From: Alphaproteobacteria bacterium
Lineage (GTDB): Bacteria > Pseudomonadota > Alphaproteobacteria > JAAXGF01
Assembly: GCA_963555825.3 (NCBI GenBank)
Contig: CAUVXB020000001.1
Coordinates: 2,336,001 to 2,400,000, forward strand
Direction: 5' to 3'
Length of the DNA stretch: 64,000 bases
Part shown: positions 1 to 64,000 of the stretch, piece by piece
Layout: the number at the start of each line of letters is the position of its first letter
How positions within the stretch are numbered: position 1 is the first letter of the stretch
The notes under the pieces: model-generated
Told to the model about the DNA's origin: nothing
The model's input: only the letters and a program-made list of their open reading frames with translations
Database searches by the model: none
Position numbers and translations under genes: made by a program

Positions 1-870
1 TTCGAGCGTCGAGGCCGGCGCGCCGGCCAGAAACCGCTCGCCGCCATAACTACCGGGCGGCGTTCGGCGGCCGTGCCACGGCGCCTCGAAGCGCAGCAGG
101 CGCACGCCGCGCCGGCCCAGCGGCACGAGTTCGTCGTGACAGCCGCGCCACTGCTCGGCCTCGACGCCGAGGCCATGGCAGAAGATCAGCGTCGGCGGAT
201 CGGCGGCGCCATCGGGTTCGAAGACGCGCGCGTGAACGGTGTCGCCCATGACGTCCGACGGCGCGGCGAAGCGGAGCCAATATTCGTGGCCGCCATCGAC
301 CGGCACGCGCCGCGACTCATCGATCGCTGGCATGTCCGGGGCGGCGTAGGCCACACCGGGGTCGTCGAGCAGCGCGCCATAACGGGCCGCCATCGCCTCG
401 GGGTCGAGCACGTCGTAACGGACCGCGGGAACCGGGCAGCGTCTCAGCAGAAAGCCGAACATGGCGCGCGACGCCATGTAGCGATGGGCCGCCTCGCGGC
501 GCGCGCTGTCGGCCGCGGCGAGATCGTCGGACGCAGAACCGAACGCGGCGTCCTGCCAACGCCGGTCGGCCTCGAACGCGGCGGCGCGGTACCGCGCGAC
601 ATCGGCGAGCGGTTGGTGGAGGCGTTCGCCCAAGGCCGGCGTCAGGCCGGCGAGCGGCACCGCTTCGGCGAAACGCTCGACCGAGCCCTCGGCAATCCCG
701 GCGGCGGCCCACAGACGCGACAATGGGAAATAGCGCTTCGACAGGAAGCGCAGCGCGACGCGGTCGAACCAAGGCCGGGCGATCAGCCCGCCGAGCGGCG
801 AGCGCATCCAGCGTTGGTAATCGCCGATCACGGCCGGGCACGCCGACGCGGCGTGTCGCGATGGGCACAT
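1..870 (-). CDS. Alpha/beta-hydrolase-fold protein, 3' end runs off the window
   Basis: Manual translation from ATG at 870 stays open to base 1 (absent from the ORF track because it has no stop): ...PPTLIFCHGLG...LRFEAPWHGRR; start codon uncertain. Confidence 0.7.
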   Translation of the reverse strand, partial: MCPSRHAASACPAVIGDYQRWMRSPLGGLIARPWFDRVALRFLSKRYFPLSRLWAAAGIAEGSVERFAEAVPLAGLTPALGERLHQPLADVARYRAAAFEADRRWQDAAFGSASDDLAAADSARREAAHRYMASRAMFGFLLRRCPVPAVRYDVLDPEAMAARYGALLDDPGVAYAAPDMPAIDESRRVPVDGGHEYWLRFAAPSDVMGDTVHARVFEPDGAADPPTLIFCHGLGVEAEQWRGCHDELVPLGRRGVRLLRFEAPWHGRRTPPGSYGGERFLAGAPASTLE

Positions 871-1046
871 TGAGCACAATCCGATCGACCTTGATCGGTC
901 GGATTATGCCAGCCTGCGCCAATCTTATACCAACAAGAGGGGGGCCGCCGACCGTTCGGCCACCCTTGATCCCATAAGATTGGCATGCGCGGCGATTGAG
1001 CGCAGGTCAGCTTCACAAAGTGAAGATGACCGCACAAAGAATTTAG
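871..1046 (+). repeat. Structured intergenic repeat family A, copy 1
   Basis: Three hairpins; shares GGCCGCCGACCGTTCGGC and TGACCGCACAAA with other copies. Confidence 0.9.
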
Positions 1047-1375
1047 TCGAGGAAGAAGTTGGCGGTCTCGTCGGGCAGCGTGACGACCAGTCCGTCGTAG
1101 TCGTCGCACATGACGATCTGGCAACCGAGGCGTGACGTCTGGGTCAGGCCGAAAGCGAGGTCGAGCATATCCTCCTCGTCCTCGCTCGCCTCCGGCAGCT
1201 TGGCAAAGTCGGCGGCATCGACGATGACGTGGCAGGTCGCACAGGCCATCGAGCCCTCGCAGGCGCCCTCGATGCCGATGTCGTTGCGGTTCGCGATCTC
1301 GAGCAGCGACAGGCCGTTCGGCGCGTCGACCTCGCGACGCGTGCCAGCGGCAACGATGAACGTCATCCTCGGCAT
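1043..1375 (-). CDS. fdx: 2Fe-2S ferredoxin (adrenodoxin/ISC type)
   Basis: GACEGSMACATCH and TSRLGCQ motifs; start trimmed to MPRMTF. Confidence 0.93.
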   Translation of the reverse strand: MPRMTFIVAAGTRREVDAPNGLSLLEIANRNDIGIEGACEGSMACATCHVIVDAADFAKLPEASEDEEDMLDLAFGLTQTSRLGCQIVMCDDYDGLVVTLPDETANFFLD

Positions 1376-1431
1376 CAAGATGCTCCGTGGGGGAGCGGTG
1401 CGGACCGGTCGATGCGCCGCGGGCGGCGGCG

Positions 1432-1767
1432 TCAGACGCGGAACGATTCGCCGCAGCCGCAGCGGCCAATCTCGTTCGGGTTGTTGAAGACGAAACCCGA
1501 ATGGAGCTTCTCCTCGACGTAGTCCATCTCGGCGCCGACCAGGAAGACCGCCGCCTCGGCGTCGACCACGACGGTCACGCCCTTGTCGTCGATGACCTGA
1601 TCGCCGGCATTCGCTGCCTCGGCGAAATCGATCGTGTAGGCCATGCCCGAGCAGCCGGCGTTGCGCACGCCGACGCGGAGGCCGAACTTGCCCTCGCCCT
1701 GCTCGCTCATCAGATGCTTGATGCGCACGGCGGCGGCGTCGGTCACGGTGATGGTCGATGTCGTCAC
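1432..1767 (-). CDS. iscA: A-type Fe-S carrier (HesB/IscA)
   Basis: GCSG and CGCGESF motifs. Confidence 0.93.
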   Translation of the reverse strand: MTTSTITVTDAAAVRIKHLMSEQGEGKFGLRVGVRNAGCSGMAYTIDFAEAANAGDQVIDDKGVTVVVDAEAAVFLVGAEMDYVEEKLHSGFVFNNPNEIGRCGCGESFRV

Positions 1768-1906
1768 GTCGCAACTCCCGAATTAGCGGTGGTCAACACA
1801 CTATATAGCCGTTTTTGGCGCAGTTTGAAGAGATAACACCAATATTTCCGTGCGCTTACTTAGGGCGACCCGTCGCGCGAGTCCATCGTTCTTTGGGCGC
1901 TTCGCC

Positions 1907-3103
1907 TCACGCGCTCTCGCGCACCGCGCCGGCGCGCAAGGCGATGACGTGCTCGACGACCGCGTCGATCACGTGGTCGATTTCGGCCTCGGTCGTGAAG
2001 CGGCCGACGCCGAAGCGGATCGAGCCGTCGGCCCGCGCGTCGTCGAGACCGATTGCACGCAGCACGTAGGACGGCTCGACCGCGGCCGAGGTGCAGGCCG
2101 AGCCGGTCGAGACCGCGACATCAGGCATCGCCTCCATCAAAGCCTGGGCCTCGACGCCGGCGAAGCTGAGGTTCAGGTTGCCGGGGATGCGGCGGGCCAT
2201 GCCACCGTTCGTGTAGACGCCGTCGAGCCGCGCCGCAATGCCGTTCATCAGCCGGTCACGCAGCTCGCGCAGACGCCCGGCCTCGCCCGCCATCTCGTCG
2301 CCGGCGATGCGGCAGGCGACGCCCAGACCGACGCAGAGCGGCGTCGGCAGCGTGCCCGAGCGATTGCCCCGCTCCTGTCCGCCACCGTCGATCAACGGCA
2401 CCAGGCGCACCCGTGGCCGGCGGCGCACGTAGAGCGCGCCGATGCCCTTGGGCCCGTACATCTTGTGCCCCGATAGGCTCATCAGGTCGATGTTCATTGC
2501 GTTGACGTCGAGCGACATCTTGCCGACTGCCTGCGCGCAATCGCTGTGGAACAGGGCGCCCACGGGGCGGCAGATCGCGCCGACCTCGGCAAGCGGCTGG
2601 ATGACGCCGATCTCGTTGTTGACCGCCATGACCGAGACCGCGATGGTGCGCTCATCAACCAACGTGGCGAGCGTTGCGAGGTCGATCAAGCCGCCGTCGT
2701 CGATCGGCGCCCAGGCGACCTCGAAGCCCTCGCGCTCGAGGCGCTTGCAGGTTTCGATGACGCATTTGTGCTCGGTCGCCACGCTGACGATCTTGTTGCG
2801 TTTGCGCCTGTTGATGTCGCGCTGGAAATAGGCGGCGCCCTTGAGCGCCAGGTTGTTCGATTCGGTCGCGCCCGAGGTGAAGACGATCTCGCGCGGTTCG
2901 GCGCCGATCAACGCGGCGACCTCGGCGCGCGCCGCCTCGACCGCCGTGGCCGCCTCGGCGCCAAAGGCGTGACTCACCGAATGGGGGTTGCCGAACATCT
3001 CCGTGAAGTAGGGCAGCATGGCGTCGACGACGCGTACGTCGGCCGGCGTCGTCGCCTGATAGTCGAGATAGATCGGCAGTGAGAGGTGCGGGGCTTCAGA
3101 CAT
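1907..3103 (-). CDS. iscS: Cysteine desulfurase
   Basis: [28 protein letters not shown]. Confidence 0.93.
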
Positions 3104-3112
3104 CGATACGCC

Positions 3113-4231
3113 TCACGCCGCCGTCAGCGACGCGGTGTCGCGCCGCCGATCGTAGAGCGCGCGCCAGGCCTCGACCAGCCGCTCGACGTCGGCCGTCGTC
3201 GAGCGCCAGCCCAGGCTGACGCGGATGGCGTCGCCGGCATTCGCGCCGGCGCCCATGGCCTGAAGCACATGCGAGGCGGTAACCTTGCCCGACGAGCACG
3301 CCGATCCGGCGCTGACCGCGACGCCGGCGAGGTCGAGCGCCATGACCTGGGTCTCGCCCGCCGTGCCCGGCAGCGCGATGCATGTCGTGTTGCACAGCCT
3401 GGGCACGGCGTCGCCGAACACGACGGCCTCGGGCGCGATGGCCCGGATACACCGCTCCACATCGTCGCGCAGCGCGGCAATGCGGCCGACGTCAGCGAGG
3501 TCGTCCCCCGCCAGCTCGACGGCAACGCCAAAGCCTACGATGCCGGCGGCGTTCTCGGTGCCCGCGCGGCGACCCATCTCCTGGCGGCCGCCATGAAGCG
3601 ACGGTCCGAGCGCGACGCCGTCGCCGACGATCAGCGCGCCGACGCCTTGGGGCCCGCCCAGCTTGTGCGCGGACAAGGTCATCATATCGGCGCCCAGCGC
3701 GGTGAAATCGACCCCGATACGGCCGGGCGCCTGCACCGCGTCGCAGTGCAACAGCGCGCCATGGGCATGCGCGAGCGCCGCGGCCTCGGCGACCGGCTGG
3801 ATGACGCCGGTCTCGTTGTTGGCCGCCATCACCGAGACCAGCGCCGGCCGGTCGTCGGCGGCGAGCGCCGCCTCGAGCGCGGCGAGATCGACCACGCCAT
3901 CGGTGTCGACCGGAACCAGGGCCGCGTCGGGCGCCGCGCGCAGCACCGAATCATGCTCGATCGCCGAGACGATCAGGCGCGCCCGGCCGCTGCCGACAAG
4001 CGCCAGGTTGTTGGCCTCGGTGCCGCCCGATGTGAACACGACCTGGTCCGGCGGCGCGCCCACCAGCGTGGCGACGCGCTCGCGTGCGTCGTCGATCGCG
4101 CGGCGCGCCAGCCGGCCGAAGCGATGCACCGACGAGGCGTTGCCAGCGAGGTCATGGGCCCCCGCCACGGCCGCCGCGACGGCGGGCTTGACCGGGACGC
4201 TGGCGTTATAGTCGAGGTAGCACGGCGTCAC
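3113..4231 (-). CDS. Second cysteine desulfurase (NifS/IscS family)
   Basis: YLDYNAS, SAHKLGGP, SAGSACSSG; GTG start overlaps the iscR stop (GTGA). Confidence 0.9.
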   Translation of the reverse strand: MTPCYLDYNASVPVKPAVAAAVAGAHDLAGNASSVHRFGRLARRAIDDARERVATLVGAPPDQVVFTSGGTEANNLALVGSGRARLIVSAIEHDSVLRAAPDAALVPVDTDGVVDLAALEAALAADDRPALVSVMAANNETGVIQPVAEAAALAHAHGALLHCDAVQAPGRIGVDFTALGADMMTLSAHKLGGPQGVGALIVGDGVALGPSLHGGRQEMGRRAGTENAAGIVGFGVAVELAGDDLADVGRIAALRDDVERCIRAIAPEAVVFGDAVPRLCNTTCIALPGTAGETQVMALDLAGVAVSAGSACSSGKVTASHVLQAMGAGANAGDAIRVSLGWRSTTADVERLVEAWRALYDRRRDTASLTAA

Positions 4232-4710
4232 CTGATGACCCGCAGATCGGCGGTCTCGCGCGCCGCCTCGCCGTGACGGATCAGGCCGCTGGTGCCGAGC
4301 ACCCGGCCGCTGCGGACCTCTTCGAGCGAGACCGAGCTCAAATACAGATAAATCTGGTTGCCGAGCTCTTCCCACAGGTCGTGGGTCAGGCAGCGGCTCT
4401 TGTTGCCGCGGCAGCCTGTCGGCGAGCCAGGCTGACAGCGCGTCGCCCGGATCGGTTCGTCGACCGCGAGGATGATGTCGGAGATCCGGATGTCCGTGGC
4501 ATCACGTGCCAGTTTGTAGCCGCCGCCGGGGCCACGCACGCTGTTCACCAGATGGCCGCGTCTCAACTTGCCGAAAAGCTGCTCCAGGTAGGACAGCGAA
4601 ATTTCCTGGCGCTGTGCGATGGCGGCCAGCGGGATCGGCTGACCACGGCTCTTGTTGGCCAGATCGGCCATCGCCATCACGGCGTAGCGTCCCCGTGTGC
4701 TTAGTTTCAC
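4228..4710 (-). CDS. iscR: Rrf2-family Fe-S regulator
   Basis: MKLSTRGRYAV, RGPGGGY, three Cys plus THDLW. Confidence 0.9.
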   Translation of the reverse strand: MKLSTRGRYAVMAMADLANKSRGQPIPLAAIAQRQEISLSYLEQLFGKLRRGHLVNSVRGPGGGYKLARDATDIRISDIILAVDEPIRATRCQPGSPTGCRGNKSRCLTHDLWEELGNQIYLYLSSVSLEEVRSGRVLGTSGLIRHGEAARETADLRVIR

Positions 4711-4725
4711 TTGTCGTCTCCCTGT

Positions 4726-5475
4726 TCAGGACGCCGTTGGCTTGTCGGCGTTCTCGTCTTCGTCGTCGTAGCGGCCTGGCGTCACACGCGCGAGCCGGTC
4801 GAGTTCGCGCTCGAGTTCCTGGACCCGCGCCGACAGCGTGCCGACGTGTTCGAGCAGCCCATCGATGGCGCGGCTGACCGGATCGGGCAGGTCGGGCGAT
4901 GGCGTGCCGTAGGCGTCGAACTTCTGGGGCCGCGCCTTGTCGCGCGGGCCGACCGGCCGCGCCGGGATACCGACCACCGTGGCGCCCTCGGGCACCTCTT
5001 TGAGGACCACCGAGTTGGCGCCGACGCGGGCGTTGCGGCCGACCGTGATGGGGCCCAGCACCTGGGCGCCCGAGCCGACGATGACACCGTCGTCGAGCGT
5101 CGGATGGCGCTTCTGGTTGACCTGCGACGCCGCATCGACCGATGGCGCGATGCCGCCCAACGTGACGTCGTGGTAGAGCGTCACGTCGTCGCCGATTTCC
5201 GCCGTCTCGCCGATCACGACGCCCATGCCGTGGTCGATGAAGAACCGATAGCCGATCTTCACGCCGGGGTGAATCTCGATGCCCGTCAGGAAGCGCCCGA
5301 GATGCGAGATGAAGCGCCCCAGAAGCTTGAGGTGGCTGTTCCACGCCCAATGCGCCACGCGGTAGAACTGGATCGCGTGAAAACTCGGGTAGCACAGAAT
5401 GACCTCCAGGCGCGTGCGCACCGCCGGGTCGCGCTCGAAGACGACATCTATATCTTCGCGAAGTCTCTTGAACAT
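4726..5475 (-). CDS. cysE: Serine O-acetyltransferase
   Basis: [29 protein letters not shown]. Confidence 0.95.
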
Positions 5476-5545
5476 TACCGTTCCCGCCGACTAATATACC
5501 GTCTGGCCTGATCGACGATGTCGAACAGGCCACAAAACCGTCACA

Positions 5546-5590
5546 GTCAACTCAATCGGTCATATATATTTCCCGACTCACCCGGTCAAG
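5546..5590 (-). promoter_or_regulatory. Two tandem IscR/Rrf2-like boxes upstream of cysE-iscR
   Basis: Minus strand CTTGAC-N7-GTCGG and ATGAC-N7-GTTGA resemble the TGAC-N7-GTCA box. Confidence 0.5.
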
Positions 5591-5708
5591 TTTAGGCCCT
5601 GCGTTTTTACCGATGCCGGGTGAATGTCCCTACTCGTGGGTCGGGTATATTTGCCGATGTGTTGGCCGACCGCCAGCTTTGAATTCATGACATATGGAAT
5701 AGGTGACG

Positions 5709-6362
5709 ATGCCTGAGGTGTTCGTCAACGGCCCCGAAGGCCGGCTCGAAGGGCGCTATAAGCACGGTGACCGGCCCGACGCGCCGGTCGCCCTCGTGCT
5801 CCATCCGCACCCGCAGTACGGCGGGACGATGAACAACAAGGTGGCCTACACGCTGTATCAGTCGTTTAGCCAGTTGGGATTCTCGGTGCTGCGCATCAAT
5901 TTTCGCGGCGTCGGTCGCAGCCAGGGCGAATTCGACAACGGCCCCGGCGAGCTGAGTGACGCCGCCTCGGCGCTCGACTGGCTGCAGGGCTTCAACCCGA
6001 ACGCGTCGAGCTGCTGGATCGGCGGCTTCTCGTTCGGCGCCTGGATCGCCATGCAGGTCTTGATGCGCCGGCCCGAGATCGCCGGCTTCATCGCCGTGTC
6101 GCCGCCCGCCAATATGTACGAATTCACCTTCCTGGCGCCCTGCCCGTCGTCCGGGCTGATCCTTCATGGCAGCGCCGACGAGTTGGTGCCCGAGCCGGTC
6201 GTCGCTACGCTGGCGGAAAAACTGTCGCTGCAGAAGAACATCACGATCGACTACGACATCGTCGATGGCGCCGACCATTTCTTCCAGAACCACATCGAGA
6301 CGTTTACCGAGCGGGTTGACCGCTATCTCGCGCGCCGTCTCAAGGCCGCCGCCAGTAGCTAG
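5709..6362 (+). CDS. Conserved alpha/beta hydrolase
   Basis: HPHPQYGGTMNNK, GFSFG nucleophile elbow, GADHFF. Confidence 0.9.
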   Translation: MPEVFVNGPEGRLEGRYKHGDRPDAPVALVLHPHPQYGGTMNNKVAYTLYQSFSQLGFSVLRINFRGVGRSQGEFDNGPGELSDAASALDWLQGFNPNASSCWIGGFSFGAWIAMQVLMRRPEIAGFIAVSPPANMYEFTFLAPCPSSGLILHGSADELVPEPVVATLAEKLSLQKNITIDYDIVDGADHFFQNHIETFTERVDRYLARRLKAAASS

Positions 6363-6375
6363 TGGATAGATTCGA

Positions 6376-7473
6376 CTAGTGGCGGTGCAACGCGCCACCG
6401 GTTAGCGGCCGCGGCGCGCCGGTCGTGCCCGGCACGGTTAGCGCGAGGCCGTCGAGCGCGCGCACGGCGAGATAGGCGAAGGCCTGCGCCTCGAGCGCGT
6501 CGCCGTCCCATCCGACCGCCTCGACCGGCTCGACCGGCACGCCGAGCGCCGCCACAAGCTCGGCCATCAGAACTGGGTTGTGGCGCCCGCCGCCACCGAC
6601 CAGCCAGCGTCGCGGCGCTTCGGCGAGGTGGTCGCGCGCCCTGACCACCGCGCCGACGGTGAACGCCGTAAGTGTCGCCGCGCCATCGGACGCCGAGAGA
6701 CCATCGAGCGCCGCGACGGCGCCCGCGAAGTCGTCGCGGTCGAGCGATTTGGGCGGCGGCCGATCGAAATATGGGTTGTCGAGCAGGCCCGCCAGAATGT
6801 CGTCGTGCACCGTACCCACGCGCGCCAGTGCCCCGTCGGCGTCGAACCGCCCGCCGCCGTGCCGCGCCACCCAGTCGTCGACCAAGGCGTTGCCGGGGCC
6901 GGTATCGAAAGCGCAGATCGCGTCGTCTTCGCCCAGCCCATCTTCGCCCAACCAGGTCACGTTGCCGACGCCGCCGAGGTTGAGCACGGCGAGCGGCCGA
7001 TCGAGCGGCGACGCCAGCGCCGCATGGTAAAGCGGCGCCAGTGGCGCGCCCTGTCCACCGGCCGCCACGTCGTGGCTGCGTAAATCGCAGATCACGTCGA
7101 TCCCGGTACGCTCGGCGAGCAACGCGCCATCGCCGATCTGCCACGTGATCGCCTCGTCCGGGCGATGGACGATGGTGTGACCGTGAAAGCCGATGACATC
7201 GACCTCCTCGGCCGCCACGCCGGCCTCGGCGAGCAGCGCCGCGACCGCCTCGGCATGCGCCACGGTGACGTCGCGCTGGACGGCCATGACATCGCCCCGG
7301 CCGCCCAGACTGGCGCGCAGGCGGTCGCGCAGGCCGGCGTCGTAGGCGCGGGTCGCGCTCGCGCCGGGATGCGCCGTGGCGCGCCCGTCGGTGCGCAACA
7401 GCGCGGCGTCGATGCCGTCGAGCGAGGTGCCGCTCATCAGGCCAAGCGCGAGTCGTTCGTTTCCTGCGCTCAT
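6376..7473 (-). CDS. anmK: Anhydro-N-acetylmuramic acid kinase
   Basis: GLMSGTSLDGID, GFHGHT, GGQGAPL, FDTGPGN. Confidence 0.95.
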   Translation of the reverse strand: MSAGNERLALGLMSGTSLDGIDAALLRTDGRATAHPGASATRAYDAGLRDRLRASLGGRGDVMAVQRDVTVAHAEAVAALLAEAGVAAEEVDVIGFHGHTIVHRPDEAITWQIGDGALLAERTGIDVICDLRSHDVAAGGQGAPLAPLYHAALASPLDRPLAVLNLGGVGNVTWLGEDGLGEDDAICAFDTGPGNALVDDWVARHGGGRFDADGALARVGTVHDDILAGLLDNPYFDRPPPKSLDRDDFAGAVAALDGLSASDGAATLTAFTVGAVVRARDHLAEAPRRWLVGGGGRHNPVLMAELVAALGVPVEPVEAVGWDGDALEAQAFAYLAVRALDGLALTVPGTTGAPRPLTGGALHRH

Positions 7474-7603
7474 GTCAGCCTTCTGTGCCGTGGTGCGATC
7501 GAGGCGGGCGGCGTTGTCGGGCGCCGGCGAGTGTGATACATGAGCGGCGCCCGCATGGCCGAGGCCATCATAGCCGAAGCCGCCAACCAATGACCAACCG
7601 GCG

Positions 7604-8860
7604 ATGACCGAAATTCGATCCGACTTTCTGCGCGAGATCACGACGCGTGGTTACTTGCACCAGTGCACCGACATCGAGGCGCTCGATGCCCTGGCAGCCG
7701 GGCCGACGCCCGTCGTCGCCTACGTCGGCTATGACTGCACGGCGCAAAGCCTGCATGTCGGCAACCTGGTCTCGGTTATGATGCTGCGCCTGTTTCAGCG
7801 CACCGGCCACAAGCCGATCGTGCTGCTGGGCGGCGGCACGACGCGGGTCGGCGACCCGTCGGGCAAGGACGAAATGCGCCAAATGCTGGACGACGACGCG
7901 ATCGCGCACAACATGGCCAGCATCGAGGCGGTTTTCCGCAAATACCTCGATTTCGGCGACGGCCCGACCGACGCCATCATGGTCAACAACGCCGACTGGC
8001 TCGACGAACTGAACTATATCGGCTTCATGCGCGACTACGGCCATCACTTCTCGGTCAACCGCATGCTGAGATTCGATTCGGTCAAGCTGCGTCTCGACCG
8101 CGAGCAGCCGCTGACCTTCATCGAGTTCAACTACATGGTGCTGCAGGCCTACGATTTCGTCGAACTCGCCAGGCGCCACGGCTGCGCACTGCAGATGGGC
8201 GGCTCGGACCAGTGGGGCAACATCGTCAACGGCGTTGAGCTCGGCCGCCGCGTCGACGGCACCGCGCTTCATGGCCTGACAACGCCGCTCATCACGACCG
8301 CGTCGGGTGCCAAGATGGGCAAGACCGCGCAGGGTGCGGTTTGGCTTAACGCCGACATGCTGTCGCCCTACGACTACTGGCAGTTCTGGCGCAACACCGA
8401 CGACGACGACGTCGGCCGCTTCATGCGCCTGTTCACCGAGCTGCCCGCGGACGAGATCGACGGCTTCGAAGCGCTCGGGGGTGCCGAGGTAAACGACGCT
8501 AAGCAGCGCCTCGCGGAGGCGGCGACGACCCTGTGCCATGGCGCCGAAGCCGCCAAGGCGGCGGCGCAAACGGCGCAGAAGACGTTCGGCGAGGGCGCCT
8601 ATGGCGGCGCGTTGCCGGTGGTCGACGTGCCGCGCGTCGAGCTCGAGGACGGTATCGCCGCCTTCGAGCTGTTCCGCAGATCCGAGCTCTGCGCGACCGG
8701 GGGGGAGGCGCGTCGCCTGATCAAGGGCGGCGGCGCGCGTGTCAACGACGCGCCGATTGCGTCGGAGACCACGTCGGTGACGCTGAGCGACGTCAACGCC
8801 GAGGGGATCATCAAGCTGTCGGCCGGCAAGAAGCGCCACGCGTTGGTGCGCGCCGTCTAA
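7604..8860 (+). CDS. tyrS: Tyrosine--tRNA ligase
   Basis: HVGN (HIGH), [16 protein letters not shown]-terminal S4 domain. Confidence 0.97.
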
Positions 8861-8867
8861 TACCGAA

Positions 8868-9147
8868 TACCAAGGATCAATGATAAAGACCCATAGAGAT
8901 CGCGTCCGCTTTTCGCCGGGTAGGCAAGGATGCCGCGGGCGATGCAGCGCATCGGCTAGGCAATCTGGCGCCCTCCGGCGATAAGCGGACGCGACCCGAA
9001 GGGCGGCTTGCCGAGGCTCTCGCCCGCTATCAGATTGGCGGACGTCGTTGCGCCCGCCTTGCGATGCGCTGCATCGCCGCGACGGGCGCGCCTAGCCGAG
9101 AACCACGGCAAGCCGTCTCTAGGGGCCTTTATCACTGATCCTTGGTA
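8868..9147. mobile_element. MITE-like element B, 280 bp, TA-bounded
   Basis: TIRs TACCAAGGATCAATGATAAAGACCCATAGAGA / TCTCTAGGGGCCTTTATCACTGATCCTTGGTA; several internal inverted repeats; no credible ORF. Confidence 0.85.
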
Positions 9148-9176
9148 TATACCAAGGATCAGGCGCGCGCGCCGCG

Positions 9177-12100
9177 CTACTTGTCGGTCTCGGTCGAATC
9201 GACGCTGTCGTCGTCCTCGGACTTGCCGTTACCGCCACTATCGAAGACCGAGAACATCTCACGAAGAATTCCCGGCGCCAGCGCGGCCAACGGGTTGACG
9301 GTGACCTCGGGATCGTCCATTGGTCCGGTCATGCGATAGGTCGCCGCGAACACCCCGCCACCCTTCGGGCCGACCAAGAGCTCGCGAAGCACCGGGATCT
9401 TTTCGACTATGCTCTGGACCGTATGGTACGGCACCAGAGTCCCATTTATGTCGATAGTCTCGGCTGCGAGATCGGCCTGGCCCTCGGTGGTCAAGCCGAT
9501 GGCGAGACCCGACGCCCGGGCCTCCTTGATCTTGATGATGTCGCCGCGCTTGATGAACGGCGCGACGAGCGTCGCGAACGGCAGCCCCTCGCCCTTCAAC
9601 AGGTCGAAGACGCCGGTCAGCGATGCGACCGCCAAGACCTTGGCGAGCAACGGCGCCTTGACGACCTTGAAGTCGGCTATCCTCAACTCACCGATAATGG
9701 CGTCGTCCTTGCCATCCAGGTTCGCCCGGAGCGCCAAGCGGCCGCCGATCATGTTGTCGTAAACGTCGAAACTGCGCAGCACCGCGCCGGCGTTGTCCGA
9801 AGTGACCGTGAGGATGCGGCCGACGTCGCTCGGGTCGATACTCACCAACAACTTTTTCTCGCCGGAAAACGCGCCGGAAAGCTTGAGACCGTCCCACCGG
9901 TCGTTGCGATAACGCAGCGCCGCCTCGACCGCGTGGAGCGAATAGCTGTCGTCCAGGATGACCTGGTCGAGCTGGGCGGTAATGTTCAAGGGCGGCGTCG
10001 ATTCGGCGGCGCCCGCGTCGATCTCGTCGAAATACGGCCTGAGGTCGAGGCTGGGGCCGCTGAGCGCGATGCCGAAGCCGCCTTCGGCGGTCGGCACGAC
10101 GGCGACCGCGACGCGCGTCTCGCCGAAATCCAGCCGGTTGAGATCAATGCGCCGAAATTGTCCGGTCGCCGGATCAAGTTCGGCGCGCCCGCTCAGCGCC
10201 ATGTCGCCGCCGGCGTATTCGATCTCATCGACCATCAGCGGCGCGCCGGGCGCCTGATGGACCTTGAGCTGAAGCAGGCCTTCGGTGCCGACCGGTTTGT
10301 TCCAGGGGATGCCGGGCACCTTGACATCAGCGTCGATCAACTCGGCGCTGGAGTGCCAGCGGCGGCTGCCGTCCACGAAATCGACGATCTCGACGTCCAT
10401 GTCGACCGAACCCGTGACGAACGCGTTACCCGGTACGCCGAGGGTCGCGCGCTCGGTGTCGTCAAATTCGCCTTGCAGGGTGTATCGGCGTTTGAATTCG
10501 GCGCCGTCACCGAAGTTCTCGCGCCACGTGACGGCCGCCGGAACGCCGTCGAGTTTCATCGGGCCCGAGACGTCCATGCCATCGAGATCGAGTGCCAGCG
10601 CCAACGCACCCTCGCTGACGTCATAGCCACCGAATACGTCGGTGACTGCAACGTCCTCGAGCATCGAGCTCGCCGCGATATCGACATCATCGAAACCGAG
10701 ATCGTTGGAGAGCGGGAACCACAACCGCAGTTCCGTCGATCCCGCGCCCGAAATCGCGGCGGGAGAAATACCCAGACGTTGCGCGTAGTTGAGCCGCGGA
10801 TGGGCGAGCACGTCGATCGCATCACGAATCGGCCCATCGATGGTCAACACGATCGTCATGTCGTCTTCGACGCCGAGGCCGATGATCGAAAGATCGCCCT
10901 TCACGACACGCAGACCCGCCAGGCTGCCGCTGGTCGTGGTCATGCGAAACTCGGTCCCGGTCAAATGGGCGGTCGCGTCGACGCCGTGGATCTTGGGCAG
11001 CGGATCGAGGTAGTTGACCGTGAAGCCCTCGAGCTCCAGCGCCATCGCCACGGCATCGTCGGGCAGCCGCTCTTTGGCGTAGTCTTCGGGGCGCAGACTG
11101 AGCGTCGTCTCCGCCTTGCGGACGACGCCGTCGGTCAGGTTGGCGAAGATCCAGCGGCGCGCATCCGCGCCCAGCGCGGGCGGCCAATAGCGGTCCAACT
11201 CGTCGACCGGCATATCACGGATGGTCAGCCCGGCGGCGATGAACGGCGTATCGATATCGCCTTCCAGCAATGCCTGGCCACCGACCGTCGGCCCACCGAC
11301 GTCGAGGAAGGCATCGTCGAGCCGAAGCCGCCGCGGCGACGCGGTGAACACCCCCCTGGCGTGACCGAAGGCGACCGCGACGTCGTCCTCGAGCAGCCCC
11401 TCGAGCGTAAAGGCGCCGGCTCCGACGCTGAGATCGAAGACGAGCTCGGTCAGCGTAAGATCGGCATCGAGGTCGATGTCGACACCGCCGCTCACGGGCA
11501 GGCGAACGGCCGCCAGCGCGGCGAACTGCGGCGCCTGTTCGGCAAACCACTGGGGGTCGATCTCGACGAAATCGATATGCGCCGAATAGCCGCCACCGTC
11601 GATCCTGTAACGGCCGTAACCGGTGAAGCCGGCGATGTGACCGGCGACAACAAGGTCGATCGAGGCGGCGGCGGCAATGCCGGCATCGTCGCGGGCGAAG
11701 CTCACCGTCACGTGCGGCGCCTGCCAGGACAGCCCCAGACGCTGGTCCTCGACGGTAAGCCTGGCGTTGATGATGCTGAGGTTGGTCAGGTACCCCATGG
11801 CGCGCGACGTATCGGGCGGCGCGAGCAGGTCGGTAAACAGCAGTTCGGATGGATCCCCCGCCACGTCGGCGACGTCGCCGAAGCCGAGCGAGATGCGCCC
11901 GTCGACATCGCGCACCACGCGAAATTCCGGTTGAATGATCTCGAGCCTGGTGGGCGCGACGATGCCGCGCAGCATCGCCGGCACGCTGAGTGCGATCGAA
12001 ATCTCGGGCGCGGTCGCCGCGACGGCGCCGTCCACCTCGACCACGGTAATGTCGATCAGGCGGATATCGAGCGTCCGTTCCCAGCCGGCCCAGGCGAGAA

Positions 12101-12341
12101 TCGTGTCGGAAAACTCGACGTGATAGCGCGAGTCGCTCTGGCGCAGCGCGTCGGCGAGATAGGGTGTCAGAAGGCTGAGCGAGATCGGCCCGGTCGCCAG
12201 ATGCCAGGCGGCCGTGGCGAACACGATCGCGACCGCGCCGACGGCCGCGGCCACGACGTGGAGAACAATTCTTGCGGCCGGGCGAATCACGTGTACTTTC
12301 GAGCCTCTCACCAACTTGACCGACCTCGGCGGTTCGCGCAC
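9177..12341 (-). CDS. AsmA-like / YhdP-type (DUF3971) envelope protein
   Basis: N-terminal TM helix, long beta-rich body, C-terminal G..DDPEVTVNPLAALAPG; start uncertain. Confidence 0.85.
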   Translation of the reverse strand: MREPPRSVKLVRGSKVHVIRPAARIVLHVVAAAVGAVAIVFATAAWHLATGPISLSLLTPYLADALRQSDSRYHVEFSDTILAWAGWERTLDIRLIDITVVEVDGAVAATAPEISIALSVPAMLRGIVAPTRLEIIQPEFRVVRDVDGRISLGFGDVADVAGDPSELLFTDLLAPPDTSRAMGYLTNLSIINARLTVEDQRLGLSWQAPHVTVSFARDDAGIAAAASIDLVVAGHIAGFTGYGRYRIDGGGYSAHIDFVEIDPQWFAEQAPQFAALAAVRLPVSGGVDIDLDADLTLTELVFDLSVGAGAFTLEGLLEDDVAVAFGHARGVFTASPRRLRLDDAFLDVGGPTVGGQALLEGDIDTPFIAAGLTIRDMPVDELDRYWPPALGADARRWIFANLTDGVVRKAETTLSLRPEDYAKERLPDDAVAMALELEGFTVNYLDPLPKIHGVDATAHLTGTEFRMTTTSGSLAGLRVVKGDLSIIGLGVEDDMTIVLTIDGPIRDAIDVLAHPRLNYAQRLGISPAAISGAGSTELRLWFPLSNDLGFDDVDIAASSMLEDVAVTDVFGGYDVSEGALALALDLDGMDVSGPMKLDGVPAAVTWRENFGDGAEFKRRYTLQGEFDDTERATLGVPGNAFVTGSVDMDVEIVDFVDGSRRWHSSAELIDADVKVPGIPWNKPVGTEGLLQLKVHQAPGAPLMVDEIEYAGGDMALSGRAELDPATGQFRRIDLNRLDFGETRVAVAVVPTAEGGFGIALSGPSLDLRPYFDEIDAGAAESTPPLNITAQLDQVILDDSYSLHAVEAALRYRNDRWDGLKLSGAFSGEKKLLVSIDPSDVGRILTVTSDNAGAVLRSFDVYDNMIGGRLALRANLDGKDDAIIGELRIADFKVVKAPLLAKVLAVASLTGVFDLLKGEGLPFATLVAPFIKRGDIIKIKEARASGLAIGLTTEGQADLAAETIDINGTLVPYHTVQSIVEKIPVLRELLVGPKGGGVFAATYRMTGPMDDPEVTVNPLAALAPGILREMFSVFDSGGNGKSEDDDSVDSTETDK

Positions 12342-12367
12342 TGTGCGACGAATCGTTAAAGCGCCGA

Positions 12368-15325
12368 ATGACGGATCTCACCTTTCTAGCAGATATTGCC
12401 TCGCTGCCTGAAGCCTGCAACGCGCAACGCGCGGCAACGGGCATCGAGCGCTGGCACGATGCGGCCGATCGGGCCGGCATCGCGACGTTCGCGACGGCGC
12501 TCGCCGGCGACGAACGCGGCACCCGCCTGCTCGCCGCGATCTTCGGCAACAGCCCGTTCCTCAGCCATTGCGTGGTCCAGGATGCCAGCTTCTTCCAGCG
12601 CCTCATCGAGGCTGGGCCGGCGATCTGCCTCGATGCCATAGCCGCCGATCTCGACATCACGGACGCCGATCAGACGACCGTGATGCGGCGCCTGCGCATC
12701 GCGCGGCGGCGCGCGGCGCTCGCCATCGCCGTCGCCGACATCGCCGGCGCCTGGCCGATCGACCGCGTGACCGGCGCGCTTTCCGAATTCGCCGACGCCG
12801 CGATCGGGCACGCGGTCGTCCATGTGCTGAGCGCCGCGGCCCAGGCTGGCGAGCTGCGCCTCGTCAACCGCGACGACCCGCAAGCCGGCAGCGGCCTGAC
12901 CGTACTCGCGCTCGGTAAACTGGGTGCCAGCGAGCTAAACTACTCGAGCGACATCGACATCATGGTGCTCTATGACACCGAGGTCGTCCGGTTCTCCGGC
13001 CGCGGCGAGATCCAGGCGAGCTTCGTGCGCATGACGCGCAGCCTGGTGCGCGTCCTGCAGGAACGCACCGCCGACGGCTACGTCTTCCGCACCGACCTGC
13101 GGCTGAGGCCCGATCCGGGGGCGACGCCCGTCGCAATGTCGGTCCGCGCGGCCGAGACCTATTACGAATCACTCGGTCAGAACTGGGAGCGCGCGGCGAT
13201 GATCAAGGCGCGCCCGGTAGCCGGTGACCGCGCCGTCGGCGAGGCCTTCATCGAGACGTTGGTGCCGTTCATCTGGCGCAAGAACCTCGATTTCGCGGCG
13301 ATTCGCGACATCCACTCGATCAAGCGTCAGATCCACGCCCACTACGGCGGCGACGCCATCGCGGTTAACGGCCACAACATCAAGTTGGGGCGTGGCGGCA
13401 TCCGCGAGATCGAGTTTTTCGCCCAGACCCAGCAACTCATCTGGGGCGGCCGCGACCCGACGCTCCGGATGCGTGCAACGCGCGACGCGCTCGATGCGCT
13501 GGCCGCCGCCGGTCGTATCGAGCCCAGCGTCGCCGAAGCGATGATCGCCGCATACCGCTATCTGCGCCGGGTCGAGCACCGGCTTCAGATGATCGACGAT
13601 CAGCAGACCCAGACGATCCCGAACGAACCGAACGATGTTGCGGCGCTGGCCATCTTTCTCGGCGACGCGGGCGCCGTGGCATTCGCCGCCGAGCTCACCG
13701 AGCGGCTCGAGTTGGTCGAATGTCACTACGCAGGGTTGTTCGAGGAATCGGCCGAGTTGGCGCCCGCCGGCAACCTGGTATTCACCGGCACCGACGACGA
13801 CCCCGACACGCTCGCGACGCTCCACGAGCTGGGTTTCGCCGACGGCAGGGCGGTCGGCGCGGTGGTGCGCGGCTGGCACCACGGTCGCTTCCGCGCCATG
13901 CGCAGCACACGCGCGCGAGAACTCCTGACGGAACTCATGCCGACGCTCTTGGGCGCCTTCGCCAAGACCACCAGCCCGGACGGCGCGCTGCTGCGCTTCA
14001 ACGAATTCCTCGCCCGCCTGCCAGCGGGCGTGCAGCTGTTCTCGCTGTTCCACGCCAATCCGGGCCTGCTCGACCTGGTCGCCGAGATCCTCGGCTCGGC
14101 GCCTCGGCTCGCCGAGCGCCTGAGCCACGACGCCGCCCTGCTCGACGGCGTGTTGAGCCTTGATTTCTACGACCCGATGCCGCCTGTCGACGTGCTCGCC
14201 GCCGATCTCGACGGCGCGCTCGCCCGGGCGCGCGATTACGAGGACGTGCTCGACATCTCTCGGCGCTGGGCGCATGAGCGTGAATTCCAGGTCGGCGTCC
14301 AGATGCTGCGCGGCGACGATACCGGCGACCATGCCGGTGCGACGCTCGCCGACATCGCCGATGCCGTGCTGCGGACGCTCACGCCACGCGTCGCCGAGGC
14401 CTTCGCCGAAACGCATGGTCACGTCCAGGGCGGTGGGCTCGCGGTGATCGGCATGGGCAACCTGGGCGGTCGCGAGATGACCGTCGTCTCGGACCTCGAC
14501 CTAGTCCTGCTATATCACAACCCGGATGGCCACGAGGCGTCCGACGGCGCCAAGCCATTGCCGACCAGCCAGTATTTCATGCGCCTCGGCCAACGCCTGA
14601 TCAACGCGCTGAGCGCGCTGACCAGCGAGGGGCGGCTCTACGAGATCGACATGCGCCTGCGGCCGTCGGGCCAAAAGGGGCCGCTCGCCTCCGAGATCGA
14701 GAGCTTCGTCCGTTACCAGGCGGAAAGCGCCTGGAGTTGGGAGCACCTGGCGTTCACCCGGGCGCGAGTCGTCTGCGGGCCGCCGGCGCTGGTCGCGCGC
14801 ATCGAGCAGGCGATCCGCGATGTGCTGACGCGCCCGCGCGACGCCGACAATCTGGTCGCCGCCGTCGCCGACATGCGCCGGCGCATCGCCGAAGAACACC
14901 CGATGGCGATCCCCTGGCGCACCAAGTACCAGCGCGGCGGGCTGGTCGATCTGGAATTCATTTCGGGCTATTTGCAGCTCCGCCACGCCACGGCGCACCC
15001 CGGCGTGCTCGCGGCCAACCGGGTCGAGGCGTTCGAGAAGCTCGCCGCCGCTGGCGTTCTCGAGGCGGGCGACGCGGCGACGCTGATCGAGGCGGCGCGG
15101 CTGCAGCGCTGCATGCGCGGCATGCTGCGCCTGACCATCGGCGGCTCGCGCGTCGAGGCGGACGCGCCCGAGGCGCTGCGCGCTCTGCTCGCCCGCTCGG
15201 GCGGCGCCGCAGACTTCGACGCGCTCCGAACCAAGCTGGAGACCGCCCAGGCCGAGGTGCGCGCGATCTATGCCCGCTTGGTCGAGGCACGCGCCGCGGC
15301 GGTTCAGCCCCCGGACGTCGAGTGA
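12368..15325 (+). CDS. glnE: Bifunctional glutamine synthetase adenylyltransferase/deadenylase
   Basis: LGKLGASELNYSSDID, DLRLRP, second NT domain GGREM..SDLD and DMRLRPSG. Confidence 0.95.
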   Translation: MTDLTFLADIASLPEACNAQRAATGIERWHDAADRAGIATFATALAGDERGTRLLAAIFGNSPFLSHCVVQDASFFQRLIEAGPAICLDAIAADLDITDADQTTVMRRLRIARRRAALAIAVADIAGAWPIDRVTGALSEFADAAIGHAVVHVLSAAAQAGELRLVNRDDPQAGSGLTVLALGKLGASELNYSSDIDIMVLYDTEVVRFSGRGEIQASFVRMTRSLVRVLQERTADGYVFRTDLRLRPDPGATPVAMSVRAAETYYESLGQNWERAAMIKARPVAGDRAVGEAFIETLVPFIWRKNLDFAAIRDIHSIKRQIHAHYGGDAIAVNGHNIKLGRGGIREIEFFAQTQQLIWGGRDPTLRMRATRDALDALAAAGRIEPSVAEAMIAAYRYLRRVEHRLQMIDDQQTQTIPNEPNDVAALAIFLGDAGAVAFAAELTERLELVECHYAGLFEESAELAPAGNLVFTGTDDDPDTLATLHELGFADGRAVGAVVRGWHHGRFRAMRSTRARELLTELMPTLLGAFAKTTSPDGALLRFNEFLARLPAGVQLFSLFHANPGLLDLVAEILGSAPRLAERLSHDAALLDGVLSLDFYDPMPPVDVLAADLDGALARARDYEDVLDISRRWAHEREFQVGVQMLRGDDTGDHAGATLADIADAVLRTLTPRVAEAFAETHGHVQGGGLAVIGMGNLGGREMTVVSDLDLVLLYHNPDGHEASDGAKPLPTSQYFMRLGQRLINALSALTSEGRLYEIDMRLRPSGQKGPLASEIESFVRYQAESAWSWEHLAFTRARVVCGPPALVARIEQAIRDVLTRPRDADNLVAAVADMRRRIAEEHPMAIPWRTKYQRGGLVDLEFISGYLQLRHATAHPGVLAANRVEAFEKLAAAGVLEAGDAATLIEAARLQRCMRGMLRLTIGGSRVEADAPEALRALLARSGGAADFDALRTKLETAQAEVRAIYARLVEARAAAVQPPDVE

Positions 15326-16190
15326 ACGAGGCGCAGGCCGCGCGGCGCATCCTGGGCCTCGACGAGCGGCAGATTGCCATGGTGTTGCTGTTCGTCGCGC
15401 CCGCCCTGTTCGCCGCCAACATGCTGGTCGCACGGGCGACCGCCGACGCGATCCCGCCGGTCGCCCTGGCGTTCTGGCGCTGGACCGTCGCCCTGATCGT
15501 GCTGGCGCCCTTCGCCGCCGGCGCGCTGTGGCGCCAGCGCTGGGCGGTCCGTCACGAATGGCGCGACCTTTTGGTGCTCGGCGCGCTCGGCATGGGGGTG
15601 TGCGGCGCCTTCGTCTATGTCGGCGCCGACACCACGACTGCGACCAACATCGGGCTGATCTACGCCGCCGCGCCGATCCTCATCGTCGTGCTCGCACGCG
15701 CCGTCTACGGCGAGGCGCTGGGCGTGGTTCAGGCGTTCGGCGTCGCGCTCTCGCTGGTCGGCGTCATCGCCGTCGTCTGCCGCGGCGACATCGGCGTGCT
15801 GTTTTCGATCGGCTTCGCGGTCGGCGACATCTGGATCCTCGGCGCGACGGCCGGCTGGGCGGTCTACGCCACACTGCTGCGCCACCGGCCGAGGGCGTCG
15901 GCGGCGCCCTGCCGGTGCTCGACTGGACGACCGCGGCCGCCGTCATGACCGTCGCCATGCTGCCCTCGCTCGGCGCCTACCAGGCTTATGCCCGCGCCCA
16001 GGCGGTGCTCGGCGCGGGGCCGGCCAGCCTGGTCATGTACCTGGTCCCAATCTACAACGGCGTGCTGGCCTTCCTGCTTCTTGGCGAGGCGCTCGAGGCC
16101 TATCATCTGATCGGCGCCGCGCTGGTGCTGCCGGGCATCTACCTGGCGACCCGAAGCGCGCCCCGCAAGCAACCGCCCTTGGTCACGTGA
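15322..16190 (+). pseudogene. EamA/DMT transporter with frameshifting internal deletion near 15890
   Basis: N-part in the frame of 14737..15948, C-part in the frame of 15270..16190; a TM segment seems missing at the junction. Confidence 0.75.
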
Positions 16191-16202
16191 TAAAATGGCC
16201 GC

Positions 16203-16237
16203 GACATGATCGAGTTCAGCGACGCCCAGATCGGCCA
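16203..16237 (+). repeat. attL-like direct repeat (5' end of PhyH gene)
   Basis: 35 bp identical to 20014-20048. Confidence 0.9.
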
Positions 16238-16306
16238 GTTTCACGACGACGGTTTCCTGACTGTCGATCGCTCGACGTCAACGCGCTCCGCGAATTACTA
16301 CTCACC

Positions 16307-16332
16307 ATAAGGGTTGTGGTAATTATGTTCGC
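16307..16332 (+). repeat. 26-bp direct repeat, copy 1
   Basis: ATAAGGGTTGTGGTAATTATGTTCGC identical to 17918-17943. Confidence 0.9.
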
Positions 16333-16380
16333 TTCGTCGACGAGATAGTGGCAAGGGCTGACGAATGAGCGCAACGTGGC

Positions 16381-17804
16381 GATGTCCCTATCTCTGTTGA
16401 AATTCGTGGGGCAGGCGTCGCTGGTTGATGATGCTATGCTGCCTTCATGATGGTTTCAATGGCACTGTCGGCCTGAGCCTTTCTCAAGTGTTCCTGGAGA
16501 GCATTTCGGAGGATGGGCAGCTGACGATAGGCCTTGAGGCGACGGAAGGTTTTCTGGGCCTCCAGCAGGCCGGCGGCGGTCCATCTGAGCGCCATCTCGG
16601 CGTGTCTCCAGCGTTTGACGTTGCGGGTGACCTGGCGCACCGTGCCGAGCGCGTTCTCGACGATGTTGGTGCAGGCGAGCGAGCGCCGGAGTTCGTGCGG
16701 CAGGCCGAGGCGGATGACGGTGAGGATCTCGTCCAGCCCCTCCAGGATGCTGCCCGAGACGCCCGGTTCCTCATGCTCCAGACGCCGGGCCAGGTTGCGC
16801 AGCAGCCGTTCGGCCTTGTCTGCGTCGTCCTGGTCCCAGGCCTGACGGAGCGCCTTCTTGACGCTCGCATGCAAATGCAGGGGCAGGCGCTCGATGATGT
16901 TACGGCCCTTGTGGACCTGGCAGCGCTGGATGGCGGCGGCCACACCGAAGGTGTTGCGGATCGCTTTGCTGAGCGCCTTCGCGCCATCGACGATGAACAG
17001 CCGGGGCAGCGTCGGATCGAGCCCCCTGGCGAGGAGATTGTCGAGCAAGGCCTGGACGACGACAGTGTTCTCCGTCGCCCCCTCGACCACGGCCAGGACA
17101 TGCTTGTCGCCGTTGCCATCGACGCCGATCGCCGCCACCAAGACATGGTCGCCGACATGCAGACCGTCGATCTGGATGACCAGCAGGTCGAGCTCCGAGA
17201 GGTCCGAGGCGAGCCAGGCCTTCATCTTCTTGCGCGACAGCGCCACAAAGCGCCGGGAAACGGCCGACTTCGAGGTGCCGTCGCCACGCGCTTTCGCCAG
17301 GTCGCCCTCGGGCAGACGGACCGCGCGGTGGTACTTGCGGGTCGACACGTTCAGGACCATCAGGTTGAGCGCCCACTCGAGCAACAGGTTGCCGTCGCGC
17401 AGCACCTGCCAGCTCTCCAAACCCACCTCCTTGCCAGCATGGTCGCGAACCCGTGGCCGCTGCACTTTCACGCGGCCGCCGTGGTAGCCGATCTCGCTCT
17501 GCGTATGGCCCCAGCGATAACCCCGACGGTTCCCATGGCGACGATGTCGGGCCCCGCACACGGTCGTGGCGTCCTCCTCCATCATCTCGGCCAAGGCCTC
17601 GACCCCGGCCAGGAGACAGAACCGATCCACGCTGAGACGGACTGCGTCCATCGCGTCTGCCAGCGGCGGCATAGGAAACGAGGTGGCAAGGGCTTTCGGG
17701 CTACTGGAACTACGGATATTCTTTCCCATGGTGTCGTTCTCCCTCTTGGGTTTGCAGCACCCGGAGCCTAGAGGCGGAAACATTTCCATTGCTAACGCCT
17801 GACC
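16381..17804 (-). mobile_element. IS256-family element
   Basis: Transposase ORF; weak end similarity (G.T...T.GAAAT at equal spacing); no target duplication seen; ends approximate. Confidence 0.75.
16434..17729 (-). CDS. IS256-family (Mutator-like) transposase
   Basis: IQIDG, FIVDGAKAL, QRCQVHK, TNIVEN. Confidence 0.9.
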   Translation of the reverse strand: MGKNIRSSSSPKALATSFPMPPLADAMDAVRLSVDRFCLLAGVEALAEMMEEDATTVCGARHRRHGNRRGYRWGHTQSEIGYHGGRVKVQRPRVRDHAGKEVGLESWQVLRDGNLLLEWALNLMVLNVSTRKYHRAVRLPEGDLAKARGDGTSKSAVSRRFVALSRKKMKAWLASDLSELDLLVIQIDGLHVGDHVLVAAIGVDGNGDKHVLAVVEGATENTVVVQALLDNLLARGLDPTLPRLFIVDGAKALSKAIRNTFGVAAAIQRCQVHKGRNIIERLPLHLHASVKKALRQAWDQDDADKAERLLRNLARRLEHEEPGVSGSILEGLDEILTVIRLGLPHELRRSLACTNIVENALGTVRQVTRNVKRWRHAEMALRWTAAGLLEAQKTFRRLKAYRQLPILRNALQEHLRKAQADSAIETIMKAA

Positions 17805-17917
17805 GGGGCCATGCTGGTCGAACTCGGGGTTCTCGCTAAGTCGATTTCAGATCGGTTTTCGCCGCCGCATTCCTCATCTGGGAGTGAGAGCCGGCTAGCC
17901 ACTTAATCAACGGCCTG

Positions 17918-17943
17918 ATAAGGGTTGTGGTAATTATGTTCGC
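17918..17943 (+). repeat. 26-bp direct repeat, copy 2
   Basis: Identical to 16307-16332, with weaker similarity for about 60 bp downstream. Confidence 0.9.
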
Positions 17944-18122
17944 ACCTCCTCGAGATAGTTTCAAGGGCTCGACGACATCTCCCGCAACGTTGGAGAGTCC
18001 ATACAGCCGCACTTTTGAGACGCAAGCGTTTGATCCAGTTTCTGCCACTATAACCTGTCCTAAGGACAGGTTATAGTGGCAGTAGAAAGCAATGTCAAGG
18101 CCTCTGGTGCATAAGAAATTTG

Positions 18123-18181
18123 TTGACGTTCTGCAGTCTGCATGTGTATATGTCCTCAGGACATATACACATGCAGACTGC
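18123..18181 (+). promoter_or_regulatory. Promoter and operator palindrome of the AbiE operon
   Basis: TTGACG at 18123; perfect 24-1-24 inverted repeat 18133-18181 covering the likely -10, the AGGA RBS and the ATG. Confidence 0.8.
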
Positions 18182-19091
18182 GTCACGAGTAAAAATCGGG
18201 CGAGCCGTCGCGCTCGAAATCAGCAGGCTAAACCAGCCTGTAGTAACGCTACATCAGATCGCCGTGGTGATCTTCAAACTGTACCTAGCCGGCACCTACA
18301 AGGGAGAGAAGATCGCTTACCTCAAAAAGACCCGCGCCGACCGATCTGATTGCACTCGGATCGTTAGAGATCTAGCGGAGACCGGCGTCCTCGAAGAAAG
18401 CGGTTCTGTGCGCCACAATGAGGTCTTCAACGTTCTGGGTAGAGATCAGGGCATGACCGAGGAAATTGCCTGCTCCATCGACCCATTTGCATATATCTCG
18501 CATATGAGTTCCATGGAGTGGCACGGTCTCACAGACCGCTTCGGGCGCACCTTGATTTACTCATCACCGCCACCACAAAAATGGCGCCAGTTTGCGCGGG
18601 AGAAATTACAAAGAGAAGTCGGGAAAGATCATGTTCAGGATTATCTGATGCAGAACCTTCCCCACCTCAAACGTCTGAACATCAAAAAGATTGGTCGGAC
18701 CCCAATCCATCGCTATGTAGGTGAACACCTCGGTGCATTCACGTCTATTCAAGGCCGCTGCTTACGGGTTTCGACGGTTGGCCGCACGTTCCTCGATATG
18801 ATCCGGGAGCCGGACCTCTGCGGCGGTATTTACCATGTGCTCGATGTCTATGATGAGCATGGACCGCGCTATCTAAAATTGATCGTCGACGACGTCGATA
18901 GGCACGGCACAAAAATCGACAAAGTTCGGGCTGGCTACATTCTGGAAGAGCGTATGAACCTAAGCGAACCACGGATCGACGAATGGCGAAAATTCGTACA
19001 GCGCGGAGGTTCGCGCAAACTTTCTGCCCGAAGCCCATACAGCTCAGAATATTCAGAGAAATGGTGTCTATCGATAAACATCGAAGGATGA
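18171..19091 (+). CDS. AbiEi-type antitoxin / transcriptional regulator (type IV TA)
   Basis: AYISHMSSMEWHGLTDR, RVSTVGRTFLDMIREPDLCGG, KVRAGYILE; directly upstream of an NTase. Confidence 0.8.
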   Translation: MQTASRVKIGRAVALEISRLNQPVVTLHQIAVVIFKLYLAGTYKGEKIAYLKKTRADRSDCTRIVRDLAETGVLEESGSVRHNEVFNVLGRDQGMTEEIACSIDPFAYISHMSSMEWHGLTDRFGRTLIYSSPPPQKWRQFAREKLQREVGKDHVQDYLMQNLPHLKRLNIKKIGRTPIHRYVGEHLGAFTSIQGRCLRVSTVGRTFLDMIREPDLCGGIYHVLDVYDEHGPRYLKLIVDDVDRHGTKIDKVRAGYILEERMNLSEPRIDEWRKFVQRGGSRKLSARSPYSSEYSEKWCLSINIEG

Positions 19092-19095
19092 GCAA

Positions 19096-19949
19096 TTGCC
19101 TGATTTTAATATTGAATCATGGGTAAACCGAAGCGCCGAAAACAAGCTGTTTCGACAAGCGGTGCATACAATCCTTTTTTCCATATCGAGTACTCGTGAT
19201 CTGCGGGAGATAATGGTGATGAAGGGGGCATTCTGCTCGCGTTGGGCTATGAGAGTACACGATTTACGAGGGACATCGATTTCTCAACGGAAATAATGCT
19301 CCAAAATTTTGACGTAGAAGCGTTTATCGCAAAATTCGATGCTGCTTTGGTCGATACCATCGATCAGCTCGAGTATGACATTGATTGTAAAGTTCAGGGC
19401 TGTAGGCAGCAGCCGCCCCGTGAGGACGCTACATTTCCCACCTTCGAGATCAGAGTGGGATATGCAAATCGGAGCGACCAAAGAGCGCACCGAAGGCTGA
19501 TGCGAAATATGGCTACCCATGTTGTGCCGGTTGATTTCAGCCTCAACGAGCCGCGTGGCGAACCCGAACTATTCGAAATCGAAGAAGGCAAATCAATCCA
19601 GATCTACAGCTTCCATGATCTCGTCGGAGAGAAATTTCGAGCAGTCTTGCAACAGGAGGTTCGGAACCGTCTGCGCAGGCAGGACATTTACGATTTGCAT
19701 CTTCTGCTCACAAGCAGGGATAGCGGCACAACTGAAGAAACAAAATCGAATATACTCCATAGTTTGAAGGAGAAAGCGGCAGCCCGGGACCTGGTGATCG
19801 ATCAGAAATCGATGCGCAATACGGAGATCATCCGTCGCTCCCAAAAAGAATATTCGTTACTCGCGCACGAAATTGAAGGCGTATTGCCCAGGTTTGAGGA
19901 AACCTATGAGTTCGTGAGATTGTATTACGAAGGTCTACCTTGGGACTAA
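19096..19949 (+). pseudogene. AbiEii/AbiGii nucleotidyltransferase toxin, frameshifted in a G5 run
   Basis: Adding one G at 19224-19228 gives MKGGILLALGYESTRFTRDIDFS; later GEKFRA and RRQDIYDL motifs. Confidence 0.8.
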
Positions 19950-20013
19950 TTGCACGAATTGGGCGTGGCGCATATAGCCGAACATGTCTGCCGGAGATAG
20001 GCGCTGAGTCGGG

Positions 20014-20048
20014 GACATGATCGAGTTCAGCGACGCCCAGATCGGCCA
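20014..20048 (+). repeat. attR-like direct repeat
   Basis: 35 bp identical to 16203-16237; includes the PhyH start codon. Confidence 0.9.
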
Positions 20049-20853
20049 ATTTCACGACGACGGTTTTCTCGTCGTCGAGCGGCTGATCGACGCCGATACG
20101 GTGGCGCGCGCCGCCGCCCGCTTCGCGCCGCTGTTCCGCGGCGAATTCGAGACCGGCCTCGACCCCGACGAATGGAACTGGCGCGGGGGTCGCGACGCGG
20201 CCGATCTGACGCGCCAGATCTGCAACGGCTGGAAGTCCGACCGCACGGTCGCCGGCGTCGTGCTCGACGCCGACGTCGGCCGGCTCTGCGCGACGCTGGG
20301 CGGCTGGCCCGGCGCGCGCATCGGCCAGGACAACGTGTTGTCGAAGCCGCCCGGCGCCAAGCCGCTCGGCTTCCACCAGGACGACAGCTATCTGTCGTGG
20401 GTGATGCCGCCCAACTACGTGACCTGCTGGATCGCGCTCGATGCGACCAGCGCAGCCGGCGGCACGCTGGAATACGCGCGCGGCTCGCACAAATGGGGCG
20501 TCGGGCCGCCGGTCGGCGAGTTCCACGCGCCCGACGACTACCGCGCGCCGCTCAGAGACGCCGCGGAACGTGCCGGCGCGACGCCCGAGATCGTCGCCGT
20601 CGAGGTGCCGGCCGGAGGCGCCGCCTTCCACGCCGGCGGCACCTGGCACGGCTCGGACGTCAACCGCGGCAAGTCGCCGCGCCGTTCGCTGGTGGCCCAT
20701 TGCGTCTCTTCCGCCGCACGCTTCCACCCGACCGAGATCAGCCCCATCTACAGCCGCTACAAGCACCACGGCGACGACACCATGGACGAGAGCTTCTTCC
20801 CGATTCTCTGGACCACGGACGGCTACCGCACGCCGTTCCTCGACGACCGGTGA
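20017..20853 (+). CDS. Phytanoyl-CoA dioxygenase (PhyH) family protein
   Basis: FHQD, TCWIALD, WHGS..N...RR. Confidence 0.9.
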   Translation: MIEFSDAQIGQFHDDGFLVVERLIDADTVARAAARFAPLFRGEFETGLDPDEWNWRGGRDAADLTRQICNGWKSDRTVAGVVLDADVGRLCATLGGWPGARIGQDNVLSKPPGAKPLGFHQDDSYLSWVMPPNYVTCWIALDATSAAGGTLEYARGSHKWGVGPPVGEFHAPDDYRAPLRDAAERAGATPEIVAVEVPAGGAAFHAGGTWHGSDVNRGKSPRRSLVAHCVSSAARFHPTEISPIYSRYKHHGDDTMDESFFPILWTTDGYRTPFLDDR

Positions 20854-21650
20854 TGGCGGATACGCTCGCGGCCCGCGCCGTCGATGTTCTCATGGCGCCC
20901 GATCCGGCCGACAAGCAGGCGCTGAGCGCCACCGCGGTCGCGGCGTGGCGCGCCGGCGCGCTGGACGTCGGCTGCACGACGCCGCCCGACCGGCCGGCGC
21001 GTCCGGCGCACCCGGAACTCAGGGCGCCGCGCGACATGCCACGGCGCCGCGCCGCACAGACGTTGGCCGGCCGTGTCGCGCTGCTGCACGCGCTCGCCCA
21101 TATCGAGCTCAACGCCATCGACCTCGCCTGGGACATCGTCGCGCGCTTTACGCACGAGAATTTGCCGCGCGGGTTCTACGACGACTGGGTCACCGTGGCC
21201 GGTGAGGAGGCGCGCCACTTCGGGCTGCTTCGCGAGCGCCTCGCCGCGCTCGGCGCGGCCTATGGCGACCTGCCGGCCCACGGCGGGCTGTGGCAGGCGG
21301 CCGAGGCGACCGCCGACGACCTCGCCGCGCGGCTCGCCGTGGTGCCGCTGGTGCTCGAGGCGCGCGGCCTCGACGTGACGCCGGCGATGATCGAGCGGCT
21401 TCGCGCGGCGGGCGACACGGAGAGCGTCGGCGTGCTCGACATCATCTACCGCGACGAGATCGGCCACGTCGCGATCGGCCGGCGCTGGTTCGAATTCGTC
21501 TGCGCGCGTCAGGGCCGCGAGCCGAAAGCCGCCTATCACGACCACGTCCGCGACCGCTTCAAGGGCCTGATCAAACCGCCGTTCAACACCGCGGCACGGG
21601 ATGCGGCGGGGCTCACCGCAGGTTACTATAGGCCGCTATCGGAGGGCTGA
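20853..21650 (+). CDS. Ferritin-like DUF455 family protein
   Basis: LHALAHIELNAIDLAWD, EEARHF, EARGLDVTP, DEIGHV; TGATG overlap. Confidence 0.9.
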   Translation: MADTLAARAVDVLMAPDPADKQALSATAVAAWRAGALDVGCTTPPDRPARPAHPELRAPRDMPRRRAAQTLAGRVALLHALAHIELNAIDLAWDIVARFTHENLPRGFYDDWVTVAGEEARHFGLLRERLAALGAAYGDLPAHGGLWQAAEATADDLAARLAVVPLVLEARGLDVTPAMIERLRAAGDTESVGVLDIIYRDEIGHVAIGRRWFEFVCARQGREPKAAYHDHVRDRFKGLIKPPFNTAARDAAGLTAGYYRPLSEG

Positions 21651-21653
21651 ACG

Positions 21654-22370
21654 ATGAGCGAGAACCAGTGGGTCTGCGTGGTGTGCGGCTACAACATGAT
21701 CGGCGAGATGCCCGATGTCTGCCCGTTCTGCGGCGCGCGCCACGACAAGTTCGTCACCGCGGTGGAGGCCGAGCGGAGCTACCGCGTCACGTCGACCCGC
21801 GTGAACGAGCGCATCACCCAACTCATTTCGGTGCCGCGCCTCGGCATCGAGCACGCCGCGTACCGCATCGAGACCGACGGTGCGCCGATCTGGATCGACT
21901 GCCCGTCGGCGTTCAACCGCGAGCTCGAGCCGGTCTCGGCGATCTACTTCACCCATAAGGACTTCATGGGCGCCTGCAACCAATTCCGCGACCTGTGGGA
22001 CGCCAAAGTCGGCATCCACGCGCGCGACGCCGAGAATCCGTTGGCGCGACAGTTCCCGGTCGACGACGCGTTCACCGGCGGTTTCGAGGTGAACGGTCTC
22101 GAGGCGATCCACATCGGCGGCCACACGCCGGGCTTCACGATGTACGTCTTCGAGAACGTCCTGTTCGCCTGCGACTTCGCCTTCCCGCCGGGCCCAGAGA
22201 TGCGGCTCAACCCGTACAGCGACATGGACGCGATCCGGATCAGCGCACGCAATGTCCAGGCCATGATCGACGACCGCAGCGACACACTGACCACGGTGTG
22301 CGGCTACAACTACGTGGTCGATCTCGATGCTTGGCGGGGCGATTTCGATCGCCTGCTCGAGGCAGCGTAG
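21654..22370 (+). CDS. Rubredoxin-like domain fused to a metallo-beta-lactamase-like fold
   Basis: WVCVVCGY...CPFCG; IYFTHKD, GGHTPG, LFACD. Confidence 0.7.
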   Translation: MSENQWVCVVCGYNMIGEMPDVCPFCGARHDKFVTAVEAERSYRVTSTRVNERITQLISVPRLGIEHAAYRIETDGAPIWIDCPSAFNRELEPVSAIYFTHKDFMGACNQFRDLWDAKVGIHARDAENPLARQFPVDDAFTGGFEVNGLEAIHIGGHTPGFTMYVFENVLFACDFAFPPGPEMRLNPYSDMDAIRISARNVQAMIDDRSDTLTTVCGYNYVVDLDAWRGDFDRLLEAA

Positions 22371-22385
22371 AGAGCGAGAACCGGC

Positions 22386-23168
22386 ATGGCGGCCGTCGAG
22401 CTATCCTACGAAATCACCGGCGTGGGGCCGCCACTCTACCTGGTCCACGGCATCGGTTCACGGAAGCTCGGCTGGGCCGGCTTGCTGCCGCACCTCGAGG
22501 ACCGCTTCACCTGCGTGACGTCGGATCTGCGCGGCCACGGCGCGAGCCCGGTGCCGGCGACGCCCTATTCACTCGACGACCTGGTCGCCGACCTCGAGGC
22601 GCTGCGCGCCACGCTCGGTCACGAGAAGATCCACGTCATCGGTCATTCGCTCGGCGGCATGATCGGACCGGCTTACGCCCGCGCCCATCCCGACCGCGCG
22701 CTGACGGTCGGCCTGTTGAGCACCGCGGCGGGCCGCACCGAAGAGGACCGCGCCAAGCTGCGCGGCGTGATCGCGGCGATGGAGGAAAGAGGCATCCGCC
22801 CGGTCCTCGATACCCTGGTGCAGCGCTGGTACACCGACGACTTCATCGCCGCGCACCCCGACCTGATCGATATACGCAAACAGCAGGTCGTCGACACGCC
22901 GGCCGAGGTCTTCCTGAACGTCTTCCGCATCTATGCGGCGACCGAGATGGCGCCCTGGCTGGGCGAGGTCGCCTGCCCCTGCCTGGTGCTGACCGGCGAA
23001 CTCGACGGCGCCTGCAGCCCGCGGCACAACCGCTTCATGGCGGAGACGCTGCCCGACGCCGAGCTGGTCATCCTCGACGGCCTCAAACACGCCATCCTGA
23101 TCGAGGGGCCCGACCGCGTCGGCCGCCACGTCCGCGACTTCCTGCTGCGCCGCGGCGGCGCGGGCTGA
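22386..23168 (+). CDS. Alpha/beta hydrolase (PcaD-like)
   Basis: VHGIG, DLRGHG, GHSLGG, GELD, KHAILIE. Confidence 0.9.
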   Translation: MAAVELSYEITGVGPPLYLVHGIGSRKLGWAGLLPHLEDRFTCVTSDLRGHGASPVPATPYSLDDLVADLEALRATLGHEKIHVIGHSLGGMIGPAYARAHPDRALTVGLLSTAAGRTEEDRAKLRGVIAAMEERGIRPVLDTLVQRWYTDDFIAAHPDLIDIRKQQVVDTPAEVFLNVFRIYAATEMAPWLGEVACPCLVLTGELDGACSPRHNRFMAETLPDAELVILDGLKHAILIEGPDRVGRHVRDFLLRRGGAG

Positions 23169-23174
23169 CGGGGG

Positions 23175-23990
23175 TTATGTGCGGGGCCGGCAGACGCGGC
23201 CGAACAGGTCGCGCTGCAGCGCCTCGTCGGCGATGACGCCGGGTTCCCCGCAATAGCTGAGCAGCGCGATGCAGCGCCACCGCGCGCCGCTGGGCGCCGT
23301 CACCCGGTGCAAGGCGTTGCGGCCCTGGAAGATCTGCAGGTCGCCGGGCCGGAGGTCGAGGTCGACGACGTTCTCGCCGCCGCCGGCGAGGACGGCCGAC
23401 ACCGCCGGGTGGTTTTCGTCCGCGTCGCTGCGGATGCCGGGCACGTACTGGAACACGCCACCCGCCTCGGGCTCGACGACAAGAACGGAGGCGATGAAGT
23501 GGGTCTCGTCGAAATGCCAGGGCAGCGCCTCGCCGGGCGCCTGAAAGCTGAGCGTGCAGGCCGCCAGCGGGTCGCCGTAAGGGTGGATTGAGGCGATGTC
23601 GAGGCATCGGCGGACGAAATCTTGAAACCGGCCCCACTCGTAGAGCGCCCGGACCGGCGAGGTAGGCGGGAAGTGATCATAGGCGAGGAAGCGGTTGGTT
23701 CGGTCGGAAATGACCCGGCCGGGGTGTCCGTCGGGCAGGTCGTCGGCACCCTCGGCGTGGTACGGCGGATAGGGCGAGAATCGACGGGTCGAGACATAGG
23801 CGTCTGCGCGTAGCGCCTCGCTCTCGCGGACCATGGCGTCGAGCGCCGTGGGCGTGACGAAGTCCTTGACCAGCGCGCAGCCGGTTTCGGCGAGCTGCGT
23901 CCGTGCCTGCTCGACGGTTCGACCGTAGGTCGGGTCGCTCGGCGCGTTCAGCGGGAACCGGTCTATATTGACGACGTCCGAAACTCTCAT
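23175..23990 (-). CDS. Fe(II)/2-oxoglutarate oxygenase, HalD/BesD-like family
   Basis: PWHFD, GGVFQY, PGDLQIFQGRNALHRVT. Confidence 0.75.
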   Translation of the reverse strand: MRVSDVVNIDRFPLNAPSDPTYGRTVEQARTQLAETGCALVKDFVTPTALDAMVRESEALRADAYVSTRRFSPYPPYHAEGADDLPDGHPGRVISDRTNRFLAYDHFPPTSPVRALYEWGRFQDFVRRCLDIASIHPYGDPLAACTLSFQAPGEALPWHFDETHFIASVLVVEPEAGGVFQYVPGIRSDADENHPAVSAVLAGGGENVVDLDLRPGDLQIFQGRNALHRVTAPSGARWRCIALLSYCGEPGVIADEALQRDLFGRVCRPRT

Positions 23991-24137
23991 TCCGAGACCC
24001 TCTTCATCGAGGCACATGTTTCGCTCGCCTAGCGAGCGGGCGAAAGGTCCACAGACCACCGGATTGTCCTCCCGTCGGGTCGCGCAGGCAAGCGATCACG
24101 TCGTCCCGCCATGCCGGGCGCTCGATTTCGTTATTTA

Positions 24138-24159
24138 CATATGAACAGCTTTTCATTTA
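24138..24159 (+). promoter_or_regulatory. SmtB/CzrA-type operator
   Basis: ATATGAA-CAGCTT-TTCATTT dyad just upstream of the ArsR gene. Confidence 0.7.
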
Positions 24160-24169
24160 TTGTTGCGAA

Positions 24170-24517
24170 ATGACGATCGATGCCGAGAACGACCACCATG
24201 CAGCGGCCGACGGGCCGCTCGACGAGGGCCAGACCGCGGATTTGGCTGAAATGTTCCGCCTGCTCGGCGACCCGACGCGGCTCTCGATCGTGCTCGCGAC
24301 GCTGCCGGGCGAAATCGCCGTCGCGGCCATCGCGCGGCGCATCGGCGCGTCGCCGTCGCTGGTCAGCCACCATCTGCGTCTGTTGCGCGGCGCGCGCATC
24401 GTGCGCGCCGAGCGGCGCGGCAAGCAGGTCTTCTACTCGACCGCCGATGGGCATATCCGCGACATGCTCAGCGACATGATCGAGCACGTCGGCGAGCCGC
24501 ATGAGGGCGCCGGATGA
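24170..24517 (+). CDS. ArsR/SmtB metal-sensing repressor
   Basis: FRLLGDPTRL, VSHHLRLLR, alpha5 DGH...EH site. Confidence 0.9.
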   Translation: MTIDAENDHHAAADGPLDEGQTADLAEMFRLLGDPTRLSIVLATLPGEIAVAAIARRIGASPSLVSHHLRLLRGARIVRAERRGKQVFYSTADGHIRDMLSDMIEHVGEPHEGAG

Positions 24518-25188
24518 GCCAATGCTGCCCGCCCCCGCTCGTCGACGCCCATGCCGACACGCCATTGCGCGCGCGTCAGCGCCGCGCGCTGTGGATCGTG
24601 CTGGCGATCAACGCCACGATGTTCTTCGTCGAGATCGTCGCCGGCTGGGTCGCCGGCTCGACCGCGCTGTTGGCCGACGCGCTCGACTTCCTGGCCGATT
24701 CGGCGACCTACGGGCTGACGCTCTATGTGCTCGCCAAATCGCTGCGCTGGAAGGCGTCCGCGGCGCTCGCCAAGGGCGCCGCGATGGCGCTGTTCGGCGT
24801 CTGGGTGCTGACCGAGGCAGTGACGCGCGGGTTCGATCCGGCGCTGCCCGACGCGGCGATCATGGGCGGCGTCGGCGGGCTCGCGCTGGCCGCCAACCTG
24901 GCCTCTGCCGCGATCCTGTTCTGGCACCGCGGCGACGACCTCAACATGCGGTCGGTCTGGCTGTGCAGCCGCAACGACGCGATCGGCAATCTCGCGGTAT
25001 TGGCCGCGGCGGGCGGTGTGTTCGCGACCGCCACCGCCTGGCCCGACCTGGCCGTCGGCGGCATCATCGCGACGCTCGAACTCAGCGCCGGCGTTTCGAT
25101 CATTCGCCAAGCACTGCGTGAGCTGCGCACCGGCGGTCCCTTGACGGCTTCGGCGCGGTCGCCCGAACAGGTACGGGCGAATGACTGA
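24514..25188 (+). CDS. Cation diffusion facilitator (CDF) transporter
   Basis: STALLADALDFLAD, DLNMRSVWLCSRND. Confidence 0.9.
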   Translation: MSQCCPPPLVDAHADTPLRARQRRALWIVLAINATMFFVEIVAGWVAGSTALLADALDFLADSATYGLTLYVLAKSLRWKASAALAKGAAMALFGVWVLTEAVTRGFDPALPDAAIMGGVGGLALAANLASAAILFWHRGDDLNMRSVWLCSRNDAIGNLAVLAAAGGVFATATAWPDLAVGGIIATLELSAGVSIIRQALRELRTGGPLTASARSPEQVRAND

Positions 25189-25657
25189 GGGCCGCGCCGA
25201 GCAGGACCGCCATCCCTTCGTTCCGCCGCCGCCATTCGTCTACGCTGGCTTCTTTGTGGTCGGGCTGGGCCTCGATTACCTCTGGCCCCTGCCCGTGCTT
25301 GCCGCGACGGTGCAATACGGCGTCGGCTTCGCGCTGGTCGCCGCGGGCCTTGCACTGTTCAGGCTGACGTTGCGGGAATTCGCCAAGGCCGGGACCAGCG
25401 TCGATCACCGCAAGCCGACGACGGCGGTCATCACGTCGGGGCCGTTCGCGCGCTCGCGCAACCCGGTCTACGTCAGCATGACGCTGTGCTTCGTCGGCGC
25501 GGCGGTTGCGCTCGACGGACCCCTGGTGCTGGCCATGGTGGCGCCCGCCGTCGCCGTCATCCACGGCTTCGTCATCCGGCGCGAGGAGGCGTACATGGCG
25601 CAGAAGTTCGGCGTGGATTACGAGCGTTACACCGAGACAGTCAGGCGCTGGATTTGA
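25181..25657 (+). CDS. Isoprenylcysteine carboxylmethyltransferase family membrane protein
   Basis: GPFARSRNPVY, REEAYM..KFG..Y..Y...VRRWI. Confidence 0.88.
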   Translation: MTEGRAEQDRHPFVPPPPFVYAGFFVVGLGLDYLWPLPVLAATVQYGVGFALVAAGLALFRLTLREFAKAGTSVDHRKPTTAVITSGPFARSRNPVYVSMTLCFVGAAVALDGPLVLAMVAPAVAVIHGFVIRREEAYMAQKFGVDYERYTETVRRWI

Positions 25658-25664
25658 ACCCCGA

Positions 25665-27053
25665 TCAGACGTCGCCGTCGTCCTTGAGCATGGCGATCGC
25701 GCCGCGCAGCGCCGCGATGGTTTGCGCCACGTCTTCGTCGCTGTGGGCAGTCGAGAGCACGCCCGAAGCGCGGGCGTTGAGATCGACGCCGTGCACCAGC
25801 ATGGCGAGGCGCAGCTTGCGCACCGCTTCCGGCGAACTCGCGCCGATCTGCTGCCAGGGAAGGCTCGTGGCGTCGAACCGCGTCGGCGCGAAGTCGAGCC
25901 GCGCCGGGTTGGTGAACAGATGGACGCCCGAGATGTCGCCATAGAACGCCCAGGGCACGCCCGCGCTCTCGAGCACCTCGTTGAGCCCGGCGCGAAGCGA
26001 TGCGGCGGTGGCGTTGGCCCGCGCGCAGGCATCCGTCGAGGCGATGATGTCCAGCGCGGCGATGCCGGCCGTCGCACAAACCGGGTTGGCGTTGAAGGTG
26101 CCGTAGTGCGCGATCTTCTCGACGCCGGCATCGCGCGTCGCCTCATGGTCGAGCCGATCGAGGATGCCCTTACGACCGACGACCGCGCCGCCGGGCAGGC
26201 CGCCAGCCAGGATCTTGGCGAGTGCGGTCAGGTCAGGCGTCACGCCAAGGTGTTCCTGCGCGCCGCCCGGTGCGACGCGGAAGCCGGTCACCACCTCGTC
26301 GAAGATCAGCACGGCGCCGTGTCGCGTGCACAGCTCGCGCGCCGCGGCCACATAGCCGGGCGGCAACGGGATGACGCCGAAGTACGCGCCGGTCGGCTCG
26401 AAGATGACCGCCGCGATATCGTCGTCGCCGGCAAGCGCGGCCTCGAGCGCGGCGCTGTCGCCAGGCGGCAGCAGCACGACCTGCTCGGCGACGCCCGACA
26501 GCACGCCGGGTGCGGCGACGTCATGGACTTCCGGTCCGGCGCCGCCCGCCATGTGATCGTGCCAACCGTGGAAATGCGTGTTCAGCCGCACCACCTTGCG
26601 CCGCCCGGTATGCGCGCGGGCAAGCCGCAGGGCGAGATGCGTGGCCTCGGTGCCCGACGCGGTGAAGCGCAGGCGCTCGGCGCCCGGCATCAGCCTGCGC
26701 ACCGCCTCGGCCCAGCGGATTTCGAGTTCGTGGTTGGCGCCGAAGTGGCTGCCGTGGTCGAGCGCGCCATGGATCGCGGCCAGCACGTCCGGATGATTGT
26801 GGCCGAGCAGCAACGCGCCGTGGCCGCCGAAGTAGTCGATGTATTGGTTGCCGTCGACGTCCCATTTGTGCGCGCCCTCGGCCCGCTCGACGTAGATGCC
26901 GTAAGGATCGAGATGGCGGCTATCGTGGGTGACACCGCTCGGGAACAGCAAGTTCGCCTCGCGCGCCAGCCGTTCGGACGACGGCGTCTTCTCGCGATAG
27001 GCCGTGACGATCATCGAATTCGACAGCGCGGGGGACGGCAGCGGGTCGGTCAT
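25665..27053 (-). CDS. Class III aminotransferase (GSA aminomutase-like)
   Basis: WDVDGNQYIDY, SGTEA, FDEVVTGFR, LAKILAGGLP, GTFNANP. Confidence 0.9.
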   Translation of the reverse strand: MTDPLPSPALSNSMIVTAYREKTPSSERLAREANLLFPSGVTHDSRHLDPYGIYVERAEGAHKWDVDGNQYIDYFGGHGALLLGHNHPDVLAAIHGALDHGSHFGANHELEIRWAEAVRRLMPGAERLRFTASGTEATHLALRLARAHTGRRKVVRLNTHFHGWHDHMAGGAGPEVHDVAAPGVLSGVAEQVVLLPPGDSAALEAALAGDDDIAAVIFEPTGAYFGVIPLPPGYVAAARELCTRHGAVLIFDEVVTGFRVAPGGAQEHLGVTPDLTALAKILAGGLPGGAVVGRKGILDRLDHEATRDAGVEKIAHYGTFNANPVCATAGIAALDIIASTDACARANATAASLRAGLNEVLESAGVPWAFYGDISGVHLFTNPARLDFAPTRFDATSLPWQQIGASSPEAVRKLRLAMLVHGVDLNARASGVLSTAHSDEDVAQTIAALRGAIAMLKDDGDV

Positions 27054-27090
27054 GGTGTCCTGAACCTCTTCTCCAAAGCCGGGAGCCTAG

Positions 27091-27516
27091 TCACCTTTTT
27101 TGCGCGTGGCTAAGGGATTCTATGCCGAAATCTTCCGGCATCCGCGCCAGATGCGCCGGGCAGCGCCGGCAATCGGTACTGCCGAAGCCGGCCAACGGGA
27201 CGGTGGCGCCCGGCACGGCCTGAAGCCGCGCGAACAGGTCGCATTCGGCGCCGTCGGGTGCCGCGTATATGGCGACGATGCGGCCGGCCCCGGTCAGGCG
27301 GTCGATATGCCAGCGTATGGCTTTGTCCTGCCGTCGGTGCCGACCGACCCGCGCGCGCAAGCCGCCCGGGCCATGGGCGCTGCCGCAGTAGGCAAAGCGG
27401 CCGGCCGGCAACACCGCGCCGGGCAGCGTCGCGATGTCGAGCGCCAGCGGGCGCGCGAGATCGGCGATCAGGACATAGGCGCCGGGCGCCGCGGTGATGA
27501 CCGACACGGCACTCAT
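27091..27516 (-). CDS. DUF123 / GIY-YIG superfamily protein
   Basis: GAYVL, YCGSA, RWHID, GFGSTDC..C.AHL. Confidence 0.8.
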   Translation of the reverse strand: MSAVSVITAAPGAYVLIADLARPLALDIATLPGAVLPAGRFAYCGSAHGPGGLRARVGRHRRQDKAIRWHIDRLTGAGRIVAIYAAPDGAECDLFARLQAVPGATVPLAGFGSTDCRRCPAHLARMPEDFGIESLSHAQKR

Positions 27517-27524
27517 ACCAAGAA

Positions 27525-28085
27525 TCAGCCCGCGGCCGATCGCGCGATGCCTTCGAGCACGTCGGCGACCAGCGCGCCGAGTGGGCGCTCGCCATCGAGC
27601 CGGATCACCGGGCATTGCAGTTGCGCGCGCCAGGCCTCGTGCTTCGGACGGCTGCGGCCCTCGCGCGTGCCGTCGTCGTAGTGGGCGGCCCATTCGACGA
27701 AGGCCTCGTGCTCGTCGTGCATCGCGCCGCCGGGCGCCAACGCGTCCCAGCCGAAATCGCGCAGCGCGCGCGCGCGCTGCCGCTCGATACGCGCCGCGGT
27801 CGGCACGGTCAGGAAGACGACCGCGTCGAACAGCGCGGTCAACGGTTCGCCCCATCCGCCGATCGAGCCCGAGAGCACCCACGCCGGCGCGTCACGCAGC
27901 GCCTGGTCGATCAGCCGCAGCCGCTCGACCGGATCACGCTCCTCGCGATAGGGCGGGTCGGTCGGCAACCAGTAGAAGTCGTCGGTATCGTGGTGCGGGC
28001 AACCGAAGGTCTCGGCCAGCGCGGCGCCGAGCGTCGTGGTGCCCGAGCCCGAGGCGCCGGTGATGTGGATCCGCCCCGTCACCAT
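27525..28085 (-). CDS. P-loop nucleotide kinase-like protein
   Basis: IHITGASGSGTTT, DTDDFYW. Confidence 0.85.
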   Translation of the reverse strand: MVTGRIHITGASGSGTTTLGAALAETFGCPHHDTDDFYWLPTDPPYREERDPVERLRLIDQALRDAPAWVLSGSIGGWGEPLTALFDAVVFLTVPTAARIERQRARALRDFGWDALAPGGAMHDEHEAFVEWAAHYDDGTREGRSRPKHEAWRAQLQCPVIRLDGERPLGALVADVLEGIARSAAG

Positions 28086-28090
28086 GCGGC

Positions 28091-28267
28091 TAACGCATAA
28101 TCCGATCGAATGGAACCGATCGGATTATGCCAGCCCGCGCCAGTCTTATTGGGACAAGAGGCGGGCCGCCGACCGTTCGGCCAGCTTTGATTCCACAAGA
28201 TTGGCATGCGCGGCGATTGAGCGCAGGTCATCTTCACGAAGTGAAGGTGACCGCACAAATTCTCTAG
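28091..28267 (+). repeat. Structured intergenic repeat family A, copy 2
   Basis: Full length; perfect 14-bp first stem GCATAATCCGATCG/CGATCGGATTATGC. Confidence 0.9.
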
Positions 28268-29389
28268 CCCGTCGCGTCGGCGCGGCCCTCACCGGAGACG
28301 CGGGCGGCCAGCGCCGCGGCCATGAAGTCGTCGAGCCCGCCGTCGAGCACGGCGCCGGTGTTGCCGGTCTCGACGCCGGTGCGCAGGTCCTTGACCATCT
28401 GGTAAGGGTGCAGCACGTAGGAGCGGATCTGGTGGCCCCAGCCGATGTCGCTCTTGGCAGCGGCATGGGCCTGCACCTCTTCCTCACGCTTCTGCAACTC
28501 GATCTCGTAGAGCCTGGCGCGCAGCATGGCCATCGCCGCGGCGCGGTTGCGGTGCTGCGAGCGGTTGGTCTGGCACTGTACGACGATGCCCGAAGGCAAA
28601 TGCGTCAGACGCACCGCGCTGTCGGTCTTGTTGACGTGCTGGCCGCCGGCGCCCGACGCGCGGTAGGTGTCGACGCGCAGGTCCTTGTCGGCGATCTCGA
28701 CCTCGATGGTGTCGTCGATCACCGGGTAGACCCAGACGCTGGCGAAGCTGGTGTGCCGTCGGGAGCTCGAATCGTAGGGCGAAATGCGCACTAGCCGATG
28801 CACGCCGCTCTCGGTCTTGCACCAACCATAAGCGTTGGGGCCGCTGACGCGCACCGTGGCCGACTTGATGCCGGCCTCCTCGCCGAGGCTCTCGGCGATC
28901 CATTCGATCTTGTATTCGTGCCGCTCGGCCCAGCGCAGGTACATGCGTATCAGCATCTCGGCCCAGTCCTGGCTCTCGGTGCCGCCGGCGCCGGCGTGGA
29001 CCTCGAGATAGCAGTCGTTGCCATCGGCCTCGCCCGACAGGAGCGCCTCGAGACGCAGCCGCGCCGCGCGCCGGGACATCTTGCGCAGCGCCGCGACCGC
29101 CTCGTCGACGACCGCCTCCTCTTCCTCGGCCTCGCCGAGGGCGGCCAGCTCGATGTTGTCGGAGAGCTCTTGTTCGAGGGCGCGGTAGGACGTGATCGTG
29201 TTGTCGAGGCGGGTGCGCTCGCGCATCACGGCCTGGGCGGCTTGCGGGTCGTCCCACAGCGCCGGGTCCTCGGCCCGAATGCTCAGTTCATCGAGCCGGG
29301 CGAGCGCTGCGTCCCAGTCAAAGGTGCCTCCTCAGCAGTTCGAGCGACTGCTTGATCTCGTCGGCGAATGTTTCGACCTCGGCGCGCAT
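28264..29389 (-). CDS. prfB: Peptide chain release factor 2 with programmed +1 frameshift
   Basis: AGG AGG CAC CTT TGA C at about 29317-29332 (minus strand); SPY and GGQ motifs. Confidence 0.96.
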
Positions 29390-29527
29390 GTCCGCCTCGT
29401 TGCCTGTCAATGTCCGTGTGAATTCTGGCCGCGTGTATAGCGCGCCCCGCGCTGCGAAGGAAGCCTTGAGCCGCCGTCGATCGCGCGGCCGCTGTGCTAT
29501 CGTCGCGCCGGCGGACCCGCGGGCGGC

Positions 29528-30856
29528 ATGACGGAGGACACCGAGATGACCAGATACGCGCGTTCGGAAGCGCTGTTCGAGGAGGCCCGTTCCGTGGTCG
29601 CCGGCGGCGTCAACAGCAACGTCCGCTATGACGCCGCGCCGGTGCCGCTGTTCTTCACCCGCGCCGAAGGCGCCTATCTCTACGACGTCGACGGCAACGA
29701 CTACGTCGACTACCAGCTCGGCAACGGGCCGGCGATCCTGGGTCACGCGCCGCCCGCGGTGACCGACGCGGTTGGCCAGTCGCTGGCGTTGGGTCAGGTT
29801 TACGCCGGCCAGCACGAAGCCGAGATCGCACTCGCCCGGCGCATCGCCGGCGCCGTGCCCTGCGCCGAACTGGTACGCCTCAACGTCACCGGATCGGAGG
29901 CCATCCACGCCGCGATGAGGTTGGCGCGCGCCCATACCGGCCGCCAGAAAATCGTCAAGTTCGAGGGCCACTACCACGGCTGGATCGACAACGTCTCCTA
30001 CAGCGTCAAACCGCCGCTCAACGCCGCCGGGCCGGAGAGTGACCCGGTCGCGGTGCCGATGGGGCCGGGCCAGGCGGATAGCGCCGTGGGCGACGTGATC
30101 GTGCTGCCCTGGAACGACGCCGACGCACTCGACGCGGCACTGGCGCGCGACGGCGCGGCGGTCGCCGCCGTGGTCATGGAACCGATCATGTGCAACTCAG
30201 GCGTCATCCCGCCGCGGCCCGGCTACCTCGCCCGGGTGCGCGAGATCTGCGACGCCCATGGCGTGGTGCTGGTCTTCGACGAGGTCATCACGGGGTTCCG
30301 CGTCGCGCTCGGCGGCGCCCAGGCGCTGTGCGGCGTGACGCCCGACCTGGCGGTCTTCGCCAAGTCGATCGCCGGCGGCCTGCCGTTGAGCGCGGTCGCC
30401 GGCCGCGCCGACATCATGCGACTGCTCGAACCGGGCAACGTCGTGCACGCCGGCACCAACAACGGCAATGTCGCCTGCGTCGCCGCCGCGCTCGCGACGA
30501 TGACCGAACTCGCGCGCGACGGCGGCGCCGCCTACCGCGTCATGACCACGCTCGGCACCGGGCTGATGGCCGAGTTGGGCGCGCTCGCCAAAACCCACGG
30601 CCGACGTCTCCTGGCCCAAGGACCGGGGCCGATCTTCTCCATCGCCTTCACCGACCAGACGGCGATCGGTGATTATCGCGATCACTGCGGCGCCGATCAC
30701 GCGTTGATGGCGCGCTTCGCCGACGGCCTCCAGGCCGCCGGCGTGCGGGTCGGCCGGCGCGGTACTTTCTTCATGTCGACAATGCACGGCGCACGGGAAG
30801 TCGAACGGACGCTCGCCGCCGCCGACGCCGCCTTTCGTGGCCTGGCTGAGGCATAG
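29528..30856 (+). CDS. Class III aminotransferase (GSA aminomutase-like)
   Basis: YDVDGNDYVDY, FEGHYHG, FDEVITGFR, FAKSIAGG. Confidence 0.9.
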   Translation: MTEDTEMTRYARSEALFEEARSVVAGGVNSNVRYDAAPVPLFFTRAEGAYLYDVDGNDYVDYQLGNGPAILGHAPPAVTDAVGQSLALGQVYAGQHEAEIALARRIAGAVPCAELVRLNVTGSEAIHAAMRLARAHTGRQKIVKFEGHYHGWIDNVSYSVKPPLNAAGPESDPVAVPMGPGQADSAVGDVIVLPWNDADALDAALARDGAAVAAVVMEPIMCNSGVIPPRPGYLARVREICDAHGVVLVFDEVITGFRVALGGAQALCGVTPDLAVFAKSIAGGLPLSAVAGRADIMRLLEPGNVVHAGTNNGNVACVAAALATMTELARDGGAAYRVMTTLGTGLMAELGALAKTHGRRLLAQGPGPIFSIAFTDQTAIGDYRDHCGADHALMARFADGLQAAGVRVGRRGTFFMSTMHGAREVERTLAAADAAFRGLAEA

Positions 30857-30890
30857 GATATCAAGCGCCAGGCAGCCCGGACGCCGTGAT

Positions 30891-31040
30891 TAATGGGGTC
30901 AGACTCCTTTTTCAATTATCAATTCTAGACGGTTATAAAAGTGTCTGACACCGTTTACCTGGTGTAGACATAAATTAATGGTGTCAGACATCGTTTTATA
31001 TTCATAATATCAACCATTAATTAAGGAGTCTGACACCAAT
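30891..31040. repeat. AT-rich REP/REPIN-like cluster (element C)
   Basis: Four alternating GG(G/T)GTCAGAC / GTCTGACACC motifs between convergent genes. Confidence 0.8.
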
Positions 31041-31103
31041 AGCTGCTAACACCAACAGTTGGTACCGTTGCTCATCGATGGCGCGTGGTCGAGCTTGGGG
31101 CGT

Positions 31104-33482
31104 CTAATAAATGCCCTGCGCGCTAGCTTCGCTGGTCGGCGTGCTGGTCTCGGGCTCGGTGCCCGGCTTGAAGGCCTCGAGCAGGACACGCTCGGTGTGG
31201 GCGCCGGGCAACAGGCCGGTGGCGGCATCGACGCGCACCAGGCGGATGCCGGGCGGGATGCGGAACGGGATGATCGGCTCGCCGATCAGCGCCTCGGCCA
31301 TGAAACGCTTGAACGCCGGCACCGCGACGCGCGAGCCGGTCTCCTTGTAGCCCATCGGCGTCGGCTGGTCGAAACCGATGAAGACGCCGGCGACCAAATC
31401 GGGCGAATAGCCGATGAACCAGGTGTCGCGGTTTTTGTTGGTCGTGCCGGTCTTGCCGGCGAGCGGGCGGCCGAGCTCGCGAATGCGCCGGCCGGTGCCG
31501 CGCTCGATCACGCCGCTCATCATCGAGACCACCTGATAGGCGGTGTCGGCGCCCAGCACGCGCTCACGCTCGTCGCGCACGCGCGGCACGGGCTGGCCGT
31601 CCCAGCGCTCGGCCCGGCAGGTGTCGCAGGCGCGCGCGTCGCGCCGGTAGATGGTGACGCCATTGCGGTCTTGGATGCGCTCGATCAGCGCCGGGGTGAC
31701 CCGCATGCCGCCGTTGACGATCATCGAATACGCCGTCGCCATCCTGATCAACGTCGTCTCACCCGCGCCCAGCGCCATCGGCAGATAGAGTGGCAGCTGG
31801 TCGACGACGCCGAGACGCTCGGCGTATTCCGCCACCGTTTCCATGGTGATCGCGCGCGCCACGCGCACGGTCATCAGGTTGCGCGATTTTTCGATGGCGA
31901 CGCGCATCGGCACGGGACCGTAGAAGGTCGTCGAATAGTTGGCCGGCTTCCATTTCGGCAGGCCCGGTCCCTGCTCGATGACGATCGGCGCGTCGTCGAC
32001 GATGGTGGCCGGCGTGAAGCCGTTGTCGAGCGCCGCCAGATAGACGATCGGCTTGAACGACGAGCCGGGTTGGCGCCACGCCTGGGTCGCCCTGTTGAAC
32101 TGGCTGACGTCGAAGCCGTAGCCGCCGACCATGGCGAGCACGCGGCCGGTGTGCGGGTTCATCGCGACCAACGCGCCACTGACCTCAGGGATCTGGCGCA
32201 AGCCATAGTCGCCGGGCGCGGCGGGCGCTTCCTCGGTCCCCTCGTAGGGCGAGACCAGCACGACGTCGCCCACGTCGACCCGATCGGCGGGCGTCTTGAT
32301 CTTGGCGCCGACGCGCTGGCCCTTGATCCAGGTACGCGCCCAGGTCAAGGCGCCGAGCGGGATGCGCCCGGTGATGCCGTCGGCGAACGCGATGTCGGCG
32401 GCCTCGGCGGTGAGCCCGGTCACCAGGGCGAGCCGCCAGTCGCCGGCGCCGGGCGGCGCCTCGACCGCCGCGAAACGCTCCGCCCAGCCCTCTGTCATCT
32501 CGATCCGCGCGACCGGCCCGCGCCAGCCGTGGCGCCGGTCATAGGTGATCAGGCTCGAGCGCAGCGCGCGCTCGGCGATGTCCTGCAGCCGCGGGTCGAC
32601 CGTCGTGCGCACCGACAGGCCACCTTCGTAGAGACCGTGCTCGCCGTACTGGTCGTACAGCCAGCGGCGCACCTCCTCTGTGAAGTAGTCGGCCGAGACG
32701 AACTCGGTGGCCTCGCGAGAACGCACGACGAGCGGCTCGGCAATCGCCTCGGCGGCGGCGTCGGGTTCGACGAAGTTTTCCTCGAGCATGCGCGCGATGA
32801 CCCAGTCACGGCGCGTCTTGGCCGCTGCCGGGTAGCGCTCGGGGTGATAATTGTTGGGCGCCTTGGGCAACGCCGCCAGATAGGCGACCTCGGCGATGCT
32901 GAGTTCGTCGAGCGACTTGTTGAAGTAGTTGAGCGCCGCCGCGGCAACGCCGTAGGATCCGAGCCCGAGATAGATCTCGTTGAGATAGAGCTCGAGGATG
33001 CGCTGCTTGGTGATGGCGCGCTCGATGCGGAGGGCGAGAATCGCTTCCTTGACCTTGCGCTCGATCGATACCTCGTTGGTCAACAGGAAGTTCTTCGCCA
33101 CCTGCTGGGTGATCGTCGAGGCGCCCTGCAGCCGCCGGGTGCTACCGATGTTGAGCAGGTTGGTGACCGCGGCGCGCAGCACGCCCATCACGTCGACGCC
33201 CGGATGCCGGAAGAAGTTTTTGTCCTCGGCCGCGAGGAAGGCGTTGATGACGCGCTTGGGCATCGCCGCGATCGGCACGAAAACGCGATGCTCGCGTGCG
33301 TACTCGGCCAACAGGCGGCCGTCGCCGGCGTGCACGCGCGTCACCACCGGTGGCTCGTAATCGGCGAGCTGCCCGTAATCGGGCAGACCGCGCCCGTAGT
33401 GGTAGACCGCATAGAACCCGCCGCCGGCGACGACGATGCCGCCGAACAGAACCAATAGGGCCAAGACCTTGAGTACTTTCAT
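31104..33482 (-). CDS. mrcA: Penicillin-binding protein 1A
   Basis: AAEDKNF, GASTITQQ, QPGSSFK, SRN, GKTGTT. Confidence 0.95.
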   Translation of the reverse strand: MKVLKVLALLVLFGGIVVAGGGFYAVYHYGRGLPDYGQLADYEPPVVTRVHAGDGRLLAEYAREHRVFVPIAAMPKRVINAFLAAEDKNFFRHPGVDVMGVLRAAVTNLLNIGSTRRLQGASTITQQVAKNFLLTNEVSIERKVKEAILALRIERAITKQRILELYLNEIYLGLGSYGVAAAALNYFNKSLDELSIAEVAYLAALPKAPNNYHPERYPAAAKTRRDWVIARMLEENFVEPDAAAEAIAEPLVVRSREATEFVSADYFTEEVRRWLYDQYGEHGLYEGGLSVRTTVDPRLQDIAERALRSSLITYDRRHGWRGPVARIEMTEGWAERFAAVEAPPGAGDWRLALVTGLTAEAADIAFADGITGRIPLGALTWARTWIKGQRVGAKIKTPADRVDVGDVVLVSPYEGTEEAPAAPGDYGLRQIPEVSGALVAMNPHTGRVLAMVGGYGFDVSQFNRATQAWRQPGSSFKPIVYLAALDNGFTPATIVDDAPIVIEQGPGLPKWKPANYSTTFYGPVPMRVAIEKSRNLMTVRVARAITMETVAEYAERLGVVDQLPLYLPMALGAGETTLIRMATAYSMIVNGGMRVTPALIERIQDRNGVTIYRRDARACDTCRAERWDGQPVPRVRDERERVLGADTAYQVVSMMSGVIERGTGRRIRELGRPLAGKTGTTNKNRDTWFIGYSPDLVAGVFIGFDQPTPMGYKETGSRVAVPAFKRFMAEALIGEPIIPFRIPPGIRLVRVDAATGLLPGAHTERVLLEAFKPGTEPETSTPTSEASAQGIY

Positions 33483-33570
33483 CGCGCCGCCGCAAACTCC
33501 CGAGCACGAGACTTCACACGCGTGTGCAACCTACATCGGAACGAGAACCTACGCAGCAAATAAGGCCGCC

Positions 33571-34770
33571 TTATGACCGGCTCGCCGACTTCCTTTCGAC
33601 GAAGAACCGGTCGATGGCGCGGGCGATCGCCGTCATCAACCCGGCGCGCGTTATCGGATCGCGCAGGGCGCGTTCGTCCTCGCGGTTCGACAGATAACCC
33701 AACTCGACGAGAACCGACGGCACCTCGGGCGCCTTGAGCACACGGAAGCCGGCGAAGCGGTGGGTCTTGCGCAACAGCTTGGTCGATTTGCCGAGTTCGG
33801 TGATCAGCACCTTGGAGAACTGCGCCGAATATTCCATCGTCTCACGCCGCGCCAGATCGATCAGAATGTAGGTGACATCCGCGTCATAGGCGCCCGACTC
33901 GAGGTCGATTCCGGCGAGCACGTCGGACTTGTTCTCGCGCGCCGCCAGCGCCGCCGATTCGGCGTCGTAGGATTTCTCGGACAAGGTATAGATGGAGGCG
34001 CCACGCACCTTCTTGTTGGCCATCGAATCGGCGTGCAGCGAGATGAACAGATCGGCGCGCGCGTTGTGGGCAATCGCGACACGGCCGGCGAGCGGCACGA
34101 AGATGTCGCTCGAGCGCGTCAGCAGCACGCGATAGTGGCCCGAGGCCTCGAGCTGGCGCTTGAGCTCGATCGCGGCGAGCAGGGTGAGGCGCTTTTCGCG
34201 CGTGCCGGCCGCGCTTATCGTGCCCGGGTCGACGCCGCCGTGCCCGGCATCGACGACGATCAGGGGCTTGCCGCCAATCAGTGGCGTTGGACTGGCCGTC
34301 GGTGCCGGCGGTTGCGGTTGCGGCGGCGGCGTGAGCCGGGCCTGGCGGCCGAATTCCTCGGCCGAGACGGCGCGCAGATCGATGACCAGGCGATAGCCGA
34401 AGTCAGCGGTCGGCTTGAGGGTGAACGCCCGCTCGACGACCGACGGCGTGGCGACATCGAGCACCAGCCGCGACATGCCCGGCTGAAACAGCCCATAACG
34501 GAACCGCTGAATCACGCCGCGCATCGCCGGTGTGGTGCTCATCCGCCACTCGACCTCGGGCAAATCGACGATCACACGATAGGGCTGGGGCAGCGTGAAT
34601 ATGGTGTAGGCGACCTCGCCGTCGAGGTCGAGAACGACGCGCGTCGCGCCGCTATGAACGCCGATGCGCACGTCGCTGACGACCGGCTTGGCGAACGCGC
34701 CGCTGGCCGCGATCGTCGCGACGAGAATCACGCCTAGCAGATGGCTAAAGAATCGTTGCACGCGAACCAC
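33571..34770 (-). CDS. amiC: N-acetylmuramoyl-L-alanine amidase (AMIN + Amidase_3)
   Basis: DAGHGG.DPG, FISLHADS, PSVLVELGYLSN. Confidence 0.92.
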   Translation of the reverse strand: MVRVQRFFSHLLGVILVATIAASGAFAKPVVSDVRIGVHSGATRVVLDLDGEVAYTIFTLPQPYRVIVDLPEVEWRMSTTPAMRGVIQRFRYGLFQPGMSRLVLDVATPSVVERAFTLKPTADFGYRLVIDLRAVSAEEFGRQARLTPPPQPQPPAPTASPTPLIGGKPLIVVDAGHGGVDPGTISAAGTREKRLTLLAAIELKRQLEASGHYRVLLTRSSDIFVPLAGRVAIAHNARADLFISLHADSMANKKVRGASIYTLSEKSYDAESAALAARENKSDVLAGIDLESGAYDADVTYILIDLARRETMEYSAQFSKVLITELGKSTKLLRKTHRFAGFRVLKAPEVPSVLVELGYLSNREDERALRDPITRAGLMTAIARAIDRFFVERKSASRS

Positions 34771-35263
34771 CGATCAAGGACGCCCCGATTGGCAGAAGAT
34801 TCTGCGGCAAAACAGTCACGATTGCAATGCCTTAGACAATTTTTTTGAGACGGGTCACGAACAAACGCCTCGACCCGCACGGCAACCGCTTCGACAATAA
34901 GCCATTGTGCAGATGCCGGGCCAACCGTTATGATGGCGCCGCGAAGTACCGCAGTCGGCTCGCCTGTGTTTTAGCCCGGGCGCGCGGCGGGGCCGCCGGA
35001 TCCACCCGGTTCATGTTACCGATTTCGAGGCATCCGGTTTGTTTCCCGCTCAAGACGGTGCGGTTGATGGACGTAACCCGAAGCCGCTCCTCGACTGAAA
35101 TCGAGGGCAGGACACCAAGATTTCTCCCCGTCCCGGCCAAACGTGGCCGATCGTTTCGACGGGTCCGAGATGTGGTGTTGGCGGCTTCGCCGAACTGGAG
35201 ACGAGCGACGCGGCGGTAATTCGCGCTGCCGCGCAATAGGCTCGTCCTGGAGTACTATGAGAA

Positions 35264-37744
35264 ATGACAAAGCGCATGTTGATCGACTCGGCGCATCCGG
35301 AAGAAACCCGGGTGGTCGTGATCGATGGGAACCGGCTCGAGGAGTTTGACTTCGAATCGTCGACCAAGAAGCAACTCAAGGGAAACATCTATCTCGCCAA
35401 GGTTGTCCGCGTAGAACCCTCACTGCAGGCCGCGTTCGTCGATTACGGCGGCAATCGGCACGGCTTCCTGGCGTTCAACGAAATCCACCCCGACTACTAT
35501 CAGATCCCGATCGCCGACCGCCAGGCGCTGATCGAGCAGGAAGCGCGCGAGCAGCGCGAACGCGCCCGCGAACCCGACGATGCGGTCGACGGCCCGCCCG
35601 ACGACGACGCCACGGCTGACGACGACGCCACGGCTGACGACGACGACGTCACGGCTGACGACGACGACGTCACGGCTGACGACGACGCCACGGCTGATGA
35701 TGGCGACGTCGCCGAGCCGACCGCGGCCGACGATGGGGCCGACGAAGATGATGACGATGACGCGGCCGAGGCCAGCGTGGCGATCGAGGAGGTCAGCGGC
35801 GACGAGATCGATGAGATCAAGCGCCGGCCCCAGCATCCATCGCGGCGCTACAAGATCCAAGAGGTCATCAAGCGGCGCCAGATCCTGCTCGTCCAGGTCG
35901 GTAAGGAGGAACGCGGCAACAAGGGCGCCGCGCTGACCAGCTATCTGTCGCTCGCCGGCCGCTACTGCGTGCTGATGCCCAACACGGCGCGCGGCGGCGG
36001 CATCTCGCGCAAGATCGTCAACCCCGACGACCGCAAGCGGCTGAAGGAGATCGCCACAAACCTGCCGGTCGCCGAAGGCATGGGCGTCATCTTGCGCACC
36101 GCCGGCATGGATCGCCGCAAGACCGAGATCGAGCACGACTTCAACTACCTGTCGCGGCTCTGGGACGGCATCCGCGATCAGACCCTGAGCTCGATCGCGC
36201 CGGCGCTGATCCATGAAGAAGCCACTCTGATCAAGCGCGCAATCCGCGATCTGCACTCGAAGGAGATCGAGGAAATCCTGGTCGAGGGCGACGACGGCTA
36301 CCGTATGGCCAAGGGCTTCATGCGCACTCTCGTGCCAAGCCACGCCAGGCGCGTCAAGGCCTATGGCGAACCGATAGCGCTGTTCCAACGCTACCAGGTC
36401 GAGAGCCAGATCGACGCCATGCACAGCCCGGTCGTGCAGCTCAAGTCGGGCGGCTACATCGTCATCAACCCGACCGAGGCGCTGGTCGCGATCGACGTCA
36501 ACTCGGGCAAGGCGACGCGCGAGCGCAACATCGAGGAAACGGCGTACAAGACCAACCTCGAGGCCGCCGAGGAGGTCGCCCGTCAGCTCAGGCTGCGCGA
36601 CCTCGCCGGGCTGATCGTCATCGACTTCATCGACATGGACGACTCGCGCAACAACCGCACCGTAGAGCGGCGCTTCAAGGAGGCCATCAAGAGCGACCGG
36701 GCGCGCACCCAGATGGGCCGCATCAGCCCGTTCGGCCTGATGGAGCTGTCGCGCCAGCGCCTGCGCCCGAGCCTGTTGGAGACCAGCACGCTGATTTGCC
36801 GACACTGCGGCGGCAGCGGTCGCGTGCGCTCGATCGAATCGACGGCGCTTCACGTGCTGCGCGCCATCGAGGAGGAAGGCATCCGCGAGCGCTCCAGCGC
36901 AGTGACCGTTGCCGTACCCTCGGCGGTCGCACTTTATGTGCTCAACCAGAAGCGCGAAGTCCTGCGCGCCATCGAGGAACGCTACGGCTTCGAGGTGACA
37001 TTCTCGTCCGACGACAGCCTGATCGTTCCGGCCTTCCGGCTCGAGCGGATCCGCGCGCGTGGCGGCGAGGCCGCCGTCGAAGCGACCGAGACCGGTGACG
37101 ATGCGCGCAAGGAGCGCGGCCGATGGCCGTCGCGGCAGCGCAGGGTCGACACCGAAAAGGCGCCGCCCGCCGAAGCGACCGAGGCCGTGGCGGACGTGGA
37201 GGGCCAGGCCGCCGACAGCGACGCGGAAGGCGGCGAGGCCGAGCCGCGCAAGCGCAGGCGTCGGGGCAGGCGCGGCGGCCGTCAGCGGCGCGGCGCGGCG
37301 CAGACCGGAATCGATTCGGCCGTCGTGGAGGCCAGCGAGGCGGCGACGACCGATGGCGCCGATGCTCCGGCTGCACCGGCCGAGGAAACCGAGGAGACCG
37401 TGCCGGCAGAGCCGGCGACCGCCGAGGCCGATGCGGAAGCCGTAACCGCCGAGCCCGAAAAGAAGCCGAGGCGCCGGCGCAAACCGAAGACAGACGGCGA
37501 AAAACCACCGCGGGCACGCCGGTCACGCAGCAAGAAGGCCGAGACGGCCGAGGTCGTCGCCCCCGTCGCCGACGACGACGCGAGCGCTGTGGCCGAGCCG
37601 CCCGCGGCCGCGCCGGAACCGCTTGCGCCGGTTGCCGAAGATCCGGCGCCGCCGCTCGCCGCCGCGGCGTCGGATGACGCACCGGCTGTCGGCGAGCCAA
37701 AGCAGTCCGGCCGGCGCGGCTGGTGGCAGCGTCTGACGAGCTGA
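35264..37744 (+). CDS. rne: Ribonuclease E
   Basis: GNIYLAKVVRVEPSLQAAFVDYG, IDVNSG, IVIDFIDM, CxxC, disordered C-tail ending GWWQR. Confidence 0.96.
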   Translation: MTKRMLIDSAHPEETRVVVIDGNRLEEFDFESSTKKQLKGNIYLAKVVRVEPSLQAAFVDYGGNRHGFLAFNEIHPDYYQIPIADRQALIEQEAREQRERAREPDDAVDGPPDDDATADDDATADDDDVTADDDDVTADDDATADDGDVAEPTAADDGADEDDDDDAAEASVAIEEVSGDEIDEIKRRPQHPSRRYKIQEVIKRRQILLVQVGKEERGNKGAALTSYLSLAGRYCVLMPNTARGGGISRKIVNPDDRKRLKEIATNLPVAEGMGVILRTAGMDRRKTEIEHDFNYLSRLWDGIRDQTLSSIAPALIHEEATLIKRAIRDLHSKEIEEILVEGDDGYRMAKGFMRTLVPSHARRVKAYGEPIALFQRYQVESQIDAMHSPVVQLKSGGYIVINPTEALVAIDVNSGKATRERNIEETAYKTNLEAAEEVARQLRLRDLAGLIVIDFIDMDDSRNNRTVERRFKEAIKSDRARTQMGRISPFGLMELSRQRLRPSLLETSTLICRHCGGSGRVRSIESTALHVLRAIEEEGIRERSSAVTVAVPSAVALYVLNQKREVLRAIEERYGFEVTFSSDDSLIVPAFRLERIRARGGEAAVEATETGDDARKERGRWPSRQRRVDTEKAPPAEATEAVADVEGQAADSDAEGGEAEPRKRRRRGRRGGRQRRGAAQTGIDSAVVEASEAATTDGADAPAAPAEETEETVPAEPATAEADAEAVTAEPEKKPRRRRKPKTDGEKPPRARRSRSKKAETAEVVAPVADDDASAVAEPPAAAPEPLAPVAEDPAPPLAAAASDDAPAVGEPKQSGRRGWWQRLTS
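35600..35701 (+). repeat. In-frame tandem repeat in rne (5 units of 18-21 bp)
   Basis: GACGACGAC(GAC)GYCACGGCT encoding DDD(D)(A/V)TA. Confidence 0.9.
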
Positions 37745-37755
37745 TCCTTGGTATA
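37741..37755. repeat. Solo terminus of MITE-like element B
   Basis: CTGATCCTTGGTATA identical to 9135-9149; overlaps the rne stop. Confidence 0.7.
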
Positions 37756-37760
37756 AGGCG

Positions 37761-38909
37761 CTAGCGCCGCCAGTCTTGCAGGCGGCGTGCCGCTTCGGCC
37801 ATGTCCTCGGTCGAACCGGCGAAGGAAAATCGGACGAATGTGTTGCCGCGCCCGGGGTCGAAATCGATCCCGGGCGTTACCGCGACACCCAGCTCTTGCA
37901 GCATGTGCCGGCAAAAGTCCTCGCTGTCGTTGGTCATGGCCGAGACGTCGGCGTAGATGTAAAATGCGCCGTCGGCCGGCGCCAGCCGGTCGAAGCCCGC
38001 CTTGGGCAGCGCCTCGAGCAGCAATTCGCGGTTGCGCGCATAGCGCGCGACGTTGGCGTCGAGCTCGTCATAGCAGTCGAAGGTCGCCAGCGCGGCCCGT
38101 TGCGACAGTGTCGGCGGCGAGATGAACAGGTTCTGCGCCAGGCTCTCGATCGAACGCAGCAGGTCCTCGGGCACCACCATCCAGCCGAGCCGCCAGCCGG
38201 TCATCGAAAAATACTTCGAGAAGCTGTTGATGACGATCGCGGTCTCGCTATAGGCCGCCGCGCAGGCCGCGTCGTAGCCGAAGCAGATGCCGTGATAGAT
38301 CTCGTCCGACACCAGGCGGATGCCCCGGTGCGCGCAATAGACGGCAAGTTCGGCAAGGTCGTCGGGCGACAGCATGGTGCCCGCCGGGTTCGAGGGGCTC
38401 GCGACGACCAGCCCGTCGATCGGACCCTCGATCGCATCGAGCAGCGCCACCGACGGCTGAAAGCGCGTTTCGGGGCCGGCCTCGATCGGCACCGGCTCGA
38501 GGCCCACGGCGGTCGCGATGTGGCGATACCCCGGGTAACCGGGCAGCGCCAGCGCGATCCGGTCGCCCGGATCGAAAGCCGCCAGATAGCCAAGCACGAA
38601 GGCGCCCGACGCCCCGGTCGTGACGATAATCCGTTCGAGCGGCACGTCGAGGCCGTAGAACGTTTTGTAATGGGCCGAGATGGCGGCGCGCAACTCGCGC
38701 AGACCGAGCGCCTCGGTATAACCCAGCACGTCGGCGTCGAGCGCCGCCTTGGCCATGGCGAGCGCACCGGACGGCGCGCAGGTGCTCGGCTGGCCGACCT
38801 CGAGGTGCAGCACCTCGCCGCCCGCCGCCTCGCGCTCGCCGGCGGCGCGCATGACCTCCATCACCATGAAAGGCGGGATCGCGCCGCGCGCCGCGGCCTT
38901 GATCGCCAT
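37761..38909 (-). CDS. Class I/II PLP aminotransferase
   Basis: SPSNPAG, SDEIYHG, NSFSKYFSMTGWRLGW. Confidence 0.92.
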   Translation of the reverse strand: MAIKAAARGAIPPFMVMEVMRAAGEREAAGGEVLHLEVGQPSTCAPSGALAMAKAALDADVLGYTEALGLRELRAAISAHYKTFYGLDVPLERIIVTTGASGAFVLGYLAAFDPGDRIALALPGYPGYRHIATAVGLEPVPIEAGPETRFQPSVALLDAIEGPIDGLVVASPSNPAGTMLSPDDLAELAVYCAHRGIRLVSDEIYHGICFGYDAACAAAYSETAIVINSFSKYFSMTGWRLGWMVVPEDLLRSIESLAQNLFISPPTLSQRAALATFDCYDELDANVARYARNRELLLEALPKAGFDRLAPADGAFYIYADVSAMTNDSEDFCRHMLQELGVAVTPGIDFDPGRGNTFVRFSFAGSTEDMAEAARRLQDWRR

Positions 38910-38916
38910 CCGCTTA

Positions 38917-39453
38917 GCCCGGCCTTCTCACCATGGACAGGCGCGTCATCGCGTCGGGCGGCGCCGATCCGCCAGAAGAAGGCCGCCGCGCGTAGCCCGG
39001 GCTACGCGCAAGGCCTTCGACGCCGCGGGCGGCCCGCCCGGCGCGACCCTTAAGGGCAGTGGATCTCGGACGACAGGCGGCGTCAAAGCGCTTGCCCGAT
39101 GCGCGAGTACTCACTTGCACGATTCCACGGTACGTAGGACGGCCTTGCGCGGTCGTCCGGCAAGGCGCCCGGCGCGCCGTGATGCTGGGCGCATCACAAG
39201 CGCCGGGCAACGCCGCCGGCGGCCGCGCAAGGCCGCCCTGCGGGTCGCGTTTCCCATCCCCTCGGGGCGTCGGGAACGCTCTGCGATGCCCAGGCATCGC
39301 CGTCACGCCCCCGCCTGCCGAGGAAACGGGAAACGCGATCCTGCGTGCCGTGGAATCGTGCAAGGGAGTACTGGCATCGTGGCCTGCACGCTTTTCCTCG
39401 CCTGTCGTCCGATATCCACCGTGCCGCACCTGTCCATGGTGAGAAGTCCGGGC
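38917..39453. mobile_element. MITE-like element D (537 bp) flanked by TA
   Basis: 29-bp TIR GCCCGG(C/A)CTTCTCACCATGGACAGG(C/T)GCG. Confidence 0.85.
39110..39368. mobile_element. Nested MITE-like element E inside D
   Basis: 30-bp TIR CTC(A/C)CTTGCACGATTCCACGG(T/C)ACG(T/C)AGGA with TA on both sides. Confidence 0.7.
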
Positions 39454-41081
39454 TAGTAATTCGCCACGGTGCCGATGCCGAAGCCGCGCTGGTCGTTGCT
39501 GATCTGGCAGCCCTCGAAGCCGGTCTTGTACTCGGCCATACAGCTGATCGCATTGACACGGCCGAGCTCGGTCACGCCCAATACCTTGTAGCCGCGCCGG
39601 CTCAGCCCCTGCAGGCGCGCGCCCTGTTCGGTCGTCTCATAGATGACGACGTCGGGAAAACCGCCGTGATGGATGCGGGGCGTCTTGATCGCGACATCCA
39701 GCGGCTCGCCGTCGATCAGCGTGCGCGCCATGACCTCGGCCAGCGCCGACGGCGCCGCGGCGCCGCCCGACGCGGCGCCGGCGAACAGCACCTGTTTGGT
39801 GTCATGGCTGACCAGCAGAACCGGCGTCTGCGACGACGTCTCGCGCCCAGCGGACGACGGCGCCGCCGCCAGAACGATACCGGTACCCGCCGCGATGCGG
39901 CCGATGCCGAACAGGCTGTTGAGCGTGATCGTACACGCCACCGCGCCGCCGTCGCCATCGATGACGACGAAGCTCGACCCCGCCGGGCTCTCGCGGAAGG
40001 CGACCGGCTGCGACGGCAGCGACCCGGCCGGCGTGCGCGCATCGGGCCGGTAATCGGCCATCAGGTCCTCGGCCCGGTCCTCGGAAATCTGTTCGGCGAT
40101 CGGCATGGTGGTACCGCGATCAGCGAAGGCGCGCATGCCGATGGCGGCGAGCAGATGGCCGCGCTCGTCGTCGGCGGCCCCATCGTAACGCCCGCCGTCG
40201 GTCAGCATGTTCCACATCTGCAAAAGAATGACGCCGCCGGCGCCAGGCGGCGGCACCACGTGCATGCGCTCGAACTCGTAGCGCAGCCAGATCGAATCGC
40301 GCCATACCGGGCGGTATTCGCGCATGTCCTCGATGGTCAGCGACCCACCCGCCGCCTGCGTCGCCTCGACCAGCTTGCGCGCCAGATCGCCGTTGTAGAA
40401 GGTGCCGGGCCCACGCGTGCGGATAATCGTCAAGAGCGCGGCAAGATCGAGCTGGACCAGGGAATCGCCCTCTTGCAGCGGCGTCCCGTCGGGCCGGGCG
40501 AACAGCTTCGCCATGACCGGATCGGCGAACAGCGGGCCCGCCACCAACGCGATGTCGCGGGCCAGCGCACGCGAAATCGGATGGCCGATGCGCGCCATCT
40601 GCTCGGCCTGGCCCAGCAGCTGGCGCCACTGCAGCCGGCCATAGCGGGCCTGCAGGGCGTACATGCCACGCGGCGCCGCCGGCACGGCGTTGTTGACCGT
40701 CGCCCCGGCGCGCACGGCATTCGGCGCGGTCGCCGGAAACTCGAGCGCCTCGACGCGGTTTTCATCCGGGTCGTAGACCAGGCACGCGCCGCCGCCGCCC
40801 AGCGCGGCGCCCGCCGGATAGGTCACCGCCGAGGTGAAATAGAGCGCCACCGCGGCGTCGGCCGCATTGCCGCCCGATGCCAATATGTTGCGCGCCGCCA
40901 CCACGGAATTCGGTTCGTCGCCGACGACACCGCCGAAATAGCTCTGCTGCAGGCCGAGCGCACGCAAGGTGCCGCGCTCGGCGCATGCGCCTAGAACGAG
41001 GCCGGCAAGCACGAGGGCGGCGCATTGACGCCACCAGAGACCATGACTACGTTGCCTGAAGAGTCTAAAGCCGAATGACAT
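39453..41081 (-). CDS. Gamma-glutamyltransferase-like lipoprotein
   Basis: Lipobox [23 protein letters not shown]; start uncertain. Confidence 0.8.
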
Positions 41082-42435
41082 GAACAATATACTCGCCCGA
41101 TCGATCACACTGCTGTTGTTCGCCGCCGCGGTGACCCTCGCGACAACCGCCTGGGCCGCGAAGCTTTCGTTCATCCGCGACGCGGAAATCGAAACTACCA
41201 TCCGCAACTACGCCACGCCACTATTCACGGCCGCCGGGTTGGAAGCCGAGGCAGTGCGCGTTCATCTGGTCAACGATCGCGCGCTCAACGCTTTCGTCGC
41301 CGGCGGCATGAACCTGTTCATCAACACCGGGTTGTTGATGCGCGTCGAATCGCCGAGCCAGCTGATTGGCGTCATCGCCCACGAAACCGGCCACATTGCC
41401 GGCGGCCATCTGGCACGCACCGAGGAGGCTCTGCGCGGCGCAAATGCGACGACCATACTGGCCTATGTGCTCGGCGCGGCGGCCGCCGTCGCGGGTTCGG
41501 GCGACGCCGCCATCGCGATCATCGCCGGCGGCCAGTCGATCGGCCGGCAGAGCGTCCTGCAATACAGCCGCACCCAGGAACGCTCGGCCGATCAGTTCGC
41601 CGTCACGACGCTCGAGCGGACCGGCCAGTCGTCGCGCGGCCTCTTGACGTTCCTCGAAATTCTCGGCGACCAGGACGTCCTGCCGACGAGCCAGCAGGCG
41701 CAATATGCGCGCTCTCACCCACTTGCGCAGGACCGTGTGAACTTCGTGCGCAACCACGTCGCCGGCTCGCGCTTCTCCGACGTCGAAGACACGCCCGAGA
41801 ACGTCACGGCGTTCCACCGCATGCAAGCCAAGCTGTACGGCTTCCTCGACCCGACCGGCCGGGTGCTCAAGCGGTTCCCGGAAACCGACACCAGCGTCGA
41901 GGCGCGCTATGCCCGGTCGGTCGCCTATTACCGGCGGGTCGACATTCCGAACGCGCTCGCCGAGGTCGATTCGCTGATCGCCGAGGACCCGGCCGACCCC
42001 TATTTCCACGAGCTCAAGGGCCAGATTCTGTTCGAGAACGGCCGCATCCTCGAGGCAGCCGTATCCTATCAGGCCGCGGTCGAGCGTCTGCCCGCCTCGG
42101 CGCTGCTGCGCGTCGGCCTGGCGAGCGCGTTGATCGAGGCCGGCGACCCGGTGATGCTCGGCGCGGCGCGCGACCACCTCGAGACGGCGGTGTCGCTGAA
42201 CCACGACAACCCGACCACCTGGCGCCTCCTCAGCATCGTCTACGGCCGCAGCGACGACCCGGGCCGCTCGGCCCTCGCGAGTGCCGAGTTCGCGCTGCTC
42301 ACCGGCCGTTACAAGGACGCCATTCGGTTCGCCGACCGTGCCGACCAATTCCTGCCGTTCGGCTCACCGACCCAGCTGCGCGTCGAGGACATCCGCTACG
42401 CGGCCAAGAACGCGCTCAAGAAAAAGAAGCGGTGA
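41080..42435 (+). CDS. M48 metallopeptidase with TPR region (BepA-like)
   Basis: IRDAEIE, NAFVAGG, HETGH, QERSAD, SHP. Confidence 0.92.
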
Positions 42436-43922
42436 GGGCCGCGCCGCGCTTCGTTCTCGCGCTCGACCAGGGCACGACGTCAAGCCGCGCGATCCTGTTC
42501 GACGCCGCCGGCGCGCCGGCCGGCGTCGCCCAGCAGGAATTCGCGCAACACTACCCGGCCGACGGCTGGGTCGAGCATGACGCCGACGACATTTGGCGGT
42601 CGACACTGGAGGTCGCGCGCGCGGCGCTCGACGGCGCCGGCGTCGCCGCGACCGAGATCGCCGCCGTCGGCATCACCAACCAGCGCGAAACGACCGTCGT
42701 CTGGGAACGCGCCACCGGCGCACCGATCGCGCGCGCGATCGTCTGGCAGGATCGCCGCACCGCGCAATTGTGCGCCCGGCTCGTCGCCAACGGCCACGCC
42801 GAAACGATCCGGGCCAAGACCGGGCTGGTCGTCGACGCCTACTTCTCGGCCAGCAAGATCGCCTGGCTGCTCGACAACGTCGCCGGCGCGCGGGCGCGGG
42901 CGGAACGCGGCGAACTCGCCTTCGGCACGGTCGACAGCTTCCTCCTGTGGCGGCTAACGGGCGGCCGTGTCCACGCCACCGACGCGACCAATGCCAGCCG
43001 AACCATGCTGTTCGACATCCATCGCCAGGATTGGGACGACGAACTCCTCACGCTGTTCAACGTGCCGCGCGCCATGCTGCCCGAGGTGCGCGATTCGAGC
43101 GCCGACTTCGGCGCCACCGAGCCGGACCTGTTCGGGGCGGCAGTGCCGATCACCGGCATCGCCGGCGACCAGCAGGCGGCGGCGTTCGGCCAGGCGTGCC
43201 ACACGCCGGGCATGATCAAATCGACGTACGGCACCGGCTGCTTCGCCCTGTTGAACACCGGCGAGACCGCGGTCGCCTCGCGCAACCGGCTGCTGACGAC
43301 GGTCGGCTATCGCCTCGGCGGACGGCCGGCCTACGCGCTCGAGGGCAGCATCTTCGTCGCCGGCGCGGCGATCAAATGGCTGCGCGACAGGCTCGGCCTG
43401 ATCGACCACGCTGGGGAAACCGCGGCGATGGCGGCAAAAGGCGGCGGCGGGGGCGTCTTTCTGGTGCCCGCCTTCGTCGGCCTCGGCGCGCCCTATTGGG
43501 ACGCCGACGCGCGCGGCGCCATCGTCGGCATGACACTGGACACCGGCCGCGACGACATCGTCCGCGCCGCACTCGAGGCGGTCGCCTACCAGACCCGCGA
43601 CCTGATGGAAGCGATGACCGCCGATGGCGCGGTGACGCCCGTCGCGGTGCGCGTCGACGGCGGCATGGCGGTCAATGACTGGGCCATGCAGTTCCTGGCC
43701 GACATGCTGGGTACCCCGGTCGAACGGCCGACCGTGACCGAAACGACGGCGCGCGGCGCGGCCTATCTCGCCGGCCTCCACACCGGCTTCTTCGATGGTC
43801 TCGAGGCGATCGCGGGGCAGTGGCGCAGCGATCGATTGTTCGAGCCGGCGATGGGCGCCGACGAGCGCGAAACCCGCTACGCCGGCTGGCGCGCCGCGGT
43901 GGCGCGCGTACGCGGCGCCTGA
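42432..43922 (+). CDS. glpK: Glycerol kinase
   Basis: [33 protein letters not shown]. Confidence 0.96.
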
Positions 43923-44012
43923 TCAATCCCGCGTGAGCCGCCGCGCGCCTAACTTGTCGGCGCGGGTCGCAGATGGCATGATGGCGCGCCTGTTGTCACG
44001 AGAGGTTTTTCA

Positions 44013-44789
44013 ATGAGCTTGTCGACCGACCATCCCTTCCGGCGCCTGGCTATTGGCGTAGTCTCGTTCCTCGCGATCACCGTCATGACGGTGGGAGCGG
44101 CGCGCGCCGAGCACAAGGTGACGACGCCCGAGCAGGCCGACATCGAGGGTGCGATCCACCAGTACCTGCTCGAGCACCCCGAGGTGATCATCGAGGCGGT
44201 CGAGATCCTGCGTGAGCGCGAGCAGGCCGGCAAGGTGGCCGGCGCGCGCGAGCAGATCGAGCTGCAGCGCGAAACGCTGATCAACGACCCGACTTCGCCA
44301 ATCGGCGGCAACCCCGATGGCGACGTCACGCTGGTCGAGTTCTTCGATTATCACTGCGGCTATTGCAAGCGCGTGCTCGGCGACATGCTGGTGCTGCTCG
44401 ACGACGATCCCAACGTGCGCGTCGTATACAAGGAATTCCCGATACTCGGCCCGCAGTCGGTCACCGCCGCGCGCATCGCGCTCGCCGCCAACCGTCAGGA
44501 CCCCGCCAAGTACATGGACTTCCACGTCGCGCTGATGGCCAGCCGCGCGCGGCTCAACGAGGATCGCGCTTTTCAGATGGCGCGCGAGATGGGCTTCGAC
44601 GTCGACGGTCTCAAGGCCGACATGAACTCGGACGAAATCAGCCGGATAATCCAGGACAATATCGAACTGGCCCGCGCACTCGGCATCAACGGCACGCCGA
44701 GCTTCATCATCGGCGACCAACTGGTCCCCGGCGCGGTCAGCCTCGACACGCTCAAGGAACTGATCGCGCGCGCGCGCGCCGCCAGCTAA
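44013..44789 (+). CDS. DsbA/Com1-family thiol-disulfide oxidoreductase
   Basis: EFFDYHCGYCK, GINGTP. Confidence 0.92.
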   Translation: MSLSTDHPFRRLAIGVVSFLAITVMTVGAARAEHKVTTPEQADIEGAIHQYLLEHPEVIIEAVEILREREQAGKVAGAREQIELQRETLINDPTSPIGGNPDGDVTLVEFFDYHCGYCKRVLGDMLVLLDDDPNVRVVYKEFPILGPQSVTAARIALAANRQDPAKYMDFHVALMASRARLNEDRAFQMAREMGFDVDGLKADMNSDEISRIIQDNIELARALGINGTPSFIIGDQLVPGAVSLDTLKELIARARAAS

Positions 44790-44964
44790 CGCATAGTCCG
44801 ATCGATAGAAACCGGTCGGTTTACTTCAGCCCGCGCCAGTTCTGGTGGGACAAAAGGGGGGCCGCCGACCGTTCGGCCACCCTTGATCCCATAAGATTGG
44901 CGTGCGCGGCGATTGAGCGCAGGTCGTCTTTACGTAAGTCAAAGATGACCGCACAAATGATTAG
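44787..44964 (+). repeat. Structured intergenic repeat family A, copy 3
   Basis: Fills the gap between two convergent stop codons. Confidence 0.9.
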
Positions 44965-45617
44965 CGCAGCCTGTCGCGCGCGATGACGATGGAATTCAGG
45001 AAGCCAGGCGCCGTCGTCTCGTCGTCGTAGTCGGCTTGGGCGACGCATGTGACGGCGTTGACGCCGTATTTGTAGCCGTTCTGCTGAATTCCCCAATACG
45101 TCAACGCGGCGATACAGACGCGATCGGCGCAGCCAATCGAGGCATAGAACCAGGTCGATCCGGCGAGCTTCATCGAGCGCGTCGGCGACCAACCGGCGCC
45201 CTGGCCTGTGGCGCAGTGCAAGCGGCGCTTCGACGCCCATTGGGCGACGTTCGCGATGAATGGCAGGTGGCTGCGGAACATCGCCTCGTTGAGCGTGACC
45301 GCGGCGGCGCCGACCGGTGTCTCGGCGCGAACCGCGTAGACGTTGCCGCGCGCTTCGGCCTCGCTGATTCGCGGATCGGGCGGCGACATGCGTTTGTAAT
45401 GCTGGTTGCCGTCGAAGGCAGGGTGCCCGATCGCCGCGTCGAAGCTGCAACGCGCCGCCGCGCCGGCGCCCTCGATTGAAATTGGCGCCGCCGCGCAATC
45501 GGCCGGCGTCGCGTCACGCTCGATCAAGGCAATCTGTGCGACGGCGACCGTCGGCTGGAGCAGCAGAAACGCCCCGGCGATGAAAGCGAGCCCCGTCGAT
45601 CGACACCACGCCAGCAT
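44961..45617 (-). CDS. Hypothetical secreted Cys-containing protein
   Basis: Signal-peptide-like N-terminus (AVA-Q); fills the gap; six Cys in the mature part. Confidence 0.6.
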   Translation of the reverse strand: MLAWCRSTGLAFIAGAFLLLQPTVAVAQIALIERDATPADCAAAPISIEGAGAAARCSFDAAIGHPAFDGNQHYKRMSPPDPRISEAEARGNVYAVRAETPVGAAAVTLNEAMFRSHLPFIANVAQWASKRRLHCATGQGAGWSPTRSMKLAGSTWFYASIGCADRVCIAALTYWGIQQNGYKYGVNAVTCVAQADYDDETTAPGFLNSIVIARDRLR

Positions 45618-45748
45618 GCGACACCCCCTTCGGCAACCGGCGCGTACAACGCCACACCATGCCGCGCTTGACAAGCGGCTTGCCGCCGGGCCAGCGTGTC
45701 GGCTCCGCCGCGCCGCCGCGGCGACCGACATTCACGAGGCCGGAAGAG

Positions 45749-46672
45749 ATGACCGAGCAACACCGTATGTGTGGCGTCTTCGCCCCCGTGCTGACGCCCA
45801 TGCGCGACGACCTGAGCCCCGATACCGAGCGCTTCGTGGCGCTGTGCAAATCGCTGCTCGAAGACGGCTGCCACGGCCTGGTTCTGTTCGGCACCACCAG
45901 CGAGGCCAACTCGCTCGGGCTCGACGAGCGCATCGCGCTGACCGAGGCCGTTGTCGACGCCGGCGTCTCGCCCGAGTTGCTGATGGTCGGCACCGGGCTG
46001 TGCGCGTTGCCCGAGACGGTTCGCCTGACGCGCCATGCGGTCGCGCTGGGCTGCGCCGGCGTGCTGATGCTGCCGCCGTTCTATTACAAGGGGATGAGCG
46101 ACGAGGGCCTCTACCGCGCCTTCGCCGAGGTCTTCGACCGCGTCGCCGACGACCGGCTGCGCGTCTACCTCTACCACTTCCCCAAGATATCGGCGGTGGC
46201 GCTCGGCCTCGACCTGATCGAGCGGCTCAGGGCCTCCCATGGCGACACCGTCGCCGGCGTCAAGGACAGCTCGGGCGACTGGTCAAACACCAGCGCGCTG
46301 CTCGAGCGCTTCCCCGGCTTCGGCGTCTTCACGGGCACCGAGACGCTGATGCTCGCGAGCCTCAGGGGCGGCGGGCCAGGCTGCATCTCGGCAACTGCCA
46401 ACATCAACGCGCACGCGCTGCGCGAGCTCTACGACAACTGGCGGACCGCCGACGCCGACGCGATCGACGCGCGCGTCCGCGCGGTGCGCCGGGCGGCCGA
46501 GACCAAGCCGACGATCCCGGGCCTCAAGGCGGTGCTGGCGCGCCAGTTGGGCGACGCCGGCTGGCTCAACCTGCGCCCGCCGCTGGTCGGCCTCGACGCC
46601 GCCCGGCAGGCCGAGCTGTTCGCCGAGCTGGAGGCAGCCGGCTACCGCCTCGCCCGCGCCGCCGCCGAATAG
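45749..46672 (+). CDS. Dihydrodipicolinate synthase-family aldolase
   Basis: FGTTSE, PPFYYK, YLYHFP, GVKDSSGD. Confidence 0.92.
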   Translation: MTEQHRMCGVFAPVLTPMRDDLSPDTERFVALCKSLLEDGCHGLVLFGTTSEANSLGLDERIALTEAVVDAGVSPELLMVGTGLCALPETVRLTRHAVALGCAGVLMLPPFYYKGMSDEGLYRAFAEVFDRVADDRLRVYLYHFPKISAVALGLDLIERLRASHGDTVAGVKDSSGDWSNTSALLERFPGFGVFTGTETLMLASLRGGGPGCISATANINAHALRELYDNWRTADADAIDARVRAVRRAAETKPTIPGLKAVLARQLGDAGWLNLRPPLVGLDAARQAELFAELEAAGYRLARAAAE

Positions 46673-46690
46673 CCGACGCGCCTGCGTGGT

Positions 46691-46853
46691 GGATTAAGTT
46701 CAGCCCGCGCCAATCGTATCCCAACAAGAGGCGGGCCACCGACCGTTCGGCCAATCCTTGTCGGATTAAGAATGGCCTTGTGGGATTAAGATTGGCATGC
46801 GCGGTGATTGATCGCAGGTCACCGAAGGTGACCGTACAAACAAACACGACTAA
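46691..46853 (+). repeat. Structured intergenic repeat family A, copy 4 (first hairpin lost, third shortened)
   Basis: GGCCACCGACCGTTCGGCC core; GGTCACC-GAA-GGTGACC. Confidence 0.85.
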
Positions 46854-48133
46854 CCCACGCTTTCGCCGTGTTGGCCGATGTCGAGGCCTTCGCGCTCAGC
46901 TTCTTCGTCGACGCGCAGCGGGATCACCAAGCCGATCAGCTTGAGCAGCGCGAACGAGACCACGCCACAGTAGGCGACGGTCACGGCGATGCCGTAGATC
47001 TGGGTGCCGATCTGGCCCCAGTTGCCCTCGAGCGCGCCGGACGCACCGCCGACCGCCTCGACCGCGAAGACGCCGGTGAGCAGCGCGCCGACGATGCCGC
47101 CGAGGCCGTGCACGGCGAAGACGTCGAGCGAGTCGTCATAGCCCAGCCTGTGCTTGAGCCAGGTCGCACCCCAGAAGCAGGCGGCGCCGGCGATGACGCC
47201 GATGGCGAGCGCCCCGGCGCCGTCGACGTAGCCCGAGGCCGGCGTGATCGCGACCAGGCCGGCGATCGCGCCCGAGGCGATGCCCAGCACGCTCGGCTTC
47301 TTGTGGATCAGCCACTCGATGAACATCCAGGAAAGCGCCGCGGCGGCGGCGGCGATCTGCGTCACCGCCATGGCCATGCCCGCCGCGCCGTCGGCGGCGA
47401 CCTCCGAGCCGGCGTTGAAGCCGAACCAGCCGACCCACAGCAGCGAGGCGCCGATGACCGTCAGCACCAGGTTGTGCGGCGCCATGTTCTCGCGCCCGTA
47501 GCCGACCCGCTTGCCGAGCACCAGCGCGGCGACCAGGGCGGCGACGCCCGAGTTGATGTGCACCACGGTGCCGCCGGCGAAGTCGAGCACGCCGGCGGCG
47601 CCAACGCCAAGGAAGCCGCCGCCCCACACCCAGTAGCAGATCGGCGCATAGACGATCAGCGACCACAGCCCGACGAACCACAACAGCGCCGAGAATCGCA
47701 TGCGCTCGGCGATCGCCCCGGTGATCAGCGCGGGCGTGATGATGGCGAATGTCATCTGGAAGATCATGAACACCGATTCGGGGATAGTGCCGCTCAGCGC
47801 ATCGGTCGTCAGGCCGCGCAGGAACAGCCGATCGAGGCCGCCGACCAAGGCGCCGCCCGGGCTGAACGCCAGGCTGTAGCCGGCGACCATCCAGACCACC
47901 GTGATCAGGCAGACGACGGTGAACGACTGCATCACCGTGCCGAGCACGTTCTTCTTGCGCACCATGCCGCCATAAAACAGCGCGACGCCCGGAATCGTCA
48001 TCATCAGGACCAGCACCGTCGCGGTCAGCATCCAGGCGGTGTCGCCGCTGTCGAGCGCCGCCGCATCCTGCGCCAACGCCGGCGCCGCCCAGAGCGCGCC
48101 GACAAGGAATAGTCCCGCCACCAAAATTCGCAT
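46850..48133 (-). CDS. amtB: Ammonium transporter
   Basis: GDTAW, FQMTFAIIT, DFAGGTVVH, WFGFNAGS, DDSLDVFAVH. Confidence 0.96.
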   Translation of the reverse strand: MRILVAGLFLVGALWAAPALAQDAAALDSGDTAWMLTATVLVLMMTIPGVALFYGGMVRKKNVLGTVMQSFTVVCLITVVWMVAGYSLAFSPGGALVGGLDRLFLRGLTTDALSGTIPESVFMIFQMTFAIITPALITGAIAERMRFSALLWFVGLWSLIVYAPICYWVWGGGFLGVGAAGVLDFAGGTVVHINSGVAALVAALVLGKRVGYGRENMAPHNLVLTVIGASLLWVGWFGFNAGSEVAADGAAGMAMAVTQIAAAAAALSWMFIEWLIHKKPSVLGIASGAIAGLVAITPASGYVDGAGALAIGVIAGAACFWGATWLKHRLGYDDSLDVFAVHGLGGIVGALLTGVFAVEAVGGASGALEGNWGQIGTQIYGIAVTVAYCGVVSFALLKLIGLVIPLRVDEEAEREGLDIGQHGESVG

Positions 48134-48209
48134 GCCATAGCTCCCAGTCCATGTCCGGCGGCCTGGCGAACGCGCCGGCCACTCGTGGTCTCGATTCACA
48201 GATGAAGAC

Positions 48210-48356
48210 CCAAGAATCGTGCCAATAGCCCAAAGCCATTGGGATTCATGGAATTTCAGGAGGTTCGCACAGGCCGCGGGCACGCGCCCTTACGCCGCCG
48301 GCCAATAATATTGCCTAAATATTAAGCTCTCGAAAAATTTGGTTTATTTTTAGGCA
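48210..48356 (-). promoter_or_regulatory. Sigma54-like promoter and putative NtrC sites for amtB
   Basis: TTGGCAC-GATTC-TTGG at 48225-48210; TTGCCTAAA half-sites at 48311 and 48356. Confidence 0.55.
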
Positions 48357-48384
48357 ATTCCGGCGCCGTCGCCATCGCTATCCG

Positions 48385-48921
48385 GTGTCGGTAGACTGGG
48401 CTTCGATCGGCGCTGGGATGATGGGGAATCGTCGGATGGCTGCTTGCCGCGGGCGCGCAACGGGGACCGGGCTGGCCGAACTGCGGCGCGTTCTCTTCGT
48501 CGTCGCGGTCGGCCTTGTCGTCGTCGGGTGGACACCGGCTACGCGTGCCGATGAGCTTGTCTCGCGCATCGAGGCCCGCGAACTGGGCGGCGCGGCGATG
48601 ACCTTCCTGGTGTTCGGACCCGAGCGCGGCCAGCTGATGTGCTACGTCGACGGCTGGTCGCTGTGGTTCGGGCTTTATCTCGCCTGCGATGATTGCCGGA
48701 TCGAAGCGCCCGACTGCATCCTGTTGTCCACTCTCGACGCCGGCGTGGGCGGCATGCGCGACAAGCTCGGCATCGACCTCCCCTACGCCGCCTTCGGCGA
48801 CACCCGCGTCGTGTTCGACGGCTTCTCGGGCGCCGCGTTGCTCGACCTCTGCCACGCCTTCGCGGCGAGCCTCGCGGAAAGCGACGACCCCGCCGCGCTG
48901 TGCATCGAACCGGTGCCTTAG
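48385..48921 (+). CDS. Hypothetical exported protein
   Basis: Hydrophobic signal-like segment, GC3-biased codons; start uncertain. Confidence 0.55.
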   Translation: MSVDWASIGAGMMGNRRMAACRGRATGTGLAELRRVLFVVAVGLVVVGWTPATRADELVSRIEARELGGAAMTFLVFGPERGQLMCYVDGWSLWFGLYLACDDCRIEAPDCILLSTLDAGVGGMRDKLGIDLPYAAFGDTRVVFDGFSGAALLDLCHAFAASLAESDDPAALCIEPVP

Positions 48922-49053
48922 CGCCTAATCCGATCGATCGAAACCGATCGTATTTACCAGCCCGCGACCGCGGGCCGCCGACCGTTCGGCGAAAGCATGC
49001 GCGGCGACTGAGCGCAGGTCATCTTTACGCAGTAAAGGTGACCGCACAAAAAA
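48919..49053 (+). repeat. Structured intergenic repeat family A, copy 5 (central stem shortened)
   Basis: Both arms of the lower central stem are missing while the apical core is retained. Confidence 0.88.
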
Positions 49054-49184
49054 CGCAACCCTGCGCAACAATCTGCTTGCGATTTCGAAGCATTCGCCGA
49101 ACACTCGCGATTATGGCGTCGGGCCTTCGGGGAAGTTTCCCGATCCGGCCCGAACGGGTGTCGGTGAAGCGGGAGGCGACTGAC

Positions 49185-50744
49185 ATGGCGCGACCACAAA
49201 GACGCGGGCGCGAGGCCCGCATGGCCGAACGGCAAGCCCCATCTCCGGTCGAAGAGCGTCCGGTCTGGCCCGGCCTCGAGGGCGGCAAGTTCAAGGCCCT
49301 CAGTCAGCGCGAGATGGAGCGCGTCCACGAGACCGCGCTCGACCTCCTGGAGAAGGTCGGCCTCGCCGACTCGACGCCCGAGATGGTCGAGCTGGTGACC
49401 GCCGCCGGCGGCACGATGTCGGACACAGGCCGGCTTCACTTCCCGCGCGCGCTGGTCGAGGACATCATCGCCAGCACGCGGCGCGGCATCGTCATGCCGG
49501 GTTTCGCGTCCGAGCACGACATGGACGTCAGCGGGACCAAGCTCTATTGCGGCACCGGCGGCGCCGCGCCCTACATCGTCGACTTCGAGACCGGCGATTA
49601 CCGCGAGACGGTGCTCGCCGACCTCTACGACATCGCACGCCTGGTCGACTCGCTCGACAACATCCATTTCTTCTGGCGCACCATCGTCACGCGCGACATG
49701 CCGACCAACCGCGACCTCGACATCAATACCGTCTACGCCTGCATGAGCGGCACCGCGAAGCATATCGGCGCCAGCTTCGTTAACGCCGACAACGTCGCCG
49801 AGGCGGTCGACATGTTCGACGTCGCGCTGGGCGGCGAGGGCCGCTTCCGCGAGCGGCCGTTCTGCACGATCTCGTGCTGCCACGTCGTGCCGCCGCTGCG
49901 CTTCGCCGTCGATTCCTGCGACGCGCTCGCCATGGCGGTGCGCCGCGGCATGCCGGTGCTGCTGCTGTCGGCCGGCCAGGCCGGCGCGACCAGCCCGTCG
50001 GCGCTCGCCGGCTCGGTCGTCCAGGCGGTCGCCGAGGTGCTCGCCGGCCTGGTGTTCGCCAACCTGATCAGCCCCGAGTGCAAGACGCTGTTCGGCACCT
50101 GGCCCTTCGTCTCGGACCTGCGCACCGGGGCGATGAGCGGCGGCAGCGGCGAACAAGCAACGCTGATGGCCGCCTGCGGCCAGATGGCGACCTTCTACGA
50201 CCTGCCGAGCAGCATCGCCGCCGGCATGGCGGACTCGAAGATCCCCGACGCCCAGTCGGGCGCCGAGAAGGGCTACACCACCGTGCTGGCGGCCAATTCG
50301 GGCGTCAACCTGGTGCAAGAGAGCGCCGGCATGCAGGCCAGCCTGCTGGGCACCTCGTTCGAGGGCTATGTCATCGACAACGACGTCTTGGGCGCCGTGC
50401 AGCGCACCGTACGCGGCATCGAGGTGACCGACGAGACGCTGTCCTTCGAGGTCATCAAGGAAGTCGTCACCGAAGGGCCCGGCCACTACCTGGGCACCGA
50501 CCAGACGCTGAGCGGCATGGAGAAGGACTACTTCTACCCGGCGGTCGGCGACCGCAACACGCCGGCCGACTGGGAGGAGCTGGGCGCCACCGACGTGCGC
50601 GACCGCGCCAAGGACAAGGTGCGCGAAACGCTCGCCGCCCACTTCCCGAGCCACATCGACGAGGCGATCGACCAGCGCGTCCGCGAGCGGTTCAACATCC
50701 TGCTGCCGCGCGAGAACATGCTTCCCGGCAACACGCGCTGGTGA
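49185..50744 (+). CDS. MttB-family (non-pyrrolysine) methylamine/quaternary amine methyltransferase
   Basis: VVPPLRF, AGATSP..LAG, DLRTGAMSGG, DSKIPDAQSG.EK, GPGHYLG. Confidence 0.9.
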   Translation: MARPQRRGREARMAERQAPSPVEERPVWPGLEGGKFKALSQREMERVHETALDLLEKVGLADSTPEMVELVTAAGGTMSDTGRLHFPRALVEDIIASTRRGIVMPGFASEHDMDVSGTKLYCGTGGAAPYIVDFETGDYRETVLADLYDIARLVDSLDNIHFFWRTIVTRDMPTNRDLDINTVYACMSGTAKHIGASFVNADNVAEAVDMFDVALGGEGRFRERPFCTISCCHVVPPLRFAVDSCDALAMAVRRGMPVLLLSAGQAGATSPSALAGSVVQAVAEVLAGLVFANLISPECKTLFGTWPFVSDLRTGAMSGGSGEQATLMAACGQMATFYDLPSSIAAGMADSKIPDAQSGAEKGYTTVLAANSGVNLVQESAGMQASLLGTSFEGYVIDNDVLGAVQRTVRGIEVTDETLSFEVIKEVVTEGPGHYLGTDQTLSGMEKDYFYPAVGDRNTPADWEELGATDVRDRAKDKVRETLAAHFPSHIDEAIDQRVRERFNILLPRENMLPGNTRW

Positions 50745-50837
50745 GCCGGCCGCACGAGACCATGCCGGCAGGGTGGCCGCGCCCGGTCCGGCCCGCTCAC
50801 GGCACCGAGCCTTCAGCGTAGGCGGAGCGATCGAGCG

Positions 50838-51815
50838 ATGACGGAAGACCAGGAATGGGAATTCCCCGCGGCGGCGCAGCCGAACGCCGAGGACGTCGGC
50901 TTCGCGCTCGACGAGGTGCTGTCGTCCGTCCTGTCGCTTCGGTCCGAGATTCCCGACGACGCATTCACCGCGTCGATCCTGGGCACCCAGCGCGGTGGCA
51001 ACGGCGTGGTCATCGGCGACGACGGCCTGGTCCTGACGATCGGCTATCTGATCGCCGAGGCAGAAACGGTCTGGCTGGTCTCGGGTGACGGCAAGGCGAC
51101 GCCGGCGCATGTCGTCGGCTACGATCAGACGACGGGCTTCGGCCTGGTCCAGGCGTTGGGGCGGCTCGACGCGCTGGCGATCACGCTCGGCACGTCGCGA
51201 ACGACGCGCGTCGGCGACCCGGTCATCGTCGCCGGCAGCGGCGGCCGTCGGCACGCGTTGAACGCCCGGATCATGGCCAAACGCGAATTCGCCGGCTATT
51301 GGGAATACCTCCTCGACGAGGCGATATTCACCGAGCCGGCGCACCCACTGTGGGGCGGCGCGGCGCTCATCGGCGCGGACGGCAAGCTGCAGGGCATCGG
51401 TTCGCTGCTCGTTCAAGCGGCGCGCGACGACGACGCGTCGGACGAGATCAACATGTTCGTTCCGATCGACCTCTTGGCGCCGATACTCGACGACATGCTC
51501 AAGTACGGCAAGGTCGACCAGCCGCCGCGCCCGTGGCTCGGCATGCTCACGATGGAAGCCGACAACAGCCTCGTCGTCGCGGGGCTGACCGAAGGAGCGC
51601 CGGCGAACCAGGCGGGCCTACGGCTCGGCGACGCCGTCGTGAAGGTCGCCGAGGCGCCGGTCGTCGATCTGGTCGACATGTATCGCCGGATCTGGGCGCT
51701 CGGCCCGGCCGGAACGGTCATTCCCTTGACGATTAACCGAAGCGGCGCCGAGCGCGCCGTCGATGTGCATTCGGCCGATCGCAACGCGTTCCTCAAACCG
51801 CCCGACCTGCACTAA
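50838..51815 (+). CDS. S1C/HtrA-like trypsin-fold protein with PDZ domain
   Basis: GNGVVI, LTIGYLI, FAGYWEYLL, RPWLG. Confidence 0.85.
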   Translation: MTEDQEWEFPAAAQPNAEDVGFALDEVLSSVLSLRSEIPDDAFTASILGTQRGGNGVVIGDDGLVLTIGYLIAEAETVWLVSGDGKATPAHVVGYDQTTGFGLVQALGRLDALAITLGTSRTTRVGDPVIVAGSGGRRHALNARIMAKREFAGYWEYLLDEAIFTEPAHPLWGGAALIGADGKLQGIGSLLVQAARDDDASDEINMFVPIDLLAPILDDMLKYGKVDQPPRPWLGMLTMEADNSLVVAGLTEGAPANQAGLRLGDAVVKVAEAPVVDLVDMYRRIWALGPAGTVIPLTINRSGAERAVDVHSADRNAFLKPPDLH

Positions 51816-51953
51816 CGCGCAATTTGACCGATTGGGATCGGCCAAAACACCCCAGCCCGCGCCAATATTTTTGGGACAAGAGGGGGGCCATTTTGGAACA
51901 AGAGGAGGCCGCCAATTGCCAAGTGCATGGGCCGCATATAAGGTTTGCGCGGC
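51813..51953 (+). repeat. Structured intergenic repeat family A, degenerate copy 6
   Basis: TAACGC start, CAGCCCGCGCCAAT..TTGGGACAAGAGGGGGGCC, internal tandem duplication. Confidence 0.7.
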
Positions 51954-51986
51954 CCGTGCCTGGCGGGCTCGAAAATGGTGGTGGCG

Positions 51987-52525
51987 ATGACGGTGACCCA
52001 GTTTCCTCCCGACTTTTCACTGCGCGCGCATACCGTGCTCGCGTTCCCGACACCGATCGTCGCGTTTCAATGGCCCGACAGCGACGCGCTCAACGCCGAT
52101 CTGCGCGACACGATCCTCGCCGCCGAGAAGGATCGCACCGGAATCGTCGCGAGGACGCTGTGCAGAGCGCGCAGTTCGGCTTCGAGGCATGGGCCAACGT
52201 CGTGCGCTCGGGCGATTTTCACTCGGTCCACAAGCACCCCAATAACATGTGGTCCGGCGTCTATTACGTGGCCGTCGGCAATCCTGATCCCGACAGGGTC
52301 GCGAGCGGGCACATCGAGTTCATCGATCCGCGCGACGCCGCCGGCATGGTAAGCCTTCCCGGGATGCACTTCTCTCAGCGGCAGGTGATCCCACCTCAAG
52401 CGGGGCTCATGCTCATCTTTCCCGCGTGGCTCAAGCACTACGTTCATCCGTATTACGGCCACGGCGAACGCATTTCGATCTCGTTCAACATCATCGTGCT
52501 CGACCTGCAGGTTGCCAGCACCTGA
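51987..52525 (+). pseudogene. Putative 2OG-Fe(II) oxygenase (TIGR02466-like) with frameshift near 52150
   Basis: FPTPI N-part in one frame; WANV..HKH..WSGVYYV..DPR..FPAWLKH..RISISFN in another. Confidence 0.75.
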
Positions 52526-53505
52526 CCGGCGTGATCGGCGCCGACACCGCGCTTACCCTTGTTCAATGCCCCAATCCCAACCGTGGTCCTCGCCTGGCGC
52601 CTGATGGTACGGGCGTTTTCGGCCACCTCACGGAAGAAGCGGGACACCTCGGCCGCCGCACGGAGCCAGCTCGTCTCCCGGTACGCGATGCCGTGGCGTT
52701 GGCAGAAATCGCGGGTGATCGTCCGCGCCCGGCGCAGCCCCTTTCTCGGCAGCGTCGGAAACAGGTGGTGCTCGATGTGGTTGCTGAGCCCGCCGGTCAG
52801 GAAATCGGCGATCCTGGACGTGCCCAAGTTCCGCGTCGTGCTAATCTGCTGCGCGAAGAACGAGATGTCGTCGTCGGGTTCGATGACCTCGGTGCCGATG
52901 TGGCTGACGAGAAAGATGGCCCCCAAGTAGGGCCCCAGGAACAACGTCATCAACGCGTAGTTCATCGCTGCGTCCGGGAACCCGAGTACGTAGACGGGCG
53001 GCCCGAACCAGAGCGCCAAGTGCAATGGCAAAACCAGCCAATCGACCCGGGCGCGGCGCGGCTCGCAGCACATGAAGCGGACGCTGTCGAGCTTCAGGGT
53101 GAAGCCCTGTAGCGACACCAGGATCCAGATCAGGACCGATTGGTAGCGGGTGACCAGCCAGCCTAAACCGCGCTTTTCGAGCGCCGATTCCAGGTACATG
53201 CTGAAGGCGCCTGACTGCATGTCCGGGTCATCGCTGCGGCGGTTGCAGTGTGCGTGGTGGCGGGTATGGATGTCCTGGAAATGCCCATCGGTGAGAACGG
53301 TCAGGAATGTCATGAAGAATTGACCGATGACGACCGCGGCCCAGCGGTTTCGCGTTACCGTGCCGTGCCCGGTCCCATGGGCGATGAAGCCCGCTTGCAC
53401 GCTGGCGAATGCGATCAGTGCGAGCGCCGCCAAGCGTGGCACCGTGGCGGGATCGCCGAGCAGGGCCAGATAGCCCAAACCGAACGCCGAAACCAGGAAT
53501 ATCAT
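52453..53505 (-). CDS. Membrane fatty acid desaturase family protein
   Basis: Three His boxes HGTGH, HTRHH, HIEHH; the N-terminus looks short and the C-terminus overlaps the convergent gene. Confidence 0.8.
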   Translation of the reverse strand: MIFLVSAFGLGYLALLGDPATVPRLAALALIAFASVQAGFIAHGTGHGTVTRNRWAAVVIGQFFMTFLTVLTDGHFQDIHTRHHAHCNRRSDDPDMQSGAFSMYLESALEKRGLGWLVTRYQSVLIWILVSLQGFTLKLDSVRFMCCEPRRARVDWLVLPLHLALWFGPPVYVLGFPDAAMNYALMTLFLGPYLGAIFLVSHIGTEVIEPDDDISFFAQQISTTRNLGTSRIADFLTGGLSNHIEHHLFPTLPRKGLRRARTITRDFCQRHGIAYRETSWLRAAAEVSRFFREVAENARTIRRQARTTVGIGALNKGKRGVGADHAGQVLATCRSSTMMLNEIEMRSPWP

Positions 53506-53720
53506 GATGCATTAATTCTCCCGCATCGCCACGGCTGCGCAGAGATGCGCAGGAGTGCGATAAAGTAGCGGTTCTCCTATGTTTCTAGAAGATTTTCGCT
53601 GCCATTTCCCGCTTGCGTCCCTGTCAGGGACGCGCCATGATGCGCCCCGGTTTGAGGGCGGTCGCTTGCATGGTGCTTACGGATCGTCCGGGCGGCAGAA
53701 CGAGGATACGCGGGAACGCC

Positions 53721-54908
53721 ATGCCGAGACGCCAGGAACGGGTTATCACCAAACGCACCGTCGACGCGTTGTCGGTCGAGCATCGCGACGCCGTGTTCTG
53801 GGACCGGGACCTCCCCGGCTTCGGCATCAGGGTCTATCCCTCGGGCCTGAAGAAATACGTCGTCCAGTCGCGCGGCCCCGGCGGGTCGAAGAGGGCGACG
53901 CTTGGACGGCACGGGAAACTCACCGCCGACGAGGCGCGGCGCCGGGCGGCGGAGGCCATCGACCGCATCAAGCGGGGCGAGGATCCGATTCCCCCTCCGC
54001 CGGAGCCCGAGCCGACGATGGCCGTTCTCGCCGAGCGCTACATGCGCGACTACGTGCCCTCGCACTGCAGGGCGTCGAGCGCGGAGGTCTACCGGCGGGC
54101 GCTCGACAACCACATCCTGCCGGCGTTGGGTGAGATGCGTGTTGGCGCGGTCGGGCGCGAGCAGGTGGCGGAACTGCATTACGCGATGCGCGGCGCGCCC
54201 CATGCGGCGAACGGGGTGCTGAAGATCGTGGCCAAGATGCTGTCGCTGGCCGTCGAATGGGGCCTGCGGGAGCACGGGCCGAACCCGTGCCGGGCAGTGC
54301 ACAAGTACCGGACGCACCCGCGCGAGCGTTTCCTGACCGGCGAGGAGTACCGCCGGCTCGGCCGGGCGATCGACGAGCTGGAGGCGAAGGGGAAGGTGTC
54401 GCTCCATGCGGCGGCGGCGATCCGGCTGCTGGTGCTGACCGGGTGCCGGCGCAACGAGGTGCTGGAGCTCAGGTGGGACGACATCGACCGGACGGCGGGG
54501 GAGCTGCGGCTGCGCGACGGCAAGACCGGCGCGCGCATGGTGCCGCTGACACCCGCCGTGGCCGGTGTGCTGGCGGAAATTCCCCGGGTTCCGGACAACC
54601 CGTGGGTGATCGCCGGGCAGAAGCCGGGCGCGCGCATGACCAACGTCAACGATCCGTGGCTGGTCGTGCGTGCCCGGGCCGGGCTCGAAGATGTACGTAT
54701 CCATGACCTGCGGCATTCCTGGGCGAGCCGTGCGCTGGCGCTCGGCGAGAGCCTGAGCATGATCGGGAAGCTGCTGGGCCACAACAGGATCGAGACCACC
54801 GCGCGCTACGCGCATCTCGCGCGCGACACCGAGAAGGCCTCGGCGGCCAAGATCGGCGGCAGCATCGGCGCCGACATCCTGCCGGCGGACGGCGCGGAGG
54901 CGGCGTAA
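53721..54908 (+). CDS. Tyrosine integrase 1 with N-terminal arm-binding domain
   Basis: WDRDLPGFGIRV; TGCRRNE, KTG, HDLRH, LGH, RY. Confidence 0.93.
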   Translation: MPRRQERVITKRTVDALSVEHRDAVFWDRDLPGFGIRVYPSGLKKYVVQSRGPGGSKRATLGRHGKLTADEARRRAAEAIDRIKRGEDPIPPPPEPEPTMAVLAERYMRDYVPSHCRASSAEVYRRALDNHILPALGEMRVGAVGREQVAELHYAMRGAPHAANGVLKIVAKMLSLAVEWGLREHGPNPCRAVHKYRTHPRERFLTGEEYRRLGRAIDELEAKGKVSLHAAAAIRLLVLTGCRRNEVLELRWDDIDRTAGELRLRDGKTGARMVPLTPAVAGVLAEIPRVPDNPWVIAGQKPGARMTNVNDPWLVVRARAGLEDVRIHDLRHSWASRALALGESLSMIGKLLGHNRIETTARYAHLARDTEKASAAKIGGSIGADILPADGAEAA

Positions 54909-56137
54909 TGGCCAAGCTGAACCGGCGTTCGATCTCCCGGCGCACCGTCGAGGCGCTCAAGGTCGAGAAGGACACGGTGTTCTGGGATCGGGACTTGCCG
55001 GGGTTCGGCATCAGGGTCTACGCCTCGGGCACGAAGATGTACGTGGTGCAAAGCAGGACGAAAGGAAAGTCGGTGCGGGTGACGGTGGGCCGGCACGGGG
55101 TGATCTCCGCCGACGAGGCGCGGCGCCGGGCGGCGCGGATCGTCAACCGGATCAAGGCGGGCGAGGACCCGATACCGGAACCGCTGCCGGCCCGGCTCGC
55201 GGGCGGGCCGACGGTGGCCGGCTTGGCGGCGCGCTACATGGAGAAGCATGTCGCGGTGCGCTGCAAGCAGTCCACGGCGGAAGGCATCCGGGGGCTGCTC
55301 GGCAAGTACATCTTGCCGGAGTTCGGCAAACTCCCGCTGCTCGCGGTGGAGCGCGAGCGGGTGGCGGCGTTCCACGTCCGGTTGAACGGGGTTCCCTACG
55401 CGGCGAACCGGGCGGTGGCGCTGATGTCGCGCATGTATGCGATGGCCGCGGACTGGGAGATGGTCCCCGACGGCACCAACCCTTGCCGGTCGGTGCGCAA
55501 GTACCCGGCGCGCGGGCGCGAGCGGTTCCTGACCGACACCGAGTTCCGCCGCCTCGGCGAGGTTCTCGGCGAGGCCCCCACCGAGGGCGGGGTGTCGGTC
55601 CATGCCGTGGCGGCGATCCGGCTGCTGATGCTGACCGGCTGCCGCAAGAGCGAGATCCTGTCCCTGCAATGGACTGACATCGACCTCGAGGCCGGCGAAT
55701 TGAGGCTCCGCGAAAGCAAGACGGGCCCGCGCGCGGTGCCGCTGTCGCCGCCGGCGGCGAAGGTGCTGGCGGAACTGCCCCGGGTTCCGGGCAACCCCTG
55801 GGTAATCCCCGGCCAGAAGCCGGACACGCACATGACCAACCTGGACGACCCGTGGCGGATCGTGCGGGAGCGCGCGGGGGTCGAGAACGTCAGGATTCAC
55901 GACTGCCGGCATTCCTTCGCGTCGAGGGCGCTGGCGCTGGGCGAGAGCCTGCCCGTGATCGCCAAGCTGCTCGGGCACAGCCAGATCCGGACCACCGCCC
56001 GGTATGCGCATCTGGCGCGGGATTCGGTCAGGGCCGCGGCGGCGCGGGTCGCCGCCAGCATCTCGGAGGATTTCCTGAAGGTCGGTTCGGCAACGGCGAA
56101 GCTGCCAGGGCGACAGGGTACGGACAGTCCAGGGTGA
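54908..56137 (+). CDS. Tyrosine integrase 2, paralog of integrase 1
   Basis: Same architecture; TGCRKSE, KTG, HDCRH, LGH, RY; TAATG overlap. Confidence 0.93.
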   Translation: MAKLNRRSISRRTVEALKVEKDTVFWDRDLPGFGIRVYASGTKMYVVQSRTKGKSVRVTVGRHGVISADEARRRAARIVNRIKAGEDPIPEPLPARLAGGPTVAGLAARYMEKHVAVRCKQSTAEGIRGLLGKYILPEFGKLPLLAVERERVAAFHVRLNGVPYAANRAVALMSRMYAMAADWEMVPDGTNPCRSVRKYPARGRERFLTDTEFRRLGEVLGEAPTEGGVSVHAVAAIRLLMLTGCRKSEILSLQWTDIDLEAGELRLRESKTGPRAVPLSPPAAKVLAELPRVPGNPWVIPGQKPDTHMTNLDDPWRIVRERAGVENVRIHDCRHSFASRALALGESLPVIAKLLGHSQIRTTARYAHLARDSVRAAAARVAASISEDFLKVGSATAKLPGRQGTDSPG

Positions 56138-56305
56138 CGAGCTATCGCGGAACTGCCGGAACGGCAAAGCGACGGCAAGCCAGTTCATTGTCGCCGAGAG
56201 CACGCCGGGTGACATTGTCAGACGCCGGAATGCCGGGAAACATCGACTTTAGCGAATTTGTCCGATGGCCGGTGGCCGAATGGCCGGTTACCGGGAAAGC
56301 AAGTC

Positions 56306-56470
56306 GTGAGCGAATACCGGTACTATGAGGTCCAGGCGATAGACCGCCCGCTTGGCGAGGCGGACATGGAGGCGCTGCGGATATTGTCGACGCGGGCGCG
56401 AATCACGGCCACGAGCTTCACCAATCACTACAAATGGGGCGACTTCCAGGGCGCCCCGAATCGGCTCATC
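56306..56470 (+). pseudogene. N-terminal fragment of a conserved hypothetical mobile-region protein
   Basis: VSEYRYYEVQAIDRPL...RARITATSF.NHY.WGDF resembles a family recalled from islands; the sequence degenerates afterwards. Confidence 0.5.
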
Positions 56471-56629
56471 GGCCGCTCCCGGCTCGACCCCTTCCGGCGC
56501 GGCTGCGACCTCGCGGAAGTCGTCGAATTGGGCGAGTCCCTGGTCCTCGACTGTTATTCGGCGCGGAAATTTGGGTCTGTCGCGATCTCGATGCTGTTAG
56601 TGGCCTATGCACGCCAGATGCCGGCGAAC

Positions 56630-57447
56630 GGAGGCTCGTGCGGTGATCGGGGGTGTGGCGCGCAAGGCGCACTTCTTCGTCTTCGATCTGCCGCACAGCG
56701 ACGCCTGCTATGTGCGGGCCTACCCTGCGGCGACGGCCGAGGCGTGGATCGACGGGCATGTGCATGCCTTCGCCTTCTTCGGCGGGGTTCCGCAATCGGT
56801 GCTCTACGACAACGACCGCTGCCTGGTGTCGCGCATTCTGGCGGACGGGACGCGCAGGCGGGCGCGGCTCTTCGGCGGGTTCCTGTCGCATTACCTCGTG
56901 CGCGATCGTTACGGGCGCCCAGGCAAGGGGAACGACAAGGGCGCGGTGGAGGGTCTGGTGGGCTTTGCCCGGCGCAACTTCATGGTGCCGCTGCCGCGCT
57001 TTGCCAGCTGGGAAGCGTTCAATCTGCGGCTCGAGGAGCAGTGCCGCCGCCGCCAGGGCGATATCCTGCGCGGGCACCGAGAGACCATCGGAGAGCGCCT
57101 GGTGCGGGATCTGGCGGCCATGGCCGCGGCGGCGGCGGCGCCCTTTGAGGCCTGCGCCCAGGCTCCCGGGCAGGTCAGCTCGCAGTCTCTGGTCCGTTAC
57201 GAGACCAACGACTACTCGGTGGCGGTGGGCTATGGCCATCGCGACGTCTGGGTGCGCGGTTACGTCGACCGGGTGGTGATCGGCTGCGGCGGAGAGGTCA
57301 ATCGCCCGCCATCCCCGGTCCTATGAGCGTGAGGACACGATCTTCGAGCCGATCCACTATCTGCCCCTGATCGAGCAGAAGATGGGCGCGCTGGATCAGG
57401 CGGCGCCGCTTGCCGGACCTGTCGCCCGCGTTCCAGACCCTGCAGGC
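56630..57447 (+). pseudogene. istA: IS21-family transposase internal fragment
   Basis: HAFAFFGGVP..VLYDN, KG.VE..VG..RRNF, NDYSV; +1 frameshift near 57300 then HYLPLIEQK.GALDQAAPL. Confidence 0.85.
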
Positions 57448-57544
57448 GTCCAGGCCAGATCACCTCACAGCCACTAGGCTTATCAATCAGCATTCCGAAG
57501 CTCGCGATGAATGATCCGGTGACAAATTACGCACAGGCGCATTA

Positions 57545-58719
57545 TACCAGTGAGCGCCTGAATTGACTCTCGGGATATTCATTGATGGCGGATGATGGCG
57601 GATTGTGATTCTATGGTCTCCCACCAGATGTGGGGGATGTCATGGGATCAGCACTCAAGATACGGGATGATTTGACGCCTTTGGAGCTTCGGCGCTGGGC
57701 TCGCGTGGAATCGTACGGTCGAGCGGCGGCGCGGGCCTATGGGATCGCGAATGCTTTGGAGGAGATGCCCCGGGCTGATGCCGCGCGGCTTGCGGGGATG
57801 GATCGCCAAACGCTTCGCGACGCGGTTGTTCGTTACAATGCAAAGGGATTGGAGGGGCTTCACGACCGTCCAAAGGGCTACTCGCCGCGGCGGCTGACGG
57901 CAGACGAGGAAGCGGCGCTGGCGGCGGTCATCATCGCCGGGCCGGAGCCTGAGCGCGACGGGGTTTGCGCCTGGACCCGGGCCGATCTGTGCCGCTGGCT
58001 GGAGGAGCGCTTCGCCAAGACCTACCACCCCTCGAGCATGACCCGGGTTCTACGGCGGATGGGATTTTCCCGCCAGAAGGCGCGCCCGAGCCACCCGCGA
58101 AGGGACGCCGAAGCGCAGGAGCGCTTCAAAAAAGGGGGCTTCGCGACATCCTGAAGGCGACCGCCGCGGCGCATCCCGACAAGCGCCTACAGCTGTGGTT
58201 TCAGGATGAAGCGCGCGTCGGCAACAAGGGCCGGGTGTGTCACCGGTGGTGGCGCAGGGGCGAGCGTGCCCCCGGGACGCGTCAAATCGGCTACCAGTGG
58301 GCCTACATCTTCTCCGCCGTGCGCCCGGACACCGGCGACGACGTCACCCTGGTGATGCCGAGCGTCAACGCCAAGGTCATGGACCTGTTTCTCGCACACT
58401 TCGCCGATACCCTGGACCAGGATGCGCACGCCGTCATGATGTGCGACGGCGCCGGTTGGCACGACGAGCGCGCCCTCACCGTCCCCGACAACGTCACCTT
58501 GGCGCTGTTGCCGCCTTACAGTCCCGAACTCAACCCCGTCGAGCGGGTTTGGCTCTACCTACGCGAACGCTTCCTATCGCTCCGCGTCCTCGACGACACC
58601 GAGGCCATCATCGACGCCTGTTGCCAAGCATGGATCGACCTCATCGCAGAACCGGATCGTATGCGAACCCTCTGCGCCTATCCATGGATCATGAAGGTGA
58701 TTTCATAGGCTCACTGGTA
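57545..58719 (+). mobile_element. Complete IS630-family element, transposase split by a -1 frameshift
   Basis: TA-CCAGTGAGC / GCTCACTGG-TA ends; AAAAAAGGGGG slip site near 58128; QDEAR, DGAGWH, LPPYSPELNPVE. Confidence 0.93.
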
Positions 58720-58893
58720 TTAGGCCCTCTAGTTGCGTATTTGTGTCCGGGCTGCATGTCAGCTAACGGAAGTTTGTGATGCACCTCAATGCACGCGTCA
58801 CCAATATAGAATAATGTTGTGATTGGCCGGTGTGGGCGATCGCCCGGGCCCCGAGGAGGAATCTGAGGCGGAGGAAATCAGTAAGAGGACCGC

Positions 58894-59577
58894 ATGCAGC
58901 AGCCAGTGCGCTTGTCTTTCCGGCTGTCCGACTTGCGGACAGCGGTCTGCGATTCCCCCAAATTGGTCGCGGCCGTGTTGTTGGCCGCATTGATACCGCT
59001 CGCCGGCTGTGGCACCGCATCGCCGCCGACACGACAGGCGGATATCTGCGAGGTGTTCCGGCAGTACCCCGACTGGTATGACTATGCCCGGAAGTCCGCA
59101 AGCCGCTGGGGAACACCGATCCACGTGCAGATGTCGTTCGTGCGCCACGAATCGAGTTATCGGGGCGACGCCCGGCCGCCGCGCCAATGGCTCTGGTTCA
59201 TACCGCTCGGCCGTCCGTCTTCTGCCAAGGGCTATGCGCAGGCACAGGATCCGGTCTGGAACGAATACCAAGCGGAACGGGGACGTCTGTTCCGCAGCCG
59301 CGGCGACATGGAAGATGCCCTGGACTTCATCGGCTGGTACAACCACCGAACCAGACGTCAGCTCGGCATACCCCTCACCGACGCGCAGCGCCTCTACCTC
59401 GCCTACCACGAAGGGCAGGGCGGATATCGGCGGGGCACCTGGAGGGACAAGCCGAAGGTGCAGCGTGCCGCCCGGCGGGTCGCTGCGACCTCGGATCGTT
59501 ATAGAGCGCAGCTTGTGCGCTGTGAATCCAGCTTTCGGTGCGACTCCTGGTATCAAGTCTGGCCGTTCTGCCGCTAA
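58894..59577 (+). CDS. Transglycosylase SLT-like lipoprotein
   Basis: Lipobox LAGC; HESSY, SSAKGYAQA, YLAYHEG. Confidence 0.85.
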   Translation: MQQPVRLSFRLSDLRTAVCDSPKLVAAVLLAALIPLAGCGTASPPTRQADICEVFRQYPDWYDYARKSASRWGTPIHVQMSFVRHESSYRGDARPPRQWLWFIPLGRPSSAKGYAQAQDPVWNEYQAERGRLFRSRGDMEDALDFIGWYNHRTRRQLGIPLTDAQRLYLAYHEGQGGYRRGTWRDKPKVQRAARRVAATSDRYRAQLVRCESSFRCDSWYQVWPFCR

Positions 59578-59951
59578 TCGCCGATCTGCACCCTCGCGAT
59601 ATGCGGGTGCACTAGCGCGTATGAATCCGCATGCCAAGTGGAGAGTCTTTACGTTGAAGGGAGTCGAAACTACATGGGCGGCGTCATCGCGCGCGAGGAC
59701 CTCTCGGCCGGGTTCGGCGGTACCCGCTGATCCCTTCGGTCTCGGCGGTGCGACGCTCGCTGCTTTGCTAGGGCGGGCCCATCGCCCCTTCTTGCACGGC
59801 GAACCGGACCGCGCTGGCTCCAGCCTGGCGATGCCGCTGTGATGAGCACCAGCGCGATCAGCGTGGTAAAGATCATGAAATAGCCGACAGTCGCAATCAT
59901 CAAGGGCAAGGTCGAGGCTCCGGTGAAGACGGGCACGGCGCAGGTTCCTGG

Positions 59952-60137
59952 TGATCCTCCCCCATCGAATTGGTCCATCCTTGGGTTTGGGAATGAGGAG
60001 GATCAACGATGGCAAGGAAGCGTTACAAGCCGGAGGAGATCGTCAGCCTGCTGCGGCAGGCGGAGGTTCTGCACAGCCAGGGCATGTCGATGGCGGATGC
60101 GATCCGGCAGTTGGGGATCAGCGAGGTCACTTACTAT
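59952..60137 (+). mobile_element. IS3-family left-end remnant
   Basis: TGATCCTCCCCCA end; truncated orfA MARKRYKPEEIV...GISEVTYY from 60009. Confidence 0.85.
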
Positions 60138-60179
60138 ATCTATGGACGGCTCTCCCGTTGCAAGGGATGTTGATCTGAG
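60138..60179. mobile_element. Possible IS110/IS1111 terminal remnant
   Basis: CTATGGACGGCTCTCCCGTTGCAAG resembles IS1111-type ends from memory. Confidence 0.4.
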
Positions 60180-60269
60180 GTAGGCATCCGCCGAAGGCTG
60201 CGGGGTATTTGGGGCTGAGTTTGGTGGCGGCGCATTTCCGGTGAGGAAGCGCCAGGCGGAGGTCTCGGC

Positions 60270-61871
60270 CTATGCGGCCTGATCGTGCCGCTGGCTGTCT
60301 TGCCCGTTCCACGGGAGGAGTTCGTCGAGCTGGCTCTGCGGCGTCCCGGCGATGCGGTCGAGGATGTCGGCGAGCCAGGCCTGCGGATCGACATTGTTGA
60401 GCTTGGCGGTGCCGATGAGCGTGTACATCGCCGCCGCCCGCACGCCGCCGCGGTCGGAGCCGGCGAACAGCCACGACTTCCTGCCCAAAGCGATACCGCG
60501 CAGTGCCCTTTCGGCGGCGTTGTTCGTAAGGCAGATGCGGCCGTCGTCGAGGAAGCGGGCGAAGAGGTCCCAGCGCCTGAGCATGTAATCCATCGCCTTG
60601 GCCACGGGGGAATGGCGCGACAGCTTCCTGCGCTCGGCCTGCATCCAGCCCTTGAGATCGGCCAGCACCGGCGCGCTCAGCTCCTGGCGTACGTCGAGGC
60701 GCTGCTCGGCGGCCTTGCCGTTGATCCCGCGCTCGATGTCGAACAGCACGTCGATCCGCTTCACCGCCTCCAGCGCGAGCGGCGAGATCGGCGGCGCGTT
60801 CTTGCCGCGTCCCTTGCTGGCCGCGATGTCGGCGAGCTCGAAGAACTTCCTCCAGCAATGCGACCAGCACGCTGCCTCGGTGACAGGTCCCGGCGATCTT
60901 CCGGCCGCATAGAGGCGGTTGTAGCCGGCGTAGATGTCCGCCTGGAGGATCCCGGTGAAGGTCCGCAGATGCTCGACCGGGTGATCGCCGGACCGGTCCC
61001 GCGAGTAGCGGAATAGTGCCGCCGGCGGGTCAGGACCGCCGAACGGCGCGTCGTCGCGGACGTAGACCCAGGCCCGCGCGGTAGCGGTCTTGCCCTTGGC
61101 CAGCACCGGCACCGGCGTGTCATCGCCGTGCAGACGCTCCGCCGCCAGCACATGCGCCGCGATCCGCTCGTGCAGCGGCCGCAGCGCCACCGTGCAGGCG
61201 CCCACCTGGTCGGCCAGGGTCGACAGGCTGAGATCGACACCTTCGCGCGCGTAGCGATCCCGCTGGCGGTTGAGCGGCTGGTGCTGGCCGTACTTCTCGA
61301 AGACGATCATCGCCAGCAGGTTCGGGCCCGCCCAGCCCCGGGGTGTCGCGTTGAACGGCGCCGGCGGCTGGGAGATCTTCTCGCAATGACGGCAGGTGAA
61401 CTTCTCGCGCACCGTCTGGATCACCTTCCAGCGGCGCGGGATGACCTCCAGCGTCTCGGTCACGTCCTCGCCGATCTTCGACAGCTTCTCCGAGCCGCAG
61501 CAGGCGCAGGATGTCGGCCCCGGCACCACCACGCGCTCGCGCGGAAGGTGCGCAGGAAACGGCTTGCGGGCCGGCTTGCGACGCGTGAACCCCTTGACCT
61601 GCGTCGTTCCGGCCGCCGCCTGTTCGGCCGCCAGCTCGTCCTCGGTCGCGCTCGCCTCAAGCTCGTCGAGCTGAAGCTCCAGCTGGTCGAGAAGCCGCTG
61701 CTTGCGCTCCGAGCGCCAGCCGTACATCTCGCGCCTGAGCTTCTCGATCGTCAGCTTCAGGAAGGCGATCTCCGCCGCGGCGCCGGACACCTTCGCCGCG
61801 GCGTTCGCAGCCCGCGCCTCGGCCGCCGCGAGGGCCGTCTTCAGGGCTGAGATGTTGGACCCGCCGGTCAT
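60270..61871 (-). CDS. tnpC: IS66 transposase
   Basis: HLPRE, zinc finger, LHGDDT, CWSH..RKF, NNAAERALR; element end GTAGGCATCC at 60180. Confidence 0.93.
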   Translation of the reverse strand: MTGGSNISALKTALAAAEARAANAAAKVSGAAAEIAFLKLTIEKLRREMYGWRSERKQRLLDQLELQLDELEASATEDELAAEQAAAGTTQVKGFTRRKPARKPFPAHLPRERVVVPGPTSCACCGSEKLSKIGEDVTETLEVIPRRWKVIQTVREKFTCRHCEKISQPPAPFNATPRGWAGPNLLAMIVFEKYGQHQPLNRQRDRYAREGVDLSLSTLADQVGACTVALRPLHERIAAHVLAAERLHGDDTPVPVLAKGKTATARAWVYVRDDAPFGGPDPPAALFRYSRDRSGDHPVEHLRTFTGILQADIYAGYNRLYAAGRSPGPVTEAACWSHCWRKFFELADIAASKGRGKNAPPISPLALEAVKRIDVLFDIERGINGKAAEQRLDVRQELSAPVLADLKGWMQAERRKLSRHSPVAKAMDYMLRRWDLFARFLDDGRICLTNNAAERALRGIALGRKSWLFAGSDRGGVRAAAMYTLIGTAKLNNVDPQAWLADILDRIAGTPQSQLDELLPWNGQDSQRHDQAA

Positions 61872-61942
61872 CGGCGGGATCGAATCACATCGACCGATTC
61901 GGCGCTACAACATTCCTCCCGCCCGCGTCGTTCCCCCGCCGA

Positions 61943-62290
61943 TCAGCCCGCGCGAGACGGTCGCCAGGTCCGAACCGGGTTCCGCCAATCGATCCCCTCG
62001 AGCAGGTAGCCCAGCTGCGCCGCGCTGATCGACACCGCACCCCCCGACGTCGTCGGCCACTGGAACCGGCCGCGCTCAAGCCGCTTGGCGTAGAGCGAGA
62101 TCCCCACCCCGTCATGCCACAGGCATTTTACGAGGTCGCCTCGACGACCGCGGAAGATATACAAATCCCCCGCATGCGGGTCGCGCCCGAGATCCTCCTG
62201 GACCTGAAGCGCCAGGGTGTTCATGCCGCGCCGCATGTCGGTCACCCCGGTCGCCAGCCAGACCCGAACACCGCCCGGAACCGGGATCAT
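61943..62290 (-). CDS. tnpB: IS66 accessory protein
   Basis: VWLATGVTDMRRG, KRLERGRF.WP. Confidence 0.93.
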   Translation of the reverse strand: MIPVPGGVRVWLATGVTDMRRGMNTLALQVQEDLGRDPHAGDLYIFRGRRGDLVKCLWHDGVGISLYAKRLERGRFQWPTTSGGAVSISAAQLGYLLEGIDWRNPVRTWRPSRAG

Positions 62291-62667
62291 CGGCGTGCCA
62301 GAACCGCCAGCACCCGCGCCAGCGCCGAACCGTCCACCTCCCGGTCGACGATCACCCGCGAGCCATCGGCCAGCGCGATCTCCATCCGTCCCGCCGCCGG
62401 CGCTTTCCCCGCGGCAGCACCCAACGGCGGCGGCTCCACAACCACCGGCACCAAGCCGCCGGCCCCGCCAGCCTGCTCGCGAAACCGGCGCCGCCAGTTG
62501 AACACCAGGTTGGCGTTCACGTCGTTGCGCCGCGCCACAACCGACACAGAAACCCCGGGCTGGTAGCTCTCCGCTACGATCCGGCGCTTCTCGGCATCGC
62601 TCCAGCGACGACGAAGGGCATCGGGGCCTTCCCGCCCGGACCCCGGATTCTCCACTGCTTCCGACAT
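62287..62667 (-). CDS. tnpA: IS66 HTH accessory protein
   Basis: RRRWSDAEKRRIVAES, VARRNDVNAN..FNWRR. Confidence 0.9.
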   Translation of the reverse strand: MSEAVENPGSGREGPDALRRRWSDAEKRRIVAESYQPGVSVSVVARRNDVNANLVFNWRRRFREQAGGAGGLVPVVVEPPPLGAAAGKAPAAGRMEIALADGSRVIVDREVDGSALARVLAVLARR

Positions 62668-62781
62668 CTGCGATCGTGTCCACTTAGCCCGCATTCCCCA
62701 AGTGACCGATCCATCTGATGCGGTTTCCGTCTGATTCCTGTATAAGAATCAGTGGATTAGATCAGACGGAGGGTGGGTCGA

Positions 62782-63936
62782 ATGCGGAACCTGGAGGGTG
62801 AGTCGGATCGGGGGCTTCTGCGGGCGTTTTTCGACCGAAGACTGAAGTTCGAGTTCCACGGTTCGCGGATCACGTCAGACGCTGGTCTGCTCGCCTATCG
62901 TGAACTGGACGAAGCCCTCGGCCTGACCACGCTGGCCGGTGACGTTATTGCTGACAGCCGGACCGGCAAGAACGGTTGGCACGGCATCATCGGTCTCCTT
63001 CGCCAATCCGTCTATGGTCGTCTCGCCGGGTACGAGGACGTGAACGACGCCGACCGGCTGGGGCGCGATCCTGCGATGCGGTGGATCGTCGGCGGCAGGG
63101 CTGTCGAGCGCGGCGGCGCATCGACCAGCCAGATGGGCCGGTTCGAGACGGAGTTACTCGCCACCAATGACAACCTCGCCGCGCTCGCTGACCTTTTGGG
63201 CATCTGGATCGACCAGGTTAACGAGCGCAAGCCGCCGAAGATTATCGTGCTCGACATGGACAGCTCCGTCAGCCCGACCTACGGTGACCAGGAGGGCACG
63301 GCCTACAACGGTCACTTCGGCTGCACGTGCTATCACCCGCTGTTCGTGTTCAACCAGTTCGGCGATCTGGAGCGTTGCGCCCTGCGTCCGGGCAACGTGC
63401 ACAGCGCCCATGAATGGCGCGATGTGTTGGACCCGGTGGTCGCTCGATACCGGAACAAGACACTCCGGCGTTATTTCCGTGGTGACGCCGCCTTCGCCTC
63501 GCCCGAGATTTATGAGTTTCTGGAAGCGGAAGGCTTCAAGTACGCCATCCGGCTTCCGGCCAACAAGGTGCTGCACGACAGCATCGCGCACCTGCTCAAG
63601 CGCCCCGTCGGTCGGCCGCCGAAGGAAGTTCGTCGGTATTACGCGAACTTCAGCTATCGGGCCGGTAGCTGGACGAAGCCCCGCCGGGTCGTCGCCAAGG
63701 TGGAGTGGCACTCAGGGGAACTGTATCCCCGCGTCGGCTTCATCGTCACCAACCTGAGCCGTCCTGCCGAGCGGGTTGTTGCGTTCTACAATCAGCGCGG
63801 CACTGCCGAGCAATGGATCAAGGAAGGCAAGAACGCCATCAAGTGGACGCGGCTGTCATGCCGTTCGTTACGCAACAATGCCGTCCGGCTCCAGCTGCAT
63901 GCACTCGCCTATAACCTCGGCAACTTCATGCGTACG
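62782..63936 (+). mobile_element. IS1380-family transposase, C-terminally truncated (element end near 62687)
   Basis: Manual translation: ITSDAGLL, GYEDVNDA, LDMDS, CYHPL, RGDAAF, FYNQRGTAEQWIKEGK; absent from the ORF track (no stop). Confidence 0.88.
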
Positions 63937-64000
63937 GCGAAGCGGGTGTTTCAACTGTATTGGGTCGACATGGAAACGGGCGAGATCGTGGATTTACGGC
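63937..64000 (+). pseudogene. Probable IS110-family transposase N-terminal piece
   Basis: AKRVFQLYWVDMETGEI resembles the IS110 DLAK.VFQ motif. Confidence 0.55.

Follow-up and report, generated by a model that had tools for sequence, protein, structure and literature searches.

The repeat that recurs along the analysed window, a 64,000-nucleotide stretch of an alphaproteobacterial genome, is best read as a non-coding, non-autonomous MITE of the IS630/Tc1-mariner type, that is, of a cut-and-paste DNA transposon, a reading to which we assign a probability of about 80%. As MITEs go it is unremarkable, a further miniature element of the IS630 type; its unusual feature is a strongly conserved hairpin core. 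The description in a first-pass annotation of this DNA, as a non-autonomous, multi-copy, hairpin-rich mobile element, was supported by the follow-up. In the 6.04 Mb host genome, 214 element matches, well above what chance would give, were found, and 234 with a better profile, corresponding to approximately one copy per 26 kb, with both contigs populated. Copies range from 128 to 246 bp, with a short form of approximately 140 bp and long forms of 160-200 bp, and have a G+C content of 54-58%. The host is a sponge-associated alphaproteobacterium from a poorly known family.

Copies were located with a covariance model (R1) built in this analysis, which recovered the six + strand copies reported previously (Table 1). 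Matches of R1 on the - strand of the window were solely palindromic sub-hairpins of these same copies. Copy 1 has a degenerate 5' terminal TA (ATTGAGCAC). Copy 2 starts with C-TA-ACGCAT and finishes with TCTC-TA-G, its CTA at 28264-28266 being the TAG stop of a - strand gene that reads into the copy; as single-stranded DNA it folds at -47.2 kcal/mol (z = -6.5 relative to shuffled sequences). Copy 3 occupies the entire gap between two convergent ORFs, with its 5' TA (44787-44788) opening the stop of ORF 44013..44789 and its 3' TA (44962-44963) lying within the stop of ORF 44961..45731 on the - strand. Copy 4 has lost its 5' hairpin P1 and carries the 20-nt right-arm unit in duplicate, and its terminal CTA (46850-46852) forms the stop of ORF 46850..48283 on the - strand. 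The 5' T-TA-G of copy 5 supplies the TAG stop (48919-48921) of ORF 48385..48921. Only the 5' part of copy 6, up to approximately position 51889, is recognised by the profile (nhmmer E = 2e-9, profile positions 4-82). Stop codons, which had been noted beside the copies, adjoin copy 2 on its 3' side, copies 3 and 4 on both sides, and copy 5 on its 5' side.

Table 1. Copies of the element and hairpins of copy 5 in the window.
Feature	Position	Strand	Basis
MITE copy 1, long form (P1, both P2 arms, core, P3)	869..1046	+	R1 165.4 bits
MITE copy 2, long form	28090..28267	+	R1 187.2 bits
MITE copy 3, long form	44786..44965	+	R1 154.9 bits
MITE copy 4	46666..46852 (R1 match 46666-46848)	+	R1 77 bits; nhmmer match
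MITE copy 5, short form, five consecutive hairpins	48918..49058	+	R1 125.3 bits; fold
Copy 5 hairpins	P1 48931-48950, Ha 48960-48975, Hb 48976-48991, Hc 48996-49018, P3 49017-49043	+	fold
Conserved 62-nt core in copy 5 (Ha, Hb, Hc with loop GGCGAYTGA)	48957..49018	+	core alignment, pair counts
MITE copy 6, degenerate	51812..51979	+	R1 30.5 bits

The element is bounded by a 9-bp terminal inverted repeat (TIR), CTAGAGCRT ... AYGCTCTAG, with a TA inside YTAR at both ends. At the 5' boundary of 117 full copies, Y was found in 103/117, T in 92, A in 99, and R in 107, followed by GCAT, and the DNA upstream of this boundary was unrelated between copies. The 3' end follows the pattern GACCG-N9-C-TA-R. 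CTAGAGCRT was present, inverted, at both ends of copies in genomes G000, G006, and G007, and in several G007 copies the two ends, spaced by 141 bp, both matched the TIR exactly. When 145 copies were scored, 102 had TA at the 5' boundary and 43 did not; TA also occurs at the modal 3' position. The end 4-mers of the same copy matched in 7 cases, against 7.1 expected by chance (n = 41), as would be the case for a duplication of 2 bp rather than 4 bp. TA is probably duplicated upon insertion. In the IS630 family, the target is a TA that is duplicated at insertion, and IS630 itself prefers a TA within CTAG, according to the account in PMC2170065.

An IS630-family IS of 1054 bp with IS630-type ORFs, here called ISW, is present in the same genome, complete at C2:2699160-2700213 and at C1:1807192-1808245, and as one partial copy. 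The flanks of the C2 copy read c-TA-GAGCGT...ACGCTC-TA-g. ISW and the MITE thus both carry C-TA-GAGCRT ends; at the 5' end of the MITE, the terminal 9 nt are identical and an 8-nt block, TGGAATCG, is in register. Their similarity is confined to these two stretches, and the MITE differs from elements of the IS630/ISY100 type in encoding nothing and in having ends that diverge from ISW past the first 9 bases. Genome G006 contains a 1071-bp IS with the same 9-nt ends and C-TA...TA-G flanks. Among genomes of the same family, ISW-like DNA was detected in 5/6 that carry the MITE and in 0/6 that lack it. ISW and two further elements, ISX and ISY, score above the NCBIfam IS630 cut-off or bear a DDE_3 domain. 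As judged from these sequence comparisons, the MITE is most plausibly mobilised in trans by an IS630-family, ISW-like transposase. Such an enzyme would bind the CTAGAGCRT ... AYGCTCTAG ends and excise the element, which would then insert at a TA within YTAR, best CTAG, with duplication of the TA.

Insertion at TA also offers a mechanical explanation for the way in which copies hug stop codons. TA is scarce in this genome of 65% GC, CTAG particularly so, and insertions into coding DNA are harmful, so that surviving copies would accumulate at the TA of TAG and TAA stops. With G as its first base and C as its last, an element inserted into the TA of a stop would rebuild TAG on either side, and copies could thereby come to fill whole intergenic gaps and abut stops. 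Insertions into stop codons would then be neutral. CTAG occurs at 0.14 of expectation in the genome. The 5' TA was the start of the incoming gene's stop in 42/102 copies that have a 5' TA. For converging genes, 33/86 stops fell at the modal end position and 58/86 between +8 and +14. According to gene calls from our own crude codon-usage caller, TAG was used by 110/174 (63%) of the genes ending at a copy, compared with 34% of all 4916 called genes. The frequent use of TAG in the genome may in part stem from this rebuilding of TAG at insertion. Copies lay in convergent gaps in 72/202 cases and in divergent gaps in 19/202, against a baseline of 19% each.

The TA termini can also be read as the product of selection at stop codons rather than of transposition, with the repeat being a host-maintained intergenic mosaic of the CIR/RIME kind. 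The first-pass annotation had likened its ends to CIR, RIME, and Bru-RS repeats. CIR, known from Caulobacter and Brucella (Chen and Shapiro, 2003), is described in a review (PMC2229807) as approximately 110 bp long, with two arms, a conserved loop GANTC, and no TIR. Likeness to that description is found in the alphaproteobacterial host, the intergenic location, the TA termini, the independent stem-loops joined by linkers, and the retention between species. The element is likewise mosaic, with optional arms and a 20-nt unit in variable tandem number, and its core is better conserved than its ends. However, YTAR was also found at copies that touch no stop (60/102 at the 5' end), and the 9-bp TIR is shared with IS630-family IS that have the same C-TA...TA-G flanks. 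CIR's description further sets it apart from the present element, which has 140-200 bp, five hairpins, and a 9-bp TIR. GANTC is not conserved, occurring in the P1 loop of 51 of approximately 156 copies and being absent altogether from 114/234 copies. A search of 72,556 plasmid records, which returned no similar DNA, also weighed against this reading, which we regard as improbable.

All six copies in the window share one orientation, and possible spread by an HUH/Y1 enzyme with a replichore strand bias had been proposed. Genome-wide, strands were evenly represented (121 + and 113 -), and the co-orientation in the window is therefore local only. Orientation clusters weakly, and its association with local GC skew was weak and varied with window size, reaching significance at one of those used (p = 0.29, 0.005, and 0.07); the proposed bias is not supported and is at best weak. 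A Y1/HUH transposase acting on single-stranded DNA, as for palindromic elements that are REP/BIME-like or derive from IS200/IS605 (REPIN, PATE), would fit a repeat made up of successive stable hairpins that fold locally and show compensatory changes, and three Y1_Tnp proteins are encoded in the genome. Each of their genes, however, is flanked by REP palindromes of its own that differ from the element, for example GTAGGGGCGGG...CCCGCCCCTAC; the element model reached at most a non-significant 10.7 bits at these loci (E = 0.075), and every copy is more than 5 kb away from the Y1 genes. IS200/IS605 elements have paired end hairpins, unlike the element studied here, in which the sequences of P1 and P3 differ and a TIR with TA at both ends is present. 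Random orientation across the genome, named beforehand as a refuting outcome, refutes the ssDNA/HUH reading as well. Spread by a Y1/HUH enzyme is thus largely refuted, and we consider it very improbable.

Consistent with structure-preserving change as described in the first-pass annotation, several hairpins covaried in the covariance analysis. Both variants of P3 that had been reported, TTCAC/GTGAA and TTTAC/GTAAA, were found, as was the shortened P3 of copy 4 (GGTCACC-GAAG-GTGACC). Paired loss of the lower P2 arms held for copy 5; over the genome the loss was asymmetric, with both arms present in 75 of 179 copies, neither in 59, the right arm only in 33, and the left arm only in 12. The cGNAg triloops highlighted in P3 proved to be one variant of a variable triloop, GNA being a minority among 49 aligned copies inspected by eye. 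Internally, the element contains a 62-nt core of three hairpins, Ha with loop GACY, Hb, and Hc with the conserved 9-nt loop GGCGAYTGA. In 17 distinct sequences, Ha and Hb were paired in 100% of cases and showed compensatory changes. Conservation within the family peaks in the core, which has 94-95% identity to the consensus, compared with 62-74% for the ends. This is the reverse of the pattern usual for TIR-dependent elements.

Conservation of this kind raises the question of a structured RNA family, either sRNA genes or 3'-UTR elements, whose copies would persist through the action of their transcripts (for example in mRNA 3'-end protection or protein binding), with mobility being secondary. 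The pairing of Ha and Hb and the retained loop of Hc agree with such a role, as do the location of copies at gene 3' ends and the preservation of the core across families in which the flanking hairpins change sequence yet still fold. Contigs of the metatranscriptome extend into copy 3 from the genes beside it, although such contigs are not proof of transcription. Against an RNA function, copies between tandem genes showed no orientation preference (62 co-oriented versus 49 anti), neither strand has a U-tract after the hairpins, and copies bear no promoter-like site. Only one P2 arm is present in 25% of copies, mid-stem tetramers do not covary (37 complementary versus 23 not), and P1 fails to pair in 17% of cells. 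No Rfam family matched any copy at its gathering score, the best sub-threshold values (E = 0.74-0.83) being far below family cut-offs. We consider a structured RNA family unlikely as an explanation of the repeat as a whole.

Within the IS630-type reading, the core itself deserves separate consideration. The full model matched 2/150 other families of the class, and the core model matched 4/150, with unrelated ends there; in genomes G155 and G098, the ends are of the ATACC type, like those of other IS630 elements of the host genome. Nothing in cut-and-paste transposition accounts for the five covarying hairpins. Because its biology does not predict that the core should be conserved and shared, the core can be tested as a candidate structured element that has been exapted or is hitch-hiking. 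We tentatively suggest, at clearly less than even odds, that it is a functional module, that ends from different subgroups of IS630 have come to enclose it on more than one occasion, and that it has in this way reached the 3' ends of hundreds of genes across several families of Alphaproteobacteria. Its function could be that of a protein-binding site or of an orientation-independent RNA or DNA structure, acting, for example, in the protection or ending of transcripts between convergent genes. If so, the MITE would not be plain junk but the carrier by which a regulatory element has been dispersed.

Among known repeats, RUP, an IS630-linked MITE with a 9-bp TIR, offers a close parallel in its description in PMC2229807. 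Both RUP, which is linked to IS630-Spn1, and the element are small, non-coding, and intergenic, have approximately 100-200 copies, a short TIR and TA termini, resemble at their TIR an IS630-family IS of the same genome, and associate with IS elements. The present element is longer and mosaic, resides in a GC-rich alphaproteobacterial host, and has a covarying three-hairpin core more conserved than its TIRs; the likeness is one of description, and no sequence relation is expected. Correia/NEMIS elements of Neisseria share a TIR, TA duplication (here a probable one), length variants of an internal segment, location at gene ends, and stably folding transcripts (PMC2229807). Correia elements, however, are A+T-rich and fold end-to-end via 24-bp TIRs, in contrast to the local hairpins and 9-bp TIR found here. 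With REP/BIME elements and their RAYTs, the family has in common high-copy palindromic units, a mosaic make-up, location at gene 3' ends, and use as IS targets, but it is not associated with a RAYT and contains no unit headed by GTAG, and the RAYT-like genes of the genome have their own REPs. From PATE derived from IS200/IS605, it differs in having a TIR and no strong strand bias.

Pairwise identity among copies had a median of 75.5% and a maximum of 90.6% and therefore gave no sign of recent activity, in contrast to RUP, which is described as recently mobile (PMC2229807). The family is old. After insertion, copies have decayed and lost or gained arms, and younger elements of the IS630 family have landed in them. 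No insertion polymorphism was found among three DNA runs of near-identical populations. Comparison of empty sites, which the first-pass annotation had proposed, revealed both filled and empty sites in sister genera. In G007, two copies flank one gene, and the corresponding gaps in G000 measure 0 and 5 nt; one of these empty sites carries CTAG, but the G000 and G007 sites also differ by additional indels, which blur the comparison, so that they are no clean filled/empty pair in proof of the TA duplication. At 16 distinct syntenic loci filled in relatives, G000 was filled in 7 (2 in the opposite orientation) and empty in 9. In these MAGs, assembly breaks and spurious ORF calls are due in large part to this family, and a model of it is helpful for annotation. 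In one relative, a genome of 2.3 Mb contained at least 138 element matches.

All six sites listed by the first-pass annotation aligned as copies of a single non-coding element, and all six were found on the + strand of the window. A covariance model of the whole repeat (R1) scored these copies at 187, 165, 155, 125, 77, and 30.5 bits, and an R1 search of the window detected no independent copy on the - strand. The window spans C1:2336001-2400000 of the source genome (G000; 6.04 Mb, 65% G+C, two contigs, C1 and C2). This genome yielded 214 matches with a profile built from five window copies and 234 with a profile from 117 full-length copies, with lengths clustering at ~130-140, 160-177, and 190 bp. 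The latter matches were evenly divided between the strands (121 + and 113 -), so that the co-orientation noted earlier holds inside the window and is a local feature only; the two-sided probability that all six copies agree is ~0.03 when a single window is considered, with no correction for the large number of windows scanned. The Rfam search of the copies returned no family, literature searches found no described sponge-symbiont MITE, and repeat-like DNA was absent from the 72,556 plasmid records searched. An 18-mer apex scan of genome contigs gave mostly chance matches in actinomycetes, the few records from alphaproteobacterial MAGs being real. Sequencing runs that hold the repeat derive for the most part from coded organisms, in addition to sponge metagenomes.

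The repeat is best read as a new family of IS630/Tc1-mariner-type MITE, a well-known kind of element. When copies were aligned on their 5' side, unrelated flanking DNA switched abruptly to YTAR-GCATAATCCGATCG, and the four boundary bases were C or T in 103, T in 92, A in 99, and G or A in 107 of the 117 full copies. The 3' end was GACCG-N9-C-TA-R, typically CACAATGNTCTAG. Read inward, both ends carry a 9-bp terminal inverted repeat, CTAGAGCRT, which is exact at both ends in several copies of G007, a same-family genome. The 4-mers at the two ends of the same copy agreed in 7 of 41 cases, against 7.1 expected by chance; this chance-level agreement ruled out an IS5-like duplication of four bases (YTAR). 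The pattern fits a duplicated TA flanked by preferred C and G. As described in PMC2170065, IS630-family elements target TA, which is duplicated upon insertion, and IS630 itself prefers a TA inside CTAG.

IS630-family transposases (NCBIfam NF033545) accounted for 151 matches in G000, in which two young families, ISX and ISY, dominate. Both were ruled out as parent of the MITE, as their ends are unlike those of the MITE and they only abut or interrupt its copies: the right ends of 7 of the 69 ISX copies lie at most 15 nt from the edge of a MITE copy, and one ISY copy, with a 278-bp internal duplication, is inserted in a MITE right arm (C2:1324349-1326059). Head-to-tail tandem arrays of ISX with an exact 1181-bp period were also observed. 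Adjacent units of these arrays have a single CTAG junction in common, and the arrays could be either real IS multimers or an assembly effect. A scan of G000 with 20-mers of the two MITE ends detected no autonomous element. Inspection of the minor IS630 groups of G000 led to ISW, the only IS group in this genome with ends matching those of the MITE and, judged by these termini, its candidate partner IS. The ISW left end and the MITE 5' end are identical over their first 7 bases and at 2 of the following 5, and have a TGGAATCG block in register, for a total of 17 matches in the first 29 positions. The ISW copy at C2:2699160-2700213 was read as flanked by c-TA...TA-g, and an A8 run, which may be the site of a programmed frameshift, separates its HTH and DDE ORFs. 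A 1071-bp ISW relative with CTAGAGCRT at both ends occurs in G006, another same-family genome. ISW-like DNA (67-75% identity in G005, G006, G007, and G010; weak in G004) was detected in five of the six repeat-bearing same-family genomes and in none of the six repeat-free ones, a co-occurrence that is no independent statistical test because the genomes are kin. In the 3' flank of the MITE at C2:500219-435, 14 bases past its TTAAG end, the sequence ...CACGCTCTAG resembles a solo ISW right end.

Insertion sequences and Y1_Tnp genes of G000 (positions without a contig name are those of the window)
Feature	Location	Strand	Description
ISX			1181 bp; 374-aa transposase; 69 copies in G000
ISX arrays, four units	C1:235259-238802; C2:2333131-2336672		
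ISX array, three units	C1:1423232-1425594		
ISY			~1177 bp; ~75 copies at >99% identity in G000; ends ATACCAGTGAGCGCC
Complete ISY copy in window	57541-58720	+	HTH ORF 57630..58154; overlapping DDE ORF 57965..58708 in other frame
ISW			1054 bp; two full copies and one partial in G000; both ends begin TA-GAGCGTG
At least three further IS630 groups	C2:411857, C1:1254601, C1:507504, and others		~1171-1175 bp; 5, 13, and 2 copies; ends begin T(T/A)ATACCA
Y1_Tnp (RAYT-like) genes	regions C2:1865517-1868843, C1:1323746-1327075, C2:2726247-2729507		each with own inverted palindromes; for example, GTAGGGGCGGGTTTCAAACCCGCCCCTAC at positions 1243-1272 and 1807-1836 counted within the third region

BLAST searches detected the repeat in 6 of 12 other same-family genomes, and R1 matches numbered 138 in the 2.3 Mb MAG G007 and 10 in G006. 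Both flanks mapped together in G000 for 17 of 31 copies from relatives, representing 16 distinct loci. G000 was filled at seven of these syntenic loci and empty at nine. At two of the seven loci filled in both, the G000 copy has the opposite orientation, which suggests independent insertions into the same gap. One G007 gene has a copy on either side, and in G000 the gaps between this gene and its neighbours are 0 and 5 nt; the second of these gaps reads CTCC-TA-GATAC, that is, it contains CTAG, with extra indels that blur a reading as TA duplication. Copy 4 occupies a gap in G000 whose G006 counterpart measures 5 nt. The 117 full copies were at most 90.6% identical in pairwise comparisons (median, 75.5%), and copies 3-5 occupied the same sites, with no insertion polymorphism seen, in three sets of DNA-run contigs representing different coded hosts. 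These identities and shared sites indicated that the family is old, with no sign of current activity here. RNA-library contigs extend into copy 3, which is no proof of transcription. An ORF beside copy 3 (44961-45731, -) has no counterpart at that position in four relatives; the genes flanking this copy and ORF are 47-166 bp apart in G007, G004, G005, and G010 and have ~1 kb between them in G000.

The MITE reading offers a clear mechanical explanation of why the repeat is located at stop codons. Gene calls were based on a simple model of codon usage, which gave 4916 genes and 79% coding sequence; their stop positions are exact. A 5' TA was present in 102 copies, and in 42 of these it provided the first two stop-codon bases of the gene reading in. 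At the 3' end, the stop of the converging gene was scored in 86 cases; it coincided exactly with the terminal C-TA in 33 and lay between +8 and +14 in 58. Genes ending at a copy used TAG, TAA, and TGA in 110, 23, and 41 cases, respectively (n = 174), as compared to 34, 15, and 51% among all called G000 genes. Both TA and CTAG are rare in G000, with observed-to-expected ratios of 0.54 and 0.14, respectively, the latter relative to base composition. Usable targets would be scarce, with stop codons making up most of those outside coding sequence, and the terminal bases of the element, G at the start and C at the end, would rebuild TAG on either side of an insertion. This combination of scarce targets and TAG restoration is the simplest account of the stop-codon position. 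A TAG share of 34% is high for a genome of 65% G+C; restoration of TAG by IS630-type elements that target TA may be part of the cause. Relative to a 19% baseline for each, copies were enriched in convergent gaps (72 of 202) and depleted in divergent gaps (19 of 202), and no preferred orientation was found between tandem gene pairs (62 vs. 49). No intrinsic terminator predicted in positions 44000-49500 combined a T run with a preceding P3 or core hairpin; terminator-like sites were located at P1 of copy 3 (44798-44819, +) and directly 3' of copy 5 (49066-49053, -).

The first-pass annotation had proposed spread by an HUH/Y1 enzyme with replichore strand bias, an interpretation that the data do not support. 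HUH/RAYT mobilisation was rejected on the evidence of the three Y1_Tnp loci of G000, which have their own REP-like palindromes and no significant R1 match; these loci are separate REP/RAYT systems, with no relation to the MITE. Replichore bias fared no better: apart from the even strand distribution, copy orientation was associated with local GC skew at one of three window sizes (p = 0.29, 0.005, and 0.07 for half-windows of 50, 100, and 200 kb, respectively), in an IS-ridden two-contig assembly whose GC skew is weak. A runs test of orientation gave z = -2.2 on one contig, and no association of copy orientation with local gene strand was found in G000. IS200/IS605-type elements show a strong strand bias, and the orientation signal of the repeat is far below that. 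Likeness to a tRNA was ruled out, with no ARAGORN gene in the window.

TA termini and separate stem-loops are features that the repeat has in common with CIR, as described in a review (PMC2229807). By that description only, CIR is set apart from the repeat in being shorter, in having no terminal inverted repeat, and in its conserved GANTC. In the repeat, GANTC is 3-fold enriched and not conserved; its presence at the P1-loop position in 51 of ~156 copies ruled out a CcrM/GANTC motif as a conserved feature.

In its short form, represented by the fold of copy 5, the repeat consists of five consecutive hairpins: the 5' hairpin P1, then Ha (GCCCGC-GACC-GCGGGC), Hb (CGCCGA-CCGT-TCGGCG), and Hc (TGCGC-GGCGATTGA-GCGCA), and the 3' hairpin P3. 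Long forms, as in the fold of copy 2, have two additional complementary segments, a 22-nt left arm within the Ha loop and a right arm located between Hb and Hc, which together constitute the long P2 stem described previously. These arms are separate modules: of the 179 copies whose core is intact, both arms are present in 75, neither in 59, the right alone in 33, and the left alone in 12. Mid-stem tetramers were complementary in 37 copies and non-complementary in 23, with ~34 complementary copies expected without coupling. The right arm is a 20-nt unit of variable tandem number, with split profile matches spaced 17, 37, 57, 77, or 97 nt.

Covariation was analyzed in an alignment of 49 copies (44 from G000 and 5 from relatives), in which 85.5% of stem cells were paired; shifting the 3' partner by 1-3 columns reduced pairing to 31-38%. 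Double-sided changes occurred in 77 cells, as compared to 32.6 ± 5.7 after shuffling (77 was reached in none of 500 shuffles), counts that take no account of common descent inside subfamilies. Double changes were found in 12 of 14 pairs of P1 and 8 of 11 pairs of P3, and 17% of P1 cells were unpaired, thus indicating decay of individual copies. Ha and Hb were 100% paired across 17 distinct sequences, with compensatory changes from C-G to U-A or A-U, A-U to C-G, C-G to G-C, and G-C to A-U; the loop-closing pair of Hc changed from C-G to U-A. The structure-preserving variation claimed by the first-pass annotation was borne out by these counts for P1, P3, and the apex, and failed for lower P2, with its uncoupled mid-stem tetramers. 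The GNA triloops noted in P3 were not conserved among the aligned copies, as judged by eye.

Consensus identity was highest in the apex and right core (94-95%), followed by the left core (90%); it was lower in P3 (78%), the P1 arms (76-82%), and the termini (62-74%). Conservation of the core (the 62-nt segment of Ha, Hb, and Hc) above the termini is the opposite of what is expected of a transposase-recognised element, and internal hairpins are not needed for cut-and-paste transposition. Across 150 other families of the class, each sampled by a single genome, R1 matched two genomes (G111 and G051) and a core-only model (R2) matched four: G111 (4 matches), G155 (9), G098 (2), and G057 (1). The R2-matching genomes have kept all three core hairpins, with Hb fully compensated (CGGCCA/UGGCCG, CGCGCA/UGCGCG, and CGCCGC/GCGGCG) and the Hc loop still GGCGNUUGA, and have unrelated hairpins in place of P1 and P3. 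In G155 and G098, the core-bearing repeats have inverted-repeat ends beginning (T)GATACC, which resemble the TATACC-type ends of ISY and three other IS630 groups of G000; because it covers only 6 bases, this likeness is a lead, not a finding. Only in its conserved, covarying core, common to repeats whose ends differ, does this MITE go beyond the ordinary. Possible causes of core conservation are selection on source copies for a reason left unspecified, a host-level role acting in both orientations, and palindrome-templated repair.

As a separate observation, Rfam PYLIS_3 (pyrrolysine insertion sequence, mttB) matched the window at 50226-50325 (+) with a score of 39.4 bits, against a gathering threshold of 38 bits, within a long ORF at 48693..50744.
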